Sequence record: NC_104190.1
Reading direction: 5' to 3' (one strand)
Origin: Escherichia phage IME178
DNA length: 64,000 nt
Part shown: in pieces, positions 1 to 64,000 of the stretch
How positions within the stretch are numbered: position 1 is the stretch's first letter
Layout: the number at the start of each line of letters is the position of its first letter
Position numbers and translations under genes: made by a program
Notes under the pieces: model-generated
What the model was told of the DNA's origin: nothing
Seen by the model: only the letters and a program-made list of their open reading frames with translations
Database searches by the model: none

Positions 1-5
1 GCAAA

Positions 6-707
6 TCAAATTTTCATTTTTTCGATCATAGCTGCAACACAATAGCTTTCAACTAAGGCATCAAATGCAGGGTCATGCTTAGCTGGATAGATCCCATAAC
101 GAATAGTGTCCATCTTCTCCATTTTAGCTATTGCCCAGCTAATACCTTCGGTCTCTAGAGCTTTATAACTGTACCCAGCTTGCATCCAGAGATTACGAAG
201 AGATCGAACATTACCCAAATTCCAGAATTTCCACGGAACTACCTCTTCATTAGTTCCAGCATGGAACGTGTTTGCAGAGTAGATAGTCATATCAAACTCT
301 GGACCATTGCCATAATACAAAGCATTTTCGCCTAGAGCCAACTCCATAATATTTTGAGCCATAGAGAAGGCAGCATAGTTTGAGCCAAATTTATTAGTGC
401 AATTATGTTTACCATTTTGGAAGGCAATCAGTTTTGGATTACGTTCTTTCATGGCTTCCATAATGTGGATAGCAGACGGGCTATTTTTAGCTTGATCCAT
501 CCAGAATGCTAGAGTAGATGCTGTAACTTTGGCACCAGAATTAAGCTGATCCTGCACATCCAAAGTAGCAAATACTAAGTCAGGGTCTTTATCAATCCCA
601 TGCATAGCCACAAAAGCGAAAGAAGGCATTACGATATGAGTAGTACCACAATCTCCTGGAGTTCCTAGAGATTCAATATCTAGCATACCAAATGGTTTTA
701 CTTTCAT
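6..707 (-). CDS. putative DEDDh-family 3'-5' exonuclease (DnaQ/RNase T-like)
   Basis: 233-aa ORF; Exo I-like D-I-E in MLDIESLG near N-terminus, C-terminal H-x4-D (HDPAFD); RBS aaaggataag before ATG. Confidence 0.4.
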   Translation of the reverse strand: MKVKPFGMLDIESLGTPGDCGTTHIVMPSFAFVAMHGIDKDPDLVFATLDVQDQLNSGAKVTASTLAFWMDQAKNSPSAIHIMEAMKERNPKLIAFQNGKHNCTNKFGSNYAAFSMAQNIMELALGENALYYGNGPEFDMTIYSANTFHAGTNEEVVPWKFWNLGNVRSLRNLWMQAGYSYKALETEGISWAIAKMEKMDTIRYGIYPAKHDPAFDALVESYCVAAMIEKMKI

Positions 708-735
708 AACTTATCCTTTATTGTGTAGAAAACTA

Positions 736-972
736 TTAAAGAGCTGTCTCTTTAATAGACTCCCACTTCTTGGGGTCTTTAAAACCAGGAAGCATATCCT
801 CACTGACATCCCAGTTCTCTTCCATAGAGAAGTCGGGCCAGTCATTCCAGCTACCTTCCAGCTCTTCATAACAGGTATCCATTACTTCATGACTAGAAAG
901 TCGTGTATAATCCCTAGCGGACTTATGGGTGCTAGCACGGTTAAAATCATTCTTTGCTACAAAATTACGCAT
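736..972 (-). CDS. hypothetical small acidic Trp-rich protein
   Basis: 78-aa ORF co-oriented with neighbours; RBS ggagaaa 5 nt before ATG; overlapping plus-strand ORF 721..987 judged spurious. Confidence 0.4.
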   Translation of the reverse strand: MRNFVAKNDFNRASTHKSARDYTRLSSHEVMDTCYEELEGSWNDWPDFSMEENWDVSEDMLPGFKDPKKWESIKETAL

Positions 973-980
973 AGTTTCTC

Positions 981-1004
981 CAAATAAGAGGGGCTTTCGC
1001 CCCT
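981..1004 (-). terminator. rho-independent terminator-like hairpin
   Basis: aggggc-tttc-gcccct stem-loop followed on minus strand by cttatttg; lies just downstream of the minus-strand gene ending at 1014. Confidence 0.45.
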
Positions 1005-1013
1005 ATTTATCTA

Positions 1014-1529
1014 TTACTTCGCTTTACGCTTGCGAGCTGGTTTAGCAGATTTACGAGCGGAATCACCCGTGAACTTAATGCCTACACCATAACACAGAGC
1101 ACGAACATTATCTTTACTATACTCTACACCAAAGATATTTGGCTTAACAGAACCAAACTGTCCACGAGTATCACGCAATACATCTGCTGTTGGTTTACGC
1201 TTCTGGTTAACTGCCTTCTCATAGTCTTTCATAGACATACCATTACGAGAGAACAATTCAGCCCCAGCATTGAAGCTCAGGGAAACTGGGACAGATTTAT
1301 GGCCGTAATTTTCTACATACATAACCATTTTGTAGGATTTACGGGTGGCATTTTTAGCTTTAGGCTTCTTACGAATCGGAGCCGGATTATTCAGTGCTTG
1401 CGCAGCCTGAGCATCGGTAGGATGCTTACGCAGGTGACGTTCCAGACGAGCTTTGCGATTAGCCTCGGTCTGCGGGAAAGTTTTAACTGCCGGAGCTGCT
1501 TGAGTTTTTGCGTTTTTCTGCTTAGCCAT
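1014..1529 (-). CDS. hypothetical lysine/arginine-rich basic protein
   Basis: 171-aa ORF, K/R-rich N- and C-termini (possible nucleic-acid binding); no recognisable catalytic motif. Confidence 0.5.
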   Translation of the reverse strand: MAKQKNAKTQAAPAVKTFPQTEANRKARLERHLRKHPTDAQAAQALNNPAPIRKKPKAKNATRKSYKMVMYVENYGHKSVPVSLSFNAGAELFSRNGMSMKDYEKAVNQKRKPTADVLRDTRGQFGSVKPNIFGVEYSKDNVRALCYGVGIKFTGDSARKSAKPARKRKAK

Positions 1530-1612
1530 TATTTATTTTCCTTTTTGTTTATCAATTTATGAAATATATTATACGAGAATTTGAAACGTTTAGCAAATGA
1601 ATTTTTTAAAAA

Positions 1613-1891
1613 TTATCTACCAACCATCTTAGCTTGTTCAGCATCTGAGACATATTGATACGCTCCTTTATTATACGCCGGAGCAGTACACATTTTCTTA
1701 CGCTCAATCTCTTCTTGAGCTTTTCTTTCGCGTTCAGCTAATTCTTCGTCCAGATAAACTAAACGTTGTTCTGGAGGGGGTGGAAGACGTGTTTCTGGCT
1801 CACCAATATTAGCCTTTCTTATTTGACGAGGTGATTGTGCACGTTTTCTCAATGGTTTAAATCCTAGTGAATTTGAGTTATAAATTCGCAT
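1613..1891 (-). CDS. hypothetical protein
   Basis: 92-aa ORF; RBS gaggaggg before ATG. Confidence 0.45.
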   Translation of the reverse strand: MRIYNSNSLGFKPLRKRAQSPRQIRKANIGEPETRLPPPPEQRLVYLDEELAERERKAQEEIERKKMCTAPAYNKGAYQYVSDAEQAKMVGR

Positions 1892-1967
1892 AAAGCCCTC
1901 CTCACTTTCAATACGAATATTATACTAAATTAGAGGGCTTTAAGCAAGAAAATTTTTAATTTATTTA

Positions 1968-2444
1968 TCACATCTCAGCCATTTCAGCTTCAGTAATAAC
2001 TGTATTACATAAGGCATCTACAGCTTCATTACCACTGATACCAGAATGTCCTTTAACCTTAATAAAGGTAGGGTTAGTATTATGAAAGTTGATATACTGC
2101 TGTGTTAATTTAAATGCTTCCTGCCAAAGTTCTAGATTAAGAGGGACTTCACCATCTGCTTTCTTCCAACCTTTCCTTTGCCAAGAAAACATCCAACTTT
2201 CCATACCATTTTTGCAATAAGCAGAGTCAGTATATATAGCAATTGGTCTATTATCTTTTTTAACAGACCAACGTAGGGCTTCTACGATAGCTGTGAGTTC
2301 CATCTCATTATTTGTAGTTTTAGGATTATAACCAGATTTAGAACCTAAACGATCGTCGTTATCATCATAGACAATAAAACCCCAAGCACCTGGACCTGGA
2401 TTAGACTTACAAGCACCATCTGTGTAAATGTGGAAAACCGACAT
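1968..2444 (-). CDS. rnh: ribonuclease H (type 1)
   Basis: N-terminal YTDGACKSNPGPGAWG matches the RNase HI DGxxxxNPGxGGWG signature; 158 aa. Confidence 0.85.
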   Translation of the reverse strand: MSVFHIYTDGACKSNPGPGAWGFIVYDDNDDRLGSKSGYNPKTTNNEMELTAIVEALRWSVKKDNRPIAIYTDSAYCKNGMESWMFSWQRKGWKKADGEVPLNLELWQEAFKLTQQYINFHNTNPTFIKVKGHSGISGNEAVDALCNTVITEAEMAEM

Positions 2445-2707
2445 TATTTTTCACCTTCTGTTACAACTCTAGTTTTTGGCGGAATTGGAGGCATTGGTGG
2501 AACTCTTGGGTACTTTCTTTGTGGACCATTTGATGCTAAAGACGGCTCAGGAGGCTTAGGTTTTATAGCCTCTAATTCCCTATCCAAGAATTCCTCTATT
2601 GCTCTATCTACAAAGTAGTCATAAGGTAAATGATAGTATTCTGATAGAGTAAGAAGTTTGTGTTCTTGCCTTTCTGTTAAATAAATTTTCTTTCTAAAGA
2701 GTCCCAT
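2444..2707 (-). CDS. putative ribbon-helix-helix DNA-binding protein with Pro-rich tail
   Basis: 87 aa; N-terminal beta-strand/two-helix pattern (KKIYLTERQEHKLLTLSEYYHLPYDYFVDRAIEEFL); stop overlaps rnh start (TAATG). Confidence 0.4.
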   Translation of the reverse strand: MGLFRKKIYLTERQEHKLLTLSEYYHLPYDYFVDRAIEEFLDRELEAIKPKPPEPSLASNGPQRKYPRVPPMPPIPPKTRVVTEGEK

Positions 2708-2769
2708 ATGTGTACCTCCAATTTATAAAATATATTATATTTAAATTTCACTAAATAAGCAAATGAAAT

Positions 2770-2795
2770 TTAAATATAATAGCCCCGAAGGGGCT
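2770..2795 (-). terminator. rho-independent terminator
   Basis: agcccc-gaa-ggggct hairpin followed by T-rich tract on minus strand, immediately downstream of gene ending at 2803. Confidence 0.5.
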
Positions 2796-2802
2796 ATTTG
2801 AG

Positions 2803-3156
2803 CTAAATTATAATTAAGATTATGAGAGCATAGGTTAAGTAATGGAGTAACTGATCAAATCCTAAAGCTATCCAAAACCTGGAATCACTTATATCGTATT
2901 TACAACATTGTGCTTTCCAGTAATCTATGATAAAGTGTAGGATTAATTCCATTATAACTAAAGTTATAGCCATTCCTAGTGATGTGAACATAGTAAGGAT
3001 TATAAAGGTTAATCCAGCATGTACTAGAGAATGAGTTAGTAATGGAAGTTTCCATCCTATTTTGTGAGTCTTCCTTAACATGTATGGGGTTTGGAGGGGA
3101 TAATCAGCCATAAAATGTTTTAGGAAGAATATAACAAATAATAATATTGTAAACAT
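2803..3156 (-). CDS. hypothetical integral membrane protein
   Basis: 117 aa, several hydrophobic helix-length segments. Confidence 0.5.
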   Translation of the reverse strand: MFTILLFVIFFLKHFMADYPLQTPYMLRKTHKIGWKLPLLTHSLVHAGLTFIILTMFTSLGMAITLVIMELILHFIIDYWKAQCCKYDISDSRFWIALGFDQLLHYLTYALIILIII

Positions 3157-3159
3157 ATA

Positions 3160-4014
3160 TTATACCGTAAAGGGGTATGCAATAGCGGGGTGATGTTCGT
3201 AACCACGAACAGTAAAATCATCCTTACTTACCCAGATCAATACATCCTCTAGAGTTCGGATATTTGGGTTGATTTCTAGAGTAGGAGGTGCAAAAGGTTC
3301 ACGATCGAATTGCTTATGCTCCATCAAAACATTATACTGATCCTCATAGATATGAAGATTGATAATCTTCTGGCGTGCAATTCCTGGTTTAAGGCCTGTA
3401 ATCTGTGCCATTAATGCTAGAAGCGTATAGCACTGAACCATGTTAAATACTTGGCCTAGCAGGAAGTCATTAGATCTCTGGAAAGAGTTCAGGTATAATG
3501 TATCTCCCAAAATAGAGAACTGATGAGTGTGCATACATGGACGTAAGCAACCCTTTGAGAACTCCCCCGGATTCCAGAACGTTAGAATTTCCCCACGATC
3601 ATCAATGCCCTTCTTCAGGTTATGGTAAATCTTGGCTAGCTGGTCAAACATAAGACCATCGGAATTAGTCCACTGACGTCCTTGAACACCATAGACTCGT
3701 CCCATATCATCCTCACCTTTACGGTATGGATTGTCTAGCCAAGCTAAGTTTTCATTTGCATTAGCATTCCATGTGTTAACACCAATAGCGCGGAATTGTG
3801 CTGCTGAATCATACCCACGTAGATACCCAATCATTTCCATTATTGCTTGTTTTGCAAACGCCTTACGGGTAGTAATAAGTGGAAATTCACCTGCACCTAC
3901 GTTAAAAGTAAAATCTGCGTCAATAATGGTGAGGCAACGAACCCCTGTTCTAGGATTCGTTACCCACTGACCTTCTGATAGAATACGTTTTCCAACTTCG
4001 ATATACTGATTCAT
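3160..4014 (-). CDS. thyA: thymidylate synthase
   Basis: 284 aa; ThyA-like N-terminus ([12 protein letters not shown]...) and conserved core segments. Confidence 0.9.
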
Positions 4015-4547
4015 TAATAAGTAACCAATTCCTGTACAAATCGCAGGCTGTTATCACTGTTTGCGCCAGTTGCGTAAACTAAACGAGTAGATTCATAATT
4101 GTAATCTAGAATCGTATTATCCAGATGTACATCTGCCTCTAGTTTTTGATTACTAAAGATTGTGGATACGAAAGCACTTTCAATATGTCCATGAATATAC
4201 ATTTCATACAGTAATGTTGCGCCACCTAAAACCACTGTCTGTTGATCTTTTAAGAATGTAGGCAATGTATCCCCAATCTTAGAAATTGGGGTGTAAATAT
4301 CATGCGTAATATCGTCTGGCAGTGGACGATCAGCACGAATAAATAGGTCAGAAGCTCCAATCATACGTTCCCTAACGGCGTATGGAAGAGCTAAATAAGT
4401 ACCAGCACCAATGATGATGTTATCCGGATTCAACATGTCCAGTTGAGAATAGAAAGCATCTAGTTCTTCTTTGAAGGAACCCCATGGAAGTTTACCGTGG
4501 AGGCCGAACTCCCCATTCGGCCCAACTGCATACATTGCTGTAATCAT
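4014..4547 (-). CDS. frd: dihydrofolate reductase
   Basis: 177 aa; [19 protein letters not shown] resembles DHFR lPW...D..F motif; located between thyA and nrdB as in T5-family phages. Confidence 0.75.
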
Positions 4548-5689
4548 AAGAAATCTCCAAATTCATTACCCAGATCTTTCAGAGTATCAGTAGAGGTTTC
4601 GGTGACTTGACCTACACGATATGCTGCACCAATCTGGATTTCTTGTGGAGCAGGCTGTAAAGAAGTGGTATCCAACCAGTTCATGATCCACGGAATAGGG
4701 TTTTTGGTGATTACTGGTAAATGACTAGGCCATTCTACACCAATGTGCATAAATGCATTACGCCCCACAAAGTACAGATATTCTTCTAGAAGTTCTGCAT
4801 TCAAGCCAATCAGACTACGACCTTTGAAAATGAAATGACCCCATTCAATTTCAGTTTTCAAAGTTTTCAGGAGCTGTGCTGGTGCTTTAGCCACTGCTTC
4901 ATCTACCAGATCTTTGTCAAATTGCTGAAACATAATCTGGATGATTGCTTTGGACATCTGAGTGTGCAGAGCTTCATCTTTAGCGATTAATTGCAGATTT
5001 TTAGCAATACCTTGCAGAATATCGTTCTCTGCTAATGCAAAGGTACATGCAAAGGATGCGTAAAACTGCATTGCTTCCAGACCATAGATCGCAAAGTAAG
5101 CGTCTAATAGTTTAGCCTGAGTTTCACGTTTAACTTCAGGGAACTCAGTTTCTGGGTATGTATTGTCGCCACGATGATCGCGTACTGCGATGAAATACTG
5201 ACCTAACTGGTACAGTTCATCGAATAGTTCAACAGAATCAGCGATACGTGCGAATGCTTCTTGGTTTTTGGTTACAGAATCAATAAATTCTGCTGGATCA
5301 GTCAGCACATTACGAATAATATTGCTATAAGCACGACTATGTAGGTCTTCAAAATAGCTCCACTGTTTGAGCATACCTTCCAATTCTGGACGACTTACAA
5401 GCGGCATAATAGCCGCTTCAGGGGCACGACTGATAAAGGAATCAGTTTGAGTTTGCCATGCTAAGTTCAGGAGTGTAATTTCCTGAATTTCTCGTGGGAG
5501 ATTAGGCCATTGTTTCTTATCTGCTTCCAGACTGATTTCAGTTTCAGTCCAAAATTGAGAGCGTTGCAGAAGTGCCAGACGTTCTAGTTCTGGGTGTGCT
5601 ACACGTACGTAATCTGCGATACCGAGAGAATCTCCCAGGAAAAGGTCAGCGTTAGTATGATCCCAATTCAGGTTTAGTAAAGTAGTCAT
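4544..5689 (-). CDS. nrdB: ribonucleotide reductase class I small (beta) subunit
   Basis: 381 aa ferritin-like di-iron protein pattern; adjacent to nrdA. Confidence 0.9.
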   Translation of the reverse strand: MTTLLNLNWDHTNADLFLGDSLGIADYVRVAHPELERLALLQRSQFWTETEISLEADKKQWPNLPREIQEITLLNLAWQTQTDSFISRAPEAAIMPLVSRPELEGMLKQWSYFEDLHSRAYSNIIRNVLTDPAEFIDSVTKNQEAFARIADSVELFDELYQLGQYFIAVRDHRGDNTYPETEFPEVKRETQAKLLDAYFAIYGLEAMQFYASFACTFALAENDILQGIAKNLQLIAKDEALHTQMSKAIIQIMFQQFDKDLVDEAVAKAPAQLLKTLKTEIEWGHFIFKGRSLIGLNAELLEEYLYFVGRNAFMHIGVEWPSHLPVITKNPIPWIMNWLDTTSLQPAPQEIQIGAAYRVGQVTETSTDTLKDLGNEFGDFL

Positions 5690-5710
5690 TGATTTTCCTC
5701 TTTCTCACTA

Positions 5711-5739
5711 TTTCAGGAATATTATAGCAAATCTGGTAG
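5711..5739 (-). promoter_or_regulatory. sigma70-type promoter for nrdB (minus strand)
   Basis: minus-strand TTGCTA-17 nt-TATAAT upstream of nrdB start. Confidence 0.45.
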
Positions 5740-5758
5740 CGATTAGCAAGTAAAATTT

Positions 5759-5788
5759 CAAAGAAAAAGGAGACCCGAAGATCTCCTT
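5759..5788 (-). terminator. hairpin with flanking T-tracts (terminator/attenuator) between nrdA and nrdB
   Basis: aaggaga-cccgaaga-tctcctt stem-loop, T-rich on both sides. Confidence 0.4.
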
Positions 5789-5795
5789 GTTTTTA

Positions 5796-8126
5796 TTAAA
5801 TAGTACAACCGCCTGATGCACAACCGGCTGCTTCCTCTCCTGCACCTCCACCATTTGCGGTATTGAAGTTAGCATAATAGAAAGTTTTCCACCCGTATTT
5901 AACAGCAGTCATGAAATCACGAACTACTACTGGGCCAGGAATAACTTCATTCTCAAACTTGGTGTAGTCGTAGTACATATTCGTACTGATAGACTGACTG
6001 AAGAATTTCTGCATAGTTGCTACCCATTTGATCAACTCGATACGATCTACATCATAAGCCAGTTTATAGCTCATTAACGTTTCCCAATCGGTTGCACCCG
6101 GGGCAATTGCAATTACTTTATTTACTGCACTACCCTTGATAGATACAATCTTACGAGGCGGTTCAATAGAGTTAGTAACACCTAACAGAACAGAAGAACT
6201 TTCTCCCGGCATCTGAGCAGTCAGAACAGAGTTACGCATACCGTATTTCAGAATATCTGCACGCAGAGACTCCCAATCCATTTCTAGACCTACGGATACC
6301 AGTTCATCAACAGTTTTCTTATACGTGTCGATTACTAGAATTCCTTTAGATGGTTTAGTACGATCAAACCACTCACATGCGCCCTGTTCTTTAGCCAGGC
6401 GTACAGAGGCTTTATGCAGGAAGTAAGACAGTTTTTCAGCCTCACGGTGAATCCAGTTACGGGCTTCAATACCTTCGTAAGCCAGACCTTCTGCTGCCAT
6501 TGCACCCGCTGCGTTCATCAGGCCAATACCAACATTACGACGTTTCTTAGCCGTATATTCCATAGTTGGGAACGGATAATCCTGAATTTCAATAATTGTG
6601 TCAACAAATTTCAGAAGGATGTAGCAAGTTTTTTCCCACTCAGCCAGAGATTCCATGCGTCCAAGTACAACACCACCTAAGTTACATAGAGATACTTCAC
6701 CAATATCCTCCGGCTTCATTTGATCAAGCTGCTCTTTTGTCTTATACAGCTCTGTAATGTGGTGGAATGGACGTGTAGGCTGAGTAATTTCAACACAAAG
6801 GTTTGTCATACGGATCGGATCAAGGAAGTTACCGTGACGGTTAGATTCCCCAATGTGGTGAGCATACATACGTCCTGTTTCCATCCTGATACGTAGCCAA
6901 GTATCTAGGATTTCTTTTGCAGAGACCCTAGGAGCTGCTGGAACTGTTTTTCCTTCGTGGTCGATCTTTGTAAGAGATGCCACACGTTTCTCCGCTGCCA
7001 CGTAGATTTCTTCAAATTTAGCCTCGTCATCACTATAAAACGCTTCATGAACTTCTGGAGCATAGAAGTATGACATTAGCGTAATATCTTCGTTTTTAAG
7101 ATAACGTTTTAACAAAAGATTGTTAAAGCTCAGAGAATAATCCATCTTATCGATTTTATTCTCATCTGTAGCACGTTGTTGCTTAACCTGCATTAATTGA
7201 ATGATTTCAGGGTCGAAGTATGGATAAGACACTGTAGCAGAACCACCACGAGTTTGCTGGGTATTGGCCTTTACTGAGCGATCAATGTGTCGATAATATG
7301 GCAGTTTTCCGGAATGCGGGAATGCCCCATTTCGCACCGGATCAGCAATTGATCGGCTTTCAAGATGATACCCGATTCCCGCTCTGGCTGCAACCATTTT
7401 GAAGACGATGTGCTCGGCGGTGTCGATTGAATCCAACGTGTCAGTGGAATCCACGAGGCAGCAACTAGCAAATCCACGATCACTAGAGCGCAGACCAACC
7501 AGTGGCGGCGTAGGAACGTTGATTTTGTGGAGTGACATTGCGTTGTAGAGGTCGATTGCATCTAGAATTGTCCAGTTAGGTTGAGATAGCATCGCCATTG
7601 CCATACCCATGTAGGCGAATTGCGGGGTTTCATAAATTTCACCAGTAGCTATATTACGACGGGAATACTTATCAAAGAACTGCTTCAGCCCACCACTAGT
7701 AAAAAGACGGTCACGATCATGGTCGATAACCTGATTCAGAGCTTCAAATTGCTCATCTGTAATCCATGCACTCATATCTTCCCATGCACCTACGCTAACC
7801 ATGTGATCATGGAAGAAGCGTAAAGAAGGTGGTTCGAAAGAATCATAAAGGCGTTTACGCATTTGCGCAAGACGTAATTCCTTTGCTGGCACATCGTATG
7901 CTGGATTATCTTTGATAAGACTTTCAGCAGCTTTAATTAATGCATCCATCAGAGTGTCGGAATCTACAACCCCTTTAGGTAGGGTTTTTTGAGCAGCCAT
8001 AGTAATGGCTGACCAGCTTACATCAACTGTTTTGCAACCATACTCTGCCCAACCATTGAGTTTTTCAGGAGCAAAGTCTTCTACAGTACCGTCACGTTTA
8101 ATTACTTTTTCAATGCGATGGCTCAT
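5796..8126 (-). CDS. nrdA: ribonucleotide reductase class I large (alpha) subunit
   Basis: ATP-cone start (MSHRIEKVIKRDG), C-terminal redox cysteines (CASGGC); start set at ATG 8126 with RBS aaggaaag because the longer ORF to 8231 would read through a terminator hairpin. Confidence 0.9.
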   Translation of the reverse strand: MSHRIEKVIKRDGTVEDFAPEKLNGWAEYGCKTVDVSWSAITMAAQKTLPKGVVDSDTLMDALIKAAESLIKDNPAYDVPAKELRLAQMRKRLYDSFEPPSLRFFHDHMVSVGAWEDMSAWITDEQFEALNQVIDHDRDRLFTSGGLKQFFDKYSRRNIATGEIYETPQFAYMGMAMAMLSQPNWTILDAIDLYNAMSLHKINVPTPPLVGLRSSDRGFASCCLVDSTDTLDSIDTAEHIVFKMVAARAGIGYHLESRSIADPVRNGAFPHSGKLPYYRHIDRSVKANTQQTRGGSATVSYPYFDPEIIQLMQVKQQRATDENKIDKMDYSLSFNNLLLKRYLKNEDITLMSYFYAPEVHEAFYSDDEAKFEEIYVAAEKRVASLTKIDHEGKTVPAAPRVSAKEILDTWLRIRMETGRMYAHHIGESNRHGNFLDPIRMTNLCVEITQPTRPFHHITELYKTKEQLDQMKPEDIGEVSLCNLGGVVLGRMESLAEWEKTCYILLKFVDTIIEIQDYPFPTMEYTAKKRRNVGIGLMNAAGAMAAEGLAYEGIEARNWIHREAEKLSYFLHKASVRLAKEQGACEWFDRTKPSKGILVIDTYKKTVDELVSVGLEMDWESLRADILKYGMRNSVLTAQMPGESSSVLLGVTNSIEPPRKIVSIKGSAVNKVIAIAPGATDWETLMSYKLAYDVDRIELIKWVATMQKFFSQSISTNMYYDYTKFENEVIPGPVVVRDFMTAVKYGWKTFYYANFNTANGGGAGEEAAGCASGGCTI

Positions 8127-8225
8127 TTGGCTTTCCTTTTTATAGTTATCAGGATTTAAGGAATATTCTACTTTATTATCGGTCATTAGGCAAATAAAAT
8201 TTTCTGATAGAAAAGGCCCGAGTAT

Positions 8226-8262
8226 TTTCATACCCAGGCCCTGTATATTACCAGTCTAGCTT
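8226..8262 (-). terminator. rho-independent terminator
   Basis: 11-bp stem (ggcctgggtat / atactcgggcc, two G-U) with GAAA loop followed by TTTTCTATC on minus strand. Confidence 0.5.
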
Positions 8263-8268
8263 TTTAGC

Positions 8269-8490
8269 TTATTCAATTACTTTAGCTCTAGCTACTTCTT
8301 TTAATAGAATATCTATGGAGGTGCTCAGCTCGTTATAATTGAATGGTTTATTTGGATTTGAGGTTACAATTTTCCACGCTAGGGTTGTCTTAGGACTTTC
8401 TTCCCCTTCCTTACGTGTAATCATATTAGCAGCACTCAGTGAAGTACGATGTATTTTAGTTTTACGGCTCAGATGAACGACGTTTCCCAT
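8269..8490 (-). CDS. hypothetical protein
   Basis: 73-aa version starting at ATG 8490 (RBS gaaggtg) immediately after phoH stop; longer 96-aa ORF overlaps phoH. Confidence 0.35.
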   Translation of the reverse strand: MGNVVHLSRKTKIHRTSLSAANMITRKEGEESPKTTLAWKIVTSNPNKPFNYNELSTSIDILLKEVARAKVIE

Positions 8491-8491
8491 A

Positions 8492-9244
8492 TTACACCTT
8501 CCCCATGTCTTTAAAGATGTCATAGAATGCTTTAGACTCAACAGAACGAACGTTATCAATCAATTCGATCATTGAGAATGGGGCATTTTCGTATTTCTCA
8601 TAGACTTCCATAAGGAGTGCTAGACCTGAGTCACCTTTAATGTCTTTCTGAGCTATATCTCCGCAGATAATTAAACGGCAGTCTTGCCCTACACGAGTTA
8701 GAAGACAAATCATTGCCTCAACGGAAATATTCTGAGCTTCATCGACAATTACATAGGAGTTGTTGAAAGTTCTGCCACGAGCATGTTCGACAGCCAAAAA
8801 TTTAATTTTCTGACGTTCGACGTATCCCTTATAGGCATGATCGCCGATGGCCCATTTCATACCATCAGCTATTGGCTCCAACCAAGGCTCTAGCTTTTCT
8901 GCTAGATCACCAGGAAGCATACCAAGAGACTTACCTAGAGGTTCATTAGGACGTACGAGGATCACTTGCTCAATATCTGAGTGAATGTCTACGAGTTCCT
9001 GAGCTGCAAGAACGGACGGGATAAAGGTTTTACCAGTACCTGGCTCACCAATACCCACAGTCACTGTGTTGTTCTTGATCATATTGATATATGATTTTTG
9101 CTCGCGGTTTTTACCTACTAGGGATTTAGCAACTGGGTTAGCGTAATCATTAGAAAAATCAGCCTGAATTACGTTATTCTCATACTTGTTGCCACGCTTT
9201 CTTGAACCATTGCGGTTCTCTCTTTTTTGACGTGCTTTTCCCAT
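8492..9244 (-). CDS. phoH: PhoH-like ATPase
   Basis: Walker A GEPGTGKT, Walker B VIVDEAQN; start set at MGKARQ (RBS aggag). Confidence 0.85.
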   Translation of the reverse strand: MGKARQKRENRNGSRKRGNKYENNVIQADFSNDYANPVAKSLVGKNREQKSYINMIKNNTVTVGIGEPGTGKTFIPSVLAAQELVDIHSDIEQVILVRPNEPLGKSLGMLPGDLAEKLEPWLEPIADGMKWAIGDHAYKGYVERQKIKFLAVEHARGRTFNNSYVIVDEAQNISVEAMICLLTRVGQDCRLIICGDIAQKDIKGDSGLALLMEVYEKYENAPFSMIELIDNVRSVESKAFYDIFKDMGKV

Positions 9245-9538
9245 AAATAACACTCCTATAGTGTACTTCGCTAACAGAGGATCAACAAAAAGATCTTGTT
9301 TATCAACTTACAAATATATTATACCAATATATACAGTAAAAAGCAACTACAATTTTAAATAAGCCTATGATATTGCATTTAAATAAAAAATTTGCTTGCT
9401 TTTAACGTGAGATGTGTGATACTAGATAATCATTTTATATCGCGTGCACGAGTGCGTGATTATACAATTTTTAATAGAAATTGGCAAATAAAATTTTTTG
9501 ACTCAGATCATGTTACAGAACTTTATAGTAAAATATTG

Positions 9539-9567
9539 TTGACATCCGCCCTCGAATGAGTTATAAT
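9539..9567 (+). promoter_or_regulatory. consensus sigma70 promoter for nrdD
   Basis: TTGACA-17 nt-TATAAT, then RBS agaaggagag before ATG 9597. Confidence 0.6.
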
Positions 9568-9596
9568 AGTAGTCTTAGTTAGAGAAGGAGAGTATA

Positions 9597-11471
9597 ATGA
9601 ATCGCAATGAAGAACTAAAGTATAAAGAAATGCAGGCGTTAATTAGAAACTGCAAAGAGATTATCGAAGGGTCAGCAGATGAAGAGCTGCTGTTTAATAA
9701 TGCCAATAAACCCTCAGAACGTTTCCCTACACAAAGGGATATGCTTGCAGGTGAATTGAGTAAATATCTGATTCTAGAAGAAATGCCAATTCAGATTCGA
9801 AATGCTCATATGATTGGGGATATTCATTTCCATGATGCTGATTATGCTGCATTAGGCATGACTAACTGTTGTCTGGTAGCTCTGGAAGATATGTTGAAGA
9901 ATGGTATGAAGGTTGGTAATGCTGAAATTAGCACTCCAAACTCTATCACTACTGCGGCGGCTATTACTGCTCAGATTATCACTCAAGTTAGCTCCCATCA
10001 GTATGGTGGTACTTCTGTAGACCGCCTTGATGAAGTATTAGCCCCTTATGTTCGTAAATCCTATGACAAAAATCATGCGTTTGCAAAACGTTGGACTAAG
10101 GATGAAGCCAAAGCATCCGTAATGGCTACGGAAATGACTGAGAAAGAAGTCTATGACGCTTGTCAGGGTTTAGAATATGAAATCAATACCATGTTCAACT
10201 CTAATGGTCAGAGTCCATTTATTACCTTTGGTTTTGGTCTAGGAACTTCTTGGGAGGCACGTCTAGTACAGAAAGCAATACTAAAAGTACGTATGGATGG
10301 TTTAGGTATCAATAAACGTACAGCTATCTTCCCGAAACTAGTATTTGTGCTTCGTGATGGCGTTAACATGAAACCAGGAGATGTTAATTATGACATCAAG
10401 AAGTTAGCTATGAAATGTACGTCTGAACGTATGTATCCAGATTATATCAGCTATGATAAGGTTGTGGAAGTTACTGGAGACTATAAAGTTTCTATGGGCT
10501 GCCGTTCATTCCTAGCTGCTACAGAAGATGGTGAAACTGCTGGTCGTAATAACTTAGGTGTTGTTTCTGTAAACTTGCCTAGAATTGCTATCGAAGCTGA
10601 AGGAAATATTGACCTATTCTTTGATTTGCTTGAGCTACGTGTGGATACAGCGTTAAAAGCATTGGAGTGGAGAGTTGATCGCTTAAAATACATCCAAGCT
10701 AAAGCTGCACCCATCCTCTATATGTCAGGAGCCTTTGGGTTACGCTTGGGGCCTGATGAGTATGTATTCGATCATTTCTATAACCGTGCTTCTGTATCTC
10801 TAGGGTATATTGGTTGCCATGAAATGCTACAGTTCATGTTTGGCAAAGATGTAGACACAATGTCCGAGACCTGCATCAAGTTTGTTCAGCGTGTATTGCA
10901 GTACATGCGGGATAGAGTCGATCAGAAGAAGGAAGAAACTAAGTTAGGTTATAGCCTGTATGCTACACCATCAGAATCCCTATGTGATCGTTTTTGTCGT
11001 CTAGACCGTGAATATTTCCCGGAGCATGAAGATATTCTATCCAAAGGATACTATACTAATTCTCATCACCTTGATGTGGAACGTAAAGTTGCTCCCAATG
11101 TGAAATTTGATTATGAGTCTAACTTTACGCCGATCGCTTCTGGTGGATGTATTTCCTATGTAGAGCTACCAGATATGAAACGATTCCCAGATGCACTGGA
11201 ATGGGTTATTAATTATGCTGCTAGTAAAGTTCATTACTTCGGTATTAATACTCCAGTGGATTCTTGTGGTAAATGTGGATTCTTAGGTGAAACAATAGCA
11301 TCCGAAGATGGATTTAAGTGCCCTATCTGTGGTAATCATGACCCCGAAACTCTTGAAGTAACTCGTCGAGTTTGTGGGTATCTTGGAAATCCTGGTGCTC
11401 GTCCATTTAACCCAGGCAAACAGCATGAGGTTATGGGCAGGGTGAAACATCAGGATATTCGAGCTAAATAA
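9597..11471 (+). CDS. nrdD: anaerobic ribonucleotide reductase (class III)
   Basis: 624 aa; C-terminal glycyl-radical motif RVCGYLG preceded by Cys-rich zinc ribbon (CGKCGF...CPICG). Confidence 0.9.
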   Translation: MNRNEELKYKEMQALIRNCKEIIEGSADEELLFNNANKPSERFPTQRDMLAGELSKYLILEEMPIQIRNAHMIGDIHFHDADYAALGMTNCCLVALEDMLKNGMKVGNAEISTPNSITTAAAITAQIITQVSSHQYGGTSVDRLDEVLAPYVRKSYDKNHAFAKRWTKDEAKASVMATEMTEKEVYDACQGLEYEINTMFNSNGQSPFITFGFGLGTSWEARLVQKAILKVRMDGLGINKRTAIFPKLVFVLRDGVNMKPGDVNYDIKKLAMKCTSERMYPDYISYDKVVEVTGDYKVSMGCRSFLAATEDGETAGRNNLGVVSVNLPRIAIEAEGNIDLFFDLLELRVDTALKALEWRVDRLKYIQAKAAPILYMSGAFGLRLGPDEYVFDHFYNRASVSLGYIGCHEMLQFMFGKDVDTMSETCIKFVQRVLQYMRDRVDQKKEETKLGYSLYATPSESLCDRFCRLDREYFPEHEDILSKGYYTNSHHLDVERKVAPNVKFDYESNFTPIASGGCISYVELPDMKRFPDALEWVINYAASKVHYFGINTPVDSCGKCGFLGETIASEDGFKCPICGNHDPETLEVTRRVCGYLGNPGARPFNPGKQHEVMGRVKHQDIRAK

Positions 11472-11478
11472 GCTAATC

Positions 11479-11510
11479 AGCCGGGTTGCTAGTCGACCTG
11501 GCTTTTATTT
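11479..11510 (+). terminator. rho-independent terminator after nrdD
   Basis: agccgggt ... acctggct stem then TTTTATTTTATTT. Confidence 0.5.
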
Positions 11511-11513
11511 TAT

Positions 11514-11542
11514 TTGCTTTCAGCCAAAAATTTATATATAAT
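11514..11542 (+). promoter_or_regulatory. T5-type early promoter with conserved leader
   Basis: TTGCTT-17-TATAAT followed by AGATTTATAAATTTGATAGGAG leader and ATG 11571. Confidence 0.55.
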
Positions 11543-11570
11543 AGATTTATAAATTTGATAGGAGAAAGCT

Positions 11571-11783
11571 ATGAGAGTTCACAAGGTAGATAAAGAACGT
11601 ATCTATTTTATTATGGATTCTGGGGCATATGGTTCCATTCTCCGTGAGGATATAACTAAATTATGTTTAGTAAATACTTGGATGGACGAAGGGAAGATTG
11701 ATCCTAGGGTGGGATTGTGCTTATCTGAGCCCTCCCTTTCTATTGCTAGTGCAGAAATTGAAATGTTTGAGGAACAAGAATGA
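11571..11783 (+). CDS. hypothetical protein
   Basis: 70-aa ORF behind promoter/RBS. Confidence 0.5.
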   Translation: MRVHKVDKERIYFIMDSGAYGSILREDITKLCLVNTWMDEGKIDPRVGLCLSEPSLSIASAEIEMFEEQE

Positions 11784-11983
11784 AAAACGTAAAACATCTT
11801 AAATATCGCTTAATTTACAATGGGCGTATGGAGACAGAAGATCTGGCCCAGTTAGCTATTAACTCTAATGAGGTTACAGTGCGTGCGCTGGCAATTGAAA
11901 AGTTGCGTGCCTCTTATGAAAATCGTGTTATGGAACTAGAGGAGAAACTTTATGGACTTCTTGAATCAGAATCTACCAGATAA
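11780..11983 (+). CDS. hypothetical protein
   Basis: 67-aa ORF, ATGA start/stop overlap with upstream gene. Confidence 0.45.
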   Translation: MKNVKHLKYRLIYNGRMETEDLAQLAINSNEVTVRALAIEKLRASYENRVMELEEKLYGLLESESTR

Positions 11984-12173
11984 GGGTTTAAACTCCGCTT
12001 TGGAAAACGCATTAATACAGTACTGGGAAACTGGTTATAAGGATGGTGTTGAATCCTGCGCTACTATGCTAGAAGTTATTGCTAATACCTTAATGGAGAA
12101 AGGCAATAAAGAATTAGCTGAGCTATTAGACAGTATTGGGCAAAACTTCAGAGAACAGGTGAAAAATGCGTAG
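11952..12173 (+). CDS. hypothetical protein
   Basis: 73-aa ORF; RBS gaggag 8 nt before ATG. Confidence 0.45.
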   Translation: MDFLNQNLPDKGLNSALENALIQYWETGYKDGVESCATMLEVIANTLMEKGNKELAELLDSIGQNFREQVKNA

Positions 12174-12981
12174 ATTAATTATTATTAGCGGTGCAGGTTT
12201 GAGTGTTGAAAGTGGTGTACGAGCTTTTCGTACTGATACTGCTAGTGGTAAAGCATTGTGGGATGATTATGATCTAGAGGAAGTATGTAATATTCATGCC
12301 TTTCGTGGTAATTTTTATCATAAAACCCATATGTTTTACAACAACCGTCGTGAAGAGCTAAAAACTGTTGAACCCAATCTTGCGCATTTGCGTATTGGTG
12401 AATGGTATAAACAATATCCAGGTCAAGTAGTAAACTTGACCACTAACGTTGATGACCTTATTGAGCGTGCTGGCGTTCCACATAGTGACATTCTACACAT
12501 TCACGGATATTTGAAAGAGGTTGTTGTAGCTGATAGCTACAATAGTAGCAATAAACGGATTATTGATGTAGGATACAGTTCTATTGATCCAGATGATTAT
12601 AAATGGGTTAAGCCTAATGTAATCTTCTTTGGAGAGCATGCCCCTGCATACGCAGAAATGTATAATGTTTTTGATGGTATTACCAGTCAAGATATGATCA
12701 TTGTGGTTGGTTGCTCTAACCAAGTAATTAACTTCTACTGGGAATTATTTCCTGTTCTTAATAGGACTGCTGCGAAATTTATGGTAGTTAACTACTATGA
12801 TAGTGCCCTAGCAGCAGAGCCAGGCTATCAAGGTATGACTCGTAGTGAGATGTACCAGTTGGAAGAACGCGGTGTCCCTTACTGGAGTAAAGGTGCGGTA
12901 GATGCTTTCAGTGACCCTGATTTTATTGCTCGTGTAGAAGCTCATTTAGAGGGTAGACCTTATGTGTCAGGAAATAAGTAA
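12166..12981 (+). CDS. Sir2-family (sirtuin-like) NAD-binding protein
   Basis: IIISGAGLSVESGVRAFR (GAGIS-ESGIP-FR signature), TTNVDDL, HG, KPNVIFFGE; no CxxC zinc-ribbon pairs; start overlaps upstream stop. Confidence 0.7.
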   Translation: MRRLIIISGAGLSVESGVRAFRTDTASGKALWDDYDLEEVCNIHAFRGNFYHKTHMFYNNRREELKTVEPNLAHLRIGEWYKQYPGQVVNLTTNVDDLIERAGVPHSDILHIHGYLKEVVVADSYNSSNKRIIDVGYSSIDPDDYKWVKPNVIFFGEHAPAYAEMYNVFDGITSQDMIIVVGCSNQVINFYWELFPVLNRTAAKFMVVNYYDSALAAEPGYQGMTRSEMYQLEERGVPYWSKGAVDAFSDPDFIARVEAHLEGRPYVSGNK

Positions 12982-13474
12982 TACTCCAATTATTTTTCTA
13001 GATATTGATGGGGTGCTCAATTCGAGCATCTCCCACCATCATGCACCTGATAATGAAAAGATTTTCTTTGGGAGTGACTGGGTTTTCAAACCGCTTCTCA
13101 AGGCTTTTCAAGATTTTATTCGTCCTTCCTCGATAATGATTGTTGGGGTATCCTCATGGTTCTCTGTCAGGAATGAGATGGAGAACGTTCAGATTATGAC
13201 CGGATTAGGTCTTATCGATCGTTTTCTTGGTACAACGGATTTTACTGGGGGTGGGCTATCTAGAGGTAATTCTGTTCTCCGTTTCGTTGAAAAGCATAAG
13301 CTCAAACATTGGTGTGTACTTGATGATGCGGGTGCTATGATGTATCAGTACCCAACGGTTATAGTCAACGGTAGGACTGGGATAAATCTTCAGGATTTAA
13401 GAGCTGTTAGCTATATGCTAGAATTTAGCCCAGATCTTGAAATGTGTAAATCCTTACAACAATTTAAGGTGTAA
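12962..13474 (+). CDS. HAD-like hydrolase (putative phosphatase)
   Basis: N-terminal IFLDIDGVLN resembles HAD motif I (DxDGV); 170 aa; overlaps Sir2-like gene by 20 nt. Confidence 0.4.
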   Translation: MCQEISNTPIIFLDIDGVLNSSISHHHAPDNEKIFFGSDWVFKPLLKAFQDFIRPSSIMIVGVSSWFSVRNEMENVQIMTGLGLIDRFLGTTDFTGGGLSRGNSVLRFVEKHKLKHWCVLDDAGAMMYQYPTVIVNGRTGINLQDLRAVSYMLEFSPDLEMCKSLQQFKV

Positions 13475-13486
13475 ATATGTTCAATA

Positions 13487-13903
13487 ATGTATTCTCTAAA
13501 GAAGCTAACCCAGTTTTGGTTAACTTTTGGCGTACTCTCCCAGCTAGTGTATAATGAGGCTATTAACTCTTTGAAAATATGGTGTGAGAATAACGAAATC
13601 TCCTTTGCTTTTAAAGATGATATTGATGAGGCCCCCTGTATTGGTTTAATTGTGCAGGTAGAGGATGGCCTTGAAGAGATTGTGGGCTGGAAAGAGTTAG
13701 ACGAAATGGGCTTAGTTTTTGCGTTAAACTATAAGCTGTTTATGCCTGCTAAGCATCGCCTCGTTGTTAACTATAAAAATAGTGAATCTCCTGGTTTTCA
13801 GGTTAATGAACGTTATGGTTGGTCTTACTTACCGGAAGAAGTAAATGAGGGGATTCAGAAACTTCGACGTTTCGGGTATATGATCCCAGGTTTAACTGCT
13901 TAA
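13487..13903 (+). CDS. hypothetical protein, paralog 1 of tandem pair
   Basis: shares PCIG, EL..MGL..ALN and PGL segments with next ORF; ATG 13477 with RBS aaggtg is in another frame, so N-terminus uncertain. Confidence 0.45.
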   Translation: MYSLKKLTQFWLTFGVLSQLVYNEAINSLKIWCENNEISFAFKDDIDEAPCIGLIVQVEDGLEEIVGWKELDEMGLVFALNYKLFMPAKHRLVVNYKNSESPGFQVNERYGWSYLPEEVNEGIQKLRRFGYMIPGLTA

Positions 13904-13912
13904 GGAGGCAGA

Positions 13913-14302
13913 ATGGAACAAGTATACTGGCGTCAGATTGACCCTAGTTTGGTGAAGCGTGCGGAGAAGCTGCTACAACGTTGGTTGGGGGTAAGACAAG
14001 CCTCCTTCACTTTTCCTGAGCAGCAAACAGATGATCCCTGTATTGGTGTTTTCCTATCCGGCTACGCCGGGGAATGGGAGATGGACTGGAATGAATTGTC
14101 CGCTATGGGTTTAATTGTTGCCCTAAACTTCTCTATATTCCATCCACGTGGTTTGGCCATATGTCGTGTGCCTGATGACGGTTGTTCGCCCCATCTTTTA
14201 CAGGTGGAAGATGATACTTGGGAGTATACTCCGGATATTCTTAAAGAAGCTAAAGAACAATTAAACCGTGTTGGGATCTATGTTCCGGGATTAAATGACT
14301 AA
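13913..14302 (+). CDS. hypothetical protein, paralog 2 of tandem pair
   Basis: 129 aa; RBS aaggagg before ATG; similar to preceding ORF. Confidence 0.5.
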   Translation: MEQVYWRQIDPSLVKRAEKLLQRWLGVRQASFTFPEQQTDDPCIGVFLSGYAGEWEMDWNELSAMGLIVALNFSIFHPRGLAICRVPDDGCSPHLLQVEDDTWEYTPDILKEAKEQLNRVGIYVPGLND

Positions 14303-14328
14303 TGATTTTTATTAGCTGAACTATGATT

Positions 14329-14354
14329 ACCGAGTCATTTTGGCTCGGTTTTAT
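14329..14354 (+). terminator. weak rho-independent terminator
   Basis: accgag-tcattttgg-ctcggt followed by TTTTA. Confidence 0.4.
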
Positions 14355-14396
14355 CCGTACTCAAGACCAATGATAGCACCATCCGGAAAATTTTAC

Positions 14397-14425
14397 TTGC
14401 AGGATGCCCAAAATCTTGATATAAT
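14397..14425 (+). promoter_or_regulatory. T5-type early promoter
   Basis: TTGCAG-17-TATAAT with AT-rich leader TTGAATTGAGAGA. Confidence 0.5.
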
Positions 14426-14925
14426 ATTTATATTGAATTGAGAGACATTAGTAAAAATTGATTTTGCTAATTTTTCTTGTTTACAATCCGCGATACGGAA
14501 CAGTTAGGCTGCCCCATTAAGGGTTGTTTTAACTGTTACATGTTAGTTTTTAAACAAATAGTTAATAGAATACTTAGCGATCTGCGCCCCATAGGAACCC
14601 TGGTAAGGCCTCGAAGCAACCTAGTATGAGGTGGTTGTGAAGTGAGATGGGAGGAGTGAAAAACTACCGAGACGTGATTCTGTAAGTTATATTGCATCTA
14701 GTATGAGCTAGTATATGAAGCATTAGGTGAGCAAATCTGGCTTAGCGGCCATCCTCAAGGATTTGTGCGATATAGCAAAGCAGCAGCGCAGCGTGAAAGT
14801 GGAAGTTGCCACCCCACTTCAGTATTTGCGATTAATTTGTTGAGAAATTGACAGTAACAGTTGTTCTATTCTTTCTGAATAGTCCTAAAGAAAATTTATT
14901 TCATTTCCAACACAGGAGTATTGTT

Positions 14926-17715
14926 GTGTTCTCAATCCTACAAGGTCATGCAGGATTTCATCGCGATTTAGCCACAGGCAATTGGCGAGAAGTTAAAGCA
15001 GAAGATTATCTTTTTGCTAAAAGATTTTCCTCAAAGCATCCTGAAGGTAAACCAGCTTCAATGCCCTTCAAGTTTGATGTAATTGATGAAGTTGATCCTC
15101 AAACCCTAGTAGAAATGCTTCCTCTTATGAGACGTTTAACGTCTGACCCTCATATCGTTGCGGTACGAGGTAGATGTCTTGCACCTAAAAATAATGTGCG
15201 ACGTAAGAAGGGCAACTTTAATGTATCTAACCCAAGTCATATAATTGCAATGGACGTGGATGGTATTGTGGATACAGGTGGTTGTAACAAGTTTGATCTT
15301 GTTGGCATGGCTCGACATATTATTAGAATGTTAAATAGTATTAGTGAGGATATGTTTCCTCTTGATGCAGGGTTTATCGCTCATGCATCGTCTTCGGCTG
15401 GGCTAAAACCAGGTATCCGAATGCACTTAATACTAGAATCTAATGTTAAAGTAACTCAGGGTCAAATCAAATTCTTATTTACATCTATCAATGAAAGTAG
15501 TAGACAAAAGTATGGCTTTGATATTGCCGACTTAGCTTATTACTCTTCCGTACAGCTCCATTATTTTGCAGATCCGTTATTTACCGATGGTATAGTAGAT
15601 CCGTTTAAAGCGGAGGGTGCTTCACGTCTGGTATTTGTTAAAGGTTCTAAAGTAAATTTACCAAATAATCTGGTTGACTATGAAACAACTAGAGGTGAGT
15701 TTAAGGAGGAGTTTTACTCTTTACTCGATCAAATTAAAGGTAAAAAAGCTGCCTCTGATAAAGTAGAGGAAACTATCAGCGAACTAGAAGAAGCTGAGGA
15801 TGGGGTGTACTTGCGTATTATCCCCAAACTATACCATAGAGCATTAGAGGATGGTGTTGATTTTGCATGGCTAGAAAAAGAAATCCGTCCAGCCTTATCA
15901 GAATATATCGCAACTAAAGATAACAGTCGTAATATTCAAGATTACTTTAATAACGGTCGTAAACAGGCTCTGAAAGCATTTGTTAATAATTCTAAACGCG
16001 ATATACCTGATGTTTTAAAAGGTATTCCACTTAAAAAGCTAGAAACTAACTCCCTAGAAACTGATAACTTCTTGAAATTAAATACTGTGCCACCAGAAGG
16101 TTATATGACTTTTGTAAAAGCAAGTCTAGGTACAGGTAAAACCACGGCGGTTGTGCGTTGGTTAGATTCAGGAGTTATTAAAGGTAATTTCTTAGCAATT
16201 ACCAATACTAGAGCGCTGGTGTCTTCAAATGCTAAGAAATTCAGTGCAGGACAATATGATAAGTCTGTAGATATGCTTAATTTTAAGCGTGGTGCTATTG
16301 ACCGTATGTCCACAACTATTCACTCTTTGCATAAGTTCAAGAGTTTTATTGGTCAAATTGATGCAATCTTTATCGATGAATGTGATGCTGTAATGAATGA
16401 CCTGTTATTCGCCCCGGTTGTTAAACAACGTCGTGAGTGTATTCAGGTTCTTCGGGATATTCTTGCAACTGCAAAAATCATTATATTATCAGATGGTGAT
16501 ATTAGTGCAGAAACAATTGAAGCATATGGTTCCTTGATTGAGTTTGATAAACCGGTTGCATTTTATAATCACCACCGTAAGATGTTGTCAAAAGCTCATG
16601 CTTATGAGTTCCCTGATGAATCCAGTATTTGGGTTGCACTTCAGACTTCTCTAGAGATGGGTGAGAAATCTATTCTGGTATCTGACTGTGGCCCTGATGA
16701 GCTGAATGAGAAGGGCATGGCATTACGTCGTAATACGGGTGCGTTAGTTAAGGAAATCCACTCAAACTCTACGTCTGATGTAGATATTCGACGTATTCTG
16801 GATTACACAACTAATGAGCTAATTGACCAACAAATTGATTGCTTATTATGTAGTCCATCCGTAACTAGTGGTGTTGACTTCAACTATTTTGATAACGTAT
16901 TCGTTATTACTAGAACCAGCAACCAAGCGCCAAACATGCGTTTCCAAGCAATCAGGCGCGACCGTGGTGCTCAGAACATCTATTATTTTATTGATAAATC
17001 TACGAGTGGATTCTCCGCAGGTTCTGAACAATATAACATTGATGAAGGTTGGCTGGAGTTAGCACAGCAATTATACGCACGTCGCAGGGAGCTGGAATCT
17101 AGGAACTATACTAGTACTTTACGTTATTACTTGCTTGATCAGGGTGCAACTATTGATATTTTCAGTGAAAGCTGGGGAACTATCGAAGGTGCAGGCAAAG
17201 AGTATACAGAAGAGCGAATCAAAGCCATTTTGTATTCAACTCCTGATTATTGCGCTCCACGTCATGCGGATGCGTATGAAGCTAAACTACTTCTTGTTCG
17301 CTACTATCATCTTGAGTCTATTAAAGATGTAACAGTTGAGCATGTTGAACAATATATCAAGGATAAACCGAATGATCGAGCTGCATTCTTCCATAAAATG
17401 CACGAGATGTTCTGGGAAGATATTAAGAAGTGTTCAAACGTCACTATCAAACCATTCATAGAAGCTCTGAAAGGTAAGAAGAAAGATTTCTTCCTTAAAA
17501 CAGGTCAGAGTGCTAACCCAAAATATGCGAGAATGTATCTTGGTATGATGGGTATTGGTAAGGATATGAACACTGAAAATATTGTAGACTGGTACAGAAC
17601 CTATTGTAAAATCGAGTGTATGCCAATCCCATATAAGTTTATGACTGATGAGGAGAAACATATGCATGATGAAGCAATGGCAGAGCTAGGTGCTAGAAAT
17701 GACAGTGAAGAATAA
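14926..17715 (+). CDS. putative primase-polymerase (AEP-like)/P-loop helicase fusion; replication initiation protein
   Basis: N-terminal IAMDVDG (DxD) and AHASSSAGLKPGIRMH (S-G...H) resemble AEP prim-pol motifs; Walker A SLGTGKTT, Walker B IFIDECD; start set at GTG 14926 after AGGAG. Confidence 0.55.
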   Translation: MFSILQGHAGFHRDLATGNWREVKAEDYLFAKRFSSKHPEGKPASMPFKFDVIDEVDPQTLVEMLPLMRRLTSDPHIVAVRGRCLAPKNNVRRKKGNFNVSNPSHIIAMDVDGIVDTGGCNKFDLVGMARHIIRMLNSISEDMFPLDAGFIAHASSSAGLKPGIRMHLILESNVKVTQGQIKFLFTSINESSRQKYGFDIADLAYYSSVQLHYFADPLFTDGIVDPFKAEGASRLVFVKGSKVNLPNNLVDYETTRGEFKEEFYSLLDQIKGKKAASDKVEETISELEEAEDGVYLRIIPKLYHRALEDGVDFAWLEKEIRPALSEYIATKDNSRNIQDYFNNGRKQALKAFVNNSKRDIPDVLKGIPLKKLETNSLETDNFLKLNTVPPEGYMTFVKASLGTGKTTAVVRWLDSGVIKGNFLAITNTRALVSSNAKKFSAGQYDKSVDMLNFKRGAIDRMSTTIHSLHKFKSFIGQIDAIFIDECDAVMNDLLFAPVVKQRRECIQVLRDILATAKIIILSDGDISAETIEAYGSLIEFDKPVAFYNHHRKMLSKAHAYEFPDESSIWVALQTSLEMGEKSILVSDCGPDELNEKGMALRRNTGALVKEIHSNSTSDVDIRRILDYTTNELIDQQIDCLLCSPSVTSGVDFNYFDNVFVITRTSNQAPNMRFQAIRRDRGAQNIYYFIDKSTSGFSAGSEQYNIDEGWLELAQQLYARRRELESRNYTSTLRYYLLDQGATIDIFSESWGTIEGAGKEYTEERIKAILYSTPDYCAPRHADAYEAKLLLVRYYHLESIKDVTVEHVEQYIKDKPNDRAAFFHKMHEMFWEDIKKCSNVTIKPFIEALKGKKKDFFLKTGQSANPKYARMYLGMMGIGKDMNTENIVDWYRTYCKIECMPIPYKFMTDEEKHMHDEAMAELGARNDSEE

Positions 17716-17940
17716 AAAATGGGAAACAAGGAAGTTTCCAGTAAAAGAACGTAAAGTTCCTGTTTACGACACTTCGGAAAAGCTATGTAGGGTGGTACCG
17801 CATAGACTAGCTGGCATCCCTAACATATCCGAGTGGTTACTTAAACAACGGAAAACTAACGTGTCTCTTCGCGTAGGCTTTGAGTTAGATAAAGTCTATG
17901 CTGAACTTGCTTCTTTGCTCAAGGAATCGTAAAAATTTAT

Positions 17941-17969
17941 TTGCATAGTGCAAAAAATTTCTGTATAAT
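17941..17969 (+). promoter_or_regulatory. P_N25-like strong early promoter
   Basis: TTGCAT-17-TATAAT followed by AGATTCATAAATTTGAGAGAGGAGTTTAAAT-ATG, near-identical to the T5 P_N25 promoter/leader as I recall it. Confidence 0.7.
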
Positions 17970-18000
17970 AGATTCATAAATTTGAGAGAGGAGTTTAAAT

Positions 18001-18705
18001 ATGGCTGGTTCTCGTAGAAAGAAACATATCCATGAAATCCCGGATGAAGTCTTTAAAAAGGTTATAGAGCATCTGGAGAACGGTGGTACTAAGAAAGCAG
18101 CATGTGAAATGCTCGGCGTATCGTCCAATCCAACTATGGAAAGGATGATTGAAGAATGGCAAGACCGCCAGATTCAGGTTGCCGAAATGAAGAAAAAGAA
18201 ACGTGGCACTCTCATTGAAGGCATTGAGTTAGCCAACGTTATTGAGCAGTATTTATCTGGTGATTCTTTTGAAGAAATTGCCGATCGTAATTATCGCTCT
18301 GTAGCAATGGTTAAATCTGTTCTGGAACGATATGGTGCTCTACTTCGTTTGAACGATATTGTAGATCCATTGAATCCTCCAATTATTCCTGATGATGCTG
18401 TAGCAGAAGAATTTGCAGTTGGTGAGCTTGTTTGGGTTCCTGGATACCAGTGTATCGGTGAAATCAAAAAAGCAATGGATAATCCTGTTGGTTGTTACCG
18501 TGTATGGCTTCTATCAGAAGGCAAACAACAGAACGTTCATTATATGAATTACGAGTTGGCCTCTGTTAAACATCTGGAAAAGTTAGGGGTTGACGTAAAA
18601 TCTCTAGGATATAAATGGACTAGTGAAGAAATTATTACGTTGATTAACGAAGCTGTTAAGGCTGCCCTGAAACTTGATAAAGAAAAAGGAAAACGCCGTG
18701 AGTAA
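18001..18705 (+). CDS. hypothetical early protein (P_N25-driven)
   Basis: 234-aa ORF directly behind the P_N25-like leader. Confidence 0.55.
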   Translation: MAGSRRKKHIHEIPDEVFKKVIEHLENGGTKKAACEMLGVSSNPTMERMIEEWQDRQIQVAEMKKKKRGTLIEGIELANVIEQYLSGDSFEEIADRNYRSVAMVKSVLERYGALLRLNDIVDPLNPPIIPDDAVAEEFAVGELVWVPGYQCIGEIKKAMDNPVGCYRVWLLSEGKQQNVHYMNYELASVKHLEKLGVDVKSLGYKWTSEEIITLINEAVKAALKLDKEKGKRRE

Positions 18706-18961
18706 GCTAACAGATTTGCTTAAAGATGGAGATGTAAAATATCTCCAGCGGGATAGCTGGGGTAATTGGGATGCTCGTACTTATTACTCTACTATTATAA
18801 AAGTAGATGTTGATAATAATGATATTATCGAGTTTACCTGGTGGCCCAATGAAGATGGGTATACCAAGTTCGATATAAAAGACGCAACATGGAAGACCAC
18901 CTCCCTAACCCTAGAAGAAGCTCTGGCGGATGATTGGGAGATCGTTGAGCTAGATGTATAG
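18674..18961 (+). CDS. hypothetical protein
   Basis: 95-aa ORF starting TTG 18674; alternative GTG 18698 with RBS aaaagga. Confidence 0.4.
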   Translation: MIKKKENAVSKLTDLLKDGDVKYLQRDSWGNWDARTYYSTIIKVDVDNNDIIEFTWWPNEDGYTKFDIKDATWKTTSLTLEEALADDWEIVELDV

Positions 18962-18981
18962 CAGTTATCGAAAAATTTCAG

Positions 18982-19010
18982 TTGCTTAATCCTATAATTC
19001 TTGATATAAT
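18982..19010 (+). promoter_or_regulatory. T5-type early promoter
   Basis: TTGCTT-17-TATAAT. Confidence 0.5.
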
Positions 19011-19067
19011 ATTCTCATAGTTTGAAAGAACTATTCTGTTTAATTCTTAATTAAGGAAATATAAAAT

Positions 19068-19478
19068 ATGACTACTCCAACTCAGTGGACTGATGAACTG
19101 TTCGAAAAAATGTCTTCCGAATACGTTGCTCGTATGGAACAATTCCCAGAGGATGAACGTCCTGGTGTTAGCATGGAAATTGTTAGCGAAATTGCCCAGG
19201 AAAATGGTGTAACTCCGAACGGTTTTCGTATGAAGCTAACTAAAGCAGGTTTGTATATCAAGAAAGCTGCTGGCTCTGCTTCTAAATCTAGTGCATCTAC
19301 TGGAGAAAAAGCTTCTGGTGGTTCTCGCACTTCTAAAGCTCAAGCTCATGCCGACCTTCGTTCAGCATTCTCTGATGCTGGCCTAGCACCAGATTTTCTG
19401 GATGATGCAATTATCGACAAACTGACCGGTAAAGCGGCTGCTCATCTGGCAGAAGCAATCCGAGCTATCACTAAGTAA
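19068..19478 (+). CDS. hypothetical protein
   Basis: 136 aa; Ser/Ala-rich linker in the middle. Confidence 0.5.
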   Translation: MTTPTQWTDELFEKMSSEYVARMEQFPEDERPGVSMEIVSEIAQENGVTPNGFRMKLTKAGLYIKKAAGSASKSSASTGEKASGGSRTSKAQAHADLRSAFSDAGLAPDFLDDAIIDKLTGKAAAHLAEAIRAITK

Positions 19479-19514
19479 TTTTTAGATAAATCCACCAACA
19501 AAAGGAACACAGTT

Positions 19515-19811
19515 ATGACCAAAGCTGAAATTATCGCACAATGTGAAAAATTTGGTGAGTTTTATCTTCATTACGAGAAACTTCGTCAGAAAGGAACCAC
19601 ATACCTTCAGGGTACGATGGAATTTGATCCAGCCCAAGATAAATATCTAGCTGAGCGTATTAAACGTGAACGTATTCGTAAAGCGAAAGATGATGAGATC
19701 CTTGTCTTCTCTCGTACTAATGATAGTTTCCGTTTTATTCCTGTCGAGAAAGTCCGTCGTGTGACTAGCCTCCAATCAGAGTTAGATCGTGCTTCTCCAG
19801 TAGGCCGATAA
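19515..19811 (+). CDS. hypothetical protein
   Basis: 98 aa; RBS aaaggaacac before ATG. Confidence 0.5.
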   Translation: MTKAEIIAQCEKFGEFYLHYEKLRQKGTTYLQGTMEFDPAQDKYLAERIKRERIRKAKDDEILVFSRTNDSFRFIPVEKVRRVTSLQSELDRASPVGR

Positions 19812-19821
19812 GAAACCAATT

Positions 19822-19845
19822 AGCCCCTATATGGGGCTTTTTGTG
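19822..19845 (+). terminator. rho-independent terminator
   Basis: agcccc-tatat-ggggct then TTTTTG. Confidence 0.55.
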
Positions 19846-19861
19846 TATTTGGAATATGTAA

Positions 19862-20170
19862 ATGAGCGAACAGGTAAATCAAAACTATGAAGGACACGTT
19901 GATGACCAGTCCATCATACTTTGGGAGAAGGAGGGAGAACAAGTAAGATTAACAGTATCTGAATTTCGTGGGAATCTATACATGGGTATTCGTTACTGGC
20001 TTCTTGATATTAATGATGAATGGTTTCCAACGAAATCTGGCTTCTCTTTTCCTTACACCCTAGAAACAACATCACAGCTTTTCTATGCGTTTACACAGAT
20101 TCTTAGCGAATCTGAGGTTTTACATGAAGTACAGAAACGAGCTGAAGAACTCAAAGCCAAGAATGCCTAG
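19862..20170 (+). CDS. PC4/YdbC-like ssDNA-binding protein (putative)
   Basis: VRLTVSEFRGNLYMGIRYWLLD...PTKSGFSF follows the PC4 C-terminal domain pattern. Confidence 0.5.
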   Translation: MSEQVNQNYEGHVDDQSIILWEKEGEQVRLTVSEFRGNLYMGIRYWLLDINDEWFPTKSGFSFPYTLETTSQLFYAFTQILSESEVLHEVQKRAEELKAKNA

Positions 20171-20184
20171 TTCTTGGCTTTTTC
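20156..20184 (+). terminator. rho-independent terminator
   Basis: gccaagaa-tgcctag-ttcttggc then TTTTTC. Confidence 0.55.
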
Positions 20185-20197
20185 TTTATAAATGTAT

Positions 20198-20226
20198 TTG
20201 CTTTCAACTCAGTTTTATTATATAAT
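20198..20226 (+). promoter_or_regulatory. T5-type early promoter
   Basis: TTGCTT-17-TATAAT plus conserved TATAAATTGA leader. Confidence 0.55.
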
Positions 20227-20257
20227 ATTTATATAAATTGATGAGAGATATAAATAA

Positions 20258-21228
20258 ATGACTAATGTAAAAGACTTTATTAAACGCTGTCAAGAAGCAT
20301 ATTATCAAGGTATGTCTTTAATCTCTGACGAAGAATATGATCGTCTGATTAAAAGATTTCCATTAGAAGAAGAGATCGGGCCTAAGGGTGATATTCCACA
20401 TCTGTATCGTATGTATTCTTTACAGAAAGTTTATTATAATCGTGGAGATAAACCTCCGTTCAACCCGTTAGGTCAGGTAGAAACTGATAAGTTAGATGGT
20501 TGTGCGATTTCTCTGTTATATATTAATGGAGAATTTGTTCAAGCACTAACTCGTGGTAATGGTATTCTAGGGAATGATGTCACAAGCAACGTAAGATTGC
20601 TGAATATCCCTAAAAAGATTTCCCAAAAAGTACCTACTCAAATCACTGGTGAAGTTCTAATTACAAAAGAAGTAGAAAATAAACGTAACTTTGCCTCTGG
20701 TGCTATTAACCTCAAAGATAGCGATGATTTCGTACAACGTATTGGGGAAGGTGGTTTAATCTTCGTTGCATATGGTATCCAGTGTTCTGCTGAATCTGTA
20801 GGTATTACAGAAGCGTACTTAAAAGATATGCTCTGGCTGGAGAATGAGACTTCTTAACAGTTGTTAATGTGCGTTCCTTCTTTAAGTGGATTCCGACGGA
20901 TGGTAAAGTTGTTCGTATTAATGACAACAACAAATTCTTCCGTGAAGGCTGGACTAATAAATTTCCTCGTGGAGCATTCGCTATTAAAGAAGATGAAGAA
21001 GGCGAGATTACAACTCTTACTAAAGTTGAATGGCAGGTAGGGGCTTCTGGTAAAGTAACTCCAGTTGGTTATTTCGAATCGGTAATTATTGATGATGCTA
21101 CAATTGTTAAGGCGACTCTTAATAACGTTGATTATATTAACTCTCTTGATCTAGAGATCGGTTGCCAGATTCGAGTAATTCGTGCTGGTGGTGTAATCCC
21201 GTGCATAGTAGAGCGAGTATACGATTAA
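20258..21228 (+). CDS. lig: NAD-dependent DNA ligase, adenylation + OB-fold part (subunit A), frame-interrupted
   Basis: KxDG (DKLDG), [14 protein letters not shown]; OB-fold/motif IV segment [11 protein letters not shown]...[11 protein letters not shown] is in a different frame from 20869 (GTG); frame change lies in 20848..20854. Confidence 0.65.
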
Positions 21229-21280
21229 TATATGTAACCCTTTGCTACCCATCTACCATATAGGAATTATAAAGTGGTTA

Positions 21281-21309
21281 TTGACATTTTCGCCGCTTAG
21301 GTATATACT
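21281..21309 (+). promoter_or_regulatory. sigma70-type promoter
   Basis: TTGACA-17-TATACT. Confidence 0.5.
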
Positions 21310-21373
21310 ATTATCATTCAGTTGAGGGATAGAAAGTTATGGCGAGGGTAAGCAAAGTTAGTTAAAATTGTAG

Positions 21374-21402
21374 TTGCTAAATGCTTAAATACTTGCTATA
21401 AT
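21374..21402 (+). promoter_or_regulatory. T5-type early promoter
   Basis: TTGCTA-17-TATAAT plus conserved leader TTTATATAAATTGATAAGGAAG. Confidence 0.55.
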
Positions 21403-21429
21403 ATTTATATAAATTGATAAGGAAGAAAT

Positions 21430-22203
21430 TTGATGAAAATCGAAATTCCAACACAATGTCCCTCTTGTGGTTCTAAGCTAGATCTTGTCAATGGACAATT
21501 ATTCTGTCGTAATAAGTCCAACTGTCCAGCGCAATCAAGTAAGTTAATTGAGAACTTCTGTACAAAAATGAAGTTAAAGGGCTTTGGTCCAAAAACTATT
21601 GAGAAGCTGGAGCTGACGAAGATTTCAGAACTATTTTACCTAACCGAACAAGATTTGGTTAGAGCCGTGGGTAGCAAGGTTGCCGCTAAGTTAATTAGCG
21701 AATTAAATACTAAAGTTCGCGGAGACATTGACTTTGGTTCAGTTCTCGGTTCTTTAGGAATCCCTCTAATAGGAGAGGTTGCAGCAAAGAAATTATCCCA
21801 AAATTGCAACAGCTTCCATGATGTGAAGGCTGACGGCAAGGCTGGAGAAAACTATAAAGCCTGGCTAAATTCCCCACAAGGCAAGGATGTTATCGAACTA
21901 CCGTGGAAATTCTCAACTGGTGCTAAAGCTAAAACCGTCGTTACTGATGATTTAGTTGCCCAGCCAAATGGAATCGCGGTATGTATTACCGGGTCTTTGC
22001 AAGACTTTGCAAATAGAACGGATGCAACAAACTATTTAGAAGGTCTAGGATATACGGTTAAGAAATCCGTTACCAAAGACGTCAAATACCTGATCTGTGA
22101 GGATGAATCAAAACGTTCTTCCTCATCTTATAAGAAAGCCGAAACGAATGGGATAGAAATCCTGTCGATTAAAGAACTATTGGAGAAAAATAATAATGTC
22201 TAA
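21430..22203 (+). CDS. lig: NAD-dependent DNA ligase, Zn-finger/HhH/BRCT part (subunit B)
   Basis: Cys4 zinc finger (CPSCGSKLDL...CRNKSNCPAQ), HhH-like segments, C-terminal BRCT-like region. Confidence 0.7.
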   Translation: MMKIEIPTQCPSCGSKLDLVNGQLFCRNKSNCPAQSSKLIENFCTKMKLKGFGPKTIEKLELTKISELFYLTEQDLVRAVGSKVAAKLISELNTKVRGDIDFGSVLGSLGIPLIGEVAAKKLSQNCNSFHDVKADGKAGENYKAWLNSPQGKDVIELPWKFSTGAKAKTVVTDDLVAQPNGIAVCITGSLQDFANRTDATNYLEGLGYTVKKSVTKDVKYLICEDESKRSSSSYKKAETNGIEILSIKELLEKNNNV

Positions 22204-22963
22204 ACTGAACTGGAACGTAGAAGGTGTAACCGAGTCTCTGAAAGCAAAAGCCACTGCTCTGGGTGTTTCTGTAATCTCTCAAGAACAAGTAGCTGCTATC
22301 GCTGCTGAACTGGCTGCTGAAACTGGCAAAGATGTTACTGCTCGCTCTGTTGGCTCTAAACTGCGTAAAGAAGGTTTTGAAGTACAGAAAGCTAACGAAG
22401 TACAGAAATCCCCGTGGACTCCTGAGCAGGAAGCTGAACTGGTTGATTTCCTGAACGCTCATGCTGGTCAGTATACCTATGCTGAAATCGCTGCTGCTGT
22501 AGCTGGTGGTCAGTTCGGTGCTAAGCAGGTACAGGGTAAGATTCTGAGCCTGGAAATGACCGCTTCTGTTAAGCCAACCGAAAAAGCTGCTGCTGTTCGT
22601 TCCTTCACTCCGGATGAAGAAACTGATTTTGTTAATCAGGTTGTTGCTGGTGCTACTATTGAAGCTATCGCTGCTCACTTCGGTCGTAATATCAAGCAGA
22701 TCCGTGGTAAAGCTCTGAGCCTGCTTCGTGAAGGTCGTATCGCTGCTATGCCGGTACAGGAAACTTCAAGTGCTAAAACTCGTGAAGATTTGTTAGAAGG
22801 TCTGGATCTGGTTAACATGACTGTTGCTGAGATCGCTGAGAAAACTGGTAAGTCTGAGCGCGGTGTTAAATCTATGCTGTCTCGTCGTGGTCTGGTTGCT
22901 AAGGACTATGATGGTGCCGCTAAGCGTGCTAAACTGGATGCAAAAGCTGCGGCTGCTGAATAA
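22196..22963 (+). CDS. hypothetical protein with four tandem HTH-like modules
   Basis: 255 aa, ~60-aa repeats of T..EIA...G...........L pattern; strongly E. coli-optimal codons (ctg, ggt, cgt, gct). Confidence 0.5.
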   Translation: MSKLNWNVEGVTESLKAKATALGVSVISQEQVAAIAAELAAETGKDVTARSVGSKLRKEGFEVQKANEVQKSPWTPEQEAELVDFLNAHAGQYTYAEIAAAVAGGQFGAKQVQGKILSLEMTASVKPTEKAAAVRSFTPDEETDFVNQVVAGATIEAIAAHFGRNIKQIRGKALSLLREGRIAAMPVQETSSAKTREDLLEGLDLVNMTVAEIAEKTGKSERGVKSMLSRRGLVAKDYDGAAKRAKLDAKAAAAE

Positions 22964-22979
22964 TCTGGTAAATTAAACC

Positions 22980-23012
22980 TAAGGGGAGGGGGCTATGCTC
23001 CTTCCCCTTTTT
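22980..23012 (+). terminator. terminator-like hairpin
   Basis: aaggggagg...ccttcccctt stem followed by TTTTT. Confidence 0.4.
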
Positions 23013-23045
23013 GCATTTAGAAGGCACGAAAGCGTGCAAAGGAGA

Positions 23046-24518
23046 ATGACCTTGTTTAACGTGCAAGCTGTAGTGTTGAAGATGCTTCTAGCTTCTGAAC
23101 AGAAGCAAATAGCATTGGAAACATTCTCAAAACTGCATAAAGATCATTTTAATGACGCTTTCTCCTCAATTTACCAAGCCGTCCAGAATTATTATAAAAA
23201 ATATAACACAATGCCGTCCATTGACGCACTGATGCTTGAAGCTAATAGGAACGCCCGCCTTTCTCAAGCTCTAGTCGTCTTAGCTAACACTCAAATTCCA
23301 GAAGTGAGCATGGAACAGGCACTTGAAGTCCTAGAGGCTGAATATACACAGGATTTATTCCTGAAGCTTCTAGAAACAGACGTGCTTCAAGATTTAACAA
23401 TGCTGGATCAGGGAGAAATTCTCAACCGAGTTGCCTCCCTTCACTTAAAATTAGAAGAGAAAGTAACGAATACTGGAAAAGTATTCAACGCAGATAACAT
23501 GCGTATTTTCCAGAGAGAAGAAGATACCAAACTGAACCTAATCGCTCTTGGTATTTGTAATGAGTTTGACGCTCAAATTGGTTTAGCTCGCACAGAAACG
23601 TTACTGCTTGGTGGTTGGCGTGGTACTGGTAAATCCATTATCTGTTCAAACATACAGGTTCAGCAATATTTGAATGGAGATATTGCTCCATACTTCTCAA
23701 TTGAGATGAAAGAACATGAAGTATTTAGACGTAATCTAGCCATGTTAGCTGGTGTATCCGCACTAGCAATGCGTAATAATACTCTAGAAGGTGCAGCTCT
23801 GCTGAGATTAGCCAGAACTAGAGCTAGAATGTTTAATGGCGGTGAAGAGCTTTTCGATAACTTCGTTAAACAGTACACAATGGCTAAGATGAGTGATTTC
23901 TACGATATGGAGAGTAAACTAATAGAAGGGTATGAACTACATACTCCTATGATTATCGTTTATGACCCTGAACTGTCCATTACAACAGTTGATGTAGAAT
24001 TAAATAAATTAGTTGCTAGATATGGTGATAAAGTTACAGTAGCTTTATTGGACTATATTAACCAAACCCGACTTCCAGACTCTAAAACCATTGATATGTA
24101 TGACTGGAAAGAACAGATGGTTGTTAGCTCGTCTTTCAAATCTATCTGCCAGAAACATAACGTGGCTGGCGTAGCTCCTTACCAGATCGATCAAGATGGT
24201 AGAACACGTATGTCAAAGGGTATTCTTGATTCCGCAGACATGGCTGCTAATCTTAATGCTGCAAAAGCTGATAATGGTCAAGGTGCTATTATGTTTGACT
24301 TCGTTAAGACTCGTTCTTCTGATAGCGTGAAGTTTATGCCTAAAATGAACTGGGAAACCTTGCGGATGGATAACACTACCAACCTAGCGATGGAAGATAT
24401 ATCTCAAATGGAAGCTGAGTTCGTTATCCCTATTGAGAAGGATAAGCCGGCTCAACCTAAACGTGCTAAGAAAGACAAAACCGAAAATTCAACAGGTGAA
24501 CAGGCCAGCGATATATGA
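23046..24518 (+). CDS. DnaB-like replicative helicase
   Basis: Walker A GGWRGTGKS, FSIEM (DnaB FSLEM-like), LDYINQTR; start set at ATG 23046 (RBS aaaggaga) instead of 22995. Confidence 0.7.
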   Translation: MTLFNVQAVVLKMLLASEQKQIALETFSKLHKDHFNDAFSSIYQAVQNYYKKYNTMPSIDALMLEANRNARLSQALVVLANTQIPEVSMEQALEVLEAEYTQDLFLKLLETDVLQDLTMLDQGEILNRVASLHLKLEEKVTNTGKVFNADNMRIFQREEDTKLNLIALGICNEFDAQIGLARTETLLLGGWRGTGKSIICSNIQVQQYLNGDIAPYFSIEMKEHEVFRRNLAMLAGVSALAMRNNTLEGAALLRLARTRARMFNGGEELFDNFVKQYTMAKMSDFYDMESKLIEGYELHTPMIIVYDPELSITTVDVELNKLVARYGDKVTVALLDYINQTRLPDSKTIDMYDWKEQMVVSSSFKSICQKHNVAGVAPYQIDQDGRTRMSKGILDSADMAANLNAAKADNGQGAIMFDFVKTRSSDSVKFMPKMNWETLRMDNTTNLAMEDISQMEAEFVIPIEKDKPAQPKRAKKDKTENSTGEQASDI

Positions 24519-25406
24519 GTAGAATAACAGAACTACTTGATCTGAAAGGCATTGAATATAAAGACACAGGTGGGGACATCCTCATCTGTTGTCTCAATCC
24601 AGATCATGACGATAAACACCCAAGTTTGCGTATTGATCCTGAAACAGGTATTATGCACTGCTTGAGTTGTGGCTTCGGTAAAGGTATACCGAGCATTTAC
24701 CATTATTTTAATGAGACTCAGTACCGACAGTCCCCAAGGCTATCGCAAGTACGTAAAAAGATTTCAGAGATTAGGAATGGGTCAACGAATCTTGCAATTC
24801 CTGAATCTGCTTACCTTTTCGAAGGTGATTTCCGAGGTATAAGTTCTAAGACCTTGAAGAAATATTTTGCTTTCCAACACCAAGCAGACTGGGAAGGCAG
24901 AATTGTATTCCCAATCACAGATGCTGTTGGACGCAATATCCTATTTTTGGGTCGTTCTATAAACAGTTCTGCCCCTCCTAAATACTTAGTAAAACCAAAA
25001 CAAGTTTCACCACCAATTTTTCCTGTACGATATAATACCCCAATTCTTATTCTAGTTGAAGGTATCTTTGATATGCTGAATCTAGAGGATAATGGTATAG
25101 ACTATGCTTCTTGTTGCTTCGGTACACATCAGTTTACTTCAGATAACATTGCAGATAAGTTTAGTCCGTATATTATTGCTGGTGTTAAAGTTGTTGTTAT
25201 CTTACTAGATAATGATGCTTCTGGTAATAAAGCTGCACAAGCACTGGCTAAGCTAATTCGTACAAAAAACGCGTTTAACACCTGTAGTTGCTAACTTTCT
25301 TCTGCCTGAAGGTAAAGACCCAGGTGACTTAAGTAAAGAAGAAATTGATATGTTAGCAAAACGTATTGAAATTTTAGTTGCTGAATCGCTTAAAGATTTG
25401 GTATAA
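24515..25406 (+). CDS. DnaG-type DNA primase (zinc finger + TOPRIM), frame-interrupted
   Basis: CHC2 zinc finger CCLNPDHDDKHPSLRID...HCLSCGFGKG; TOPRIM LLDNDASGNKAA; C-terminal VVANFLLPEGKDPGDL lies in +1 frame after A6 run 25263-25268. Confidence 0.7.
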
Positions 25407-25455
25407 TAGTCCTAAATAACTGAGGAGCTACTATGGAATATGTATATATATTTAT

Positions 25456-25764
25456 GTGGATGTTCCAGTGTATGATAGTATAACACACAAAGAGGTTAAA
25501 CTAGAGCGGTTTACAACACTGGAGTCCCTTAATAAACGAAAGAATTTCCATTTATTTGGTGATCCTAAATTACCTGCATCTTATATTTACTTTAAAGTAA
25601 AAGATACAGGTCAAGAGGTATACCTAACATATGATTGGGCTGTTGTAGAAAATACTGAGCAATCTATGAAAGCGCTAGATGCTTTTCTGCGTATAGATGA
25701 AGAATTTCGGGTACTAGAAAAGCAGCGCAATGAAATGCGTAAATTACTTCACACCTATAAATAG
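25456..25764 (+). CDS. hypothetical protein
   Basis: 102-aa ORF from GTG without RBS; a well-placed ATG 25433 (RBS tgaggag) is in another frame, so the start is uncertain. Confidence 0.4.
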   Translation: MDVPVYDSITHKEVKLERFTTLESLNKRKNFHLFGDPKLPASYIYFKVKDTGQEVYLTYDWAVVENTEQSMKALDAFLRIDEEFRVLEKQRNEMRKLLHTYK

Positions 25765-25767
25765 TAT

Positions 25768-25796
25768 TTGCTATTATCCCAATATTTTGATATAAT
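25768..25796 (+). promoter_or_regulatory. T5-type early promoter for DNA polymerase
   Basis: TTGCTA-17-TATAAT. Confidence 0.5.
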
Positions 25797-25857
25797 ATAT
25801 TGGTAAGTTAGAGAAGAAACACTGAAGTTATACTTACTTACCAAGAGGAGATTAAAT

Positions 25858-28425
25858 TTGAAAATCGCAGTAGTTGATAAAGCTCTAAATAACACTCGTT
25901 ATGATAAACATTTCCAGCTATACGGCGAGGAAGTTGATGTATTCCATATGTGTAACGAGAAGTTATCTGGTCGTTTGCTTAAAAAGCACATTACTATTGG
26001 AACACCAGAAAACCCATTTGATCCGAATGATTATGATTTTGTTATACTAGTAGGTGCTGAACCTTTCCTGTATTTCGCAGGTAAGAAAGGCATTGGTGAC
26101 TATACTGGTAAACGTGTAGAGTATAATGGATATGCTAACTGGATTGCGAGTATCAGCCCAGCCCAGTTACACTTTAAACCTGAAATGAAACCAGTTTTCG
26201 ATGCAACAGTAGAAAATATCCACGATATTATCAATGGTCGTGAGAAGGTTGCAAAAGCTGGTGATTATCGTCCTATTACTGACCCTGAGGAGGCAGAAGA
26301 ATATATCAAGATGGTGTATAATATGGTTATCGGACCTGTCGCATTCGACTCCGAAACCTCAGCACTATACTGTCGAGATGGTTATCTGCTTGGTGTTTCT
26401 ATGTCTCACCAAGAGTATCAGGGTGTGTATATCGATTCTGATTGTCTCACAGAGGTTGCAGTATATTATCTCCAGAAAATTCTGGACAGTGAAAACCACA
26501 CTATTGTTTTTCACAACTTGAAGTTCGATATGCACTTTTATAAGTACCATCTGGGGCTTACTTTTGATAAAGCGCATAAAGAACGCAGGCTCCATGATAC
26601 CATGTTGCAGCACTATGTTCTAGATGAGCGTCGTGGTACTCATGGCTTAAAATCTCTAGCTATGAAGTACACCGATATGGGTGACTATGACTTCGAACTA
26701 GATAAGTTTAAAGATGATTACTGCAAAGCACATAAAATTAAGAAAGAAGATTTCAGCTATGATCTGATTCCTTTTGATATTATGTGGCCATATGCTGCAA
26801 AAGATACAGATGCTACTCTACGTCTTCATAACTTCTTCTTACCAAAAATTGAGAAGAATGAAAAACTTTGCAGTCTGTATTATGATGTTCTAATGCCTGG
26901 TTGTGTATTTCTCCAGCGTGTTGAGGATCGTGGTGTACCTATTTCTATTGATCGTTTAAAAGAAGCTCAGTACCAGTTAACCCATAATCTGAATAAAGCT
27001 CGTGAAAAGCTGTATACTTATCCAGAAGTCGTTCAGCTAGAGAAAGATCAGAACGAAGCATTTAATCCTAACTCTGTTAAGCAGCTACGTGTTCTTCTGT
27101 TTGACTATGTTGGCTTAACTCCAACAGGTAAACTGACGGATACTGGAGCAGACTCTACAGATGCAGAAGCTCTGAACGAATTGTCTACGCAGCATCCAAT
27201 TGCTAAGACTCTACTAGAGATTCGTAAGCTGACTAAGCTGATCTCTACTTATGTTGAGAAAATTCTTCTGAGCATTGATGCAGATGGTTGCATTCGTACT
27301 GGCTTCCACGAACACATGACTACTTCTGGTCGTCTGAGTTCTTCTGGTAAACTGAACCTGCAACAGTTACCTCGTGATGAATCTATTATCAAGGGTTGTG
27401 TAGTAGCTCCTCCGGGGTACCGTGTAATCGCGTGGGACTTAACAACTGCGGAAGTTTATTATGCTGCTGTTCTATCTGGTGATAGAAATATGCAACAGGT
27501 ATTTATCAACATGAGAAATGAACCTGATAAATACCCGGACTTCCACTCTAACATCGCACACATGGTATTTAAGCTCCAATGCGAACCCCGTGATGTTAAA
27601 AAGCTGTTCCCAGCTTTGCGTCAAGCAGCTAAAGCAATCACCTTTGGTATTCTGTATGGTTCTGGCCCAGCTAAAGTAGCTCATTCTGTTAACGAAGCTC
27701 TTCTGGAACAGGCTGCTAAGACAGGCGAACCGTTTGTAGAATGTACGGTTGCAGATGCTAAAGAGTATATCGAAACTTACTTCGGTCAGTTCCCACAGCT
27801 TAAGCGTTGGATTGATAAGTGCCACGATCAGATCAAGAATCATGGATTTATCTATAGTCACTTTGGTCGTAAGCGTCGTCTGCACAATATCCACTCCGAA
27901 GACCGTGGTGTTCAGGGTGAGGAAATCCGTTCTGGATTTAACGCAATCATTCAGTCTGCTTCTTCTGATAGTCTCCTTTTAGGTGCTGTAGATGCAGATA
28001 ATGAGATCATTTCTCTTGGCCTAGAACAAGAGATGAAGATTGTTATGCTAGTTCACGACTCCGTAGTTGCTATTGTTCGTGAGGATTTGATCGACCAATA
28101 CAATGAAATCTTGATTCGTAATATTCAGAAAGACCGCGGTATTAGTATTCCTGGCTGTCCGATTGGTATTGATTCAGATTCTGAAGCTGGAGGTTCTCGC
28201 GACTACTCTTGTGGTAAGATGAAGAAACAGCACCCATCAATCGCTTGTATTGATGATGATGAATATACTCGTTATGTCAAGGGTGTATTACTTGACGCAG
28301 AATTCGAGTATAAGAAACTAGCTGCAATGGATAAAGAGCATCCAGATCATAGCAAATACAAGGATGATAAGTTTATTGCTGTATGTAAAGATTTGGATAA
28401 CGTGAGAAGGATTCTCGGTGCTTGA
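25858..28425 (+). CDS. DNA polymerase, family A (T5-type)
   Basis: 855 aa (the size I recall for T5 polymerase); conserved 3'-5' exo and Pol A segments (FDSETS, RQAAKAITFGILYG, HDS); TTG start after RBS agaggag. Confidence 0.9.
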   Translation: MKIAVVDKALNNTRYDKHFQLYGEEVDVFHMCNEKLSGRLLKKHITIGTPENPFDPNDYDFVILVGAEPFLYFAGKKGIGDYTGKRVEYNGYANWIASISPAQLHFKPEMKPVFDATVENIHDIINGREKVAKAGDYRPITDPEEAEEYIKMVYNMVIGPVAFDSETSALYCRDGYLLGVSMSHQEYQGVYIDSDCLTEVAVYYLQKILDSENHTIVFHNLKFDMHFYKYHLGLTFDKAHKERRLHDTMLQHYVLDERRGTHGLKSLAMKYTDMGDYDFELDKFKDDYCKAHKIKKEDFSYDLIPFDIMWPYAAKDTDATLRLHNFFLPKIEKNEKLCSLYYDVLMPGCVFLQRVEDRGVPISIDRLKEAQYQLTHNLNKAREKLYTYPEVVQLEKDQNEAFNPNSVKQLRVLLFDYVGLTPTGKLTDTGADSTDAEALNELSTQHPIAKTLLEIRKLTKLISTYVEKILLSIDADGCIRTGFHEHMTTSGRLSSSGKLNLQQLPRDESIIKGCVVAPPGYRVIAWDLTTAEVYYAAVLSGDRNMQQVFINMRNEPDKYPDFHSNIAHMVFKLQCEPRDVKKLFPALRQAAKAITFGILYGSGPAKVAHSVNEALLEQAAKTGEPFVECTVADAKEYIETYFGQFPQLKRWIDKCHDQIKNHGFIYSHFGRKRRLHNIHSEDRGVQGEEIRSGFNAIIQSASSDSLLLGAVDADNEIISLGLEQEMKIVMLVHDSVVAIVREDLIDQYNEILIRNIQKDRGISIPGCPIGIDSDSEAGGSRDYSCGKMKKQHPSIACIDDDEYTRYVKGVLLDAEFEYKKLAAMDKEHPDHSKYKDDKFIAVCKDLDNVRRILGA

Positions 28426-28915
28426 TTTCAAATTGCCCGTATATGCTTTACGGGCTTTTGTATCAATTGAGCAAGAAGGTGATTATTCCGTAATTACAAC
28501 AAGATATAATAAATATGTGCTAGATAACAGGAAGTTGCCTGGCACTTTTTCTCAACGTAGGCTTATTCTATTTGAGAAACGGAAAGAATTACCATATAAG
28601 CTCTATCCTATTAGAGGTAGAATATCAATGTTGTCTCAATTAGTTGGGTCAAAGCGTAGCCAATTTATAGATTCTGATGGAAATCTTATTAACTGGAAGA
28701 AAACTACGTTCTATGATGTTGTCACCTCTAAAGTTTTGCATTCAGCTAGAATTTATAACGGAAAATACCAATGCTATGTAGCTAAAGTTCCGTATCCATT
28801 TGTATTATCCTATGTTCCAGCTTATATAAGCTATATTCTGGTAAATAATAGCCCTGTTATTTATCAAGTCCATCAAGAGGAGCCTGAAATTCCTAGACTT
28901 AGAATAAAATTATGA
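28418..28915 (+). CDS. hypothetical protein
   Basis: 165-aa ORF overlapping polymerase stop. Confidence 0.45.
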   Translation: MLDFKLPVYALRAFVSIEQEGDYSVITTRYNKYVLDNRKLPGTFSQRRLILFEKRKELPYKLYPIRGRISMLSQLVGSKRSQFIDSDGNLINWKKTTFYDVVTSKVLHSARIYNGKYQCYVAKVPYPFVLSYVPAYISYILVNNSPVIYQVHQEEPEIPRLRIKL

Positions 28916-30264
28916 AGGTTGTTATATCTAATAAAGCCTATTTCAAGCCCGATGATGAACTTTGGGATTATTGTAGTAAGCAAACCACTTATCACATAGA
29001 GACAATGACTAGTAAATACCCTATTATGTATAAGAATAGTGGTGTTGTTGCCAAAGAGATTAAGTGGATTCCTATTACACGTCTGGACTTACTAGATGCT
29101 AAAGGAGTAAAATACGAATTAGTAGATAAACGTACATTAGCTCCGGTAGATATACCAAAACCTAAGTTCAAGCTGCGTGAAGAAGACCAGCTCCCAATAT
29201 ATGAAGAGTGCGATGATACCTGTATTATTAATGGTAAGCCTGGGTTTGGTAAAACTATCCTAGCCCTTGCACTTGCGTATAAATTTGGCCAGAAAACTTT
29301 GGTAATCTGTACGAATACATCCATTCGTGAAATGTGGGCGGCAGAAGTTCGTAAATGGTTTGGGTTTGAACCGGGCATTATAGGTTCTGGGAAATACAAT
29401 ATTGATCCACCAATTGTGGTCAGTAATATTCAAACAGTGAATAAACATGCGAATAATCTTTCTAAAGTATTCGGTACTGTTATAGTTGATGAAGTTCACC
29501 ATTGTGTGGCTACAACTTTCACTAACTTCCTAGAAATATCATGTGCTCGCTATAAAATTGGACTATCCGGCACATTAAAACGGAAAGATGGTCTACAAGT
29601 TATGTTCAAAGATTTCTTTGGATATAAGATCTTTAGCCCCCCGGTTAATAATACTGTTGCACCTACAATCCATAGGTACTCCGTACCTGTTGAGTTATCA
29701 GGAAACCAAAACGTACCATGGGCATTACGTGCTAACGATGTGTATAATCATCCTAAATATCGAGAGACTATTATAAACCTGGCACATTTATACGTGAATA
29801 TGGGGCATAAAGTACTCATTGTAAGTGATAGAACAGAGTTAATCCAAACAGTATTAGAAGCTCTTGCACAGCGTGGTGTTACAACATATGAAATTATAGG
29901 GGCAACCCACTTAGATGACCGATTAAAAATTCAGGAAGATATAGCAAAAGGTGGACCTTGTGTACTTGCAGCAGCTCAAAGCATCTTCTCTGAAGGTATT
30001 TCTCTTAATGAGTTGTCTTGTTTAATAATGGGAAGTCTCATTAATAATGAGTCTCTCATTGAACAGCTTGCAGGTCGTGTTCAACGTATTGTCGATGGTA
30101 AACTCGACCCTATTGTTGTAGATCTAATTATGAAAGGTGGCACTGGACTAAGACAGGCTTCTGGACGTATGGCAGTATATCGTAACAACGGGTGGAAAAC
30201 TATTACCATGACTCCTGAGAAAGCAGTTCAATTAGCTAAAATTGCATTTGGCAACAGCTCATAA
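28912..30264 (+). CDS. SF2 DEAH-box helicase
   Basis: Walker A GKPGFGKT, DEAH box VIVDEVHH, C-terminal helicase motifs. Confidence 0.8.
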   Translation: MKVVISNKAYFKPDDELWDYCSKQTTYHIETMTSKYPIMYKNSGVVAKEIKWIPITRLDLLDAKGVKYELVDKRTLAPVDIPKPKFKLREEDQLPIYEECDDTCIINGKPGFGKTILALALAYKFGQKTLVICTNTSIREMWAAEVRKWFGFEPGIIGSGKYNIDPPIVVSNIQTVNKHANNLSKVFGTVIVDEVHHCVATTFTNFLEISCARYKIGLSGTLKRKDGLQVMFKDFFGYKIFSPPVNNTVAPTIHRYSVPVELSGNQNVPWALRANDVYNHPKYRETIINLAHLYVNMGHKVLIVSDRTELIQTVLEALAQRGVTTYEIIGATHLDDRLKIQEDIAKGGPCVLAAAQSIFSEGISLNELSCLIMGSLINNESLIEQLAGRVQRIVDGKLDPIVVDLIMKGGTGLRQASGRMAVYRNNGWKTITMTPEKAVQLAKIAFGNSS

Positions 30265-30276
30265 ATGATGTATAAT
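30248..30276 (+). promoter_or_regulatory. T5-type promoter with leader but no downstream ORF
   Basis: TTGGCA-17-TATAAT then ACACATAAATTTGAGAGAGAAAG leader, then hairpin. Confidence 0.45.
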
Positions 30277-30348
30277 ATACACATAAATTTGAGAGAGAAA
30301 GTTTCGGATTGATAAGAAAGTCCGAAGCAGAAAAATAAAAAATTTTAG

Positions 30349-30378
30349 TTGCTAAATTCTCTCGAAATCTAGTATAAT
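30349..30378 (+). promoter_or_regulatory. T5-type early promoter
   Basis: TTGCTA-18-TATAAT then conserved leader ATACATAAATTCGAGGAG. Confidence 0.5.
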
Positions 30379-30485
30379 ATATACATAAATTCGAGGAGAA
30401 AATAAAAATTAAATTCTTCGATTATGAAAAGCTATACTTACTAGCTAGAGGAAATTCCGACCTAATTATTAAGCTATTCAAAAGA

Positions 30486-30770
30486 ATGCTTACAGAGCCT
30501 GATGCTCACCAATTATTGGTCGGTTCCTCATTCATTTTGAATGAATCAACAATAGTTGATAATCCAAATAAATTGTCTAATAGACAACTGGCAGAATATC
30601 TAGGAATTTTAAGTCTACGAAATTATGCCGAATACAAGTTTACAAACGATCCTAGTTTGGACATACAATATGTTCCAGTATGGATACCACGTTTAGTAAT
30701 CGACACTAACCCACTAATCGCAATTAACAAATCGAAATTAATCTTTAAAGAGGAAATAAAATATGGCTAA
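30486..30770 (+). CDS. hypothetical protein
   Basis: 94-aa ORF from ATG 30486 with weak RBS; frame is open upstream to 30378 and a conserved-leader RBS sits before in-frame ATT 30408. Confidence 0.4.
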   Translation: MLTEPDAHQLLVGSSFILNESTIVDNPNKLSNRQLAEYLGILSLRNYAEYKFTNDPSLDIQYVPVWIPRLVIDTNPLIAINKSKLIFKEEIKYG

Positions 30771-31536
30771 GTCTTGGGGCGAAACTACTGGCGGTTCTAA
30801 CGATAAAATCGAATTCCTGAAGTTCAACAACGGTATCACTCGTGTTCGTATCGTTTCTGGTGTTCTTCCACGTTATGTCTATTGGCTGACTAATAAAGAG
30901 GGTAATGTAGCTCCTTTCGAATGTCTCCGTTTTAACCGTGACAAAGAGAGCTTTGTTCGTGGTAAAGCTGATCCGGTTCATGAGATGGGCTTTTTCGAGA
31001 AAGAGCTGGATAAAGACGGTAATCGTGTTCCGCTGAAACCGAAGAAAAACTATATCGCTTTTGTTATCGACCGTTCTGATAACAAACTGAAAGTAATGGA
31101 AGTCAAGGCTACTATTCTGAAAGGCATCCAGTCTATCATGAAGCAGTTGAATCTGGCAACTCCGTTTGATATTGATATTTCTATCGAGAAAAAAGGTAAA
31201 GGTTTCGATACTGAGTATGATGTACAGCAGATTGCTGCTATGCAGTTCCAGATTAAGCTGCAAGATCCCAACAGTGCAGAATCTAAGCAATACGCTGCAG
31301 ATGTAGATCTGATCGGTGAAGCTATGTGTGATGGAGATGGCGACATCATTAAGTTCGAAAAAGTTCCTTCTCTGGAACAAACTTATCCGGTTCCTACCTA
31401 TGAAGAGCAGAAAGAAGCAATTCAAGCCTTCATGGAGGGTCGTGAGAATAAAGATGATGATGCCAAATCTGGTAATAGCAATGCAGGCTCCCAGAAAGGT
31501 ATTGACACAGAAGCTGCAAGCGATCTGGACGACTAA
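30763..31536 (+). CDS. gp32-like single-stranded DNA-binding protein (putative)
   Basis: N-terminal KIEFLKFNNGITRVRIVSGVLP resembles the T4 gp32 KLKLDNAGNGQAVIRFLP region; acidic C-terminal tail (EAASDLDD); optimal codon usage. Confidence 0.5.
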   Translation: MAKSWGETTGGSNDKIEFLKFNNGITRVRIVSGVLPRYVYWLTNKEGNVAPFECLRFNRDKESFVRGKADPVHEMGFFEKELDKDGNRVPLKPKKNYIAFVIDRSDNKLKVMEVKATILKGIQSIMKQLNLATPFDIDISIEKKGKGFDTEYDVQQIAAMQFQIKLQDPNSAESKQYAADVDLIGEAMCDGDGDIIKFEKVPSLEQTYPVPTYEEQKEAIQAFMEGRENKDDDAKSGNSNAGSQKGIDTEAASDLDD

Positions 31537-31572
31537 TAAATAGAGGGGCTTCGGCCCCTTTCTTTTTAACCA

Positions 31573-32550
31573 ATGAGAATATTATTTAGTGCTGATCATC
31601 ATATCAAACTAGGACAAGATAAAGTTCCAAAGGAATGGCAGAAGCGTCGCTTCCTGATGCTGGGAGAACGGTTAAATGATATATTCCATAATCATAACTG
31701 TGATCTTCATATTGCTGGTGGTGATATACTTGATGTTGCCGATCCGTCGTCAGAAGAAATAGAACTGCTTGAACAGTTCATGTCAAGACTTGACCATCCA
31801 GGCAAAATCTTTACTGGAAATCATGAAATGTTAACGAAAACTATTTCATGCCTATATCATTATGCGGGGGTTATTAATAAAGTAACGAGTGGGAAGTGGG
31901 AAGTAGTTACCAAACCATATCGTTCCCCTGAATTTGATATTGTTCCGTATGATGAAATCCATAAGTCTAAGTGGAAACCATCTGAATCAAAACTATGTTT
32001 CACGCATGTTCGTGGTGAAATCCCTCCACATGTAAAACCAGAAATTGATCTAACTAAGTACAACTGTTATGATACTGTAATTGCTGGCGATTTACATTCT
32101 TATACTAATAGCCAGACTATCGGGTCTACTAGACTCCTCTACCCAGGGTCCCCATTAACTACATCGTTCCATAGAGAACGCACAAAAGGTACAAATGGTT
32201 GCTTTATCGTTGATACCGACACATTAAAAGTAGAATGGATTGAACTCGGTGATTTACCACAACTGATTCGTAAAACAATCGGAGCTGGTGAAGAGATGGA
32301 ACCTAGTGATTATGATCGTGTAGTCTATGAAGTTACTGGTGACGTTGTTCAACTAAAGTCTATCAAAGACTCTGATTTATTAGATAAGAAGATTAACCAT
32401 CGAGTTACTAAAGATGCTAAGTTAAATCTTGTTGATCTTGATATGTTGGGCGAACTTGAACTTTACTTCCGTGAAGTCGAGAAGCTATCTCAAGGCGACA
32501 TTGATAGAATCTTGGCTAGAGCTGCGAAATATGTCAAAGATTACAATTAA
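31573..32550 (+). CDS. SbcD/Mre11-like recombination nuclease subunit
   Basis: phosphoesterase motifs D-H (SADHH), GDILD, GNHE. Confidence 0.85.
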   Translation: MRILFSADHHIKLGQDKVPKEWQKRRFLMLGERLNDIFHNHNCDLHIAGGDILDVADPSSEEIELLEQFMSRLDHPGKIFTGNHEMLTKTISCLYHYAGVINKVTSGKWEVVTKPYRSPEFDIVPYDEIHKSKWKPSESKLCFTHVRGEIPPHVKPEIDLTKYNCYDTVIAGDLHSYTNSQTIGSTRLLYPGSPLTTSFHRERTKGTNGCFIVDTDTLKVEWIELGDLPQLIRKTIGAGEEMEPSDYDRVVYEVTGDVVQLKSIKDSDLLDKKINHRVTKDAKLNLVDLDMLGELELYFREVEKLSQGDIDRILARAAKYVKDYN

Positions 32551-34369
32551 GACACTAAAATTTAGTAACGTTATGTCTTACGGTAAGGACATCGTAATTC
32601 ATTTCGATAAGAATCCAGTTACCCAACTAATTGGTGGCAATGGGTTAGGGAAATCCACTATTGCTACTGTTATTGAAGAACTATTTTATAATAAGAACTC
32701 TCGAGGTATCAAGAAGGATGCTCTGTTCTCTTGGTCTTCTCAGAAAAAAGAGTATGATATGCACGCTTACTTCTCGAAAGATGAAGATGAGTATGAACTA
32801 CACAAAGTAGTTAAATCAACTGCTAAAGTAACTCTTATTAAGAATGGAGAAGATATTAGTGGACACACGGCAACCCAAACATACAAGATGATTGAAGAGA
32901 TTATGGGTGGTGACTTCCAAACATTCACCAAACTAATTTATCAATCAGTGGGTTCCAATCTAGACTTTCTAAAAGCAACAGATGCAACACGTAAGGCTTT
33001 CCTTGTTAACTTGTTTAATCAAGAACAGTACAAAGAAATGTCAGAAACTATTAAGGCTGACCGTAAAGAAATAGCAAATACCTTAAATAATTTGCAGGGC
33101 CAAATGGCTGTAATTACGAAAATCCTTAATGGAAAGAATAACTTGGGAACCTTACAAGAACCAGTCGAAGTGCCTGAGTTTGATGAAGAGCCATTAGCAC
33201 AAGAACTTACTGAATCGAAAATTAAGGCGGCATTAGCCAAGTCTCAAGAGGCTAATATTACTAAATTGCGTAATTTGGACAAAGCTGTACAAGTTGCCGA
33301 ACAATCTTTCGAGCCTTTCAAAAATTTACCCGCGCCCACTGACCAAAATGAAGAGATCTCGAGTGTTACGCGTGACCTAACGATTGTGACCTCACGTGCG
33401 GGCGAAGTCAAGAAACGTTATCAGAAGTTCAAGCAAGAAGCTTCAAATACTGAATGTCCTACTTGTGGTACTCATCTGGATACAACTGCTGCTCAAAAAG
33501 CAATGGATATGGCCAGAATAGAATATGACCCCCTGTTCAAAGAGAAGCAATCTCTTGAAGCTAAGCTAGAACAGTTGAAGAAAGAACAACTTGAGTACGT
33601 TGCGTATACTAGAGCAAAGGATGCTTTGGATAAAGCAGTAGCAGCTAGAGACGAATTCAAAAATTCAATGAGTGATACTTCTTTTGAAGAACTCAATGTG
33701 CAAAACCTACAGGTGCAAATCCGACAATTAGAACAGGAAATAGCTGATGGCCGTTCTAAGGTTGCAATTGCCAAAGAGCATAATGCAAATATTGAACTAG
33801 CCAATGCAAAATATAAAGCGAAACTAGAACAGATTGAGAAAGCTGAGGCAGAAATGTCTGAGATTACTTCCAAACTGGATGGAGTATCAGAAGCTGTTGC
33901 TGATCTCGATATTCTGATCGCCGCATTGAAAAATCTGGTAGGGTATAAACTAGAACATAGTGTGAAAGTATTTGAAGAACTAATTAATAAATATCTTTCT
34001 ATTATGACTGGTGGTAAGTTCGCACTTGGATTTGAACTTGATGAAACGAAATTACAAGTAGTAATCTTCAATGATGGAAACCGTACTAGTATGGAGAACT
34101 GCTCTACTGGTCAGCAAAGTCGAATCAACCTAGCAACTCTGTTAGCTATTCGAATGCTACTAACATCTATTAGTAAAGTTAATATTAATCTTCTATTCCT
34201 TGATGAAGTAATTAGCTTTATTGATACGAAAGGACTTGACACTCTTGTTGAATTATTAAATGAGGAAGAAAGTCTAAATTCTATCATTGTTTCTCATGGG
34301 CATACGCATCCATTAGCCCATAAGATTACTGTCAAAAAAGATGCAGAAGGATTTTCCTACTTAGAATAA
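32531..34369 (+). CDS. SbcC/Rad50-like ATPase subunit
   Basis: Walker A GGNGLGKST, long central coiled-coil, C-terminal LLFLDE; start set at MSKITIKTLKF. Confidence 0.85.
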   Translation: MSKITIKTLKFSNVMSYGKDIVIHFDKNPVTQLIGGNGLGKSTIATVIEELFYNKNSRGIKKDALFSWSSQKKEYDMHAYFSKDEDEYELHKVVKSTAKVTLIKNGEDISGHTATQTYKMIEEIMGGDFQTFTKLIYQSVGSNLDFLKATDATRKAFLVNLFNQEQYKEMSETIKADRKEIANTLNNLQGQMAVITKILNGKNNLGTLQEPVEVPEFDEEPLAQELTESKIKAALAKSQEANITKLRNLDKAVQVAEQSFEPFKNLPAPTDQNEEISSVTRDLTIVTSRAGEVKKRYQKFKQEASNTECPTCGTHLDTTAAQKAMDMARIEYDPLFKEKQSLEAKLEQLKKEQLEYVAYTRAKDALDKAVAARDEFKNSMSDTSFEELNVQNLQVQIRQLEQEIADGRSKVAIAKEHNANIELANAKYKAKLEQIEKAEAEMSEITSKLDGVSEAVADLDILIAALKNLVGYKLEHSVKVFEELINKYLSIMTGGKFALGFELDETKLQVVIFNDGNRTSMENCSTGQQSRINLATLLAIRMLLTSISKVNINLLFLDEVISFIDTKGLDTLVELLNEEESLNSIIVSHGHTHPLAHKITVKKDAEGFSYLE

Positions 34370-34372
34370 AAC

Positions 34373-34855
34373 ATGGCTGTAGATAGTAGAGAGAAAGGCA
34401 AACGTGGTGAATATCAAGTAAGAGATATTTTACGTGAACGTACAGGTCTTGAGTGGGAACGTGTTCCTGGCTCTGGTGCTTTTGGCCAGAGCCATGGACT
34501 GAAGGGTGACATCTACCTTCCACCACAAAGCGGACACATTAGTAAATACTGCTTCGAAGTTAAGTGGTATAAAGATGATGCATTATCAAGTAATTTATTT
34601 AATGTTGGTGAATCTACTCTAGAGAAGTGGTGGCAGCAGTGCTCACGTGAAGGTGAGCAGATGAACTCCAAACCTGCATTAATATTCAAAAAAGACAGAG
34701 GACAGTGGTTAATAGCTTTGGATAGTTCAGACCCGATGGTTGACAACTTAATGAGTCGTACCCATATGGTGTTAAATAAGAAAGACATGGAGATCGTAAT
34801 TGGTTTATTTGAGCCGTGGCTACATCATGCATCTGTTGAGGACTTAATTAAATAA
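34373..34855 (+). CDS. Hjc-like PD-(D/E)xK nuclease (putative Holliday junction resolvase)
   Basis: KGKRGEYQVRDIL...GSGA...GDIY...FEVKW follows the Hjc E / D / E-x-K arrangement. Confidence 0.5.
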   Translation: MAVDSREKGKRGEYQVRDILRERTGLEWERVPGSGAFGQSHGLKGDIYLPPQSGHISKYCFEVKWYKDDALSSNLFNVGESTLEKWWQQCSREGEQMNSKPALIFKKDRGQWLIALDSSDPMVDNLMSRTHMVLNKKDMEIVIGLFEPWLHHASVEDLIK

Positions 34856-35730
34856 TGAGTAAATCCTGGGGAAAATTTATTGAAGAAGAGGAAGCTGAAA
34901 TGGCTTCCCGTCGTAATCTAATGATTGTTGATGGAACTAACTTAGGCTTTCGCTTCAAGCATAACAATAGTAAAAAACCATTTGCCTCAAGTTATGTTTC
35001 TACGATTCAATCTCTAGCAAAATCTTATTCTGCTAGAACTACAATAGTTTTAGGAGATAAAGGGAAGTCTGCATTCCGCTTAGAGCATCTTCCAGAGTAT
35101 AAAGGGAATCGAGATGAGAAATACTCTCAGCGTACGGAAGAGGAGAAAGCGTTAGATGAGCAGTTCTTCGAGTATTTGAAAGATGCTTTCGAACTATGTG
35201 AAACTACATTTCCAACCTTCACTATTCGTGGCGTAGAAGCAGATGATATGGCAGCTTATATTGTTAAGCTGATTGGGCATCTTTATGATCATATTTGGCT
35301 AATTTCTACCGATGGTGACTGGGATACTTTATTAACTGATAAAGTATCTCGCTTCTCTTTCACAACACGTCGTGAATACCATCTTCGTGATATGTATGAG
35401 CATCATAATGTTGACGATGTAGAGCAGTTTATCTCTCTGAAAGCAATTATGGGTGATTTAGGAGATAATATCCGTGGTGTTGAGGGTATTGGGGCAAAAC
35501 GCGGGTATAACATTATTCGTGAATTTGGTAACGTTCTGGATATTATTGATCAGCTTCCACTGCCTGGAAAACAGAAATATATACAGAATTTAAATGCTTC
35601 GGAAGAGTTGCTTTACCGAAACCTAATTCTGGTTGATTTACCTACCTACTGTGTGGATGCTATTGCTGCTGTAGGTCAAGATGTACTAGATAAGTTTACA
35701 AAAGATATTTTGGAGATTGCAAGACAATGA
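34855..35730 (+). CDS. flap endonuclease / 5'-3' exonuclease (T5 D15-like)
   Basis: 291 aa (the size I recall for T5 5'-exonuclease); FEN N- and I-domain acidic clusters and HhH-like region. Confidence 0.9.
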   Translation: MSKSWGKFIEEEEAEMASRRNLMIVDGTNLGFRFKHNNSKKPFASSYVSTIQSLAKSYSARTTIVLGDKGKSAFRLEHLPEYKGNRDEKYSQRTEEEKALDEQFFEYLKDAFELCETTFPTFTIRGVEADDMAAYIVKLIGHLYDHIWLISTDGDWDTLLTDKVSRFSFTTRREYHLRDMYEHHNVDDVEQFISLKAIMGDLGDNIRGVEGIGAKRGYNIIREFGNVLDIIDQLPLPGKQKYIQNLNASEELLYRNLILVDLPTYCVDAIAAVGQDVLDKFTKDILEIARQ

Positions 35731-36173
35731 TTAAAATTAAGTTAACCCATCCAGATTGTATGCCTAAGATTGGTTCCGAAGATGCCGCAGGTATGGATCT
35801 ACGAGCATTCTTTGGTACTAACCCTGCTGCAGATTTACGTGCTATTGCACCAGGCAAATCCTTAATGATTGACACCGGTGTCGCGGTAGAAATTCCGCGA
35901 GGTTGGTTCGGTTTGGTAGTTCCTCGCAGCTCTTTAGGTAAACGCCATCTGATGATTGCAAATACCGCAGGAGTGATCGACTCAGACTATCGTGGAACTA
36001 TTAAGATGAACCTTTATAACTATGGTTCTGAAATGCAAACTCTGGAGAATTTTGAAAGACTTTGTCAACTAGTAGTAGTACCACACTACTCAACGCATAA
36101 TTTTGAAATAGTTGATAAACTAGGGGAGACTGATCGTGGAGAAGGCGGATTTGGAAGCTCAGGAAGTAAATAA
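35727..36173 (+). CDS. dut: dUTP diphosphatase
   Basis: 148 aa; dUTPase motifs (AAGMDL, PRSSLG, GVIDSDYRG, C-terminal RGEGGFGSSG). Confidence 0.85.
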   Translation: MIKIKLTHPDCMPKIGSEDAAGMDLRAFFGTNPAADLRAIAPGKSLMIDTGVAVEIPRGWFGLVVPRSSLGKRHLMIANTAGVIDSDYRGTIKMNLYNYGSEMQTLENFERLCQLVVVPHYSTHNFEIVDKLGETDRGEGGFGSSGSK

Positions 36174-36197
36174 TTTACATATCAAATAAATAATAAA

Positions 36198-36228
36198 CCC
36201 CAATGGACAAAATCCATTGGGGTTTTTA
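36198..36228. terminator. bidirectional rho-independent terminator between convergent dut and tail-fiber gene
   Basis: 10-bp stem ccccaatgga / tccattgggg, loop caaaa, T/A tracts on both sides. Confidence 0.6.
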
Positions 36229-36229
36229 T

Positions 36230-38377
36230 TTACTTACTTGCCTTTAATTCCGCAATCTCAGCTTCCATCGCTTCGATCCTCTGCATTAATACCTGCACAA
36301 CGTGCATGGTATCCAGAAGCATCGGCGTGGTGTCCAGCTCCTTCTGCTCCACAACCTCTCCTGGATTATTGCCAACATATTTGCGCGTCTTAACATATAA
36401 AGGCTCAACAACCTCTGCTTGCTGTGCAATCACGCCATGCCGAACTCGATTTTGTTCGTCATTGTCATAAATGAACTCTACAAATTCCAGCCCTTTAATA
36501 TTAGAGTATGATTTGTCAACTCCAACAGGGGCGATGCCGTGTTTTACACGTGAGTCAGAAGTACCATTTTTTGTATAACTAAAGTTCCCGTAATCAGTCG
36601 AACCATATATTTGACCATCAATATCAAAAAAGTAACGACAGAATTTTCCATTATCTCCACCGACCACCATGCAAGCTGTACCGAAGGCATTATTACCTGG
36701 TATGTACATATGGAGCCCTATCTTGGTGGGATATCCGTTGGGGCGATATCCACCAATAGAATAACCACGAACTAGTGTGTCTGAACCGCTAGCAATGGCT
36801 ACCCGATCCATGCCGTTGGTAGTCAGGTTGTCTATTCCAGCATCCGTAATGCCATTCCATGTGCCCATAGGCGTATTCATACGGAAGGTATTAATCTTAC
36901 CCGATTGGCGGAAGTCTGCCGTACCATCTTCGTAAAACTTATAAGAGTGCTTAGCGGAGCCCTCAGCCTCAATAATCGCAGCCCCCGAGGAGCCCCAGAT
37001 AGTATCAGAGTATAGACGAGCAAACCGCTTACCTGCTGGGTTGGAATATTCAGATACTACTTCACCACCACGAACGGAGGTATTCTGCGGAGGTGCGCTA
37101 CTATCTGCATTCTTAACACTCCATGATGTATTTGCTGCAACGAAACCACCCGACGCACGGATTACCCACACACCGACAAAGTTTCGTGTAAGAATTTCAT
37201 CATTTGATGTTCCGTAAATTGGACTTGAACGTGAGGCGTCAAAATTTAGTGTATTATAGCGCCCAGATAATGCAATATTTCCTGTACTTGGAATCGCATC
37301 CCCATCACCATTAGGAAAAATCGCATTATCAACAAAGAATGCACCACTAGCAGTAGAGCCAAATACCTGGGCGTAGCTAGTACTTGAGTAGCTAGGAACA
37401 GCAGCAGTAATATTAGGTGCAGCAGATTCAAATAGCTGGCCATTTGCACCACTATTTCCACCATCTCCACGACCATAAAGAGCGCGTATTGATCCCTCCT
37501 GCACCCCATTCTTATCTGGAACACGAAAAGTTGTTGTCCCATTTCCTGATGAGTACTTACCGCGCTGAAATTTATCAGCCAGCCATTTAGAATCATCTAT
37601 AGCACCCACCATTTGAGCGTAAGCCCAAAGCTCCGGCCAGTCAGCCCTGTTAAGAAGCTGCCCATCAGAAACTACCTCATAAGGTTGAATATACGCACGA
37701 CTATCGCGAAGGTGAAAATCACCTACACCATAGTTCATGACACCATTCATTGTGGGTCCTACTGTGCCAGTATTAATTTTGTTCTCCACCCAACGCTTAG
37801 TTACAGCATCATAATCATTAACGGGGTCTCCCGCAAGGGGAGTAGATCCAATAGGTCGCACATTTAGCCACGCAGCTGCGCGATCTGCTAAATCTGATAA
37901 ATTATTTTCAGTCAATAGGCTTTCGTCTTTTGTTGGCACATTATAACTTTGTCTAAAAGCTTCTTTTGATACTACTCCAGTACCTCCTTGTTCTATAGAA
38001 AGTGCAGTGGTTAAACCTGTTAAAGATTTAATAGTTGAGTTGGCACCATCCATGTCTATACTAGCAAATCTTGACCATGCAGTCCATGAATTGTAAAAAG
38101 ATCTACTATATATCTCATTACGATTATAAGGTAAGTAAATTTGAGTACAAGAAGTCGCTAAATTGCTTGCATTATTTTTTAAAACTAGTAATGTACCTGC
38201 AGCCGCAACAGGATAGTTAAGAGAAGTAGGAGAGTTAGCATTTTCAGATTGCCAATACTTTCCATACACACTCCCATCAAGTGTATTTAAATTTGTTCCT
38301 GTAGTAATTAAACCATATACAGGTAAAGCGGCTACATCAGTAGCCTTTAAGTTAATTTTATCAATTCTAAGAGCCAT
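36230..38377 (-). CDS. L-shaped tail fiber protein with C-terminal intramolecular chaperone domain
   Basis: 715 aa; Gly/Ser-rich fibrous body; C-terminus ...VQVLMQRIEAMEAEIAELKASK resembles the self-cleaving chaperone domain of T5 pb1-type fibers. Confidence 0.7.
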   Translation of the reverse strand: MALRIDKINLKATDVAALPVYGLITTGTNLNTLDGSVYGKYWQSENANSPTSLNYPVAAAGTLLVLKNNASNLATSCTQIYLPYNRNEIYSRSFYNSWTAWSRFASIDMDGANSTIKSLTGLTTALSIEQGGTGVVSKEAFRQSYNVPTKDESLLTENNLSDLADRAAAWLNVRPIGSTPLAGDPVNDYDAVTKRWVENKINTGTVGPTMNGVMNYGVGDFHLRDSRAYIQPYEVVSDGQLLNRADWPELWAYAQMVGAIDDSKWLADKFQRGKYSSGNGTTTFRVPDKNGVQEGSIRALYGRGDGGNSGANGQLFESAAPNITAAVPSYSSTSYAQVFGSTASGAFFVDNAIFPNGDGDAIPSTGNIALSGRYNTLNFDASRSSPIYGTSNDEILTRNFVGVWVIRASGGFVAANTSWSVKNADSSAPPQNTSVRGGEVVSEYSNPAGKRFARLYSDTIWGSSGAAIIEAEGSAKHSYKFYEDGTADFRQSGKINTFRMNTPMGTWNGITDAGIDNLTTNGMDRVAIASGSDTLVRGYSIGGYRPNGYPTKIGLHMYIPGNNAFGTACMVVGGDNGKFCRYFFDIDGQIYGSTDYGNFSYTKNGTSDSRVKHGIAPVGVDKSYSNIKGLEFVEFIYDNDEQNRVRHGVIAQQAEVVEPLYVKTRKYVGNNPGEVVEQKELDTTPMLLDTMHVVQVLMQRIEAMEAEIAELKASK

Positions 38378-38386
38378 TTTAATTCC

Positions 38387-38692
38387 TCATGCCCACATGC
38401 GAACAGGTGTTTCTGGGTTTACTATAAATTTATCTAGTATAGAGAGATCAAAATCATCAATATTCATAATACGCAGATTAACGTGATATCCTTCTTGCAC
38501 TACATACTCAATATCCTCTATATTTTGGTACTCTGTTAAGGGTTTTACAGGCTGACTAATAGTACCTATAAAATCAATACTGACATTTTCACAGTATAAA
38601 CTACCTGTTTCTTCATCTAAACTAAAGCCAAATTTTATCAAATTAATTTTCATTTCATCAGCATTAGTAAATTTTAGATATAAATCTTTCAT
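38387..38692 (-). CDS. hypothetical protein between the two tail-fiber genes
   Basis: 101-aa ORF, co-oriented. Confidence 0.4.
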   Translation of the reverse strand: MKDLYLKFTNADEMKINLIKFGFSLDEETGSLYCENVSIDFIGTISQPVKPLTEYQNIEDIEYVVQEGYHVNLRIMNIDDFDLSILDKFIVNPETPVRMWA

Positions 38693-38738
38693 TATAGAAT
38701 CCTTAATTTTATGGGAGCATTATATAATGCTCCTGTAC

Positions 38739-40928
38739 TTACCGTAAGCCATTAATCTGATCATTATTTAAGGCCCTATACCATACTCGGAAATTCTTAA
38801 TATGATATACAAATTTAGAAGGGGTAGGAGATGGTGATGCACCTAACCTAGACGGAATACCTGTCAAACTCACGGGAGTACTAGTAGATTTAGCAGTTTT
38901 ACCATTAAAATAGTTGCTTATTTCATTTCCAACTATTTTTTGAGCATAGGTCATAGGAGGTAGACTTTCTATATCTGGAATAGCTAAGGTTGGCCCTGTA
39001 CTAGATCTATATGTTCTTATAGTGGCATTATCATCGCTATCACAGCGGCAGATAATGTCATACCTAGAACCTCTTACTTGCATAACTTCTACATAACTAG
39101 TATAAGGTCGTACTTTACAATTAAATTCAAAAGATACTGTGCGCTCAAAGTAGTCTGCTAGGGTTCTATAGCCGGCATTATCTGGTATACACCACCATTC
39201 ATCTGCTGTTCTAGTAGTAGTGGTATTAGTACTATTACGGATGTAAGAAGTTGGAGCTATGCCTTCCTCAACCTGTATACCCCAAATGTAGAAACCAGAA
39301 ACACCATCCCCCTCATAGACAGCAGTAGTAGTAGTTTTAGCCATCTGGAGTCTAAATATAGTGCTTTGACTTGCAGTGGCTGCAAAAGAAATCCAAATTC
39401 TATATATACCTCCAGTTAATCTCTCATACCCCCCTCTAATATTACTAGCAGAACCAGTTGTTACAACAGTTTCATTTTTAATATCAAAAAACATACCAGC
39501 AGTTGTACCAGAAGCTACACGTAGATATACTAAACGATTTGCAGTATCATCTTTAACGTAGGCAGAGTAACAATAAAAAGTATCAGCAGTCAAAGATATT
39601 CCTTTATCGTTGCAGTAGTGCTCGCTGTTACTGGTACTCTCGGTAAATTTAGTCATCAACATTTCGCCGGTAGGACAAGCCGAAGCATTAGGGGTTGTAA
39701 TAACTAGATTACCACCAGTAATTGCTTCTGAATTAGTATATAAATTAGTACACTGAGACTCCATTAATAAACCTTGCTTTTCAAATCTAGGTTCATTAAT
39801 ATCTGCAAAACACATTTTACCACTTTTATCTATATAACTGGCGGTAGTTGAGCGAGTAAAATTTGCAGATTTTGTTGGCAATTCCAGAGTTACATCATTA
39901 ATTGTTGCTAAATCGTAAGGGGCCATACCAGATAATAATCTCATATCATCAGTTAAAGGTACCCAAACATCCGGATAGGGGACAGGTTCATATATAATAA
40001 TACTAGCAGCAGAAGCAGCGGCGGCAGCTTCAGAAGCTTTAGCATTAATTTCAGAAGCTTTAGCATTAGTTTCAGATGTTTTAGCATTAGTTTCTGATGT
40101 TTTAGCATTAGTTTCTGATGTTTTAGCAGCATTTTTACTTGCTAAAGCATCTGCGGCACTTCCAGCAGCTGCATTTTTACTTGCTAATGCGTTAGTTTCG
40201 CTAGTAGCAGCATTCGTCTCAGATGTTTTAGCATTAGTTTCAGAAGTTTTTGCTGCTGTTTGTGATTTAGCAGCAGCATTTTTACTTGCTAATGCATTAG
40301 TTTCGCTAGCAGCAGCATTCGTAGCCGAATTAGCTGCAGCTAATTCGGAAGCTTTAGCATTAGTTTCAGAAGTCTTAGCGTTAGTTTCAGAAATTTTTGC
40401 TGCTGTTTGTGAAGCTGCTGCTGCAGTTTTACTTGCTAATGCATTAGCTTCACTAGTAGCAGCATTCGTCTCGGAGGCTTTAGCTTTGGTTTCACTAGTC
40501 TTTGCATTAGTCTCAGAGGTTTTTGCATTAGTCTCAGAGGTTTTAGCCTTGGTTTCACTAGTCTTTGCATTAGTCTCAGAGGTTTTAGCTGCAGCTGCTG
40601 ATTCTGCAGATTTAGTAGCTGATGCAGCAGACTTAGTAGCGGACGTAGCAGATTGAGTAGCAGAAGCTTCAGAAGCTTCAGCAGAAATAGCAGCTTCCTG
40701 TTCAGAGTTCTTAGCATTAAGCTCTGAAGTCTTAGCAGCTATTTCGGAGTCTTTTGCAGCTGCAGCAGACTTAGCTGCAGCCTCAATAGATGATACTAAC
40801 TCACTTGCAGTAATAGAGCTAATAGAGTTACCAAGAGTTACTGTATATCTAGGAAATTTACTAGCAGTAGCTTTAGTATCATCAATATTTAATATCTGTT
40901 GTACAATAATCTTAGTAATTACTGCCAT
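38739..40928 (-). CDS. tail fiber protein with Ala-rich heptad-repeat shaft
   Basis: 729 aa; long array of SETNAKT-type heptads then a globular C-terminal region. Confidence 0.6.
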   Translation of the reverse strand: MAVITKIIVQQILNIDDTKATASKFPRYTVTLGNSISSITASELVSSIEAAAKSAAAAKDSEIAAKTSELNAKNSEQEAAISAEASEASATQSATSATKSAASATKSAESAAAAKTSETNAKTSETKAKTSETNAKTSETNAKTSETKAKASETNAATSEANALASKTAAAASQTAAKISETNAKTSETNAKASELAAANSATNAAASETNALASKNAAAKSQTAAKTSETNAKTSETNAATSETNALASKNAAAGSAADALASKNAAKTSETNAKTSETNAKTSETNAKASEINAKASEAAAAASAASIIIYEPVPYPDVWVPLTDDMRLLSGMAPYDLATINDVTLELPTKSANFTRSTTASYIDKSGKMCFADINEPRFEKQGLLMESQCTNLYTNSEAITGGNLVITTPNASACPTGEMLMTKFTESTSNSEHYCNDKGISLTADTFYCYSAYVKDDTANRLVYLRVASGTTAGMFFDIKNETVVTTGSASNIRGGYERLTGGIYRIWISFAATASQSTIFRLQMAKTTTTAVYEGDGVSGFYIWGIQVEEGIAPTSYIRNSTNTTTTRTADEWWCIPDNAGYRTLADYFERTVSFEFNCKVRPYTSYVEVMQVRGSRYDIICRCDSDDNATIRTYRSSTGPTLAIPDIESLPPMTYAQKIVGNEISNYFNGKTAKSTSTPVSLTGIPSRLGASPSPTPSKFVYHIKNFRVWYRALNNDQINGLR
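40037..40796. repeat. degenerate 21-bp tandem repeat array inside tail fiber gene
   Basis: unit gttttagcattagtttcagat and variants repeated >20 times; encodes (S/A)ETNAKT heptads on minus strand. Confidence 0.8.
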
Positions 40929-41350
40929 TATTTAGTTACCCCATCACTGATAAATACTTTACCCTCCATTATACGAAAGGAGCTAATTGCGGATCCTATA
41001 ACATCTCTAGTCATAATTATATCATAGTATCCTGCGAATCGCTGACGGGGGTTATATTTATCTCTATCTTTAGATGCTTTAGCTCCTATATTTTCTACAG
41101 ATTCTACCGGTAAACTTATAGCTACAGCCCCTTGAGCAGCATCAATAATACTAGTAGTAAAGGATGCTAATATCTCCGCATTCTCATCTAGGCTATTTTT
41201 TATTGTACCCCTTAGAGAATATCCGGTTAAATTAACAGGAGTATTTGTAGGCGGATAAGTAGTATCATCAACATCTAAGAATTGCATCATTAGACCATAG
41301 GGTACTTTCTCATCTATCACTAAGTCTATAACTCTATTTTCAGTACTCAT
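40928..41350 (-). CDS. tail protein (T5 p132 collar-like by size and position)
   Basis: 140 aa, position between fiber and baseplate genes; synteny only. Confidence 0.4.
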
Positions 41351-41354
41351 TATT

Positions 41355-43428
41355 TTACCTTATGTGAATATATCCATTTACTAGATCTATCTTCATTTTG
41401 TACGCAGCTTCTGGATTTCCTGATAATGCTGCATTTCTATCATAAATAGTGTTAACCCCTATCTGGGATAAGAAAGCATTACCTGCCACTATTTTATCCG
41501 CAGTAATAGTGCCATTAACTACCATATTACCATGCAGTACCATGGCCGGGTTGATCCAACCATAGCCATTCCATTGTCTAGTAAATGCTGTCTGCGGAGC
41601 ACCACTATTAAATTGAGTTAGCACATCATATTTAACAGGAGGGGAGCCAAAGTTACTTTGGAAGAATGCATTAGCTTGGTTATCATCCCACCCGCCTAGC
41701 CCAGCTATTCCAACGGAATACATGCCAGGACCCCTTTGACCATCTGCACCAATCGTACCTTCAGTACCGCTCCATTGAACTACATCAGACCAGCTAGTAC
41801 CTTCTAATAGCTTATTAGTAACAGGATCTAGAGTACCAGTAGTAGCGTAGATATTCTGAGTCATATCAGTACGATTAGGAGGTGTTTTAGACCAACCAGG
41901 GGGTGGATAATCCTGTTCTAAGGGCTTAGCAGGTAGATTCTTACCTAGTTTGTAAACAAATACTGTTTGCTTACCCTGCATCCCAGTACCAATATCTACG
42001 TCTCCATTAGGAGTACCAATAACAACTCCACTAGAAATACGAAGAGTATCGCCATCATAGCGTATCCACTGAGTAGCATTACCTATATCTAACTTTGGCT
42101 TAGCAGAAGTGTTATCCATTCCCATCCAGATACCAGATTTTGTATCCCCCCAAGTTTTACCCTGAGTATATATTGCAGGGTTATCTTGGCCAGTTAGATT
42201 GGTCATTACAAAGTTAGCAGCATTGATAGTTTTAGTTATAACACTACCATCAACGTTAACTATCTTTTTAACCGGATCAAAAGATATTGGTGCTTTTCCT
42301 TCAGCATCTAGAAGACCTATATTAATAGCACCGGTAGCGGCATCAATTAAAAAATGTTTGTTTCCAAGTAGATCCATCTTTGATCTTACCCTTAATATAC
42401 GCATAGTTTACTTCAATACCCGTTTCATTAACAAAACTATTGTCAAGAGGAGTATCCTCATTTAGTGTAAAAGTCTGTACTGCAGAATCTGTAACATCTT
42501 GAGCATCTGGTCCCCATGCTATAGAAGAGACTTTAAATTTATGCTCAATTTTCCACGGAAACGATATAATAGTTGCCGCTTGTGCAGCACCTACGTTAAT
42601 TTTTTGAGCTTTAGTCCATCCAGTTTTTTTGAATTCTACTGAATCTATATAAGAAACAACAAATTCGCGAACGTTAGCGCCAGCTCCTCTATACCATTCC
42701 CATTGTACACGGAGATCATATCTTTCTTTACCATCAGCAATCCTTGCAGCTTTGAAAGTAATGTTGTTAGGAGCAGTAGGAGGTACAAAGTTATACTCTA
42801 CAGTAAGAACTTTGGAAAATTCAAAGTATCCAGAAGAGTCTACAGTTACACCATCTGGCATGGTAACTTGCCCAGATATGCGTACTTTGTAATCCCCAAC
42901 AGGAACACCCCCAAATCTAATAGTGGGAGATAGTGGACCTATATAATACTTTACCCACGGGCTATTTGAAGGTTGAGTACTTTTTAACTCAATAGTACAA
43001 TAACTAGCTTCTCCTGTAGTCTCTATAACTACTATAGGGGCACCTACACCCACATCTACTGGATCAGCCTCTGATCTAGCGGCAGTAATAGTAGGTTTTC
43101 TCTTAGTACTAAAGGTAGTTTTATTGGATAAGTTTATGCCAATTTTAGCCTCTAATAGCTCAGAGTCTATAATAGAGTCATAGAAAGCCCCTTGAACCTC
43201 ATAAGAAGTTGAAGGGGTTAGATTATTAATCATTACAAAGAAAGTATCTATACCGGTATAGTCACGTCTATCAATACTTTCTCCTAACTTTAACCAAAAG
43301 GATCTACCAATAACGTCATAATCAGTATATATAGAGTGCTGGACATACGCCATTGTATATCCAGTCATTATACTATTTAAGACCATTTTGGCTGGTGCAT
43401 TATTCGAAATCATTAAATGGATGCCCAC
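41355..43428 (-). CDS. baseplate/tail tip protein (T5 pb4-like), frame-interrupted
   Basis: two ORFs (361 + 349 aa) overlapping at 42343-42404 with an A6 run 42346-42351; combined size ~pb4; Ig/FnIII-like beta-rich sequence. Confidence 0.5.
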
Positions 43429-46262
43429 TCCACAGACTGTTCCCCCTCATCTCCTTCTGCTCTAATACGAAAATATAGTTTTCTATTGATCCCTAGAGCA
43501 TCACTGTTATGGAGAGCAAAATCTGCCTTATTATACATTAATAAATAGTCATAAGTATACTGATTTTCAATACGTACACTTCTTAGCATTCTATTCTGGG
43601 AGTCATAGATTTCCAGAGTATAGAATATACTTTCTATTATATCTTCTTCTGGTATCCTATCCCAAGCTAGTTTTACATCTGGGCCTACAAATTCAGTTAC
43701 ATCCCTGGAAGCCGTATTAGTTACCCTAAAATTAGATACTACACTTAGGTTTTTAGCAGAGTTAAGTTCTATAGATAATGTTACTGGAGAACTTCTTCTA
43801 CCATTTATATCCACAGCCCTTATTTCAAATATCGCTAAGCCTGCAGGCTCTCCAATTATCTCTTGGATCATGCGTTCATTGGGATTTGTTTCTAGTTGCT
43901 GCACAATATAAGGTTCAGCATGACCGGAATGCACGATAGAGTAATAAACTACGTTATTAGTTAAGCTTGGAAGCCAAGATAACTCACCATTTTTTCCTAT
44001 AGAACCAACTAAACCACCAGGTGTAGGGGTATATTTAAAATCCCTAGGAGGAAGAACGTTGTTACTAATATCTGGTATATCATTACCACTATTATCTACT
44101 TGATCAGAGTTGATAAATACATCTTCCCCATACTCCTGTAGGGTAACATTTATCTTTCCTTCCCTAGAGTTTTCGACTTCATCTACTAAAAAGTACTTCT
44201 TATCCCATCCGTAACGGTCGTAGGTAAATGCAATAGCATCGTTAGGCTCAATACCAATGAATTGATATGGTAAAGAAAATGAGAGGGTTCTAGAATACCT
44301 AGATTTCTTAAGTTCTCTGTCTGCAAAACTTCTAGCAGTATAGTAGTTAGTTATATTTGCAAAAGATAACTGTAATTTTTGTCTAAATTTTTATCTTGCT
44401 CTTTATATTTAGAGTTGTAAAAGGTAATAGAGTTAGTTTTCCAGCTAAGAGCTGGGTCTACGATGGATGCTTGAACTGAGTTGAATTTATTTCTACCAGT
44501 AGTATCTGATAGCTCTAAATCACCATAAGTATCCAGAAAATTAATCTCTAATGGAGTATTAGAATATTTTTCTACAGTAATCCTATATTGACCAGATAAG
44601 TTGTTAATAGCCCCACCGTAGGACTCTAGCAAACCTTGCACGTTTTTTAAATACTGATTCAGATGTGTCTAGAATAGTATTCATTTGTACTATTTGTCTA
44701 TTTTCTGCTAATGGATCAGTCCACCCAACATATCTCCAGTATGGCTGCCAGGATACTTGGTAAGATTCATCTATAATATCTAAGATAGCAGCTTCTTGTA
44801 CCAATTGTTGGAGAGGGAACTGATCAATAGCAATGTTTGCACCATACCTATCTGAAGTTAAGTAGTCAAGTGTTTGCCAAATACCATTTAAACTAGTACT
44901 ATTAGCAGTTACTCTACCATCAGAATGATAGATTTTTATCTTCTTACCCTGAATCTCAGCACTAACTTCTGGAATCTCAGTTCTATTTTCATTAATAGTA
45001 AAGCGTACTACCGCGTATGCAGTATCTAATAGTTTATATCTAGCATCCCAGTACTCAGGTCCATTGCCGTTCATATTTTGGAGATAGAACCCACGTTCCT
45101 TCGCTATATTTACTAATACTTCAGAAGCCGTTTGATCAGCTTTTCCATGATAAGTCCAAATCCTTATATCACCATTACCATCGTTATACTTATATTCCTG
45201 GCCATGCACAGAAGGACTACTAGAAGATATTCCTGATGCTATTCTTTGCATGGTGTCTCCGGCTACTTTTTTAACACCGAAACAGGTTCTAGCAGAACTA
45301 TCATTAGAGTCCATACAAATCATGGGGTTATCCCCAAAGGAAAAGTCAAGAAAACCGTCTATCTCTCCTTCAGCAAAAGCATATACTACATAAACTATAT
45401 TAGGATTGTGTAATTCCGTATCCGCAAAAATAGGTATTCCCGGTATTTTCTGTACACCATAAACTACTGGTATATACTTAGCAGCAAGGTTAAAATCTAT
45501 ATCTACTTCTTTAGTAACAGTCTCATAATACTTTTTAAGACTATAACTTCTAGATAGTCCAAATAGCTTTTTCTTAGACTTTAGCTTGTATCTTTCTTCC
45601 TGTACCTGATACTTTGCTAGAATAGAGATACTTTTATTGGCGTGAAAGAAACCGTAGTCTTCTTGGTACTCAAGTCTTTTAGCCCCGTTAGATGGAACTA
45701 ATTGTCCTGCTACAACCTCAAGCCCTCTATGAGAAGCATCATCAGTAAATCTACCGTTAACCCTATCAAAATCATAGAATTGGTTAGAACAATTCCAAGT
45801 AATTGTAGAGGTTCCAACCCCAGAAATACTAATGTTGTCCTTAATACCTCCACCAGTAATTCTCCCTCTAAAGTATAATAAAGGGCCATTTGTGTCTGGG
45901 TCTACAGGTAAAATAGAACCATCCTCTGTAATAATTGCTTGGTGGATTGATACTAGTCTATCTAAAAAGGACACCCCATTCTGCACTAGTTTCAGTACTT
46001 CATCCTGCGCTGTACCTGTAATAGTAAAAGATAGACTGCCAATAGATAAATCTCTGTTTTGTTTATGTGTGCTAATAGACTTAACTTTACCGGCCTGGTA
46101 CAAAATACCATTATATAGTACATCTCTAAAATAGTCAGTTAAGTAAATAAAAGCAGTACTAGTACCAGTAGAGCCGGGTAATTCTAGAGAAATTAGACTA
46201 GCAGTTTTTATTCTGCTATTATTTTTTAAGTAGTTTCTAGCACTATCTAATATTTTTTTCAT
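43413..46262 (-). CDS. baseplate hub protein (T5 pb3-like), frame-interrupted at two sites
   Basis: three co-linear reading-frame segments (552 aa, ~85 aa, ~327 aa) summing to ~960 aa, close to T5 pb3 size; C-terminal FnIII-like repeats. Confidence 0.5.
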
Positions 46263-46872
46263 AGACTTTCCCGTAAATTTAATGAGATGTTGGAGTATGT
46301 TCCGTTATTATTTAGTGTAGATCCAAAAGCATCACCATTCATGAGTTTTGTTCTAAATAGTATTCCATTAAATACTGGCTTCTCCGCTCCAGTAGTAGTT
46401 ATAAATAAATCAGGGTATAAGTTTATGGACCATGTATTACCTGATTTGTTAAATGATGTTATTTTATATACTTTTGGGTGGTTAGATAGCTTAAATAGAT
46501 CCCCTGGTTTTGGAGTACCTGTAAGAAGCCCTTTTGTATCCATAGTTATATTAGAACCCTTCTGTCCAGCAGGTATACTTACTAGACTAGTATTACCTCT
46601 AACTCTAAAAGCTTCGTATTGGGGTAATATAACGTCTATATAACCACCAGTCCTTTTGTATTCTAGAATAAAAGCATCTAGAACACTATATTCATCTGGA
46701 AATAATTCTGGATAAGAAATATTTATACCCCAGTATTGAGCAGATACCTTACTTCGTTAACTTTACCATTTGGTAACTCATCACGAATTACTGGGTCATT
46801 GTCAATCAGGTTAACACTTTCGAATCCTAAGCCTGAAAGTTCTGGATTCGTGTATGGGTCTGGTAATCTCAT
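46259..46872 (-). CDS. distal tail protein (T5 pb9-like), frame-interrupted
   Basis: ATG 46872 with RBS aaagaggagaaa; frame changes near the C4 run 46727-46730; the two segments sum to ~204 aa. Confidence 0.45.
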
Positions 46873-46944
46873 AGTTAATTTCTCCTCTTTAATAACAATA
46901 TTATAATAGTATTAGAAAATTTTATCAAGAAATTTTTATTTTTC

Positions 46945-46975
46945 CATAAAGAAAAGGAGGACTCAAAGTCCTCCT
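46945..46975 (-). terminator. rho-independent terminator after tape measure gene
   Basis: aggaggact-caa-agtcctcct then TTTCTTTATGG on minus strand. Confidence 0.55.
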
Positions 46976-46981
46976 CCAGTT

Positions 46982-49900
46982 TTAAGAATTTCCTAATGTT
47001 TTCAGACTAGCACCGTTCTCATTCAGAGCTAATTCTACTGCGTCTCTTAGAGCACTACTATTACTAGAAGCAAATTCTCTGAAACTTGCAGCATCCATAG
47101 CACTAATATTCAGGATGATAGGTCTTCCTGAAGTTGAGTTAGATGAAGTTTTTAGCTCATCATTAGGTGTAGCTTTCATAGGAACCATAGGGGTAACTAC
47201 TTCTGTACCATGCTCACCCATTTGATAGCTAACCCCAGGGTACATATTACCACCCTCAGCACGAGGAACGAAGGAGTTAGCACCGCCTATACCTTTATCG
47301 CCTCGAATATAAGATAATTCACCTGCGTTAGCAGACATAGACACATCTATATTCTTTTGACGCTCTCCTAAGGTTAAGTAACTAGTTGTATCCGCTCCAG
47401 AATCTGCAATACTTGACATACCAGATGCAGAAGATGCTTGAGCAAGAGCTAAGGCACCTGCCAAACCTGCCGCCACCATCAAAGGAATAGAGAACGGGTA
47501 CGGTACAGCTGTCGCCGCTTGCATTACAGCTACTGCAGTTTGGATGATGATCTGCTTCTTAGCTGCGTCTTGTTGAATCTTCAACTTTTCAGCTTCTAGT
47601 TTCTTCAACTTAGCTTTAGATGCTTCTGATTTACCATCACGTTTCTGCTCTGCTGCAATAGCCTGATCAATTGCACTAACCTGTTGACTAGTACTATATT
47701 GAATCATAGAGGCCACAGTCTGCATACCTGCTGCGATCGTGGAAGTAGTGTCTAAAGACCCCATAGAGAACTGAATCATAGCATTGGTTAAATTACCCAT
47801 GCTTTGAGCTACAGCAGTTGCTTCGGAATTTAACTCAGATAGTTTAGAAATTGCCTGATCATAAGAAGCCATTCTATTTCCCATATCAGCAAAATCTTTA
47901 TCTTCTCCAGATAGTCCAGTTGTAGGAGTGTACACAGCACCTAAAGAAGATCCAACAGAAGCTTGCATCTCCGCATTTCTCTGTGCCCTTAAACCTGCTA
48001 GTTGTGCCCTAGTTTCAGCTATCTTTTTATTATATTCCGCTTGTGCCGCAGCATTACCTAATGTTTTCTGCTTTAAGTCTTCATATAATTTTAGCTGTTC
48101 CTGTAAGCGCTCCGCATTTCCCATTAATGGTTTAGCAGTAAATTGTCTTTGCTGTTCTTCCTCTCTACCAGCAGCCATTGAAGCAATCTGATCTTGGCGG
48201 AATTTCCAGATTTCACGTTCAATTTGGGCTTGAGCACGTCTAGACTGTTCCGCCTCTTTCTGTTTATCAGCTTGTTTTGTGTACCATTCGTACTTCTCTT
48301 TTTCAACGGTCAATTCAAGATTTAACTGTGCTAGACGATACTGAGTATCTGTCATAGTACGGTTATTTAAGAGGGCTATCTCACGATCTACACCCAGAAT
48401 TTTATCTGTGTAATCCTTAACCTTCTTCTGAGCCTCCATACCCTGATTGGTAAGTTTAAGTTTCTCCAGCTGAATTTTTTCAATTTCTTTCTCAACAGCT
48501 TTATTTCCCTGATTAGTTTGAAGTACACGGCGTAAAGCAGCTTCTTGCTCTTCTAACTGTTGGAGTTCTAAACGCCTACCGGCTTCCTGTGCCTTTTCTT
48601 TATCTTTAGTTTGATTGTATACGTCAGCTATCTTCTGTTGAACTGCTAACTGGTTCTTAGTCTCATTACCAGTTAGTTTAACGTACTCAGATAAGGCCTG
48701 AGACGCAGTTTTCATTTCAGACAGAGTATTGTAGCCTAGGTTAAGATTTTTAACATATTCATCAGCACTCTTACCAGTACCTAGAGATAGAGATTCTATG
48801 TTTTTTATAGCATCTGCTAAAGTAGCACTAGTTTTAGCAGCAGTATCTGTATTCTGAGCAACGTTCTGTATATCATTAGCTAAGTCACTAGCAGTTTTCT
48901 TAGTCTGATTGTACGCTTTCTGCTGCTCAGTTAGTCCTTTTAATACAGTAGAGTTAAAATCGTATACAGCGCCAGGATCTGTAGAATCTCTCTGTAGATT
49001 AATCTGTTTCTGAAACTGTGGATTAGCTTTTGCAGCAGCAGCTCCAGCAGCTTGATACGCTGATTTCCAAGCATTGAGGTTCTCTGTAGAATCCTCTACT
49101 TCCTTACCAAGTCTAGTTACTTGTAGACCCATAGCTGCAGTTTCTGCTACAAATTGCTTATTGGCCTCCGAAGCACCTGCTGCTGCAAGACCAATAGGAA
49201 TACCTTCGCCAACTTGACGTATAGCTAGTTTTGTATAGAAATCTGCTTGTTCCATTCGTTTATCGAACTCAGATTTTAGCTTATTACGCTTATCAAGAGA
49301 TTCCTTATACATATCTAGAGCTTTATTATAGCCTTCTTCAGAAGCAGCTAAACTTAAAGCAACAGCACCAACGTTGGTAGGGTCTATCTGTCTATTAGTT
49401 TTTTCTTGAGCTCTAGCTGCCTCCGCAGATATAGAAGCCTGAGATGTATAAAATACTGTATTGATAGCATCAATTACCGGCCCTAAATACTTAGCAGCAG
49501 CTTGTTGTATTTTTCTTAGTGCAGCATCTGCATTAGCAGCAAATTGCTCCCATGGAGTTGCACGTAGTACTTCATCTAGGTAGCCAAACCGCTTAGTAGA
49601 TTCAGCAATTACCGCGTTAGCGTATGCTTGTTGTTTCTGGAAAGTGGTAAGACTATTAACATTATATGTTATACCTGTGTTTGCAGCATTTAACTGTTTA
49701 ACATAATCAGCATATGCGTCATTAAGACGGATGGTGACACCAAGTTCATCCAGAAGTTCGATTTCTTGTTTAGATACGCCCTTAATTACACGGTTAAGTG
49801 CATCAGTCATATCAACACCAAGAACAGCAGCAGCACGACGAGCTACTAAACCAAATTTATTAAGTTGTTCGGCATCAAATCCATAAGCAGATGCTGAAGA

Positions 49901-50662
49901 TGCCTGTCTCATTGCTTCCTCAAAAGAAATAGCATATCCAGCAGCTTCTTGTAGTGATCTAGCAAGGGTCTGAACAGGAGTACCTGTCTGAGTACCTACT
50001 ATAACACCAAATTTTTCTAGACGATTTAGCTGATCACCTAGTTTAAGTTGTTCAAATGCTGATTGCAAAACGAAGATGTTGGAAGCAAGAGCTGCGTACA
50101 TAATAGGTAAACTACCACCGATCTTAGCCATTGCCGCAAAATCACGAGTTGCACCACGTGCTGAACCAGAAGTATTACCAATAGCTCTAGAAGCTCTACC
50201 AGCGGCACCAGCAGTATCATTAAAACCCCTAGCTGTGCCACCTAATGCTCTATTAGTATCATATAATCTATCCTGGACTTTTTCTGTTGCAGCTGCAACA
50301 TCATTACCCATTGTTTTAACAGATCTAGAAACTCCATCGAATCCAATTTCTAGTTTATCTGTTACTTCAATAAGCTGGATAGCCAGGTAGTCTAGCTTAT
50401 CACCAATACCATCAATGGATTTAGTGATACCAGCCATACCCCTACTAGCTTGCATTTTAGTAAGACTTTTCGCTGCTCTGTCTGCTGCCCTCTCAATGGA
50501 ATAAAGAGTTCTGGGCATTTTACCTAACTGCTCATTTGTCAGTTCGGAAGCAGCAGCAGCATTTTCCAACGCATCAGATACGTTTTCAATAGACTTTGCA
50601 GTACGAGTTGCCCCCTTCTGTTTAACGTCTATTAGTAATTCTCGTATTAGCTTATCAGTCAT
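46982..50662 (-). CDS. tail tape measure protein (T5 pb2-like)
   Basis: 1226 aa, long coiled-coil-rich sequence with hydrophobic segment near C-terminus; size and position. Confidence 0.85.
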   Translation of the reverse strand: MTDKLIRELLIDVKQKGATRTAKSIENVSDALENAAAASELTNEQLGKMPRTLYSIERAADRAAKSLTKMQASRGMAGITKSIDGIGDKLDYLAIQLIEVTDKLEIGFDGVSRSVKTMGNDVAAATEKVQDRLYDTNRALGGTARGFNDTAGAAGRASRAIGNTSGSARGATRDFAAMAKIGGSLPIMYAALASNIFVLQSAFEQLKLGDQLNRLEKFGVIVGTQTGTPVQTLARSLQEAAGYAISFEEAMRQASSASAYGFDAEQLNKFGLVARRAAAVLGVDMTDALNRVIKGVSKQEIELLDELGVTIRLNDAYADYVKQLNAANTGITYNVNSLTTFQKQQAYANAVIAESTKRFGYLDEVLRATPWEQFAANADAALRKIQQAAAKYLGPVIDAINTVFYTSQASISAEAARAQEKTNRQIDPTNVGAVALSLAASEEGYNKALDMYKESLDKRNKLKSEFDKRMEQADFYTKLAIRQVGEGIPIGLAAAGASEANKQFVAETAAMGLQVTRLGKEVEDSTENLNAWKSAYQAAGAAAAKANPQFQKQINLQRDSTDPGAVYDFNSTVLKGLTEQQKAYNQTKKTASDLANDIQNVAQNTDTAAKTSATLADAIKNIESLSLGTGKSADEYVKNLNLGYNTLSEMKTASQALSEYVKLTGNETKNQLAVQQKIADVYNQTKDKEKAQEAGRRLELQQLEEQEAALRRVLQTNQGNKAVEKEIEKIQLEKLKLTNQGMEAQKKVKDYTDKILGVDREIALLNNRTMTDTQYRLAQLNLELTVEKEKYEWYTKQADKQKEAEQSRRAQAQIEREIWKFRQDQIASMAAGREEEQQRQFTAKPLMGNAERLQEQLKLYEDLKQKTLGNAAAQAEYNKKIAETRAQLAGLRAQRNAEMQASVGSSLGAVYTPTTGLSGEDKDFADMGNRMASYDQAISKLSELNSEATAVAQSMGNLTNAMIQFSMGSLDTTSTIAAGMQTVASMIQYSTSQQVSAIDQAIAAEQKRDGKSEASKAKLKKLEAEKLKIQQDAAKKQIIIQTAVAVMQAATAVPYPFSIPLMVAAGLAGALALAQASSASGMSSIADSGADTTSYLTLGERQKNIDVSMSANAGELSYIRGDKGIGGANSFVPRAEGGNMYPGVSYQMGEHGTEVVTPMVPMKATPNDELKTSSNSTSGRPIILNISAMDAASFREFASSNSSALRDAVELALNENGASLKTLGNS

Positions 50663-50675
50663 GTTTTATTTTTCC

Positions 50676-50709
50676 CAATAAAAAGGCTCTGGGCAAATCA
50701 CCCAGAGCC
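50676..50709 (-). terminator. terminator-like hairpin immediately upstream of tape measure start
   Basis: ggctctggg-caaatca-cccagagcc then TTTTTATTGGGAAAAATAAAAC-ATG on minus strand. Confidence 0.5.
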
Positions 50710-50744
50710 AAGCCTCATCGTGGAACGCCCATTGGAGGAAAATT

Positions 50745-51113
50745 TTACCGTGCACGAGATCTAGCATGTGGCTTAACGTTAGGAATCCTCCCGTTTTGCG
50801 GTTTATGCTTCTCAGCACGTTTACGTGCAGCATCTACAGCTTTAGCATCAAATATATTGATAATGTGTAGAACAAATTCTTTTTCTATGGGATCAGTAAT
50901 CCCATAAATATCAAATAAAACACCTAGAGCAGCTTTGTCTTTACCTATAAAGATAGGAAAGTCACCCGGTATGAAACAGTCAATCAGACTGTTATAAATA
51001 TTCATACTAATAGATACAATAGGTGGAAAATCCTCAAGTTCAACGGGCATAGCCTTTGGATCAGGTTCTATACCCATTGACTCGCAAAGTATTAAATATT
51101 GTTGTTTAGTCAT
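50745..51113 (-). CDS. hypothetical protein (possible tail assembly chaperone by position)
   Basis: 122 aa directly upstream of tape measure gene. Confidence 0.35.
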   Translation of the reverse strand: MTKQQYLILCESMGIEPDPKAMPVELEDFPPIVSISMNIYNSLIDCFIPGDFPIFIGKDKAALGVLFDIYGITDPIEKEFVLHIINIFDAKAVDAARKRAEKHKPQNGRIPNVKPHARSRAR

Positions 51114-51174
51114 TTTAGATGCTGAGCTTTTAATACATTTGTCTGCAAAATCAGCAACAGCATCTAGAAGTTCT

Positions 51175-51579
51175 TTACGCTTTTGAGCTACGAAAAGTGT
51201 CTAAGTGGAACACTGTCTGGTTGATCCAAGAATCAAACGCAGCAGAGTTCTGCATGAGCATTACAGCATTGTCGCGGCTAAAAGGAACTTCAGTAGCAGG
51301 ATCAGCATCTGTTTCAATCAGCATCAGTTTTTCAACGTCACCTACAGTCAAACCAGTCCAACCTTTAATAGCTGCGTCAACAAATGCTTCAATGAACTTA
51401 TCATCATCCTGGACTTGCATCAGCGTACCATTAACCCATTCATCACGTTTAGCAGAAGAAATAACACGTTTAGAGGTAGCACGAGACATATAGTTAAGTT
51501 CTAGTTTAAAGTTCGGCATACCTGGGTAGGAAAGAGTAATAGTACGAGTATCAAGAGTAATATCTTTTAAATTAATCAT
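51175..51579 (-). CDS. hypothetical tail-associated protein
   Basis: 134-aa ORF, co-oriented; ATGA overlap with upstream gene. Confidence 0.4.
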   Translation of the reverse strand: MINLKDITLDTRTITLSYPGMPNFKLELNYMSRATSKRVISSAKRDEWVNGTLMQVQDDDKFIEAFVDAAIKGWTGLTVGDVEKLMLIETDADPATEVPFSRDNAVMLMQNSAAFDSWINQTVFHLDTFRSSKA

Positions 51580-52476
51580 TTTTTAATTTCTCCAAAGAAA
51601 TCTATTCTCACTGGGTCTGAAGAAGCAGTAGGTATAATATCCCACTCAACTCTATACACATCTGAGAGATCTAGGCGTTTTGTAATACGTGCTGAAGGAA
51701 AATCTATAGAAATATTATTATTTCTTATATTTAAAGGTACATCTGTCTCCGGTTCGATATTGTAAACCATATCTCCTGCAAAACGTTTTTAAGTAATATA
51801 GAGAAATGGTTGCCGAAGCATTCATTTCATTTACATAAGCTCTTTTATTATTATAAATTTTATTTATATCAAAAACACTCTTATCTTCTCTCCAAGAGCA
51901 CTGCTGCTGGAAAGATAAGGAGGCAGAGATAAGACCGGGTAAGATGCTACCATTAGTAGAAGCTATTACTGGGCTATAAGACATTACTTCACCCTGTATA
52001 ATAGAAGCTGCTTCTCTATAGGTAGATACTTCTGAGAATTTCCCAGACTCAATACCAACATTAAGAATTGGTATGTTCTTATCTAAAGAAAAATCTACCG
52101 TAGATACATAACAGTTTTCAAAATATACACAGTTACTATCTTTGTTTACTATATAGATATTGAATATAATAGGTTCAATATTACTACTATATAGTGGGAG
52201 TAAGAAAGTATTACCTTTTCTATCAAAACCTAACCATTCAAAGAAGTTAGCCTCTGTAAGAGTATTACTGAAATTTACGGCTAGAGAGATAGAAGAGGGG
52301 GTTTGAGCATTTATAATAGAGTCTGCATAGTTAGTTCTACGATGAACAGTCCTACGAAGAGTCTTGAATTCCTCGTAGGAAGTCTGTATATCATAGTTTG
52401 ATAGGGCATCAAAATGAAATGCCCTACCATCATACTCAACTATAACTTTTGACTCTCTCATTAGAGAGTAGTACAT
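51576..52476 (-). CDS. tail protein, frame-interrupted
   Basis: 252-aa ORF has an implausible C-terminal tail; downstream frame (64-aa ORF 51576..51770) gives a sensible continuation; switch at A5/T4 run near 51780-51795. Confidence 0.4.
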
Positions 52477-52480
52477 TTAA

Positions 52481-53875
52481 TTAACCACCTGTTGTTACAG
52501 TAATCTGTTTAGTACCTTTAACTCCAGAACCATCCTTAGCTGTAGCTTCAACAGTTACCGCACCTGTTTTACTAGCATGGGCTGTTAATAGTCCTGCTGC
52601 ATTGATAGTAGCTGCATCACCAGCAGTGATAGCCCAAGTAACTTCTTTATTCTTTGCGGAAGAAGGAGTAATTTCAACACTCATCTGAAGAGTAGCCGAG
52701 TTGTTTACTGTAGTAGCATCACCAGCAGATTTAACAGTAATTGCGGTTACAGCATTAGTAGCACCATCACCATTAACAATCAAGTTATTAATAGTTGTTT
52801 TGGTATATTTACTAGAGAAGCCTAAGTAACCTTCATCACCAGCATCCAGATCAGATGGAATAGCTTTAAACTCTACTGAAGTACCAAGTACATCATCAGT
52901 TTCAATAGTAGGAATATTAACGTGTGCTTGTTTAGCTACCAAAATAGCCGCAGGACGTTCTTCATCGTATTCACCACCAAGTACTAGAGCAATTTCGAAG
53001 CGGTTAACTACCTTCAGAGTTTTGATAAGATCTTTATACAGCTCCATAGAACCAAGAGATTTATCATTCAGATAGGCAGTTAATGAACCAGTTAGTTCAA
53101 ATGCGCCAGTAAATGAACCGATCGGAATATTTACACGGGACATAATATTCGGGGTTAGATACGTGATGTTATTATTAATGGTGAAAGTACCACCAGTAAT
53201 AGGTATGTCATAAGACTTATTGGTATCCATATCCTTGATCTTCAAGATCGTTAGTTTGTTCTTAATATAAGAACCCTGGATAGTCATATAAGTTTCATCA
53301 TCAATACCTAACTCATCTGGGTCAAATGGTTGCTCATCCAGAGGAATAAGCTGATTACCATTACCGGACCAAGTTACACGGCCAATATCTTCGATATCAA
53401 CGTTAACTTCTGCCTGATTAATCTGACAGGAATCGATATAACTCCATGCTTTATCAGTCAGAATATAAATATGTAACATTGCTAACTCATGATAGGAGTT
53501 ATCTTTGAAGTTAACCATGAAGTTAGCCTCGTTATTGTGTGCCCCTGTATTACCTTCTAAGTTAATAGCTTTACCACTAGAAAGTGCATGCCATAACATA
53601 TAGTCAGGAACGATTTGCTTCTGATCATCTTTATTGATATAGGGCAGGATGTAAGTAGAGAAACTCCACTCAGCCGCGTTTAAAGAGTCGTTAAAACGTT
53701 TAGAACCACGAGTTGGACGCGGACCAGCTTCATTAACAGTAATATCTGTTGAGTTACTGTCCTGACCCCAAGAAATATCATCCTGAACTAGAATCTCTTG
53801 CGTGTTGGTCTTATTATGACCAGTCTTAACCGTAGACACGAAGATTCGAGTATTACGTAATAGTTGTAAAGACAT
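52481..53875 (-). CDS. major tail tube protein (T5 pb6-like) with C-terminal Ig-like domain
   Basis: 464 aa (the size I recall for pb6); C-terminal BIG2-like segment. Confidence 0.8.
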   Translation of the reverse strand: MSLQLLRNTRIFVSTVKTGHNKTNTQEILVQDDISWGQDSNSTDITVNEAGPRPTRGSKRFNDSLNAAEWSFSTYILPYINKDDQKQIVPDYMLWHALSSGKAINLEGNTGAHNNEANFMVNFKDNSYHELAMLHIYILTDKAWSYIDSCQINQAEVNVDIEDIGRVTWSGNGNQLIPLDEQPFDPDELGIDDETYMTIQGSYIKNKLTILKIKDMDTNKSYDIPITGGTFTINNNITYLTPNIMSRVNIPIGSFTGAFELTGSLTAYLNDKSLGSMELYKDLIKTLKVVNRFEIALVLGGEYDEERPAAILVAKQAHVNIPTIETDDVLGTSVEFKAIPSDLDAGDEGYLGFSSKYTKTTINNLIVNGDGATNAVTAITVKSAGDATTVNNSATLQMSVEITPSSAKNKEVTWAITAGDAATINAAGLLTAHASKTGAVTVEATAKDGSGVKGTKQITVTTGG

Positions 53876-53901
53876 TTAATTATTTTCTCCTAATCTGTAA
53901 C

Positions 53902-54387
53902 TTATCTGCGAAGTGACCTACGTGGAGGCTGATACCTCACTGTTACATTTATTTCTGCTAAACCATATGGGGCCAGTAGACCCTCATCTGTACTAACTGA
54001 TGTAATGATCATATCAGTTGCCTCACATGGGAAGGTCGATCCATTAGGTTTACTAACAGTATATTCTAAATTTCCACCTGTGTCAATAACGGTTTTTATA
54101 TCCGCTACGAGTTTTTCAAGTTGCTCTTGAATGTCTGTTTTCTCTTTATCGTACACCAGGATTGGAAGTTCTAAAAACATCCACTGTTGGCCCGAAGGAA
54201 GATACTGCCCAGTTTCAGTTCCGATATGAACTGCCACATAAGGAAACTCTCGTATTTCCTCAAATTTATAAGTTTGACGAGAAACGTTTCCATATAGGTT
54301 ATTAAAATATTCGTCAGGTTGAGAACCATCCAACTGTTTAGATATACGGTCAACCAGAGCTTGTGCAATACTTGTTCTATGATCCAT
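53902..54387 (-). CDS. head-tail connector/completion protein (hypothetical)
   Basis: 161 aa; position between capsid and tail tube genes. Confidence 0.45.
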   Translation of the reverse strand: MDHRTSIAQALVDRISKQLDGSQPDEYFNNLYGNVSRQTYKFEEIREFPYVAVHIGTETGQYLPSGQQWMFLELPILVYDKEKTDIQEQLEKLVADIKTVIDTGGNLEYTVSKPNGSTFPCEATDMIITSVSTDEGLLAPYGLAEINVTVRYQPPRRSLRR

Positions 54388-54390
54388 TTA

Positions 54391-55159
54391 TTAGGTTCCT
54401 TGATTAACCTTGATTTTATATCTAGAGTGAATCAGGTCTCTTGCAGCTTTTGCTATAGCCTCACCAATAAGTTTTTGGGGGTTTCTAGCGCCTGGGTAAG
54501 GTCGTAGAGATAATCTTTGATATGTAGATACTGCTGGATTAAATACAGAATATGGACGTACCATATAATTATACGTCACGTTTAATTCAGGAGCACCTTT
54601 ACTAGTCTCTGCATCTCTAAGCATAACATCCTTAATTTTCAGAGAATTTGCAAACCTGCCAGTTCTAAATTTTAATGGCGCTCCTGTCTTTTTCATATCC
54701 TTTATTAAGTACTCTTTAGCAACTATCTCTAATATAACCTTCATATTGCTATTTGATACAAAACGTCCGGAAGCACCTGTTACTGCACCTGAGTATCCAT
54801 CCTCTACGTCTCTAGGATCCCCAAAGTTTACCTGTACTCTGCCTGTAGAACGTTTTTTTACCTACAGAGGATTTTTTACCCGCGGTTGCTTGTATTAAGT
54901 TCTCTAGAGCACCTAAATCCCCCGAAAGATCTAAACTAGAGGATACTGCTTTTAGTATAGAGGCTGTTCTAACATCAAGAAGATCTTGTGATACGGGTTT
55001 TGAAAACTTAAAAGATACTTGAGCAACAGTACCATCTCTGGTAGGATCTTTTAACCCTGTCTCAACAGAATACACAACAGTATTCTTATTATTTTCAGAT
55101 CGTCCTGCAGTATCTAGCTGCTCTTTAATAATTTGTTTAGCTAGATCGGAAAGAGACAT
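54391..55159 (-). CDS. head-tail joining protein, frame-interrupted
   Basis: 115-aa and 117-aa ORFs are co-linear; frame change at T7 run 54823-54829. Confidence 0.4.
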
Positions 55160-55671
55160 TATACTCTCCTATACACTTCAATAATAGTACGAATATGCTC
55201 TGGGATACCAGACTTAGTGCTATTGAAGGTTACTGTTTCACCACCAATTGTTTTAGCTTGGCGGTAATCTTGTTTGTGCCAATGATCTACTAACATACAT
55301 GCTGCAAGTTTGAGATCTTCAGGTATTGGATTGAATCCACCTTGTGTATATGCTACATCCATATAACCTTCTGGAGGATTAAATTTGAGAAGGATAATAC
55401 CATCAGAGTATAGCTTATACTGCTCTGGGTCAATCTCATTATCGTTAATCGTCACTTTAGTTACGGAGGTAGCAGATGGTGAGCTCAGAAAATATTTCCT
55501 ACGTGTAGGTTTTGTATTGATTAACTGGTCTACCGCATCAGCATCATCCATGCCTAGAAGGCTCGTAATCAGCGCATTGGCAGCAGTAATCATCATTTCT
55601 ACACCAGATTCTAATTCAGGTCGTTTTAAACCACCATATAATCTATAATCTTCGGCTGTGATGATTTGCAT
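55159..55671 (-). CDS. head completion protein (hypothetical)
   Basis: 170 aa; starts 20 nt after hairpin + AT-box element. Confidence 0.45.
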   Translation of the reverse strand: MQIITAEDYRLYGGLKRPELESGVEMMITAANALITSLLGMDDADAVDQLINTKPTRRKYFLSSPSATSVTKVTINDNEIDPEQYKLYSDGIILLKFNPPEGYMDVAYTQGGFNPIPEDLKLAACMLVDHWHKQDYRQAKTIGGETVTFNSTKSGIPEHIRTIIEVYRRV

Positions 55672-55680
55672 TTATTTTTC

Positions 55681-55711
55681 CCAATAAAAAAGGAGAGCCG
55701 AAGCTCTCCTT
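55681..55711 (-). terminator. strong rho-independent terminator after major capsid gene
   Basis: 9-bp stem aaggagagc / gctctcctt, loop cgaa, then TTTTTATTGG on minus strand. Confidence 0.6.
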
Positions 55712-55730
55712 ATCGGCTGAAAAGCCTGTA

Positions 55731-57107
55731 TTAAGATGCAGCGTAAGTACCGGATACAACGCCGTTATTAAAGTAACGTTGCAGGTTAACACGCTGGGTA
55801 ACGTAGTACGCGTCACGCTGTTTACCAGCTTGGCGCTCACGTTCAACAGTAACAGCACGCTGACGCGGCATTACAAAGTTATCTTTATAAACGATAACTG
55901 CGAATTCTGCGGAAGCAGCTTTAGCAGGGAAGTATTCAGAAACTACAACTGGCAGACCATAAATACGACCAACCTGACCTTGCAGTTTAACAGCATCGTT
56001 ACCAACCTGTGCAACATCCTGCCATTCTTCATCTTCCAGCAGATCGTAATAAGCATCCATAGATACGATCAGTACTAGTTTGCTAAGTTTCAGACCATGA
56101 CGGCCCAGTTTACGACGCAGTTTAGAAATAGTTTTAGCAGTTACTAATACAGAACCATCAGCTTTAGCCTCGGTAACAACCTTAGCACTATCTTCGCTAG
56201 CAAGGGTCAGCAGACCTTTCGGCTTACCAGAACCATCACCAGTCATGAAAGCTTCTTCGATAGAAACAGCGTGTGCTTCAATCAGGCGTTTACGCAGCAG
56301 AGGCAGCAGAGAGAAGATTGCATCTTCTTCAGTTTCATCAGTAATGAAGGACTTAGCAGCTAATTTGTAAGTACTGAAATGAATTTCAGTCAGAGCACCT
56401 TTAACTTCTTCACCAGTAGTTGCATCAGTACCATAAGTAGAAGCAGCAACCCAAGTAGCTTTACCAGCATCTGGTTCAACTAGCATAGTAAGAATCTTAC
56501 TAGACATCGGCAATTCTTCGAACAGTGCACCAACTACCAGCTCTTTCTGCAGATCACGAATGATACGCTGGGAGAAAATAGTTTCATAGTTTTCACTAGA
56601 AACCTGAACTGAAGAAGAGGTGTTTACAGCTTTAAGGTGATTCTGACCATGTTCAGTTTCGAATACGCCTTTTTCCATTACATAAGATAGCAGAACTAGT
56701 TTTTCAACTTCATCTTCGAAAGCTTCCTGAGTACCATACAGTGCTTTAGCTACGCTATCACCGACGAAGGAACGTCCTTCACGAGCTGCCAGTAGAGATT
56801 TGATTTCGTCCTGAAGACCAACAATAGTTTCCTGTTGTTTTTCTACAGTCTGTGCAAACAGTTCTGCGCTCTTTTTAGATTTTTCATCCAGGGATTTAAC
56901 CAGTTCCAGAGCTTCTTCTAGCTTCTGACGATCTTCGCCAACTGCTTTAGAAACCAGATCATTCATACGAGCCAGTTCTTTTTCTTCCTGCTCTTTACGC
57001 ATACGTTCAGCTTCAGCAGCTTTCTGAGCAGCGGTCAGACCTTCCAGAGATTTAGCCAGATCACCCAGACCAAGTTCTTCTTTCAGCTTATTAATATCAA
57101 TAGTCAT
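55731..57107 (-). CDS. major capsid protein precursor (T5 pb8-like, HK97 fold with N-terminal delta domain)
   Basis: 458 aa (the size I recall for pb8); coiled-coil N-terminal ~150 aa then capsid body; optimal codon usage. Confidence 0.85.
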   Translation of the reverse strand: MTIDINKLKEELGLGDLAKSLEGLTAAQKAAEAERMRKEQEEKELARMNDLVSKAVGEDRQKLEEALELVKSLDEKSKKSAELFAQTVEKQQETIVGLQDEIKSLLAAREGRSFVGDSVAKALYGTQEAFEDEVEKLVLLSYVMEKGVFETEHGQNHLKAVNTSSSVQVSSENYETIFSQRIIRDLQKELVVGALFEELPMSSKILTMLVEPDAGKATWVAASTYGTDATTGEEVKGALTEIHFSTYKLAAKSFITDETEEDAIFSLLPLLRKRLIEAHAVSIEEAFMTGDGSGKPKGLLTLASEDSAKVVTEAKADGSVLVTAKTISKLRRKLGRHGLKLSKLVLIVSMDAYYDLLEDEEWQDVAQVGNDAVKLQGQVGRIYGLPVVVSEYFPAKAASAEFAVIVYKDNFVMPRQRAVTVERERQAGKQRDAYYVTQRVNLQRYFNNGVVSGTYAAS

Positions 57108-57124
57108 TTTTAAATAATTCTCCG

Positions 57125-57756
57125 TTATTCTTTAACGTAGCCTAAAGCTATCGCAAGTTTTTCTAGTTCAGAAAGATTACGTTCTTGAGCTGGGACAGCT
57201 TTAGAACTTATTGCAGTAAAAGATTTACGCCATTCAGTGTAATCATGACCATTCATGCTCTTAGCGAGATTGAATGTTGAGTCCTGATTACAAGGTACAG
57301 AAACTACCGAACTTCGTATAGTTCTAAATCTTTAATAATAAATATATCAGTAGCTTCATCCCACTCTGCATCTAGGCAGCGGAATCCGATACTAAAAGTT
57401 TTCAGTACACCGTTTCTAATTAGTGAAAAGATAGCCGGATCAGAACTTTCATAGATCTCGCATTCGATTTCGAGACCCATTTCAGTAGGGTTAAGATCAA
57501 TACACTTGCCGATTGGACGACGATGGTCGTGTCCGAAAAGAATAATCGGGTTTTTCATATAGTTAGCAAGTGCATTAGATGTTTTCCATGCCGAAGCAGG
57601 AATTACATCACCAGCACGATCTTTACTAATTGTATTAGCGAATCCACGGATCTTTACAACACCTTCTTTGGATTCGCTATCAATAGATTTAATATAAGCA
57701 TCTAAATGAACCGGTGCTGATTTTAACTTGTTATAGTCAATAGCAGCTTGTGTCAT
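57125..57756 (-). CDS. prohead protease (HK97/U35 family), frame-interrupted
   Basis: PIILFGHDHRRPIGK and LKTFSIGF (catalytic His/Ser context); 150-aa ORF stops at 57304 but a -1 frame continues ~57 codons to a stop 17 nt before capsid ATG; total ~208 aa. Confidence 0.6.
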
Positions 57757-57759
57757 TTA

Positions 57760-58245
57760 TTAGCCTCCAGGAACAGTAGGATTAACTGTTACAGCACATG
57801 CAGTAGAATCCTTACTTACTTGCTTACTATCTGTTACAGTTACTTTATAAGAGCCGGCATCCTCAGCTGCTGCTGTAGGCTTAGTATAGGTAGCTCCTGA
57901 AGCATCCGGAATCGGAGAACCATCTTTAGTCCATGCGTAAGTATATGGACCAGTACCACCAGCTGCAGTAACAGAAAGTGTTAATGCTGCTCCCTCTTCA
58001 ACGGACGTGCTAGCAGTTAAATCTTTAGAAAGAGTTAATGGGGGAGCAGGAGGAACTGCTTTACCATATGCCTCTACAAATTTCTTCCATACTTTGCGGT
58101 TAGTATGCGCAGATGAAAGTCCTAGTTCTCTACGCAGAAAAGCATAGCTAGGAACATATTTATGCGCAGCAACCGTAGCAAAGAAGATATGAGATTCTGG
58201 TAGTTTTTCACCAAAAATGGTCTTTAGACCACTATAATCAATCAT
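57760..58245 (-). CDS. capsid decoration protein (T5 pb10-like) with C-terminal Ig-like domain
   Basis: 161 aa; Ig-like C-terminus (GTGPYTYAWTKDGSPI...GSYKVTVTD). Confidence 0.6.
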   Translation of the reverse strand: MIDYSGLKTIFGEKLPESHIFFATVAAHKYVPSYAFLRRELGLSSAHTNRKVWKKFVEAYGKAVPPAPPLTLSKDLTASTSVEEGAALTLSVTAAGGTGPYTYAWTKDGSPIPDASGATYTKPTAAAEDAGSYKVTVTDSKQVSKDSTACAVTVNPTVPGG

Positions 58246-59459
58246 TCTTTATCTCCCTCGGTGGAACCTTGAGGTCTACCACCTTCTTGACCGGATACGC
58301 CTGTTGCAGAACCAGCGACGTTAGCAGGAATACGAATCTTATTCATCTGCTCATCATCTAAAGGCTCAAGGTTCAGCTCTAAACGAGCTTCGTTACCAGT
58401 TATAATACCATTATTAACCAATGAGGTTAAATGTTTAGCCTCAGATTCTTTATCTGGTGTTAATGCAGCTACTTCCTTAGTATTAGGAGTAATCTTATAA
58501 CCAAAAAAGAAAGTAAGAGAACTAGTCAGCTTGTTCAGCATAGGGATGATAGTCATGTAATAGAACAGTTCGATGTTTGGTCGAATGTTCGCGTTATTAC
58601 CACCATCAAGTAGCACTTGCGGAACACCAAAGGCTAGACAGATAGATTTATTAAATCCTTCGATGTCTTCCTTAAAGTCTAGATCTTTAAAAGAGGATAT
58701 TTGGGAGTACGGTTTAGCTTTCATACCACCATCTAGAATCAGGACAGAAGACTGACCCGTACTAGGATTATAATCGAGTTGTAATTCTTCTTGTTTACGC
58801 TCACGCAATTTCTTGTTCAGAATTTCATCCGTCTCAAGAATAAGACCAATCACGGTTCCGTTATCGAGAAACTTCTCTTTAAAGTTAAGCATCTTGGAAC
58901 GCTTCTCAAGAGAATCAATAACAGTAGCAACACGAGATTGTCCAGAAATTTGAGAATTTGTGCCACACACGTAACTGTTATCCTTTATAAAGATAATCTC
59001 ATCTACGCGATAGTCTATCTGGTTATTAAATATAAATTTTTTGATAAACTTATTGGCATCTGCCTCTACTTGCATTAGTGCAGCAGGGACATGATAAAGT
59101 GCTGTGCCATCCCAATAGATGTATGCACAACCTTCAAAAAGTAGGTCAGTGACTACAAGTCTACGGAATGTGCTTATATCCATGAATGGATTAGGTCGTA
59201 CATTTAAGAGAGTGTCTAGAGTCTTTGCCTTGATGCCATTGGCATACGTGACAATATTATATTTATCTCCGACAGTATAAGAACACTCCGCCGCACTATC
59301 TATAACCATATTAGCAGTTCTATTGAGAATCTCAATTTTACTGTAGGCTTGTCCAGTGGTAAAAGGCTTACGGTTAGTGCGATGACTAACTGGTTCCATG
59401 TCTCTTATAATACGTTGACCCGGATTTAGCTTTTCAGTAATCCAGCTTTTAAAACCCAT
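58242..59459 (-). CDS. portal protein (T5 pb7-like)
   Basis: 405 aa; size and position between terminase and capsid genes. Confidence 0.6.
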   Translation of the reverse strand: MGFKSWITEKLNPGQRIIRDMEPVSHRTNRKPFTTGQAYSKIEILNRTANMVIDSAAECSYTVGDKYNIVTYANGIKAKTLDTLLNVRPNPFMDISTFRRLVVTDLLFEGCAYIYWDGTALYHVPAALMQVEADANKFIKKFIFNNQIDYRVDEIIFIKDNSYVCGTNSQISGQSRVATVIDSLEKRSKMLNFKEKFLDNGTVIGLILETDEILNKKLRERKQEELQLDYNPSTGQSSVLILDGGMKAKPYSQISSFKDLDFKEDIEGFNKSICLAFGVPQVLLDGGNNANIRPNIELFYYMTIIPMLNKLTSSLTFFFGYKITPNTKEVAALTPDKESEAKHLTSLVNNGIITGNEARLELNLEPLDDEQMNKIRIPANVAGSATGVSGQEGGRPQGSTEGDKE

Positions 59460-59896
59460 TATAAGAACCTTGCGAATCCTGATTTTGTTTCAGTCTTGAC
59501 TTGTGTCTTTTCTTGAGGATTCTGTAATTTGTCTTTCTGCTTTTGAACCCACACTTTTTGCTTATTAGCAGAAAATAAAGGAGGTTCTTTTGTGTAAACC
59601 TTATGTAATAATTGGTGATGGTGTACACAAAGGGTAACAGTGTCTTCTACTAGCTCATGCCTATATCGATCATAGAATGCCGTCCTATTTGAAAGGACTA
59701 TTTCTTCGTCAGTGAAATCCAATTGGAGTTCTTTAGCAAATTTTTTAACTAGTAGAGACACCGTATGGTAATGATGAAGCTCTAATTCTTCAGCACAACC
59801 GCAGATAGCACATTGAGAGTCTTTTTTATATTGACTTTTTATTCCGTCTCTCATAAGGGATATAGCATCGCGTTTATATTTTATATTGCTTGCCAT
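59459..59896 (-). CDS. HNH endonuclease
   Basis: CAICGC...LELHHYH...CVHHHQLLH; start set at MASNIKY (RBS gaggagaa); stop shares TAATG with portal start. Confidence 0.65.
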   Translation of the reverse strand: MASNIKYKRDAISLMRDGIKSQYKKDSQCAICGCAEELELHHYHTVSLLVKKFAKELQLDFTDEEIVLSNRTAFYDRYRHELVEDTVTLCVHHHQLLHKVYTKEPPLFSANKQKVWVQKQKDKLQNPQEKTQVKTETKSGFARFL

Positions 59897-59960
59897 AGTG
59901 TTCTCCTCAACTGTATGAATATAGTATACATAATCGTATCGAATTTGTAAAGGGGATTTT

Positions 59961-59997
59961 AAAATGCAGGAATGGGATACCAACTGAGTAGTATCCC
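59961..59997 (-). terminator. terminator-like hairpin after terminase gene
   Basis: gggatac-caactgagta-gtatccc with T-rich tract on minus strand. Confidence 0.4.
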
Positions 59998-60010
59998 TTC
60001 CTATACTTAT

Positions 60011-61327
60011 TTATTTACCACGGGAAATAGAGTAAATTCCATAGCGCAGAGCATCACAGAGGTGAGAGTTAGCATCATGACGTGGTTTTTCACGTGATAA
60101 TTTTTCTTCACCTTCTTGGAAATCCCACTTGTAATTCTGCAATGCGTGAATTAATGAGGAACATGAAGCATCCACAATAATCTTGCCTTGTTGGAATAGT
60201 GCTTGCAAGCATGCTAGACCATCTAGGACAGATTTTTTAGCTGGAGCTGATGCAATTTCATGTTCATAAGCTAAGTCCTGACGGAACTGAGCTGCTGCAG
60301 AGTCAACAAAAATACGATCAACTTTATAACGATCTATACAGTGCTGAATATACGCAGCATGTTGCGCTGTAGTTTTCTCCGCCTGCTGGTACTCTTCTAA
60401 TACATAGTAAGTATCTGTATCATAGTGGTACTTAATAGTAAGAACTGCTGTAGGATCACGATAACCAACGTCAATACCAAGCAACGTTTCGAATGCTTCA
60501 TCATCTTTAAAGAAGTGACGCATACCTTTGAGATCTTTAACATGGTCGATGGCATTAAAGGTATCGAAGATCTGACCTTCGAATACAGAAAAGTCAGCCT
60601 CATATTCCTGGCGGAAGTAGTTTTTACTAACTGTGCGACGTGCTTCTTCGATATCATTCAGATCAGCACGTGGGTTATCACGATATGTACCATGAATAGA
60701 TACCCAGTTAGGTAATGTATCATCAAATCCATAGGCGTAAAACTCTTTAAACCAGTTACCCCCACGAGGAGTGGAAATAAATAGAGCCTTAGAATTAGGC
60801 TTATCTAGAGTAGGACGCAACTGAACTCTAAAGGCATCACCACCCACATCTGAAATTGCCGCCTCATCGAATATGATAAAGTCATATGAACGTCCAACTG
60901 CGGAGTCAGCCTGCGCCGCAGAAGCTAGTTTAAACAGAGAACCATTAGCCAACTCTATTTCTTTATCTTTAGCGTTTTCACGTTCAGTTTGTAGGCCATA
61001 CTTCTTAATAAGACCACGAATCTGAGACCATCCAATGTTGGCCAGTGAGTAGTTAGGAGCAACTACTAGCACCTTTACGTTAGGCTCCAGCAATTTTAGG
61101 AATCCAAGTGTATATGCTATAAAGGATTTGCCTACACGGCGTGACACACACGCCGTTACAAAACGATGTCTAGGGTCCTCTAAAGCATTGATGATTGCTA
61201 TTTGAGGACCATTAGGTGTAATACCTTCTTGTGCTAGTATTCCTGAAACAGGTAGACGAAAGAAACGTTTATCTATCCCGAAATCAATAACATCTACTGT
61301 GTTAACGTAGGGTCTTGATACTTCCAT
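60011..61327 (-). CDS. terminase large subunit
   Basis: 438 aa; Walker A RRVGKS, Walker B FIIFDEAA, C-terminal nuclease acidic residues. Confidence 0.85.
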   Translation of the reverse strand: MEVSRPYVNTVDVIDFGIDKRFFRLPVSGILAQEGITPNGPQIAIINALEDPRHRFVTACVSRRVGKSFIAYTLGFLKLLEPNVKVLVVAPNYSLANIGWSQIRGLIKKYGLQTERENAKDKEIELANGSLFKLASAAQADSAVGRSYDFIIFDEAAISDVGGDAFRVQLRPTLDKPNSKALFISTPRGGNWFKEFYAYGFDDTLPNWVSIHGTYRDNPRADLNDIEEARRTVSKNYFRQEYEADFSVFEGQIFDTFNAIDHVKDLKGMRHFFKDDEAFETLLGIDVGYRDPTAVLTIKYHYDTDTYYVLEEYQQAEKTTAQHAAYIQHCIDRYKVDRIFVDSAAAQFRQDLAYEHEIASAPAKKSVLDGLACLQALFQQGKIIVDASCSSLIHALQNYKWDFQEGEEKLSREKPRHDANSHLCDALRYGIYSISRGK

Positions 61328-61809
61328 TACTTCTTACCTCCAGTAGCTAGGGAAGTAATTAAGTCCATGTAGTTTTGATCCCCAGCTCCAGCAATAATAT
61401 TATTCTGGATATTGGTCTGGTTAGCTGGAGTACGGGCTGCTGCCTTCACTTTCTCCAATTCTACCATCATTTTCATTTCTTCCATCTTCATCTTGTGTGC
61501 CTTCCAGAGAATGTCCATAATATCCTGGTCAGAACCCATGCCGGTTTCTTCTAGTTCCTCTAGTTTACGCTTAATAACTTCATCTAGAACACCAAACAAA
61601 CGATCTCTGTTACGGAATCCACTTTCCATAAAAATATCGTTTAAGTAGTTCTTAACTTCGCTACGATTCATAATATCTCGGAAAGCAATTTCGGACATTC
61701 CAAGACTACGTGCGGCAGAAGGCACATCACTCCCGCACTGTAAATAAGCTTCAATCACATCCATCCCTTCAGGGGACATAAGATCTGGTACTAATACATC
61801 ATTTGCCAT
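61327..61809 (-). CDS. putative terminase small subunit
   Basis: 160 aa directly upstream of large terminase, N-terminal HTH-like segment; RBS aaaggagga. Confidence 0.45.
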
Positions 61810-61819
61810 ATTTCCTCCT

Positions 61820-63577
61820 TTAGGTAAGGCGTTGAACTGTTACTCTTAATCTAGGTAGGAAAACTGCACTACCTAAACTTACGTGCATAACTACCCCTAA
61901 CTCTACATTTCCGTTCCCCAGATTTTTAGCAGTGTATATAAAACTATTTCTACTTAGGGCATTGTTAGGTGTGTATCTAAAAGCAGATGTAGTATGAAAA
62001 GGTACTAAATACCCTACTGGTAGTGTTAAAATCTGGTGGAATATCGCGTCTCCATTGCTATAACTATATGCTCTTCTTCCTTGCACTTGAAACACACCGT
62101 TATTCCATGTATTAGCAGGAACACCTGCACAGTTAAGATTACCTGATATAACTTCAGTGGTAAGAATTACTGTAGCATTGCCACCCGGTATACCTAGCCC
62201 AATAGTTGATAAACCAACGTATCTATCTCCTGTTCCCGGGTAGCTAGGAGTAATATCATCTCCCATATAAGAACTACCTACATTTCCACCAAAAAGTCGT
62301 AATGGAACTGCTGAAGGCCCCCAAACAACCCCGTGTTCATTACCGATAGTATTATCATTAGAGTTTACGTACCATTGCTTACCAGCTCCGAATTTGTAAA
62401 TACTAATTTGAGACTTAGCCCCTCCATAGTCTACAGGAGACCATAAACTCCCGTTACTAGAACCTACAAGTTCACACCTTGCAGTGGTATCCCCAAAGGC
62501 CCCAGTGTACGCTGCATTATTTCCAATATATTCCATATCTGGTCTATAACCTAAGTTACCGAAAGCGTTCTGGTTAATAAACTTGTATCCAGTATTGGGA
62601 AGACTAACCCCTTTAATTATGAAATTAGAAGGAGATATAAGAATATCTGAACCAGTAAAAGGATTACCAGAGATACTCATACCACCATTTGAGTATCTTA
62701 AATTCAAAACGTACCAAATAACTTTAGTAGGGGTTATGTTATACCAATCCTGTAATATTGTAGCGTTACCAGATTGGTTAGCTAAATTAGTTGTAGAACC
62801 CCTACAAACAAATCTGTTACCTCCATCATGATACATAGTATTTACATTACCAGGAAGACCTTGTCTTACCCCACCATACCCACGTATGTTAGAGTTACAA
62901 ACATAAAACCAATCGTGCCCTCTGTGTGCTGATCCTAAAGGAGACATCCATCCTGGGTCCCAGTAATATTGGTTATTACCATCTATAGGTACTGTACTAC
63001 TATTAGTAGGGAATCCTAACTGTGCAAAAGCTTCTGCAACAGTAATACCTACTGGAGCTCCTGCACCTGGCCTAACTATACCATGATACGTACTATGTAA
63101 GGTAGTACCCCCTGTACCATTCCTAGAAATAGATTCTTCATGTCCTATAGATGGATTATAGTTATATGTACCAGATGCCAGGCTATTACCAAATGCAAAT
63201 CCACTAGTCTGGGAAACACTAGCAAAAGATCTAAAAGGATCTGCTTGAGTGGCAACTATAGTTTGACCCACCTTACTCTGAGTACCATTAAGAAAAGCCC
63301 TATGAGTACCATTTATCTCAATAGCAGTTAGTATAACTCTACCAGGATCGTTAGATTTAATATTTATTATGTCAGCGGGCATTTGACATACAAAAAACCC
63401 ATTACCGGCATCACCTAACCCAGACTCATAAGTACCATCAACTAGGACAAATGGCATGTCACTATGAAAAATACTATTGGCATTTGGACTATAGTGACGA
63501 TTAATGTCACCACCAGATTCAGTATTTAAAGATAGTACGGTCTTACCATCGCTATATTTTCCAGCGAAAAAACCCAT
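61820..63577 (-). CDS. receptor-binding tail protein (T5 pb5/Oad-like by position)
   Basis: 585-aa Gly/Asn/Ser-rich ORF adjacent and divergent to an Llp-like lipoprotein gene; RBS taggagat. Confidence 0.55.
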
Positions 63578-63602
63578 ATAATCTCCTATTATAAAAATGT
63601 AT

Positions 63603-63631
63603 TTGCTTTCATCCCTCTATTTTGCTATAAT
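63603..63631 (+). promoter_or_regulatory. T5-type early promoter for llp-like gene
   Basis: TTGCTT-17-TATAAT then AGATTCATAAATTAGAAATGGAGAG leader. Confidence 0.55.
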
Positions 63632-63662
63632 AGATTCATAAATTAGAAATGGAGAGATAAAT

Positions 63663-63929
63663 ATGAAAAAGTTTGTGATTGCACTAGTTGCCGCAGTTAT
63701 GTTATCTGGTTGTGCACCTGCTCCCAAACCATTTTGTACTGGATTTGTAAAATCTTTTGGGGGTGCGGGAGAAGAACATTATGGCCTCAAGGTTCAAAAA
63801 GTTCGTATTAAGGGAGATCGCTTCCCAGTAGTACAACTCCGTACTAAATTTGGGTGGTGGGATCTCAGTCAGTTTGACCTTAAATATGGTGATTGTAAAT
63901 TTAAACTAGAGCAATCTAACTACCTGTAA
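63663..63929 (+). CDS. llp: Llp-like lipoprotein (receptor-blocking superinfection exclusion)
   Basis: 88 aa; signal peptide with lipobox LSGC; divergent from the receptor-binding protein gene as llp/oad in T5. Confidence 0.65.
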   Translation: MKKFVIALVAAVMLSGCAPAPKPFCTGFVKSFGGAGEEHYGLKVQKVRIKGDRFPVVQLRTKFGWWDLSQFDLKYGDCKFKLEQSNYL

Positions 63930-64000
63930 TTAGTATAAAGCAAAAAGACATCTAAGTAAACTAAATTTTTTATTTTTTGGACGGTATATTGGCAGAAACC

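Follow-up and report, generated by a model that had tools for sequence, protein, structure and literature searches.

Single-base indels that break eight conserved genes in a T5-like phage sequence are very probably errors of the deposited consensus

Nine single-base indels disrupt the reading frames of eight conserved replication and virion genes in the 64,000-nucleotide stretch of Escherichia phage IME178 (NC_104190.1) analysed here, referred to below as the window. The frame disruptions are very probably artefacts of the deposited consensus. We infer an origin in sequencing rather than in the phage, and this comparative reasoning does not amount to proof. In the phage itself, the ligA, primase, pb4, pb3, pb9, p140, p143 and protease genes are almost certainly intact.

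Results

Nine frame switches in eight genes

The window is a segment of a Tequintavirus (T5-like) genome. It has hundreds of Tequintavirus matches, is approximately 95% identical to HMD-P3 across 94% of a 24-kb stretch, and its orthologs are collinear with T5-group genomes from the exonuclease to the terminase. Its pb9, p140 and p143 match T5-specific Pfam families. The initial annotation had reported that at least ten genes between 20845 and 57331 were frame-disrupted. A tblastn search with the HMD-P3 proteins confirmed the disruption and lowered the count, since it found nine frame switches and the private 1-bp breaks within that range fall in only eight genes. The remaining genes at 18.7–61.8 kb are intact. 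Each of the nine switches is a 1-bp indel relative to the concordant sequences of HMD-P3 and Lindwurm, and the nine comprise five insertions and four deletions. The affected genes and their lesions are as follows.

20258–21228, + strand: ligA (NAD-dependent DNA ligase subunit A); one base lost at 20849/20850 (GAGAAC or GAGGAC in relatives, GAGAC in the window); fragments are ORFs 20258–20857 and 20869–21228
24515–25406, + strand: DNA primase; one A added, A6 at 25264–25269 versus A5 in relatives; truncated ORF 24515–25294
41355–43413, − strand: pb4 (central straight fibre); one base added, A6 (+ strand) at 42349–42354; A5 in the closest relatives, AAGAA in others
43413–46262, − strand: pb3 (baseplate hub); two lesions, pb3_a (+1; T6 at 44643–44648 versus T5 in relatives) and pb3_b (−1; T5 at 44376–44380 versus T6 in relatives)
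46259–46872, − strand: pb9 (distal tail protein); one A lost, AA to A at 46750/46751; CCTTAACTT in relatives, CCTTACTT in the window
51576–52476, − strand: p140-like baseplate tube; one T added, T5 at 51786–51790 versus T4 in relatives
54391–55159, − strand: tail completion protein (T5 p143 family); one T added, T7 at 54853–54859 versus T6 in relatives
57125–57756, − strand: prohead protease (Peptidase_S78); one A lost, AAA to AA at 57310–57311; CCGAAACTT in relatives, CCGAACTT in the window

The claim that the breaks lie mostly at homopolymer runs was borne out. A/T runs of at least 5 bases make up 1.9% of the sequence and hold six of the nine lesions (binomial P = 4e-9), and the other three (ligA, pb9 and protease) lie in runs of 2–3 bases. 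The individual runs that had been named fared less evenly. The A6 runs in primase (given as 25263–25268) and pb4 (42346–42351) exist, with coordinates that were off by 1 and 3, respectively. The run at 44643–44648 had been placed exactly but is T6 on the + strand. Positions 54823–54829, described as T7, read AAAGTTT, and the actual T7 is found 30 nt beyond them. The pb9 lesion, at 46750/51, does not coincide with the C4 run near 46727–46731.

The window alleles are private

None of the nine window alleles was carried by any of the 29–35 aligned relatives per site (ligA, 0/29 loci; primase, 0/32; pb4, 0/35; pb3_a, 0/34; pb3_b, 0/35; pb9, 0/35; p140, 0/32; protease, 0/33), and the tail completion allele was likewise seen in none of its aligned loci. 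No split of any of the same eight genes was found among 33–62 loci in relatives. Orthologs sharing the split architecture, the observation that the initial annotation had set against its own reading, therefore did not turn up in this material. In a three-way control over approximately 47 kb, there were nine uncompensated coding 1-bp indels in the window, none in HMD-P3 and none in Lindwurm.

The same picture was obtained from the databases. At each of the nine sites, between 42 and 438 GenBank phage records matched and none matched the window allele exactly; the matches listed at the top all differ by 1 nt in length. For pb9, 92 records match at 99.0% and the top matches listed differ by the lost base alone. 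For the protease, 85 records match at 99.0%, the top matches listed are longer by one base, and exact matches were 0 of 438. The window protease allele had no match in the metagenome and viral contig collections, whereas the repaired allele had 6 metagenome and 20 viral matches. The window pb9 allele had no match in the viral contig collection. Metagenome contigs have the ancestral length at every coding lesion that they span (protease, 6 of 6; tail completion, 3; p140, 1). An exact-sequence look-up found no record of the truncated primase, the pb3 N-fragment or the protease products, nor of the distinctive tail fibre and tape measure proteins of the window.

Repair and selection

A single edit per site gave gap-free proteins of exact ortholog length that were 94–100% identical to HMD-P3. 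Identities were 99.1% for LigA (323 aa), 98.6% for primase (296 aa), 94.2% for pb4 (685 aa), 98.2% for pb3 (949 aa), 100% for pb9 (204 aa), 97.7% for p140 (299 aa), 95.3% for the tail completion protein (255 aa) and 99.5% for the protease (210 aa). Every break sits inside a conserved family or domain match. LigA matches Pfam adenylation and OB domains, primase has zinc ribbon and Toprim domains with the lesion within Toprim, and pb9 matches the pb9 Pfam domains. The p140 and tail completion proteins match PF23779 (463 bits) and PF25747 (437 bits), and repaired pb3 matches PDB entries 7zhj and 8hqz over its full length. The 268 nt that separate the two pb3 lesions retain coding for the ancestral protein (97.8% identity), and the actual frame reaches a stop 37 nt past the first lesion (ORF 44604–46262).

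Private codon changes in the window numbered 498 synonymous, 67 non-synonymous and 0 stops, compared with 498 and 96 (synonymous and non-synonymous) in HMD-P3 and 536 and 114 in Lindwurm. Constraint on the window is at least equal to that on these two relatives, and its private non-synonymous fraction is below both. Upstream of the breaks there were 105 synonymous and 12 non-synonymous changes; downstream, in the ancestral frame, there were 86 synonymous, 18 non-synonymous and 0 stops. The segments thrown out of frame keep their coding conservation when read in the ancestral frame, and the codon-change counts reveal neither relaxed selection nor accumulation of stops after the lesions, as would mark a decaying pseudogene. 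Substitutions are not elevated, and therefore the defect is specific to indels. Such an indel-specific defect is the expected output of homopolymer-prone platforms. The private alleles, the lack of any split in relatives and the conservation of the segments as coding support the earlier proposal of homopolymer indel errors.

Sequence context of the indels

The +1 events favour particular runs. All three ancestral CG-flanked A/T runs of at least 5 bases at 13.5–61.3 kb were extended, versus 2 of 148 other A/T runs of at least 5 bases (Fisher P = 1.8e-5). This preference looks like a systematic base-calling bias. The spread along the window is uneven: no errors fall in 1–13.4 kb or 57.4–64 kb, and four CG-flanked runs situated before 13.5 kb show no change. 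Explaining this unevenness requires an ad hoc assumption about coverage or quality in those regions. Outside coding sequence, the following small indels were found.

30337–30342, no strand: non-coding private +1, A6 versus A5 in relatives
14666: non-coding private +A
21234–21235: non-coding private +2 bp
50680–50684: non-coding −A in an A5 run; allele common to one relative

Private small indels number nine coding and three or four non-coding in a mostly coding genome. Such a distribution would fit an absence of selection against coding indels, but these are small numbers, and some of the non-coding ones may be real polymorphisms.

Events outside the set

Two small early genes had been counted among the disrupted genes. 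They are probably ORF 25456–25764 and ORF 13477/13487–13903, and both involve 2-bp events, not 1-bp lesions like the nine above.

25443–25451, + strand: (TA)4 repeat, (TA)3 in most relatives
13477/13487–13903, + strand: small early ORF lacking 2 bp (‘CC’) at 13548, a private loss; beyond the range first described

The (TA)4 repeat throws ATG 25433, upstream of small ORF 25456–25764, out of frame. Because Salmonella phage Stp1 has the same allele (span 476 nt; 474 nt in the others), (TA)4 is probably a natural polymorphism outside the error set. The ‘CC’ missing at 13548 is present in HMD-P3 and Stp1, and its loss leaves the first 24 codons from ATG 13477 out of frame with ORF 13487–13903.

Several other candidates were set aside. 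A frame change near 14838 in the ori-binding protein occurs in HMD-P3 alone, within an N-terminal extension that has probably been mis-annotated, and a 2-bp difference at 8286 is likewise peculiar to HMD-P3. The 1-bp gaps in pb4 at 42927–43105 (versus Lindwurm), in the tape measure gene at 47462–47504 and in pb5 at 61869–62246 are paired alignment artefacts in divergent stretches. The ligA break is not the natural LigA/LigB split, which is located at 21228/21430 and is common to all relatives. Nor is pb3 a naturally compensated +1/−1 double frameshift: the interval keeps the ancestral peptide, and the actual frame stops after 37 nt.

Discussion

The pattern can be accounted for if nine single-base indels entered through a sequencing or consensus step prone to such errors, whether flow-based or nanopore-type chemistry or an unpolished assembly. 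Most of these would be miscounted A/T homopolymers that were left uncorrected. The lesions at 2–3-base runs in ligA, pb9 and the protease gene are less typical of pure homopolymer miscounting, yet common for nanopore-type deletions. Of the three kinds of frameshift recognised in phage annotation, one is sequencing or assembly error (PMC8785237). The same class of artefact has been observed in phage assemblies, where a double frameshift cut one polymerase into three ORFs (PMC10438801). In that study of przondoviruses (HYPPA), 1-bp indels were likewise concentrated in homopolymers and were noticed because conserved genes such as those for the polymerase and tail fibre were split into two or three ORFs. 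They were fixed by short-read polishing or Sanger sequencing, and the double frameshift in one gene resembles pb3 here. The present case differs in that three of nine lesions lie in 2–3-base runs and in the unexplained +1 preference for CG-flanked A/T runs.

The consequences of such errors are practical. In this record, the calls for all eight conserved genes are incorrect. An automatic pipeline would annotate the ligase, primase, baseplate, tail and protease ORFs as truncated or duplicated, and they could then enter protein databases as contaminants or pass for novel split genes or recoding sites. Before it is used, the sequence needs polishing or a flag. Real lesions would mean a non-viable genome or an unprecedented multi-site recoding, and nothing here points that way.

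The indels might instead be real and very recent, so that the sequence represents a defective or non-viable genome. Such a sequence could come, for example, from a stock in which wild-type phage co-infects and complements defective genomes, or from an environmental sample containing a damaged genome. The lesions do stand in the sequence, A/T runs are natural hot spots for slippage, and the lack of relaxed selection would fit extremely recent events. We nevertheless consider this very unlikely, because it requires nine independent inactivating events in eight conserved replication or virion genes of a single genome, when neither of two close relatives shows any across the 47 kb compared and none occurs in the same genes at 33–62 loci. 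The T5 genes D16 and D17 are defined by conditional-lethal mutants. Their counterparts here are pb3 and pb4, which also argues against real lesions in these two genes. True decay would give private nonsense changes and a surplus of non-synonymous changes, and neither is present; it is implausible that eight defects would be complemented at consensus frequency. In a related version, the indels are real and the +1 preference for A(n)CG is a genuine mutational or slippage hot spot of the phage lineage, with expression rescued by slippage or complementation; we regard this as highly improbable. Ordinary length polymorphism within the T5 group does hold for some small events, namely (TA)4 at 25443–25451 shared with Stp1 and the A5 run at 50680–50684 shared with one relative; the HMD-P3 difference at 8286 also counts here. 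Those events, however, are non-coding or at the start of a small ORF, whereas the nine coding lesions occur in no other record and each destroys a conserved domain. As an account of the whole pattern, such polymorphism is exceedingly unlikely, and for the nine coding sites it is already refuted, since none of the relatives compared carries the alleles.

Some or all of the sites might also be decoded by programmed ribosomal frameshifting or transcriptional slippage, with full-length proteins still being made. The six A/T runs of 5–7 bases could permit low-frequency slippage of the RNA polymerase or the ribosome, and pb3_b has an in-frame A_AAT_TTA heptamer in the needed direction. No other X_XXY_YYZ heptamer among the nine sites scanned has the right orientation: A_AAA_AAC in primase slips in the wrong direction, and the other seven sites have no heptamer. 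The earlier caveat that programmed frameshifting might operate at single sites can thereby be narrowed. At pb3_b, a ribosome would terminate before the heptamer unless pb3_a were also recoded, given the stop 37 nt past the first lesion, so that pb3 needs two successive events. Neither a run nor a slippery motif is present at the junctions in ligA, pb9 and the protease gene, where the permissive overlaps are 7, 31 and 25 nt, respectively. Runs of 5–7 bases are shorter than those known to support efficient transcriptional slippage. Recoding would have to be +1 at five sites and −1 at four. The split architecture occurs in no relative, and conservation is a hallmark of programmed recoding. The sole recoding expected in siphovirus tail modules is that of the tail assembly chaperone, and none of the nine sites is located there (PMC8785237). 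Taken as a whole, recoding is extremely improbable, and sequencing or consensus error is the reading that we prefer.

The −1 frameshift of the lambda G/GT-type tail assembly chaperone and that of T7 gene 10A/10B likewise involve overlapping frames in phage structural genes with a short overlap. Those sites are conserved among relatives, rely on a defined slippery sequence and yield the extended protein as a minor product. In the window, by contrast, the nine sites are private, need both +1 and −1 shifts and mostly have no motif, and they would need approximately 100% recoding efficiency in conserved replication and virion genes. Pseudogenisation by frameshift also leaves truncated ORFs in once-intact genes, but here it would have come without relaxed constraint downstream of the breaks (86/18/0). 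A decaying genome would differ further from the window, which has no genome-wide surplus of private non-synonymous changes. The T5-group LigA/LigB split places one enzyme in two ORFs at the same locus (ligA at 20258–21228 and ligB at approximately 21430–22203). It is family-wide, with two annotated genes in T5, Lindwurm, AKFV33 and HMD-P3, whereas the break at 20849 is within ligA and occurs in the window alone. The spacer between ligA and ligB is approximately 200 nt and has annotated promoters in T5.

Single-base lesions in conserved genes

Every annotated protein of the T5-like Escherichia phage HMD-P3 was translated and searched against the window with tblastn. Eight of these proteins are spread over two or three frames of the window, and the remaining genes in 18.7-61.8 kb are all single-frame. 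DNA alignments to HMD-P3 and to Lindwurm, a second T5-like relative, resolved each frame junction to a 1-base indel, giving a total of nine lesions in eight genes:

20849/20850: deletion in ligase subunit A (ligA); multi-frame by tblastn
25264-25269: insertion in an A6 run of primase; multi-frame by tblastn
42349-42354: insertion in an A6 run of pb4; multi-frame by tblastn
44376-44380: deletion in a T5 run of pb3, minus strand (pb3_b); pb3 in three pieces by tblastn
44643-44648: insertion in a T6 run of pb3, minus strand (pb3_a)
46750/46751: deletion in pb9; multi-frame by tblastn
51786-51790: insertion in a T5 run of the p140-type baseplate tube protein; multi-frame by tblastn
54853-54859: insertion in a T7 run of the tail completion protein; multi-frame by tblastn
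57310-57311: deletion in the prohead protease; multi-frame by tblastn

The lesions comprise five insertions and four deletions, and six of the nine lie inside A/T runs of at least 5 bases; runs of this kind account for 1.9% of the bases analysed (binomial P=4e-9). The initial annotation described at least ten frame-disrupted genes in 20845-57331, mostly at homopolymer runs. The frame breaks are indeed in the sequence and the enrichment in runs is borne out, but the gene count falls to eight. Its run coordinates were displaced by 1 nt (primase), 3 nt (pb4) and 30 nt (T7 of the tail completion gene), and the C4 run that it tied to pb9 is separate from the actual pb9 lesion. Its two small early genes most likely correspond to two 2-bp events, which both shift frame, but one is common to another phage and the other falls outside the range described. 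At 25443-25451 the window has (TA)4 versus (TA)3, so that ORF 25456-25764 no longer shares a frame with its upstream ATG; (TA)4 is probably natural because Salmonella phage Stp1 has the same allele. The other event, loss of 'CC' at 13548 in ORF 13477/13487-13903, is private to the window.

One edit at each site, restoring the length found in relatives, gave proteins of exact ortholog length without gaps and 94.2-100% identical to those of HMD-P3. Pfam found NAD-ligase adenylation and OB domains in repaired ligA, zinc ribbon and Toprim domains in primase, three pb9 domains in pb9, Baseplate_Tube_p140 in the baseplate tube protein, T5_p143 in the tail completion protein and Peptidase_S78 in the prohead protease. 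Repaired pb3 matches two baseplate hub structures over residues 1-949, the one solved for T5 (7zhj) and another, 8hqz. Without exception, the breaks interrupt a region matched by a conserved family or domain. In T5, Lindwurm, AKFV33 and HMD-P3 the NAD-dependent ligase is annotated as ligA and ligB, approximately 200 nt apart, and the window is the same at 20258-22203; this family-wide split differs from the private lesion at 20849.

Comparison with relatives

Every small indel across approximately 47 kb was assigned to a lineage by comparing the window with HMD-P3 and Lindwurm together. The window had nine uncompensated coding 1-bp indels and the two relatives had none; their private 1-bp gaps were intergenic or were paired artefacts of divergent stretches. 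Alleles were also tabulated in T5-like contigs from a viral collection around pb3, primase and protease. The window's length allele was found in none of the 29-35 relatives spanning each site, and none of 33-62 loci had a split in the same eight genes. Thus, orthologs sharing the split architecture, which the initial annotation had set against an error, did not occur.

When the GenBank phage collection was queried with 101-nt sequences centred on all nine sites, 42-438 records matched per site and none at any site was an exact match to the window allele. Among the matches listed, the record span was off by exactly one base in every case. At the protease and pb9 sites, 85 and 92 records, respectively, were 99.0% identical, i.e. 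had one difference in 101 nt, and among the matches listed this difference was the missing base. Exact-pattern scans gave no match to the window's protease allele in the metagenome and viral collections or to its pb9 allele in the viral collection, and the repaired protease allele had 6 metagenome and 20 viral matches. The six metagenome contigs have the ancestral length at each coding lesion that they span (protease in 6/6, tail completion in three and p140 in one).

Table. Lineage-private substitutions counted from codon alignments of 32 genes
Window: 498 synonymous, 67 non-synonymous, 0 stops
HMD-P3: 498 synonymous, 96 non-synonymous, 0 stops
Lindwurm: 536 synonymous, 114 non-synonymous, 0 stops

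Upstream of the first lesion, the eight broken genes have 105 private synonymous and 12 private non-synonymous changes; downstream, the ancestral frame gives 86 synonymous and 18 non-synonymous changes with 0 stops. The downstream counts indicate that the nominally out-of-frame segments have evolved as coding sequence throughout the private history of the window lineage. Either the lesions arose extremely recently or they are not real. The window's substitution quality is normal, and therefore the defect is specific to indels.

Origin of the lesions

Programmed recoding would yield full-length proteins from the split genes. The required shift, frame overlap and canonical heptamers were determined for each junction. 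All junctions have permissive frame overlaps (7-68 nt), but the required shifts are mixed, +1 (or -2) at five sites and -1 (or +2) at four, and usable motifs are mostly lacking. At ligA, pb9 and protease the junction lacks both a run and a slippery motif, and the primase heptamer A_AAA_AAC has the wrong slip direction. Among the nine junctions a correctly oriented heptamer occurs at pb3_b only, where the ribosome would already have terminated at a stop 37 nt past the upstream pb3_a lesion. Taken with the absence of the split architecture from the relatives compared, the junction sequences exclude recoding as a general explanation and leave it very unlikely at any one site, which narrows the caveat in the initial annotation that a single site might be recoded. 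We consider the chance that recoding produces these proteins to be minute. Natural polymorphism is likewise highly improbable, and at the coding sites it is as good as refuted. That the lesions are real and very recent, in a genome that is defective, is improbable.

Very probably, all nine coding lesions are errors of the indel type from sequencing or consensus building. The earlier reading of homopolymer indel errors is supported, with counts and coordinates corrected, in that the lesions are private, enriched in runs and repaired by one edit each, and the broken genes show no decay. Their signature matches that documented for phage assemblies, in which frameshifts occurred at homopolymers in polymerase and tail fibre genes; one double frameshift gave three ORFs, and correction was by short-read polishing or Sanger sequencing (PMC10438801). 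In a phage annotation guide, sequencing or assembly error is among the three kinds of frameshift that annotators are told to weigh (PMC8785237). The frame breaks are present in the sequence, yet they are very probably not a biological feature; the record needs polishing, and its split ORFs should not be carried forward.

Four of the five coding +1 insertions (25264-25269, 44643-44648, 51786-51790 and 54853-54859) are in CG-flanked A/T runs, A(n)CG on the sense strand. Within 13.5-61.3 kb, 3/3 ancestral CG-flanked A/T runs of at least 5 bases were extended, compared with 2/148 other runs of at least 5 bases (Fisher P=1.8e-5), and 1/19 CG-flanked T4 runs was extended. None of the four CG-flanked runs in the first 13.5 kb (1511, 7091, 10989 and 11783) was affected. 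Private frameshift-type indels all fall within 13.5-57.3 kb, with none in 1-13.4 kb or 57.4-64 kb. Context-dependent, regionally uneven indels of this kind fit a systematic base-calling bias combined with coverage or quality differences, and the lesion-free ends of the window suggest regional coverage or quality differences, or a composite assembly.

Genome identity and mosaic regions

The window is a 64 kb segment of a Tequintavirus (T5-like phage) genome. By megablast it matched hundreds of T5-group records; HMD-P3 was closest, with 95.3% identity across 94% of window 20-44 kb, and the best matches in the structural region were at 93-96% identity. Its genes follow the order of T5, Lindwurm, AKFV33 and HMD-P3, running from the early exonuclease and genes of nucleotide metabolism, by way of replication genes, to the tail and head genes and terminase.

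Mosaic differences from HMD-P3 occur at 2444-4014 and 20170-20258. The thymidylate synthase is of a different type, just 30% identical to that of HMD-P3; an HNH endonuclease and an adjoining ORF are missing, as is the 62-aa ORF upstream of ligA. ORFs 13487-13903 and 13913-14302 are adjoining small tandem paralogs (approximately 32% identity), the first containing the 13548 deletion. Between primase and DNA polymerase, where the HMD-P3 spacer is only 62 nt, 25407-25857 holds approximately 390 bp with the small ORF 25456-25764 and a polymorphic (TA)n tract; this segment is a variable insert, since of the 437 phage records that match it just 49 reach a coverage of at least 80%.

Lateral tail fibre genes and the tape measure protein, at 36230-40928 and 46982-50662, are far more divergent than the remaining genome: the fibres share 49-91% protein identity with HMD-P3 and Lindwurm, and the tape measure protein is 62% identical to that of HMD-P3. 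Divergence of this kind is consistent with host-range module exchange. At 59916-59996, between a T5.153-like gene and the terminase large subunit, a 27-residue remnant matches the N-terminus of the 277-aa endonuclease T5.154 at 96% identity and resembles what a lost homing endonuclease gene would leave behind. The collar protein is a single 140-aa ORF in the window (40928-41350) and in most relatives. The T5 RefSeq record NC_005859 (locus L005, 20056-20480) annotates it as two ORFs, T5.135 and T5.136; because both fall in one window frame, the reference record may carry a similar frameshift.

Follow-up and report, generated by a model that had tools for sequence, protein, structure and literature searches.

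The window, a 64,000-nucleotide stretch (64 kb; G+C content, 38.9%) from the sequence record of Escherichia phage IME178 (NC_104190.1), is a segment of a Tequintavirus (T5-like) genome. Its replication genes lie in the order found in T5: a DnaB-like replicative helicase (22995 to 24518, plus strand; 507 amino acids [aa], intact), a primase, a small gene, and an 855-aa DNA polymerase (25858 to 28425). The helicase stop codon and the primase ATG at 24515 share bases (ATGA, 24515 to 24518), and from this ATG an open reading frame (ORF) extends, as written, along the plus strand to 25294. According to both sequence reading and the ORF list, this frame ends at a TAA (25292 to 25294) with the C terminus ...LIRTKNAFNTCSC*, and in its 259-aa product the first 251 residues are authentic, whereas the last 8 (NAFNTCSC) are read out of frame. 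The break is caused by one extra A in a run of exactly six A residues (A6; 25264 to 25269, plus strand), which numbers five (A5) in relatives. In the +1 frame, a TAA at 25254 to 25256 is followed by a stretch that is open from 25257, reads FVQKTRLTPVVANFLLPEGKDPGDLSKEEIDMLAKRIEILVAESLKDLV, and closes with a TAA at 25404 to 25406, the authentic primase stop. This stretch (25257 to 25406, plus strand) carries the last 45 residues of the primase (TRLTPVVANFLLPEGKDPGDL...KDLV); its translation reads ...TRLTPVVANFLLPEGKDPGDLSKEEIDMLAKRIEILVAESLKDLV. A first-pass annotation had described the primase as split at the A6 run, with the zinc finger and the TOPRIM DxD motif in one frame up to 25294 and the C-terminal TOPRIM segment in the +1 frame, which is open from 25257, and the same reading and ORF list confirm this layout. 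Removal of one A from the run indeed restores a single primase, as had been proposed, although its length is 296 aa by our count rather than the approximately 297 aa given originally.

The primases of the relatives SA001 and Bf23 were aligned to the window by tblastn. The SA001 protein matched in two pieces, residues 1 to 251 in frame 2 (99.6% identity) and residues 251 to 296 in frame 3 (97.8% identity), in agreement with the +1 open stretch, and the Bf23 protein gave an identical split. Judged by these alignments, the two-frame arrangement is not a product of chance. Another candidate was independent expression of the C-terminal piece. The +1 frame has its first start codon at the ATG for the Met in EEIDML, downstream of the acidic motif LPEGKDPGD. 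There is no start codon 5′ of that motif in this frame, and the motif therefore could not be produced on its own; this candidate was rejected.

The 259-aa ORF contains most of the domains of a DnaG-type primase. A CHC2 zinc ribbon (CCLNPDH...HCLSC; Pfam PF01807, Zn_ribbon_DnaG) occupies residues 4 to 58 (24524 to 24688, plus strand; E value 1.4e-6; 28.5 bits against a cutoff of 24.9), the N-terminal position expected for this class, and the N-terminal subdomain of the DnaG catalytic core (DNAG_N, PF08275) scores 28.0 bits in the same ORF against a cutoff of 26. The TOPRIM domain (25046 to 25328, plus strand), delimited by Pfam Toprim_2/3/4 and by alignment to the DnaG structures 2au3, 5vaz, and 1eqn, has the frame break inside it. 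Its Glu (E182 in LVEG) and its DxD motif (D232 and D234 in LDNDASG) lie upstream of the break, and its third acidic motif lies downstream. The latter, LPEGKDPGD (25302 to 25328, plus strand), was assigned by the structure alignment, and we take it to be the third acidic, metal-binding TOPRIM motif of DnaG. The 259-aa product stops before this motif and loses it, whereas all three motifs are present once one A is removed; accordingly, Toprim_2 is matched over profile positions 1 to 70 of 88 in the 259-aa ORF and over positions 1 to 86 of 88 in the repaired protein. Bacterial DnaG cores (Aquifex 2au3, Pseudomonas 5vaz, and Escherichia coli 1eqn/1dd9) align with phage residues 126 to 277 (E values from 3e-11 to 1e-6), an alignment that covers LVEG, the DxD motif, and LPEGxDP and in which LPEGYDPDE, LPEGEDPDS, and LPDGEDPDT of Aquifex, Pseudomonas, and E. 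coli, respectively, are paired with the phage LPEGKDPGD. Relative to these bacterial enzymes, the phage primase is much shorter (296 aa), lacks the C-terminal helicase-binding domain, and shows low overall similarity.

Much closer counterparts were found among T5-like phages. The primases of T5 (D6/T5p119, AAU05258.1), Bf23 (pri, WLW40726.1), and SA001 (QKE54264.1) share the domain order of zinc ribbon, primase core, and TOPRIM, and they are encoded directly after a DnaB-like helicase and before the DNA polymerase, as in the window. In the alignment with intact T5-family primases that had been suggested as a check, the repaired protein shares 99% identity with each of them over all 296 aligned columns. 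With high identity over the full length and the same place between helicase and polymerase, the gene is, on comparative grounds, an ordinary, already known DnaG-type primase of a T5-like phage, orthologous to T5 D6/T5p119. The difference from T5, Bf23, and SA001 is the replacement of A5 by A6, which puts the last 45 residues out of frame. The primase coding sequence is 891 nucleotides (nt) long in SA001, Bf23, and Stp1, and likewise in T5; an alignment of the run with SA001, Bf23, and Stp1 shows a single difference, A5 in all three against A6 in the window. The intact A5 relatives, with their contiguous 296-aa frame, thus support the earlier description of a T5-family primase split by one A too many.

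We then asked how often each run length occurs elsewhere. A 36-mer containing A6 was absent from all 50,697 phage records searched, whereas the corresponding A5 35-mer was found in 239 of them, including T5. Similarly, an A6 25-mer was absent from IMG/VR contigs, 20 of which carry the A5 24-mer, and it was absent from metagenome contigs as well. A 19-mer scan of reference genomes for A6 returned just three unrelated chance matches, in alphaproteobacterial metagenome-assembled genomes. At the protein level, we queried phage records with a 60-aa segment beginning 15 residues before the junction and required at least 80% coverage. In 607 of the 608 records, the segment was read without a change of frame, each match listed being one aligned piece, and the junction-spanning matches included Klebsiella, Proteus, and Vibrio phages at 36 to 65% identity. 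Absence of the second segment from orthologs had been named as the observation that would speak against the split; on the evidence of these alignments, the segment is instead universally present and contiguous in orthologs. The A6 frame break is unique to the window sequence.

The window has many relatives. The 1.1 kb around the break matches 442 phage records at 90 to 99% identity, and the surrounding 24 kb matches phage records at about 96 to 97%. The top identity for the full primase query among phage records was 98.7%, and an exact-product look-up found no identical product on record for either the 259-aa ORF or the window polymerase. The receptor-binding protein was found only on metagenomic contigs, which are approximately 96 to 97% identical to the window and thus no closer than its GenBank relatives.

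The primase is not the only interrupted gene. Many 1-nt indels were listed in a whole-window alignment to SA001, and about 11 frame-breaking events were found across the 64 kb in 10 genes (the primase and nine others), 9 of the 11 being 1-nt events in A/T tracts. By tblastn with SA001 proteins, 9 of 61 matched genes are split between frames in the window; in the same test applied to Bf23 DNA as a control, none of 66 genes was split. Bf23 proteins gave the same break coordinates in the window as SA001 proteins, and in local three-way alignments SA001 and Bf23 agree with each other against the window at the break sites. On the plus strand, besides the A5-to-A6 change in the primase at 25269, NAD-dependent DNA ligase subunit A (ligA; 20258 to 21225) is broken at 20849 to 20850 by an AA-to-A change at 20850 and reads 199 aa as written against 323 aa in the intact homolog. 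The remaining genes with noted products lie on the minus strand. Three of them, encoding the straight fiber (pb4/D17), the baseplate hub, and the distal tail protein, fall between 41358 and 46872 and are broken relative to both references: the straight fiber by a 1-nt insertion at 42354 (356 versus 685 aa), the hub by two breaks, T6 to T5 at 44382 and T5 to T6 at 44648 (552 versus 949 aa), and the distal tail protein by AA to A at 46752 (49 versus 204 aa). Farther along are the frame-broken baseplate tube gene (51588 to 52476; T4 to T5 at 51786, relative to SA001 only at the DNA level), tail completion protein gene (54394 to 55159; T6 to T7 at 54853; 115 versus 255 aa), and prohead protease gene (57128 to 57756; AAA to AA at 57310; 150 versus 210 aa). 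The same type of change also occurs between genes, with A5 to A6 at 30337 and A6 to A5 at 50680 relative to both SA001 and Bf23. Every single-base change specific to the window falls within an A or T tract.

Two further genes carry dinucleotide changes. A 142-aa hypothetical gene (13477 to 13900, plus strand) is missing CC at 13548 (−2), which is not a simple homopolymer change, and reads 25 aa. The 109-aa gene after the primase (25433 to 25764, plus strand) has an extra TA at 25447 within a (TA)n tract (25441 to 25448) just 3′ of its ATG (25433); its first frame stops after 16 codons, and a 102-aa ORF beginning with GTG at 25456 remains. The extra TA is also present in Salmonella phage Stp1 and may be either a genuine polymorphism or an error that recurs. 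The 109-aa gene is missing from T5.

We consider a wrong homopolymer length in the deposited sequence to be the best explanation of the split primase, with a probability of roughly 0.86 given the comparisons above. Under this explanation, the extra A at 25264 to 25269 would be a miscounted homopolymer, introduced by flow-based sequencing, by unpolished long reads, or by a consensus of low coverage, and the phage itself would most likely have A5 and make a normal 296-aa primase. The window shows what such errors would be expected to leave behind: multiple ±1 indels that are specific to this record, lie in mononucleotide runs, and interrupt otherwise conserved genes. In 454 assemblies, A/T-biased homopolymer errors create artificial frameshifts that can affect at least 20% of genes in low-GC genomes (PMC3277595). 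Like assemblies with 454, Ion Torrent, or unpolished long-read errors, the window combines many ±1 changes in A/T runs with a sizeable share of frameshifted genes (PMC3277595). Downstream of the primase break there is no sign of decay, residues 251 to 296 being 97.8% identical to SA001. We infer that the frame breaks of the window are errors, because a phage without full-length hub, distal tail protein, protease, ligase A, and primase all at once could not have been propagated and sequenced; a phage with all of the listed truncations could not form particles and would not be viable. Two indels in the window depart from the pattern of homopolymer-length errors, being dinucleotide changes (−2 at 13548 and +TA at 25447). 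Since these two are not in homopolymers and the +TA is common to Stp1, some of the indels in the window could be real. It seems best not to regard the primase split itself as a genuine feature.

An unlikely alternative is that a genuine recent mutation added the A and that the sequenced template was a defective genome or a minority or mixed one. Polymerases commonly generate real mutations by slipping on homopolymers, the undecayed segment downstream of the run is as compatible with a very recent event as with an error, and the nearby +TA common to Stp1 indicates that some variation in the length of simple repeats within this group may be genuine. The mutant primase would lack the third acidic TOPRIM motif and would probably be inactive; with no start codon ahead of the motif in the +1 frame, separate expression could not supply it. 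This explanation also requires simultaneous truncation of the hub, straight fiber, distal tail, baseplate tube, tail completion, protease, and ligase A products, and the broken junction occurs in none of the 608 related records.

Recoding at the A run is far less probable still. Here, +1 slippage of tRNA-Lys on AAA_A (25265 to 25268), or the dropping of one A by RNA polymerase, would yield full-length primase, with the 259-aa protein as a second product alongside it. If tRNA-Lys slipped by +1 from the AAA at 25265 to 25267 onto the AAA at 25266 to 25268, the exact wild-type ...TKTRL... would be restored, and a moderately stable hairpin is possible downstream (−21.4 kcal/mol; z = −1.9). That hairpin, however, begins 18 nt 3′ of the run, which is poor spacing, is only marginally better than shuffled sequences, and is unchanged in the A5 relatives that need no shift. 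Nor do the other features of the site suit the required direction. The zero-frame A_AAA_AAC is a −1 heptamer, yet the shift needed is +1, and the −1 frame is a dead end (CGC GTT TAA, 25270 to 25278) with a stop codon at 25276 to 25278 after two codons. The zero-frame codon following Lys is an ordinary AAC, neither a stop nor a rare codon, and sequence reading revealed no Shine-Dalgarno-like stimulator upstream of A6. A slippery motif and stimulators fitting a +1 shift, as a programmed frameshift would have, are thus not found here.

The comparison with E. coli dnaX, in which a programmed −1 frameshift takes place at A AAA AAG, is instructive in this respect. The A_AAA_AAC of the window has the form of a classical −1 slippery heptamer and to that extent resembles the dnaX site. 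Unlike in dnaX, the −1 frame of the window is open for just two codons, and it is the +1 frame that carries the rest of the primase; moreover, the site has neither an upstream Shine-Dalgarno sequence nor a well-spaced hairpin and is absent from all relatives. Efficient transcriptional slippage is known from A or T runs of about nine or more, and the A6 run is shorter than these. The shift site is not conserved, all relatives being in frame with A5, and neither a conserved site nor a conserved two-frame arrangement accompanies the run (no records with A6, 239 with A5, and 607 of 608 junctions in one frame). Ten further breaks in the window would require equal special pleading. No Rfam match was found in 24000 to 26500, and a literature search on T5 primase and frameshifting returned nothing relevant. 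Highly improbable, finally, is a real A6 in a viable phage that obtains low-level full-length primase through spontaneous +1 slippage of tRNA-Lys, or through slippage of RNA polymerase, on the A run; if true, this would be a natural example of leaky frameshifting that sustains a replication gene.

The value of attributing the split to a homopolymer error is mainly one of quality control, given that 64 kb of T5-like sequence contain about eleven indels that break reading frames. Calls of a split primase, ligase A, hub, protease, or other gene in this record should not be taken as evidence of pseudogenes, split genes, or recoding events, and before comparative use the record needs to be polished. 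A real A6 would be no more than a modest curiosity, bearing on leaky frameshifting or on how far truncation of a TOPRIM domain is tolerated.

Several other differences from relatives were observed in the window. Thymidylate synthase (3160 to 4014, minus strand) has a full-length PF00303 match and is only about 30% identical to SA001 ThyA, while the genes flanking it are 98 to 99% identical to SA001; by this pattern of identity, it looks like an allele replacement. Three HNH endonuclease genes of SA001 (at about 2444, 5700, and 17930) are absent, as is the HNH gene that lies between helicase and primase in T5, slur09, GSP044, and SP15, in place of which the window has the ATGA overlap. The L-shaped tail fiber region (36230 to 40928, minus strand) is divergent from the references and contains three ORFs (729, 101, and 715 aa) against a single 1265-aa gene in Bf23, which may reflect either its true architecture or further frame breaks; the 715-aa ORF carries a Peptidase_S74 chaperone domain.

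Follow-up and report, generated by a model that had tools for sequence, protein, structure and literature searches.

What does a promoter do when its leader carries a sequence like a ribosome-binding site (RBS) and no start codon, and where does the next gene begin if its strong RBS faces ATT rather than ATG? Both questions are raised by a short region of Escherichia phage IME178 (NC_104190.1), which we analyzed within a window of 64,000 nucleotides. We consider it probable that the region is the front end of a two-gene early operon. Here the tandem promoters P31A and P31B would drive two genes: the T5.125 homolog, translated from AUU at 30408 into 120 residues, and D11, which encodes the single-strand DNA-binding protein (SSB).

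Tandem promoters ahead of T5.125 and D11

The window derives from a T5-like phage (Tequintavirus). A search with 651 bases around the locus matched 439 phage records, the top ones being Tequintavirus genomes with 99% identity, while a second band of matches at ~89% represents Epseptimavirus. The local order is D10 helicase, a 143-nt gap, the T5.125 homolog, D11 SSB, and SbcD/SbcC-like genes, and the gene order around the T5.125 homolog is kept among Demerecviridae relatives. The T5.125 homolog is a small gene of the replication module. The genes, promoters, and terminator are placed as follows.

28912..30264, + strand: D10 helicase gene (open reading frame list; PHROG 16 DNA helicase; T5 annotation)
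30248..30276, + strand: promoter P31A (-35 TTGGCA, 17-bp spacer, -10 TATAAT; annotated in NC_005859)
30283..30300, + strand: P31A initial transcribed sequence AUAAAUUUGAGAGAGAAA, RBS-like, without a start codon
30329..30348, + strand: A/T-rich tract, UP-like element of P31B (a tract of the aaaattt type precedes most -35 boxes in the window)
30349..30378, + strand: promoter P31B (-35 TTGCTA, 18-bp spacer, -10 TATAAT; P31B in NC_005859)
30408..30770, + strand: T5.125 homolog, proposed full coding sequence (120 codons and stop; PHROG 4258)
30763..31536, + strand: D11 single-strand DNA-binding protein gene (open reading frame list; profile match)
31542..31570, + strand: intrinsic terminator closing the P31A/P31B-T5.125-D11 operon (terminator scan; T5 annotation)

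Both promoters are already known from the T5 annotation. The first-pass annotation had placed them correctly: P31A agrees with the consensus at 11 of 12 positions and has the top score in a 10-kb scan, and P31B agrees at 10 of 12. P31B is also entered in AY587007, as T5P38. The two -10 boxes are spaced 102 bp apart, and the last codons of D10 together with its stop codon (30262-30264) fall within P31A. The same annotation had described the first promoter, its leader, a hairpin, and an A-rich tract as an orphan unit. This description does not hold, as the promoter is P31A of T5, the annotated upstream partner of P31B, and the A-rich tract belongs to P31B, as the A/T tract before its -35 box.

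P31A and P31B share an extended module with other promoters in the window. Generic promoter-like sites are not enriched (5 versus 4.0 expected from shuffles). The extended module TATAATATAnACATAAATT is enriched, with seven copies in the window versus 0.45 expected, and none of the shuffles reached seven. In the form TATAAT-ATAnnCATAAATT-GAGAG, it is shared by at least seven window promoters, and its usual place is immediately before an RBS and ATG. An A/T tract, an AT-rich discriminator, and an AUAAAUU(U/C)GAG initial transcribed sequence are common to P31A, P31B, and other window promoters. The P31A leader motif likewise follows other promoters (seven in all) and is listed in AY587007 as “repeat c copy 7.”

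The early promoters of T5 have an ATATT discriminator consensus (Klimuk et al., PMC7472727). The T5 N25 promoter reads TATAATAGATTCAT from -12 to +2 (PMC7472727), and its native AT-rich initial transcribed sequence favors rapid promoter escape (PMC12464699). Because the module is homologous to N25, we infer transcription starts at A 30283 for P31A and at A 30385 for P31B; on the T5 genome these fall within 75467-75541 and 75568-75642. The recurrence of this N25 module across window promoters also suggests that the RBS-like GAGAGAGAAAG is part of the promoter, namely a conserved initial transcribed sequence. Thus, the RBS-like sequence noted earlier is present, but its reading as a typical leader is not sustained. 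Neither ATG nor GTG follows it, as had been recognized, and the only candidate is a TTG mini-ORF of nine codons at 30309. We rejected this mini-ORF, since its Sugarlandvirus counterpart is in another frame and its TTG lies where stem and loop meet.

A terminator scan found no terminator-like site between 30276 and 31542, so P31A transcripts should read into T5.125 and, we expect, on into D11. D11 begins before T5.125 ends, with an overlap of 8 nt, and has its own Shine-Dalgarno (SD) sequence. The simplest reading is that P31A and P31B form a tandem pair driving the T5.125-D11 operon: two promoters ~100 bp apart, with starts near 30283 and 30385, would both transcribe the operon as far as the terminator at 31542.

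A strand-biased stem-loop in the P31A leader

Between the two promoter modules lies a single structured element.

30301..30328, + strand: stem-loop of 10 bp, GUUUCGGAUU / AGUCCGAAGC, loop GAUAAGAA (three G.U pairs on the + strand)

A hairpin had been noted here with a stem of 8 bp. The hairpin exists, but its stem is 10 bp long, with arms at 30301-30310 and 30319-30328 around an 8-nt loop. Counted from the predicted starts, it occupies +19 to +46 of the P31A leader and -84 to -57 relative to P31B. These 28 nt are the only stretch that the two promoter modules leave unexplained, and they form the linker between the modules within the longer P31A leader. Folded as + strand RNA, the hairpin reaches -14.0 kcal/mol (z = -5.4), a value matched by 0 of 200 shuffles. 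Three of its pairs are G.U, which is why the - strand is less stable, at -5.3 kcal/mol (z = -1.7). The hairpin is thus a real, + strand-biased structure of the P31A-specific leader.

Over the 79 nt that run from the P31A -10 box to the A-tract, Tequintavirus-type and Epseptimavirus-type sequences show no fixed differences, whereas ~10 are expected from the flanks (P = 3e-5). For the 28 nt of the hairpin alone, the probability of finding none is 0.026. In Sugarlandvirus (66% protein identity) the stem persists, with C-G in place of U.G and a loop of only 3 nt, and three metagenomic lineages have shorter versions. In a lineage with 82% identity the stem is degraded (z = +0.3). Among T5-type genomes, five singleton variants affect the stem: three break a pair, and the other two leave it paired only as a wobble. 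True covariation is minimal because the 3′ arm is conserved as sequence.

A stable, strand-asymmetric hairpin that lies in a conserved block and persists in Sugarlandvirus might be expected of a functional RNA. On this basis, P31A could make a noncoding RNA of ~45-65 nt, ended or processed at or after the hairpin, that acts as a small RNA or as the decoy proposed in the first-pass annotation. We regard this as unlikely. The stem is followed by CAGAAAAAUAAAAAA and not by a U-run, and the terminator scan reports the site at 31542, beyond D11, and not the hairpin. An Rfam scan of the region returned only two chance-level matches (E of 1 or more). The conserved block consists mostly of promoter parts, including the leader itself, and most singleton variants disrupt the stem. 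Furthermore, expression of the gene in other lineages requires read-through from the upstream promoter.

The inverted repeat might instead act as DNA and be bound by a regulator of P31B. Its sequence is strictly conserved and lies just upstream of the P31B UP-like tract, and early T5 transcription is shut off by unknown factors (PMC7472727). There is, however, little chance that this is its role. In double-stranded DNA, and likewise on the opposite strand, the G.U pairs are mismatches. Arm spacing is also variable, falling from 8-12 nt to 3-6 nt in related genera, which does not resemble a dimer operator.

Two further structures were considered and rejected. A long-range pairing of UUUGAGAGA in the P31A leader with UCUCUCGAA in the P31B spacer is predicted in the window, but Epseptimavirus carries two uncompensated mismatches. 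A hairpin hiding the SD sequence, with AUU in its loop, is also predicted, but the z-score of the region is only -1.0.

ATT 30408 is homologous to the start codon of relatives

Three elements bear on where the T5.125 homolog begins.

30393..30398, + strand: SD sequence GAGGAG, 9 nt upstream of ATT (anti-SD duplex -8.9 kcal/mol)
30408..30410, + strand: ATT, proposed start codon of the T5.125 homolog (homology; linkage with GAGGAG)
30486..30488, + strand: ATG, Met27, the start in public records (94 aa), without an SD sequence

ATT 30408 is in frame with ATG 30486 and 26 codons upstream of it. The frame is open from 30378, just past TAA 30375-30377, and contains no standard start codon upstream of the ATT. 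Pairing with the anti-SD gives a duplex energy of -8.9 kcal/mol at the ATT versus -0.6 kcal/mol at the ATG; the median for 43 long open reading frames in the window is -5.9 kcal/mol. These values confirm what had been read from the letters, namely a conserved RBS 9 nt before an in-frame ATT and a weak one at the ATG. An SD spacing of 9 nt is also found at 46900 on the - strand, between a strong RBS and ATG. No tRNA gene was found in the window, so no phage tRNA there explains the ATT start. A start at ATA 30402 was rejected: apart from the window, a single variant carries this codon, T5 reads ACA at the site, and the SD spacing would be only 3 nt.

In nearly all other lineages of the family, the codon aligned with the ATT is a standard start: ATG, GTG, or TTG. 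Epseptimavirus, the sister genus, has ATG at exactly this codon, and its gene is annotated with 120 aa. GenBank homologs from six genera (Klebsiella, Proteus, Providencia, and three Vibrio phages) also begin at the equivalent codon, which is ATG in five of them and GTG in one (D232). A 92-aa record from Proteus phage PM135 is a mis-call, as the locus has ATG at codon 1. The homologs have the N-terminal motif M-x-F-F-D-Y-E-K-I-Y-L-L-x-x-G in common, with L12, G15, and L19 invariant, while residue 27, the Met27 column, is Leu in four genera. The comparison with homologous loci therefore bears out the earlier suspicion that an ATG had been lost.

We find that ATT is fixed in a large clade. The start codons of 28 IMG/VR loci split cleanly into 22 ATT and 6 ATG, with ATT always linked to GAGGAG and ATG to the weaker GAGAGA. 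We searched GenBank with a 55-nt probe designed so that the third base of the start codon lies inside every 28-mer seed. The T version matches 210 phage records and the G version none; ATT is thus fixed in the clade of these 210 records. ATT, here preceded by AAGGAG, also occupies this codon in a second, metagenomic lineage (56% amino-acid identity), whose nearest relatives use TTG. The two ATT groups are apart on a neighbor-joining tree, which suggests that ATT arose at least twice.

The upstream codons evolve like those of the rest of the gene. Codons 2-26 contain 5 synonymous and 2 nonsynonymous polymorphisms within the ATT clade (P = 0.006); adding the divergent ATT carrier AKM_HA2021_32 brings the counts to 7 and 4 (P = 0.003). 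These counts refer to ~16 synonymous and ~59 nonsynonymous sites and comprise few events (7-11) in mutually related sequences. The dN/dS ratio is ~0.11 for codons 2-26, the same as for codons 27-120. This indicates purifying selection on the 26 added codons inside the ATT clade, as expected of the non-AUG start proposed earlier. None of the 28 good-quality unique ATT-type sequences interrupts the 120-codon frame. The sole exception to the open frame is an “UNVERIFIED” record riddled with indels. Starts at ATT 30465 or 30468 were rejected, since restricting the count to codons 2-19 still leaves 4 synonymous and 2 nonsynonymous changes.

Translated from the ATT, the predicted protein matches PHROG 4258 over positions 1-120 of 120 (E = 7.5e-62), and its AlphaFold2 model has a pLDDT of 94.5. 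Residues 1-29 are modeled as a strand and two helices (block pLDDT 96-98) within the fold, so a 94-residue product would miss part of it. Pfam gave no match to the T5.125 homolog. Fold searches returned only weak winged-helix-like matches (the DnaD N-terminal domain and Rep initiators were compared), and a viral structure library only uncharacterized family members.

Public databases hold the T5-type protein almost solely as the 94-residue form from Met27, and the exact 120-residue protein is missing from a collection of 15 billion sequences. The same protein cluster includes a 77-aa call (GEC_vB_N5) and a 125-aa copy, labeled “partial” by the NCBI pipeline, that reads EEKTKIKFFDYEK... We searched the literature for T5.125, AUU starts in T5-like phages, P31A transcripts, and start sites at this locus, and found nothing specific.

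Might the records be right, with the gene starting at ATG 30486 and the upstream frame an untranslated relic of the lost ATG? The T5-type records examined do annotate 94 aa, and AUU is in general a poor initiator. The gene also scored “Not Fit” in a CRISPRi-ART screen, as did D10 (PMC11879866), with guides centered on the annotated ATG, T5 75724 (PMC11879866). That ATG is 78 nt downstream of the proposed ATT start, which corresponds to T5 75646. The score is compatible with a dispensable gene, but the guides were centered off the proposed start. We consider a start at ATG 30486 improbable. This codon has no SD sequence and Met27 is not conserved, whereas the SD before the ATT is stronger than in relatives that use ATG. 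Selection on codons 2-26, the absence of stops and frameshifts from the 28 unique sequences, and the place of residues 1-29 in the modeled fold all argue against a relic. That the T5 clade carries T5.125 as a decaying pseudogene, as the lost ATG and the one “partial” copy might suggest, is scarcely credible given a frame intact in all good-quality genomes, a dN/dS of ~0.11 along the whole 120 codons, and an ATT fixed in 210 records behind a strong SD.

A start of the T5.125 homolog at ATT 30408, with a product of 120 residues, is thus well supported by sequence comparison. Initiation at this AUU, with GAGGAG 9 nt upstream, would yield the 120-residue product and not the 94-residue product from Met27. 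AUU is a very weak initiation codon that is discriminated against by IF3, and its yield could be negligible. Because of this weakness, the AUU would hold T5.125 protein low while the same mRNAs yield abundant SSB.

Promoters, start codons, and comparison with known systems

Tandem promoters spaced 92-102 bp apart lie upstream of T5.125 homologs in many genera and in most lineages. In nine lineages (Sugarlandvirus and eight metagenomic), the start codon, ATG or TTG, is only 0-4 nt after the proximal TATAAT, and AGGA, AGGTG, or AAGGAG lies just upstream of the proximal -10 box. Transcription normally begins ~7 nt past the -10 box. Transcripts from the proximal promoter therefore cannot contain the T5.125 start codon, so only the upstream promoter would give a translatable T5.125 mRNA in these lineages, and the proximal one would give an mRNA translatable only for SSB. 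This is a plausible job for the promoter that had been called orphan. Taken with the ATT, TTG, and GTG starts, the promoter-overlapped starts suggest that the protein is kept scarce relative to SSB.

A broader idea, which we put forward tentatively, is that a small winged-helix-like protein is deliberately under-translated relative to the SSB of the same operon across the Demerecviridae. The devices used would be interchangeable: AUU starts, TTG or GTG starts, and starts inside the proximal -10 region. If this is true, a strong proximal promoter would supply SSB-only mRNA and the upstream promoter alone translatable T5.125 mRNA. The AUU start in T5 would tie synthesis to IF3 availability during infection, and the leader stems (a local hairpin in T5, stems enclosing the UP element and -35 box elsewhere) would be RNA elements specific to the upstream transcript.

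A start at the ATT would correct the gene model of the T5 reference and of over 200 relatives, extending it from 94 to 120 residues. It would also mean that a genome-wide knock-down screen placed its guides on the wrong start, and that the verdict of a dispensable gene needs re-testing. A model phage would thereby gain a natural AUU start with good support, and this start, combined with the overlap of promoter and start codon in relatives, is a candidate way of setting the ratio of two proteins from one operon.

The closest known counterpart of the protein is PHROG 4258, an uncharacterized Demerecviridae family encoded between helicase and SSB. The match is full-length and the gene order the same; its T5-type members would be annotated too short. 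The two promoters are direct orthologs of the annotated P31A and P31B of T5. They resemble T5 promoters of the PN25 type, which have the same A/T tract, a TTGCTA-like -35 box, a 17-18 bp spacer, and TATAAT, then AUAAAUUUGAGAGAG (PMC7472727, PMC12464699). Unlike these, P31A has a leader without a start codon, which continues through the hairpin into a second promoter.

The arrangement also recalls rrn P1/P2, tandem promoters before a highly expressed operon, where two promoters ~100 bp apart likewise drive one operon. It differs from rrn P1/P2 in that the proximal promoter of many T5.125 relatives overlaps the translation start of the first gene, so that the two promoters would yield mRNAs differing in coding capacity.

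For the start codon, the classic AUU-initiated genes are infC, which encodes IF3, and pcnB of E. coli. There too, AUU stands behind a good SD sequence where relatives use AUG, and low, IF3-dependent expression would be expected of T5.125 as well. Unlike infC and pcnB, T5.125 is an uncharacterized early phage gene with no evident autoregulatory logic, and its AUU initiation is putative.

Start codons and reading frames in the T5.125 family

Public protein records of the T5.125 homolog (PHROG 4258) are truncated in other phages, with 92 aa in Proteus phage PM135 and 67 aa in Vibrio phage pVp-1. At least in PM135, codon 1 is a normal ATG; thus, truncated calls within this family also occur beyond the carriers of ATT. 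In a metagenomic locus (L093, contig 3300028829_003282, 1486-1503), the codon homologous to Met1, the first residue of the 120-residue product, is ATA, with GAGGGG 6 nt upstream. Of the standard starts, only a TTG is in frame, and it overlaps the -10 box. This ATA may be another non-standard start within the family.

We also find three in-frame TAG codons, in columns that are otherwise conserved, in the homolog of a 115.7-kb T5-like phage (IMGVR_UViG_2974604416; L091, 1501-1863). These could indicate TAG recoding in this phage, or a pseudogene.

Insertions and repeats around the promoters

In falkor-type Epseptimavirus loci (L003, 973-1503, and L097, phage AKM_HA2021_32, 273-803), the stretch from the helicase gene to P31A, the first of the tandem promoters, carries an inserted gene for an HNH homing endonuclease. 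Past this gene, the match to the window restarts precisely with AAAATTGCATTTGGCAAC, which forms the upstream boundary of the P31A module. In a locus with a three-promoter array (L102, 473-560), a 15-bp inverted repeat (arms CTACTCCGTCAAATT and AATTTGACGGAGTAG) flanks the middle promoter's -10 box.

Other promoter-leader units in the window

Further units are found elsewhere in the window:

14397-14500, + strand: second promoter-plus-leader unit, TATAAT atttatattgaattgagagac, not followed by an ORF
about 45 nt past that leader, + strand: further promoter-like site, TTGCTA...TACAAT
46928-46872, - strand: promoter, then attaaagaggagaaattaactATG

The arrangement at 14397-14500 is similar to that of P31A and the second tandem promoter, P31B. 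At 46928-46872, the Shine-Dalgarno-to-start spacing is 9 nt, equal to that of ATT 30408, the proposed start of the T5.125 homolog, and attaaagaggagaaattaactATG is the leader that was copied into the pDS/pQE expression vectors.

Follow-up and report, generated by a model that had tools for sequence, protein, structure and literature searches.

What is the function of a hairpin and an A/T-rich box that recur together at three gene boundaries of a single phage late operon? An earlier note on this DNA had placed such an element on the minus strand at 46930-46980, 50665-50715, and 55668-55712, and had read it as a combined terminator or attenuator and re-initiation or late-promoter element. All three copies are present at these positions. 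The window (the whole 64-kb stretch analyzed here) is from a Tequintavirus, a T5-like phage of the Demerecviridae; the 10-kb stretch around the sites is 95-97.5% identical to the T5-like coliphages AZ23, Lindwurm, and AKFV33, and the same stretch matches 550 Demerecviridae records. The virion genes all lie on the minus strand, in the order receptor-binding protein, terminase, portal, protease, major capsid protein (MCP), head completion, neck and tail tube genes, two tape-measure-chaperone ORFs, pb2, distal tail protein, and baseplate. The genes that flank the sites most closely are the following:

55731-57107, minus strand: MCP gene, with its stop codon at 55733-55731
55159-55671, minus strand: head-completion gene
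46982-50662, minus strand: tape measure gene pb2, with its stop codon at 46984-46982

Judged by ORF order and by synteny with the phages PSTCR5 and Spivey, the late region would lie wholly inside the window, and the late operon appears to end at a bidirectional hairpin at 36195-36225.

Site 1 follows pb2, site 2 lies between the second tape-measure-chaperone ORF and pb2, and site 3 lies between the MCP and head-completion genes. Each consists of a hairpin and the segment that follows it:

46953..46977, minus strand: site 1 hairpin, GGAGGAGGAC-TTT-GAGTCCTCCTTT (RNA GGAGGAGGAC-UUU-GAGUCCUCCUUU), which starts 5 nt past the pb2 stop
46929..46952, minus strand: site 1 box, the T-tract tail UCUUUAU and GGAAAAATAAAAATTTC
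50685..50709, minus strand: site 2 hairpin, GGCTCTGGGT-GATTT-GCCCAGAGCC (RNA GGCUCUGGGU-GAUUU-GCCCAGAGCC)
50660..50684, minus strand: site 2 post-hairpin segment, with U-tract UUUUUAUU, GGGA at 50676-50673, spacer AAAAUAAAAC, and the pb2 ATG at 50662-50660
55690..55711, minus strand: site 3 hairpin, AAGGAGAGC-TTCG-GCTCTCCTT (RNA AAGGAGAGC-UUCG-GCUCUCCUU), 19 nt past the MCP stop
55669..55689, minus strand: site 3 post-hairpin segment, with U-tract tail UUUUAUU, GGGA at 55682-55679, spacer AAAAUAA, and the ATG at 55671-55669

The stems are 9-10 bp long and start 5 to about 35 nt past the stop codon of the gene before them (pb2, the chaperone ORF, or MCP). Their predicted energies are -15.5 kcal/mol at site 1, -19.1 at site 2, and -14.5 at site 3, and they are the three top-ranked terminator-like hairpins in the region from 44 to 64 kb. 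U-tracts directly abut the stems at all three sites (TTTTCTTTAT, TTTTTATT, and TTTTTTATT). On the minus strand, site 1 reads TAA-AACT-GGAGGAGGAC-TTT-GAGTCCTCCTTT-TCTTTATGGAAAAATAAAAATTTC-TTGATA. After the hairpin, site 2 continues as TTTTTATTGGGAAAAATAAA-AC-ATG into pb2 at 50662, and site 3 as TTTTATTGGGAAAAATAA-ATG into the head-completion gene at 55671.

The repetition itself, as reported in three copies, holds up statistically. The 11-mer GGAAAAATAAA occurs exactly three times in the 64 kb, counting both strands, where 0.07 copies are expected, and none of 100 shuffled sequences reaches three, which rules out a chance or composition effect. Sites 2 and 3 are the closer pair: their 22 post-hairpin nucleotides are identical, and they share an exact 17-mer (TTATTGGGAAAAATAAA) that has a poorer match at site 1 (TTTATGGAAAAATAAA). 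A search for further copies, which the earlier note had proposed, found none elsewhere in the window, and no other strong terminator there carries the box; the window's other strong terminators are all in the early region, where several run directly into sigma-70 promoters. Across the whole window, no Rfam family was matched at gathering thresholds. The nick sites of T5 involve GCGC-type motifs, and such motifs are absent from the box sites. The mini-ORFs in the box (ATG-GAA-AAA-TAA at site 1) are not conserved.

We compared the three junctions in T5 (L001), in 30 genomes of Tequinta-, Epseptima-, and Sugarlandvirus that a search with the head-completion protein had retrieved, and in eight distant phages (Providencia PSTCR5, Klebsiella Spivey, Proteus phage 1, Eos, Pectobacterium DU_PP_V, Pantoea AAS21, Vibrio River4, and Aeromonas Akh-2). 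Every junction compared (for Akh-2, site 3 alone) carries a stable hairpin with a T-tract directly at its 3′ end. At site 3 this covers eleven lineages (the window's own group, T5, Epseptimavirus, and the eight distant phages), and at sites 1 and 2 the same lineages minus Akh-2. The lack of conservation in related phages that the earlier note had named among its refuting conditions is not seen: nine or more Demerecviridae lineages have the hairpin and T-tract at these junctions. At sites 2 and 3, all enterobacterial genera have five or six T followed by ATT.

The three hairpins differ in how they are conserved. The site 2 stem carries compensatory double changes at four positions across genera, and nine out of nine versions fold fully. 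In Spivey and Eos, three consecutive double changes convert GGCTCTGGG/CCCAGAGCC to GGCCTAGGG/CCCTAGGCC, and Proteus phage 1 has an additional G-C to A-T swap. These stems were folded sequence by sequence, as RNAalifold on a MAFFT alignment was degraded by loop-length differences that misaligned the 3′ arms. The hairpin at the site 1 junction differs from genus to genus. Tequinta-, Priuna-, Sugarland-, and Novosibvirus and Eos share an identical site 3 hairpin, with a G-C to A-U variant in one Tequintavirus lineage (L102/L108), and other hairpins occupy the position in AAS21, River4, and Akh-2. The site 3 core has 80-100% identity between six genera, compared with 64-80% in the flanking coding DNA; over 46 nt it is 100% identical to a Priunavirus in which the flanks have only 69% (MCP) and 64% (head completion) identity.

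The T5 record AY587007 annotates a "putative rho-independent terminator" at all three sites, and the Spivey record annotates terminators likewise, with a terminator and a ribosome-binding site (RBS) at sites 2 and 3. On comparative grounds, the three hairpins and T-tracts are intrinsic (Rho-independent) terminators. The terminator or attenuator part of the earlier reading is therefore well supported at all three sites by stems, U-tracts, conservation, and covariation, and termination in vivo would be expected at each of them. The literature searched yielded no transcript 3′ or 5′ end data for T5-like phages.

Stable hairpins directly 3′ of highly expressed genes could also be mainly mRNA-stabilizing or processing structures, protecting the 3′ ends of capsid and tail-tube messages after cleavage in the box. 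RNase E prefers A/U-rich single-stranded RNA, a stretch of which follows the hairpins, and extra hairpins lie upstream. But a U-tract (5-6 T and ATT) abuts every hairpin in every lineage, and this signature of termination is not needed for stabilization. We consider it very unlikely that stabilization is the main role, while noting that stabilization and termination are not exclusive.

With the hairpins read as terminators, the function of the box depends on where the downstream genes start. The ATGs at 50662 (tape measure) and 55671 (head completion), which lie 0-3 nt past the box and which the earlier note had taken as start codons, are on comparative evidence the true starts. A TAA in frame lies immediately upstream of the ATG at 55671. 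Over the first 26 head-completion codons, differences from T5 are almost all third-position and synonymous, and the N-terminus, M-x-I-I/L-T/S, aligns across six genera. A start at 55671 gives a product of 170 aa, which fits the 19.2 kDa of the BF23 head-completion protein (PMC10644984). The pb2 start, ATG-ACT-GAT-AAG, is the same in T5 despite the extra ORF that precedes it there. In AY587007, the annotated start of the head-completion ORF (ORF137) is 26 codons too far downstream.

That these starts have no Shine-Dalgarno (SD) sequence was an overstatement. The GGGA inside the box forms 4 bp with the 16S 3′ end (-4.2 kcal/mol) and ends at a workable spacing, 7 nt before the ATG at site 3 and 10 nt at site 2. 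This is among the weakest SD sequences in the late operon, near those of the portal gene (-4.1 kcal/mol) and of pb3 (-4.3, also GGGAAA); the corresponding energies are -6.6 for MCP, -7.3 for the tail tube, -9.1 for Dit, and -11.6 for the small terminase subunit. The segments from the 3′ end of the hairpin, at which they are anchored, to the ATG are as follows:

Site 3, window, T5, and PSTCR5: TTTTTTATTGGGAAAAATAA-ATG
Site 3, Proteus phage 1: TTTTTTATTGGGTAAAATAA-ATG
Site 3, Spivey: TTTTTTATTGGGTAAAAT-ATG
Site 3, Eos: TTTTTTATTGGGTGAAAA-ATG
Site 3, DU_PP_V: TTTTTTATTAGAGGTATATA-ATG
Site 3, AAS21: TTTTTTATTATAGGTACATA-ATG
Site 3, Vibrio River4: TTTTTCTTTATGGGGAATACA-ATG
Site 3, Aeromonas Akh-2: TTTTTTGTATGTGAGGAGGCAATA-ATG
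Site 2, window: TTTTTATTGGGAAAAATAAAAC-ATG
Site 2, PSTCR5: TTTTTTATTGGAAAAATATA-ATG
Site 2, Spivey: TTTTTTATTGGAAAAAATC-ATG
Site 2, Eos: TTTTTTATTGGATGAAATAA-ATG
Site 2, Proteus phage 1: TTTTTTATAGGTGAAATTCAT-ATG
Site 2, DU_PP_V: TTTTTTATTGGAAAAATT-ATG
Site 2, AAS21: TTTTTTATTGGGTAAAATAA-ATG
Site 2, Vibrio River4: TTTTTTCGTATGGAGAAAACA-ATG

Relatives keep three features: the T-tract, a purine core that includes G and lies 6-13 nt ahead of the ATG, and a spacer rich in A and U. At site 3, other genera have cores of GGGT (annotated as an RBS in the Spivey record), GGGTGA, AGAGG, TAGGT, GGGGA, and GAGGAGG, with similar spacing; at site 2, the cores of other genera are GG, GGAG, and AGGTGA. How long the A-run is at site 2 varies among relatives, and so do the 0-3 nt ahead of the ATG. 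GGG and AGG are also among the cores found at equivalent positions in relatives. A core that ranges from GG to GAGGAGG at a kept position, next to a drifting A-rich part, is best read as an SD sequence. At sites 2 and 3 the box would thus be made up of the tail of the U-tract, a weak SD core (GGGA), an unstructured A-rich spacer, and the ATG, with probable SD use at both. Because GGGA is a poor SD sequence, translation may also rely on other features, for example the A-rich tract or ribosomal protein S1.

The alternative that the box is a late-promoter or UP element at all three sites, transcription restarting after each terminator, draws on two observations: At site 1 the box stands at the UP position of a strong promoter, and in AY587007 a "putative late promoter T5P40" of 90 nt spans site 3. 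T5P40 was annotated along with the misplaced start, 26 codons too far downstream. The box at sites 2 and 3 is followed at once by the ATG, from which the frame is coding, and there is no acceptable -35/-10 pair on the minus strand nearby; near 55600-55700 and 50600-50700, the only promoter-like pair is a 9/12 match well inside pb2. A promoter or a leaderless start at these two sites is ruled out by this geometry. The late promoter of T4, TATAAATA, is gp55-dependent and lies ~6 nt upstream of the transcription start. The box resembles it as an A/T-rich, octamer-like run near late gene starts, but reads AAAAATAAA or GGGAAAAATAAA instead of TATAAATA, lacks the T4-type motif, and leaves no space for a 5′ UTR or leader. 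The late promoters of T5 are ordinary sigma-70 promoters (PMC7472727), and the conserved promoters of the operon are unlike the box. A promoter role for the box at all three sites is extremely unlikely.

Site 1 is arranged differently. No ATG is next to its box; instead, GGAAAAATAAAAATTTC runs directly into the -35 element of a promoter:

46900..46928, minus strand: sigma-70 promoter TTGATA-17-TATAAT, with 11/12 consensus matches; the "putative late promoter T5P39" of AY587007

This promoter would drive the distal-tail and baseplate genes. The Dit gene that follows has a strong SD sequence, GAGGAG at 46887-46882, and its ATG at 46872. Counted from the sequence, the box lies at about -52 to -36 of the promoter and its A-tract at about -50 to -40, the position of UP elements and, in strong T5 promoters, of the A-rich block (around -43). 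By hand count, six of eight specified positions in the A-tract fit the consensus of the UP proximal subsite, a partial match. All genera have the same succession at this junction, a terminator, an A/T-rich run, and a promoter of the TTGA(C/T/A)A type. In AAS21 (TTTATGCAAAAATAAAAAAG), GC stands in place of GG and the A-tract is retained, which agrees with an A-tract acting in DNA and not with an SD sequence. At site 1 the box is thus a putative UP-like A-tract of a sigma-70 promoter, with UP activity predicted from position and composition. The likeness to the UP elements and A-tracts of rrnB P1 and of strong T5 promoters, an A-tract upstream of TTGATA-17-TATAAT, holds for site 1 alone among the three sites and is a partial consensus match.

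Re-initiation, as proposed in the earlier note, is hence supported only by the promoter that follows the box at site 1, and fails at sites 2 and 3, which have neither a -35/-10 pair nor the room for one. Similarly, the idea of one combined element at three sites gives way to two functional arrangements, although a T-tract tail and an A-rich run are common to all.

Conservation at sites 2 and 3 goes beyond the box, and two further elements lie immediately 5′ of the terminators:

50710..50742, minus strand: conserved non-coding element UUUUCCUCCAAUGGGCGUUCCACGAUGAGGCUU (33 nt), immediately 5′ of the site 2 terminator, containing the anti-SD-like CCUCC
55713..55726, minus strand: small conserved GGC-N6-GCC hairpin with GA after it, directly 5′ of the site 3 terminator

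Indels between phages show that the element at 50710..50742, which is conserved across genera and has a predicted two-step hairpin, is not coding. The GGC/GCC(GA) hairpin is kept with variable loops in all enterobacterial genera compared. These elements raise the possibility that the box (AAAAATAA) is a specific RNA or DNA operator. Its ligand, of phage or host origin (a translational repressor, Hfq, or S1, for example), would co-regulate how the head-completion and tape measure genes are translated, and the conserved 5′ elements might contribute (for instance through SD sequestration by CCUCC). The 22-nt post-hairpin identity of sites 2 and 3 is kept throughout Tequinta- and Epseptimavirus, and both this and the 46-nt identity of site 3 to Priunavirus, with its flanks at about 64-69%, seem to exceed the needs of a weak SD sequence and a spacer. 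The stem of site 3 is nearly invariant in most enterobacterial genera and that of site 2 covaries, which hints at a further constraint on the sequence itself. In predicted folds, the U-tract and the GGG region are often paired.

A search of IMG/VR bears on the same question. T5-like genomes carry the 17-mer TTATTGGGAAAAATAAA only at sites 2 and 3, and ~40 other matches are scattered chance matches in A/T-rich contigs, except for L018/L073 and L094, in which the 17-mer follows a hairpin. L018, an unrelated 42.6-kb metagenomic phage, has a different hairpin, then the same 25 nt (TTTTTTATTGGGAAAAATAAATGAC), and then its own tape measure gene. The tape measure proteins are not homologous and no DNA match was found in the phage collection, so transfer of the box together with the gene is rejected.

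Against an operator, the A-rich half is free to change outside the group of T5 and PSTCR5 (TAAAAT, TGAAAA, TATATA, AATACA), and the G core changes to ordinary SD sequences. The long-range pairings are not kept either: PSTCR5 has the same box with another upstream partner, Eos and Proteus phage 1 have no complement, and the predicted helix between the box and upstream sequence that would close around the terminator (CCGAU:AUUGG and UUUUC:GAAAA at site 3; UUCC/CGAUGAGG at site 2) is not conserved across genera. T5 lost the site 2 box to an inserted ORF, yet is viable, and the Rfam search gave no family. An operator is thus an unlikely account of the box, and that the box serves as a specific regulatory site in addition to its other roles is distinctly unlikely. 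We also think it improbable that terminator tail, box, and 5′ elements (UUUCCUCC...GAGG hairpin at site 2; GGC-loop-GCC-GA at site 3) together form a post-transcriptional control module. If they did, occlusion of the SD sequence or binding of a factor could let the module tie read-through to strict limits on how much head-completion and tape measure protein is translated, and the 25-nt design before the tape measure gene of an unrelated phage would be a shared mechanism and not a coincidence.

The reading we prefer, and consider likely, is that the late operon contains three terminators, two of them (sites 2 and 3) joined to weak ribosome-binding sites and the third (site 1) followed by a sigma-70 promoter that has a UP-like A-tract. 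Host RNA polymerase would end transcripts at the three intrinsic terminators, dividing the operon into expression segments. Sites 3 and 2 come just after blocks that end in presumably abundant products, MCP in the first case and those of the tail tube, minor tail, and chaperone genes in the second, and both directly precede genes for presumed low-copy virion proteins, head completion and tape measure. As in T5, capsid and tail tube subunits are expected to number in the hundreds, and head-completion and tape measure proteins to be present in a handful of copies.

With only 18-22 nt between hairpin and ATG at sites 2 and 3, and no promoter in that interval, the head-completion gene and pb2 would be transcribed only by read-through, so that these terminators are probably partial, that is, attenuators. 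Both genes are annotated as core virion parts, and their mRNA must therefore come from read-through. Lowered transcription and weak ribosome binding would together keep the head-completion and tape measure proteins scarce. Site 1 would end the tape measure segment, and the sigma-70 late promoter would then restart transcription of the distal-tail and baseplate genes, with a strong SD sequence. A further promoter falls between sites 3 and 2:

54058..54086, minus strand: internal sigma-70 promoter TTGACA-17-TATACT, inside the tail-terminator gene and ~200 nt upstream of the tail tube gene

It is found at the same place in eight genera, the Vibrio phage included, and would restore high transcription of the tail tube block after the site 3 attenuator. 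With T for terminator and P for promoter, the proposed layout would be [terminase to MCP]-T3-[head completion, neck genes]-P-[tail tube, minor tail, chaperones]-T2-[tape measure]-T1-P-[distal tail, baseplate, fibres], and it would match the expected stoichiometry of the virion proteins.

Parts of this arrangement have counterparts in other phages. The terminator T-phi of T7 is a leaky terminator after gene 10 (major capsid), with read-through supplying lower-copy downstream genes. Site 3 is likewise placed directly after the most abundant structural gene, with leakiness here deduced from the layout; T-phi serves a phage RNA polymerase, whereas the window would depend on host sigma-70 polymerase and has the ribosome site of the next gene fused to the U-tract. 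Promoter-early stem-loop (PeSL) cassettes were reportedly described in T4-type phages by Arbiol et al. in 2010. Site 1 and several early-region terminators of the window resemble them in that a stem-loop is followed at once by a sigma-70 promoter, but the cassettes belong to the early region, while the three sites are in the late region and sites 2 and 3 have no promoter. T5 itself (AY587007) has the terminators and T5P39 at the same junctions, with site 3 and site 1 elements that are identical or almost so; it differs in the inserted ORF that replaces the site 2 box, and its annotation in the doubtful promoter T5P40 over site 3 and the late head-completion start.

In sum, the feature is real and selected for, and also ordinary: the terminators are already annotated in T5, and no new kind of element is called for. 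The layout of sites 1-3 was mostly known already, the shared box not being noted in AY587007. The results correct the SD-less start proposed earlier and, in T5, the T5P40 promoter and the late start of ORF137. As short cassettes, the sites are natural "attenuator plus weak RBS" parts for phage engineering. For the family, they point to a tiering of the late operon into expression levels by terminators and promoters that is conserved across the Demerecviridae: a terminator after the capsid gene, a promoter before the tail tube gene, a terminator before pb2, and a terminator and promoter before the baseplate genes.

The intergenic sequence just 5′ of two of the late-operon terminators, those at site 2 (before pb2, the tape measure gene) and site 3 (between the major capsid protein and head-completion genes), contains conserved non-coding elements:

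50710-50742, minus strand: 33-nt element TTTTCCTCCAATGGGCGTTCCACGATGAGGCTT, after the stop codon of the chaperone gene and before the site 2 terminator
55713-55726, minus strand: mini-hairpin GGC-N5-7-GCC and then GA, immediately before the site 3 terminator

The site 2 element is conserved, with indels, from T5 to phages of Proteus, Klebsiella, and Pantoea, and partially in a Vibrio phage. It contains an anti-SD-like CCUCC and is predicted to fold into a CCUC...GAGG hairpin; it matches no Rfam family. Every enterobacterial genus examined retains the site 3 mini-hairpin, with a variable loop.

We also found the following signals, one of them in another phage:

5767-5788, minus strand: early-region terminator AAGGAGATC-TTCG-GGTCTCCTT, almost identical to the site 3 hairpin
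L018 9511-9527 and L073 3128-3144 (IMG/VR 42.6-kb contig of an unrelated phage): look-alike arrangement, AAAAGCCGC-TTTTA-AGCGGCTTTT and then TTATTGGGAAAAATAAATGAC
54058-54086, minus strand: near-consensus sigma-70 promoter TTGACA-17-TATACT, inside the tail-terminator gene

The early-region terminator differs from the site 3 hairpin by the change of a G-C pair to U-G, and on its 3′ side the box (the shared sequence directly 3′ of each late hairpin) is absent and a sigma-70 promoter is present (TTGCTA-17-TATAAT). In the unrelated phage, this arrangement directly precedes the phage's own tape measure gene, a gene without homology to pb2; the likeness could have arisen by convergence, through the transfer of a small cassette, or by coincidence. 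The internal promoter precedes the tail tube gene by ∼200 nt and, within coding sequence, is conserved in eight genera, including that of a Vibrio phage.

Compared with close relatives, the window carries isolated single-nucleotide indels at 57311, 54859, 51790, and 46751 that break genes for core virion proteins into pieces:

Prohead protease gene: split by a 1-nt indel relative to close relatives
Tail completion gene: split into ORFs of 115 and 117 aa
Minor tail gene: split into 252 and 64 aa
Distal tail protein (Dit) gene: split into 49 and 94 aa
43413-46262: pb3 gene, likewise fragmented

These gene-splitting indels may reflect errors of sequencing or assembly instead of real biological changes, since the change in Dit, at least, shortens a TT run. 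The site 2 T-tract (50684) has five T's in the window versus six in almost all relatives; the missing T may be a homopolymer error of the same kind, and the exact U-tract length there should therefore not be over-read.

In the T5 record (AY587007, 2677-2804), the annotated start of ORF137 (head completion) is 26 codons too far downstream, and the "putative late promoter T5P40" overlies both the terminator and the true head-completion start. Evidence for the upstream ATG as this start comes from codon-position conservation and from the mass of the BF23 protein.

The intergenic spots adjoining the site 2 and site 3 terminators acquire extra genes:

AY587007 7700-8497 (T5): 265-aa ORF that takes the place of the box, separating the site 2 terminator from pb2
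L006 16244-17005 (Vibrio phage River4): 253-aa ORF at the equivalent site 2 place
L102 and L108 (two Tequintaviruses): extra ORF upstream of site 3, between the major capsid protein gene and the terminator

The T5 ORF encodes a CapR-homology domain together with a treble-clef zinc finger, and the River4 ORF is unrelated to it.

Follow-up and report, generated by a model that had tools for sequence, protein, structure and literature searches.

The divergent gene pair formed by a receptor-binding protein (RBP) gene and the lipoprotein gene llp in Escherichia phage IME178 (NC_104190.1) most likely constitutes a BF23-type Tequintavirus cassette for BtuB recognition and superinfection exclusion, a reading drawn from sequence comparisons to which we assign a probability of about 0.93. 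The window referred to throughout is the whole stretch of 64,000 nucleotides that was analysed. By sequence, the RBP grouped with the RBPs of BtuB-binding phages (56-74% identity, versus 27-33% to those of T5 and H8), and the lipoprotein Llp was identical to the Llp of BF23 (BF23_00171) at 88 of 88 residues.

The gene pair and its protein families

The RBP gene, a 585-aa ORF, and llp, an 88-aa ORF, both started with ATG in the ORF list and in the raw sequence, and were divergently oriented with 85 bp between them (Table 1). The gene order was llp on the plus strand, followed on the minus strand by the RBP gene, terS (61327-61809) and terL (60011-61327), with a gene for a 145-aa HNH protein and then the portal gene beyond terL on the minus strand. 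The llp-RBP-terS-terL synteny matched T5, BF23, DT57C and SPC35 and corresponded to the late-region order of T5. The RBP gene and llp are genuine genes rather than chance ORFs, since both matched PHROG families and near-identical proteins were found across many phage records. Two plus-strand ORFs within the RBP gene (62583-62831 and 63140-63331) were unsupported and were taken as chance ORFs. The composition profile at the locus was unremarkable, with a GC content of 0.35-0.42.

Table 1 Features of the RBP-llp locus and their positions in the window
Feature	Position	Strand	Basis
RBP gene (pb5/Hrs family, AKFV33 variant, BtuB clade)	61820..63577	-	ORF and PHROG 4815
Shine-Dalgarno AGGAG, 5 nt before the RBP ATG	63583..63587	-	read from sequence
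Divergent intergenic control region, 85 bp	63578..63662	.	nucleotide identity to BF23, DT57C and SPC35
Putative sigma-70 promoter for llp	63603..63631	+	sequence and conservation
Shine-Dalgarno GGAGAG, 6 nt before the llp ATG	63651..63656	+	read from sequence
llp, encoding the 88-aa precursor of a lipoprotein for receptor blocking (superinfection exclusion)	63663..63929	+	LPAM_1 and PHROG 1119

The HNH protein (145 aa, 59459-59896, minus strand), which sits between terL and the portal gene, shared 97% identity with BF23_00167, the 'nicking endonuclease' of BF23, and was lengthened to 174 aa from a TTG start by the mechanical ORF call. The 277-aa endonuclease T5.154, located between terL and the HNH gene in T5, was missing here and likewise in BF23.

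The RBP belongs to the pb5/Hrs tail-tip family of Markadamsvirinae. It matched PHROG 4815, 'receptor binding tail protein', over residues 1-585 (E = 1.3e-274), a family into which T5 pb5 falls as well, and it matched the solved T5 pb5 chains 8b14_B and 8a8c_B at E = 2e-50; searches of Pfam and NCBIfam with the RBP gave no match. The Salmonella phages PK7/PK8 had the same RBP at 100% identity; in the GenBank phage protein search, the RBP of AKFV33 was 96.9% identical, and, among the BASEL phages, those of DaisyDussoix/Bas31 and IrisVonRoten/Bas32 were 98.5% and 97.1% identical, respectively. About 100 GenBank phage records, including SSP1, SP01 and fp01, carried an RBP that was at least 95% identical. 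All three receptor classes kept the first 40 residues of the RBP and its C-terminal ...QRLT, which may form the part that docks onto the straight fibre.

Several irregularities were observed in the deposited records of related RBPs. In the phiLLS record (KY677846, 84592-86346), the RBP is labelled 'super-infection exclusion protein'. T5-like RBP genes were also found in records named 'Listeria phage LM 4-11-1' (OR846838, 98% identical) and 'Campylobacter phage A148' (MG065642, 68% identical), which suggests that these records are mislabelled or contaminated. In the RefSeq record of EPS7 (NC_010583), the RBP CDS is absent between terS and the Cor/Llp gene, and tblastn located the RBP at 38153-39931 as three frame-shifted pieces, which probably stem from sequencing errors in the record.

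Llp is an Llp/Cor superinfection-exclusion lipoprotein. It matched PHROG 1119, 'Cor superinfection exclusion protein', at profile positions 1-78 of 78 (E = 1.8e-26), a family that T5 Llp matches as well (E = 1.1e-19). The protein begins with MKKFVIALVAAVMLSG followed by C, and its lipobox L-S-G-C occupies residues 14-17. In Pfam, it scored 23.9 bits against LPAM_1 (cut-off 20), and Pfam and NCBIfam returned nothing for Llp beyond this generic lipoprotein signal. The initial annotation had described a 585-aa RBP beside a lipoprotein with a clear lipobox, and the ORFs, the LSGC motif and the LPAM_1 match agreed with that description. The predicted precursor comprises a signal peptide of residues 1-16, a lipidated Cys17 and a mature protein of 72 aa (63711-63926). 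In E. coli, the +2 sorting rule predicts the destination of a lipoprotein, and with Ala at residue +2, Llp would be expected in the outer membrane.

Lipoproteins at least 95% identical to Llp were found in about 180 phage records. Identity was 98.9% to the Llps of DT57C and SPC35, about 67-69% to that of EPS7, about 48-50% to that of phiR2-01, and about 25-30% to that of T5, with much of the last located in the signal peptide. A published primer for the llp of BF23/DT57C, BF23Llp42-F (GGAGAGATAAATATGAAAAAGTTTGTAATTGCACTAGTTGC; PMC4728585), matched the window at 63651-63691 with one mismatch. Cys25 and Cys78 (mature positions 9 and 62) each lie close to one end of mature Llp. Cys78 was invariant and aligned with the C-terminal Cys of T5 Llp, and the N-proximal Cys was present in all aligned Llps, with the T5 position offset by a few columns. 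T5 Llp carries a Cys11-Cys58 disulfide (PMC9586334), and by analogy a Cys25-Cys78 disulfide may form in the IME178 protein. A PDB sequence search with Llp gave no real match, the T5 Llp chains 8a60_B and 7qjf_A included. The single-sequence AF2 model of mature Llp (mean pLDDT 47.8, pTM 0.34) was too poor for a fold comparison with T5 Llp, and AF2 is reported to be inaccurate even for T5 Llp (PMC9586334).

The intergenic region was 96-98% identical at the nucleotide level to those of BF23, DT57C and SPC35, and the homologous regions of T5 and BF23 carry annotated divergent promoters. A candidate llp promoter consisted of the -35 hexamer TTGCTT (63603-63608), a 17-nt spacer and the extended -10 TGcTATAAT (hexamer 63626-63631), and coincided with the annotated T5 lpp promoter. 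Both hexamers were invariant in the alignment with BF23, DT57C, SPC35 and T5; the TG of the extended -10 was shared by the four BtuB-type phages and absent from T5. A consensus promoter and terminator scan of 63400-64000 returned no intergenic promoter and no terminator, and missed the candidate because its -35 fits the consensus at only three of six positions. The conserved element probably represents a sigma-70 promoter for llp, which fits early Llp expression. The Shine-Dalgarno AGGAG of the RBP gene was kept in BF23, DT57C and SPC35, and mostly kept in T5.

Receptor assignment and competing readings

The RBPs of Markadamsvirinae form three clusters, BtuB, FepA and FhuA, that predict the receptor, and the 'vast majority' of these phages target BtuB, with T5 as the unusual member (PMC8594841). 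In the same study, the terminal receptor listed for both Bas31 and Bas32 is BtuB (S5 Table), a dependence that was established via knockout plating. Mondigler et al. 2006 is cited in PMC4728585 and PMC10644984 for the use of BtuB by BF23 and the blocking of BtuB by BF23 Llp. Mutations that inactivate btuB make hosts resistant to DT57C, and DT57C llp supplied in trans cut plating more than 100-fold for DT57C and BF23 alike while T5 was unaffected (PMC4728585). Exclusion of BtuB-dependent phages, with T5 spared, has likewise been reported for expressed BF23 Llp (Mondigler et al. 2006).

We compared the homologous loci of T5, PK7, BF23, DT57C, SPC35, phiR2-01, EPS7, H8 and Bas34. The alignment against FhuA-, BtuB- and FepA-dependent relatives that the initial annotation had proposed separated the BtuB binders, at 56-74% identity (DT57C 73.5%, SPC35 71.8%, BF23 Hrs 67.1% and phiR2-01 55.8%), from the FhuA-type pb5 of T5 (NC_005859) at about 30% (30.1%) and the FepA-type RBP of H8 at 27.5%. 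That annotation had further proposed that the pair sets receptor specificity, that the lipoprotein blocks the same receptor after infection, and that this receptor is likely other than FhuA. The comparisons bear out each proposal at the level of sequence: the RBP falls in the BtuB clade with the RBPs of four BtuB-dependent phages, Llp is 100% identical to a BtuB blocker, and the receptor can be named as BtuB from the near-identical RBPs of Bas31/Bas32 and the 30% identity to T5 pb5. The RBP had also been singled out as shorter than T5 pb5. The difference is real (585 versus 640 aa) but nothing unusual, its length being normal for the BtuB clade (585-595 aa, versus 640 aa in T5 and 637 aa in H8).

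The FhuA-inserting loops of pb5 were mapped onto the alignment (L1 tip Gln115, L2 tip Phe170, and L4 residues 570-590). The RBP segments equivalent to L1, L2 and L4 were nearly the same as those of DT57C, and were unlike those of T5 and of BF23/SPC35, with the L4-equivalent being 6-8 residues shorter than in BF23/SPC35. The RBP differed from BF23 Hrs by about 33%, most strongly at residues 161-280, where identity to BF23 was 28-55%. Given this divergence, the fine specificity, for example the BtuB loops or alleles contacted, could differ from that of BF23.

A published analysis arrived at another receptor for the same RBP variant. In the paper on phage Cit2 (OP745948), the RBP was described as 96.9% identical to the T5 RBP, FhuA was inferred as the receptor, and a 'decoupling' from the BtuB-type Llp was proposed (PMC12980165). 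The Cit2 RBP was 97.3% identical to the RBP in the window, which shares only 30% identity with authentic T5 pb5, so the stated 96.9% cannot mean T5 itself. T5_ev219 and T5_ev212 carry this RBP variant at 96.9-99% identity, with T5_ev219 at 96.9%, and the 'T5' reference used for Cit2 probably came from a T5_ev-named, T5-like or AKFV33-type phage. Judged by these identities, the FhuA inference for the Cit2 RBP is unsound. It is accordingly extremely improbable that the IME178 RBP binds FhuA in the manner of pb5 beside a mismatched BtuB-type Llp, as the placement of the Cit2 RBP with 'T5' would have it. The initial annotation had regarded a full-length alignment with a FhuA-specific pb5, combined with loss of infection on fhuA mutants, as a sign of FhuA use. 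Such an alignment does occur, as the two proteins are homologues, but at just 30% identity and with L1-, L2- and L4-equivalent loops that differ from those of T5, and Bas31/Bas32, with the same RBP type, are experimentally BtuB-dependent. FhuA was rejected as the receptor on the measured identities.

The AKFV33-type RBP might instead use BtuB on E. coli K-12 and another or an additional outer-membrane protein on Salmonella, O157 or Shigella, through residues 161-280. These residues are the least conserved part of a mosaic RBP within the BtuB clade, and phages with this RBP have been isolated on many genera. However, Llp stays identical to a BtuB blocker, which would be maladaptive were another receptor used, BtuB is highly conserved, and the host breadth of T5-like phages is set mainly by lateral tail fibres and O-antigen (PMC4728585, PMC8594841); nothing in the data points to a second receptor, and we regard this reading as very improbable. 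The names given to Llp raise a different question, as RefSeq and PHROG call it 'Cor superinfection exclusion protein' and T5 Llp shares PHROG 1119 with it. We nevertheless give next to no credence to the alternative that Llp does not block BtuB and is either a FhuA blocker of the Cor type or some generic membrane lipoprotein: the protein is identical to BF23 Llp throughout, the 98.9%-identical Llp of DT57C excludes BtuB phages and not T5 (PMC4728585), and the roughly 25-30% identity to T5 Llp lies largely in the signal peptide.

Mosaic structure of the receptor-binding protein

The BtuB-type cassette lies next to well-conserved genes. In the identity profile, terL and terS were 90-98% identical at the nucleotide level to those of T5, BF23 and SPC35. 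Against T5, nucleotide identity fell to 42-56% throughout the RBP gene and llp, which indicates that the entire cassette was replaced relative to T5. Against BF23, DT57C and SPC35, identity fell to 56-87% inside the RBP gene only and was 95-98% again across the intergenic region and llp. A recombination breakpoint between hrs and llp has been described by Golomidova et al. 2016 (PMC4728585), and the identity profile reproduced this breakpoint between the RBP gene and llp.

Within the RBP, residues 1-80 and 321-400 were 92-100% identical to SPC35 and 65-82% identical to DT57C. Residues 161-280, the least conserved in the BtuB clade, were 28-62% identical to BF23/SPC35 and 55-72% identical to DT57C. 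Judged by these regional identities, the RBP is mosaic in composition within the clade of BtuB binders. Together with the steady 95-98% nucleotide identity of llp and the intergenic region, this indicates that recombination occurred repeatedly, with a breakpoint separating the RBP gene from llp.

A more far-reaching reading is that the AKFV33-type RBP is a recombinant with an SPC35-like scaffold, DT57C-like loops and its own residues 161-280, swapped independently of an invariant llp, that contacts BtuB differently or uses a second receptor on non-K-12 hosts. We consider this unlikely. If it were true, the AKFV33-type RBP might tolerate BtuB loop variants, or phase or escape mutants, that defeat BF23-type RBPs.

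Relatives, proposed mechanism and significance

The last 25 kb of the window (39001-64000) showed about 94-95% nucleotide identity to fp01, AZ21/AZ23, EC148 and PK7. In this structural-gene half of the window, IME178 lies close to the species boundary with respect to the deposited genomes of Tequintavirus. Most of the best matches did not cover the initial 1.2-1.5 kb or so of 39001-64000.

At the RBP-llp locus, there was essentially no difference from the AKFV33-type group (AKFV33, PK7, SSP1, SP01, Bas31 and Bas32), in which a 585-aa RBP at 97-100% identity is accompanied by the same Llp. The hrs-llp locus of BF23 (genome OR083247; Mondigler et al. 1996, 2006) has the same divergent order upstream of terS/terL, with a 100% identical Llp, about 96% nucleotide identity in the intergenic region and llp, and an RBP of the same clade; it differs in its Hrs, which is 595 aa versus 585 aa, 67% identical, and distinct in residues 161-280 and the L4-equivalent loop. 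DT57C and DT571/2 (Golomidova et al. 2016, PMC4728585) have demonstrated BtuB dependence and a 98.9% identical Llp. The DT57C RBP, at 73.5%, is the closest characterised RBP outside the AKFV33 group and shares the L1-, L2- and L4-equivalent segments as well as the RBP/llp breakpoint, but its residues 1-80 and 321-400 are less like the IME178 RBP than those of SPC35. T5 pb5 (oad) and T5 Llp belong to homologous families and share synteny and promoter architecture with the pair in the window, whereas the RBP (30%; 640 versus 585 aa), Llp (about 25%) and the receptor (FhuA versus BtuB) differ. The T5 structures 8a8c, 8b14, 8a60 and 7qjf serve as a mechanistic template for the pair.

In T5, pb5 puts four loops into the FhuA lumen and leaves the receptor unchanged, and the periplasmic Llp binds the FhuA plug in a conformation that is not the native one and makes the extracellular loops EL7 and EL8 fold inward over the pb5 site; such 'jamming' of the plug has been proposed to be general to TonB-dependent transporters (PMC9586334). 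The IME178 RBP would sit as a monomer on the tip of the central straight tail fibre. By analogy with pb5 and FhuA, it would bind the outer-membrane, TonB-dependent vitamin-B12 transporter BtuB irreversibly, with surface loops inserted into the barrel lumen, and this binding would trigger opening of the tail tip and then DNA ejection. Llp would be expressed early, cleaved by signal peptidase II between LSG and C, and lipidated at Cys17, and would then bind BtuB and make it unusable for the RBP. Llp has Ala at +2 and, as in T5 Llp, two further cysteines close to the ends of the mature protein, so the logic of T5 Llp would be expected on BtuB: Llp probably jams the BtuB plug and folds the extracellular loops inward, as T5 Llp does on FhuA. 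The structural picture given here of how BtuB is bound and blocked is modelled on T5 throughout. As an outcome, superinfecting BtuB-dependent phages would be excluded, and progeny would be kept from adsorbing to debris.

The RBP-llp module is already known as the commonest type among T5-like phages, and its presence in IME178 brings no new biology. Its value lies in annotation, as the receptor is predictable as BtuB from the sequence. This prediction would be useful in phage cocktail design because loss of btuB makes hosts cross-resistant to most T5-like phages as well as E colicins, and the identity of Llp aids the prediction of which phages would be excluded. The analysis also flags a published FhuA mis-assignment for the same RBP variant, that of Cit2.
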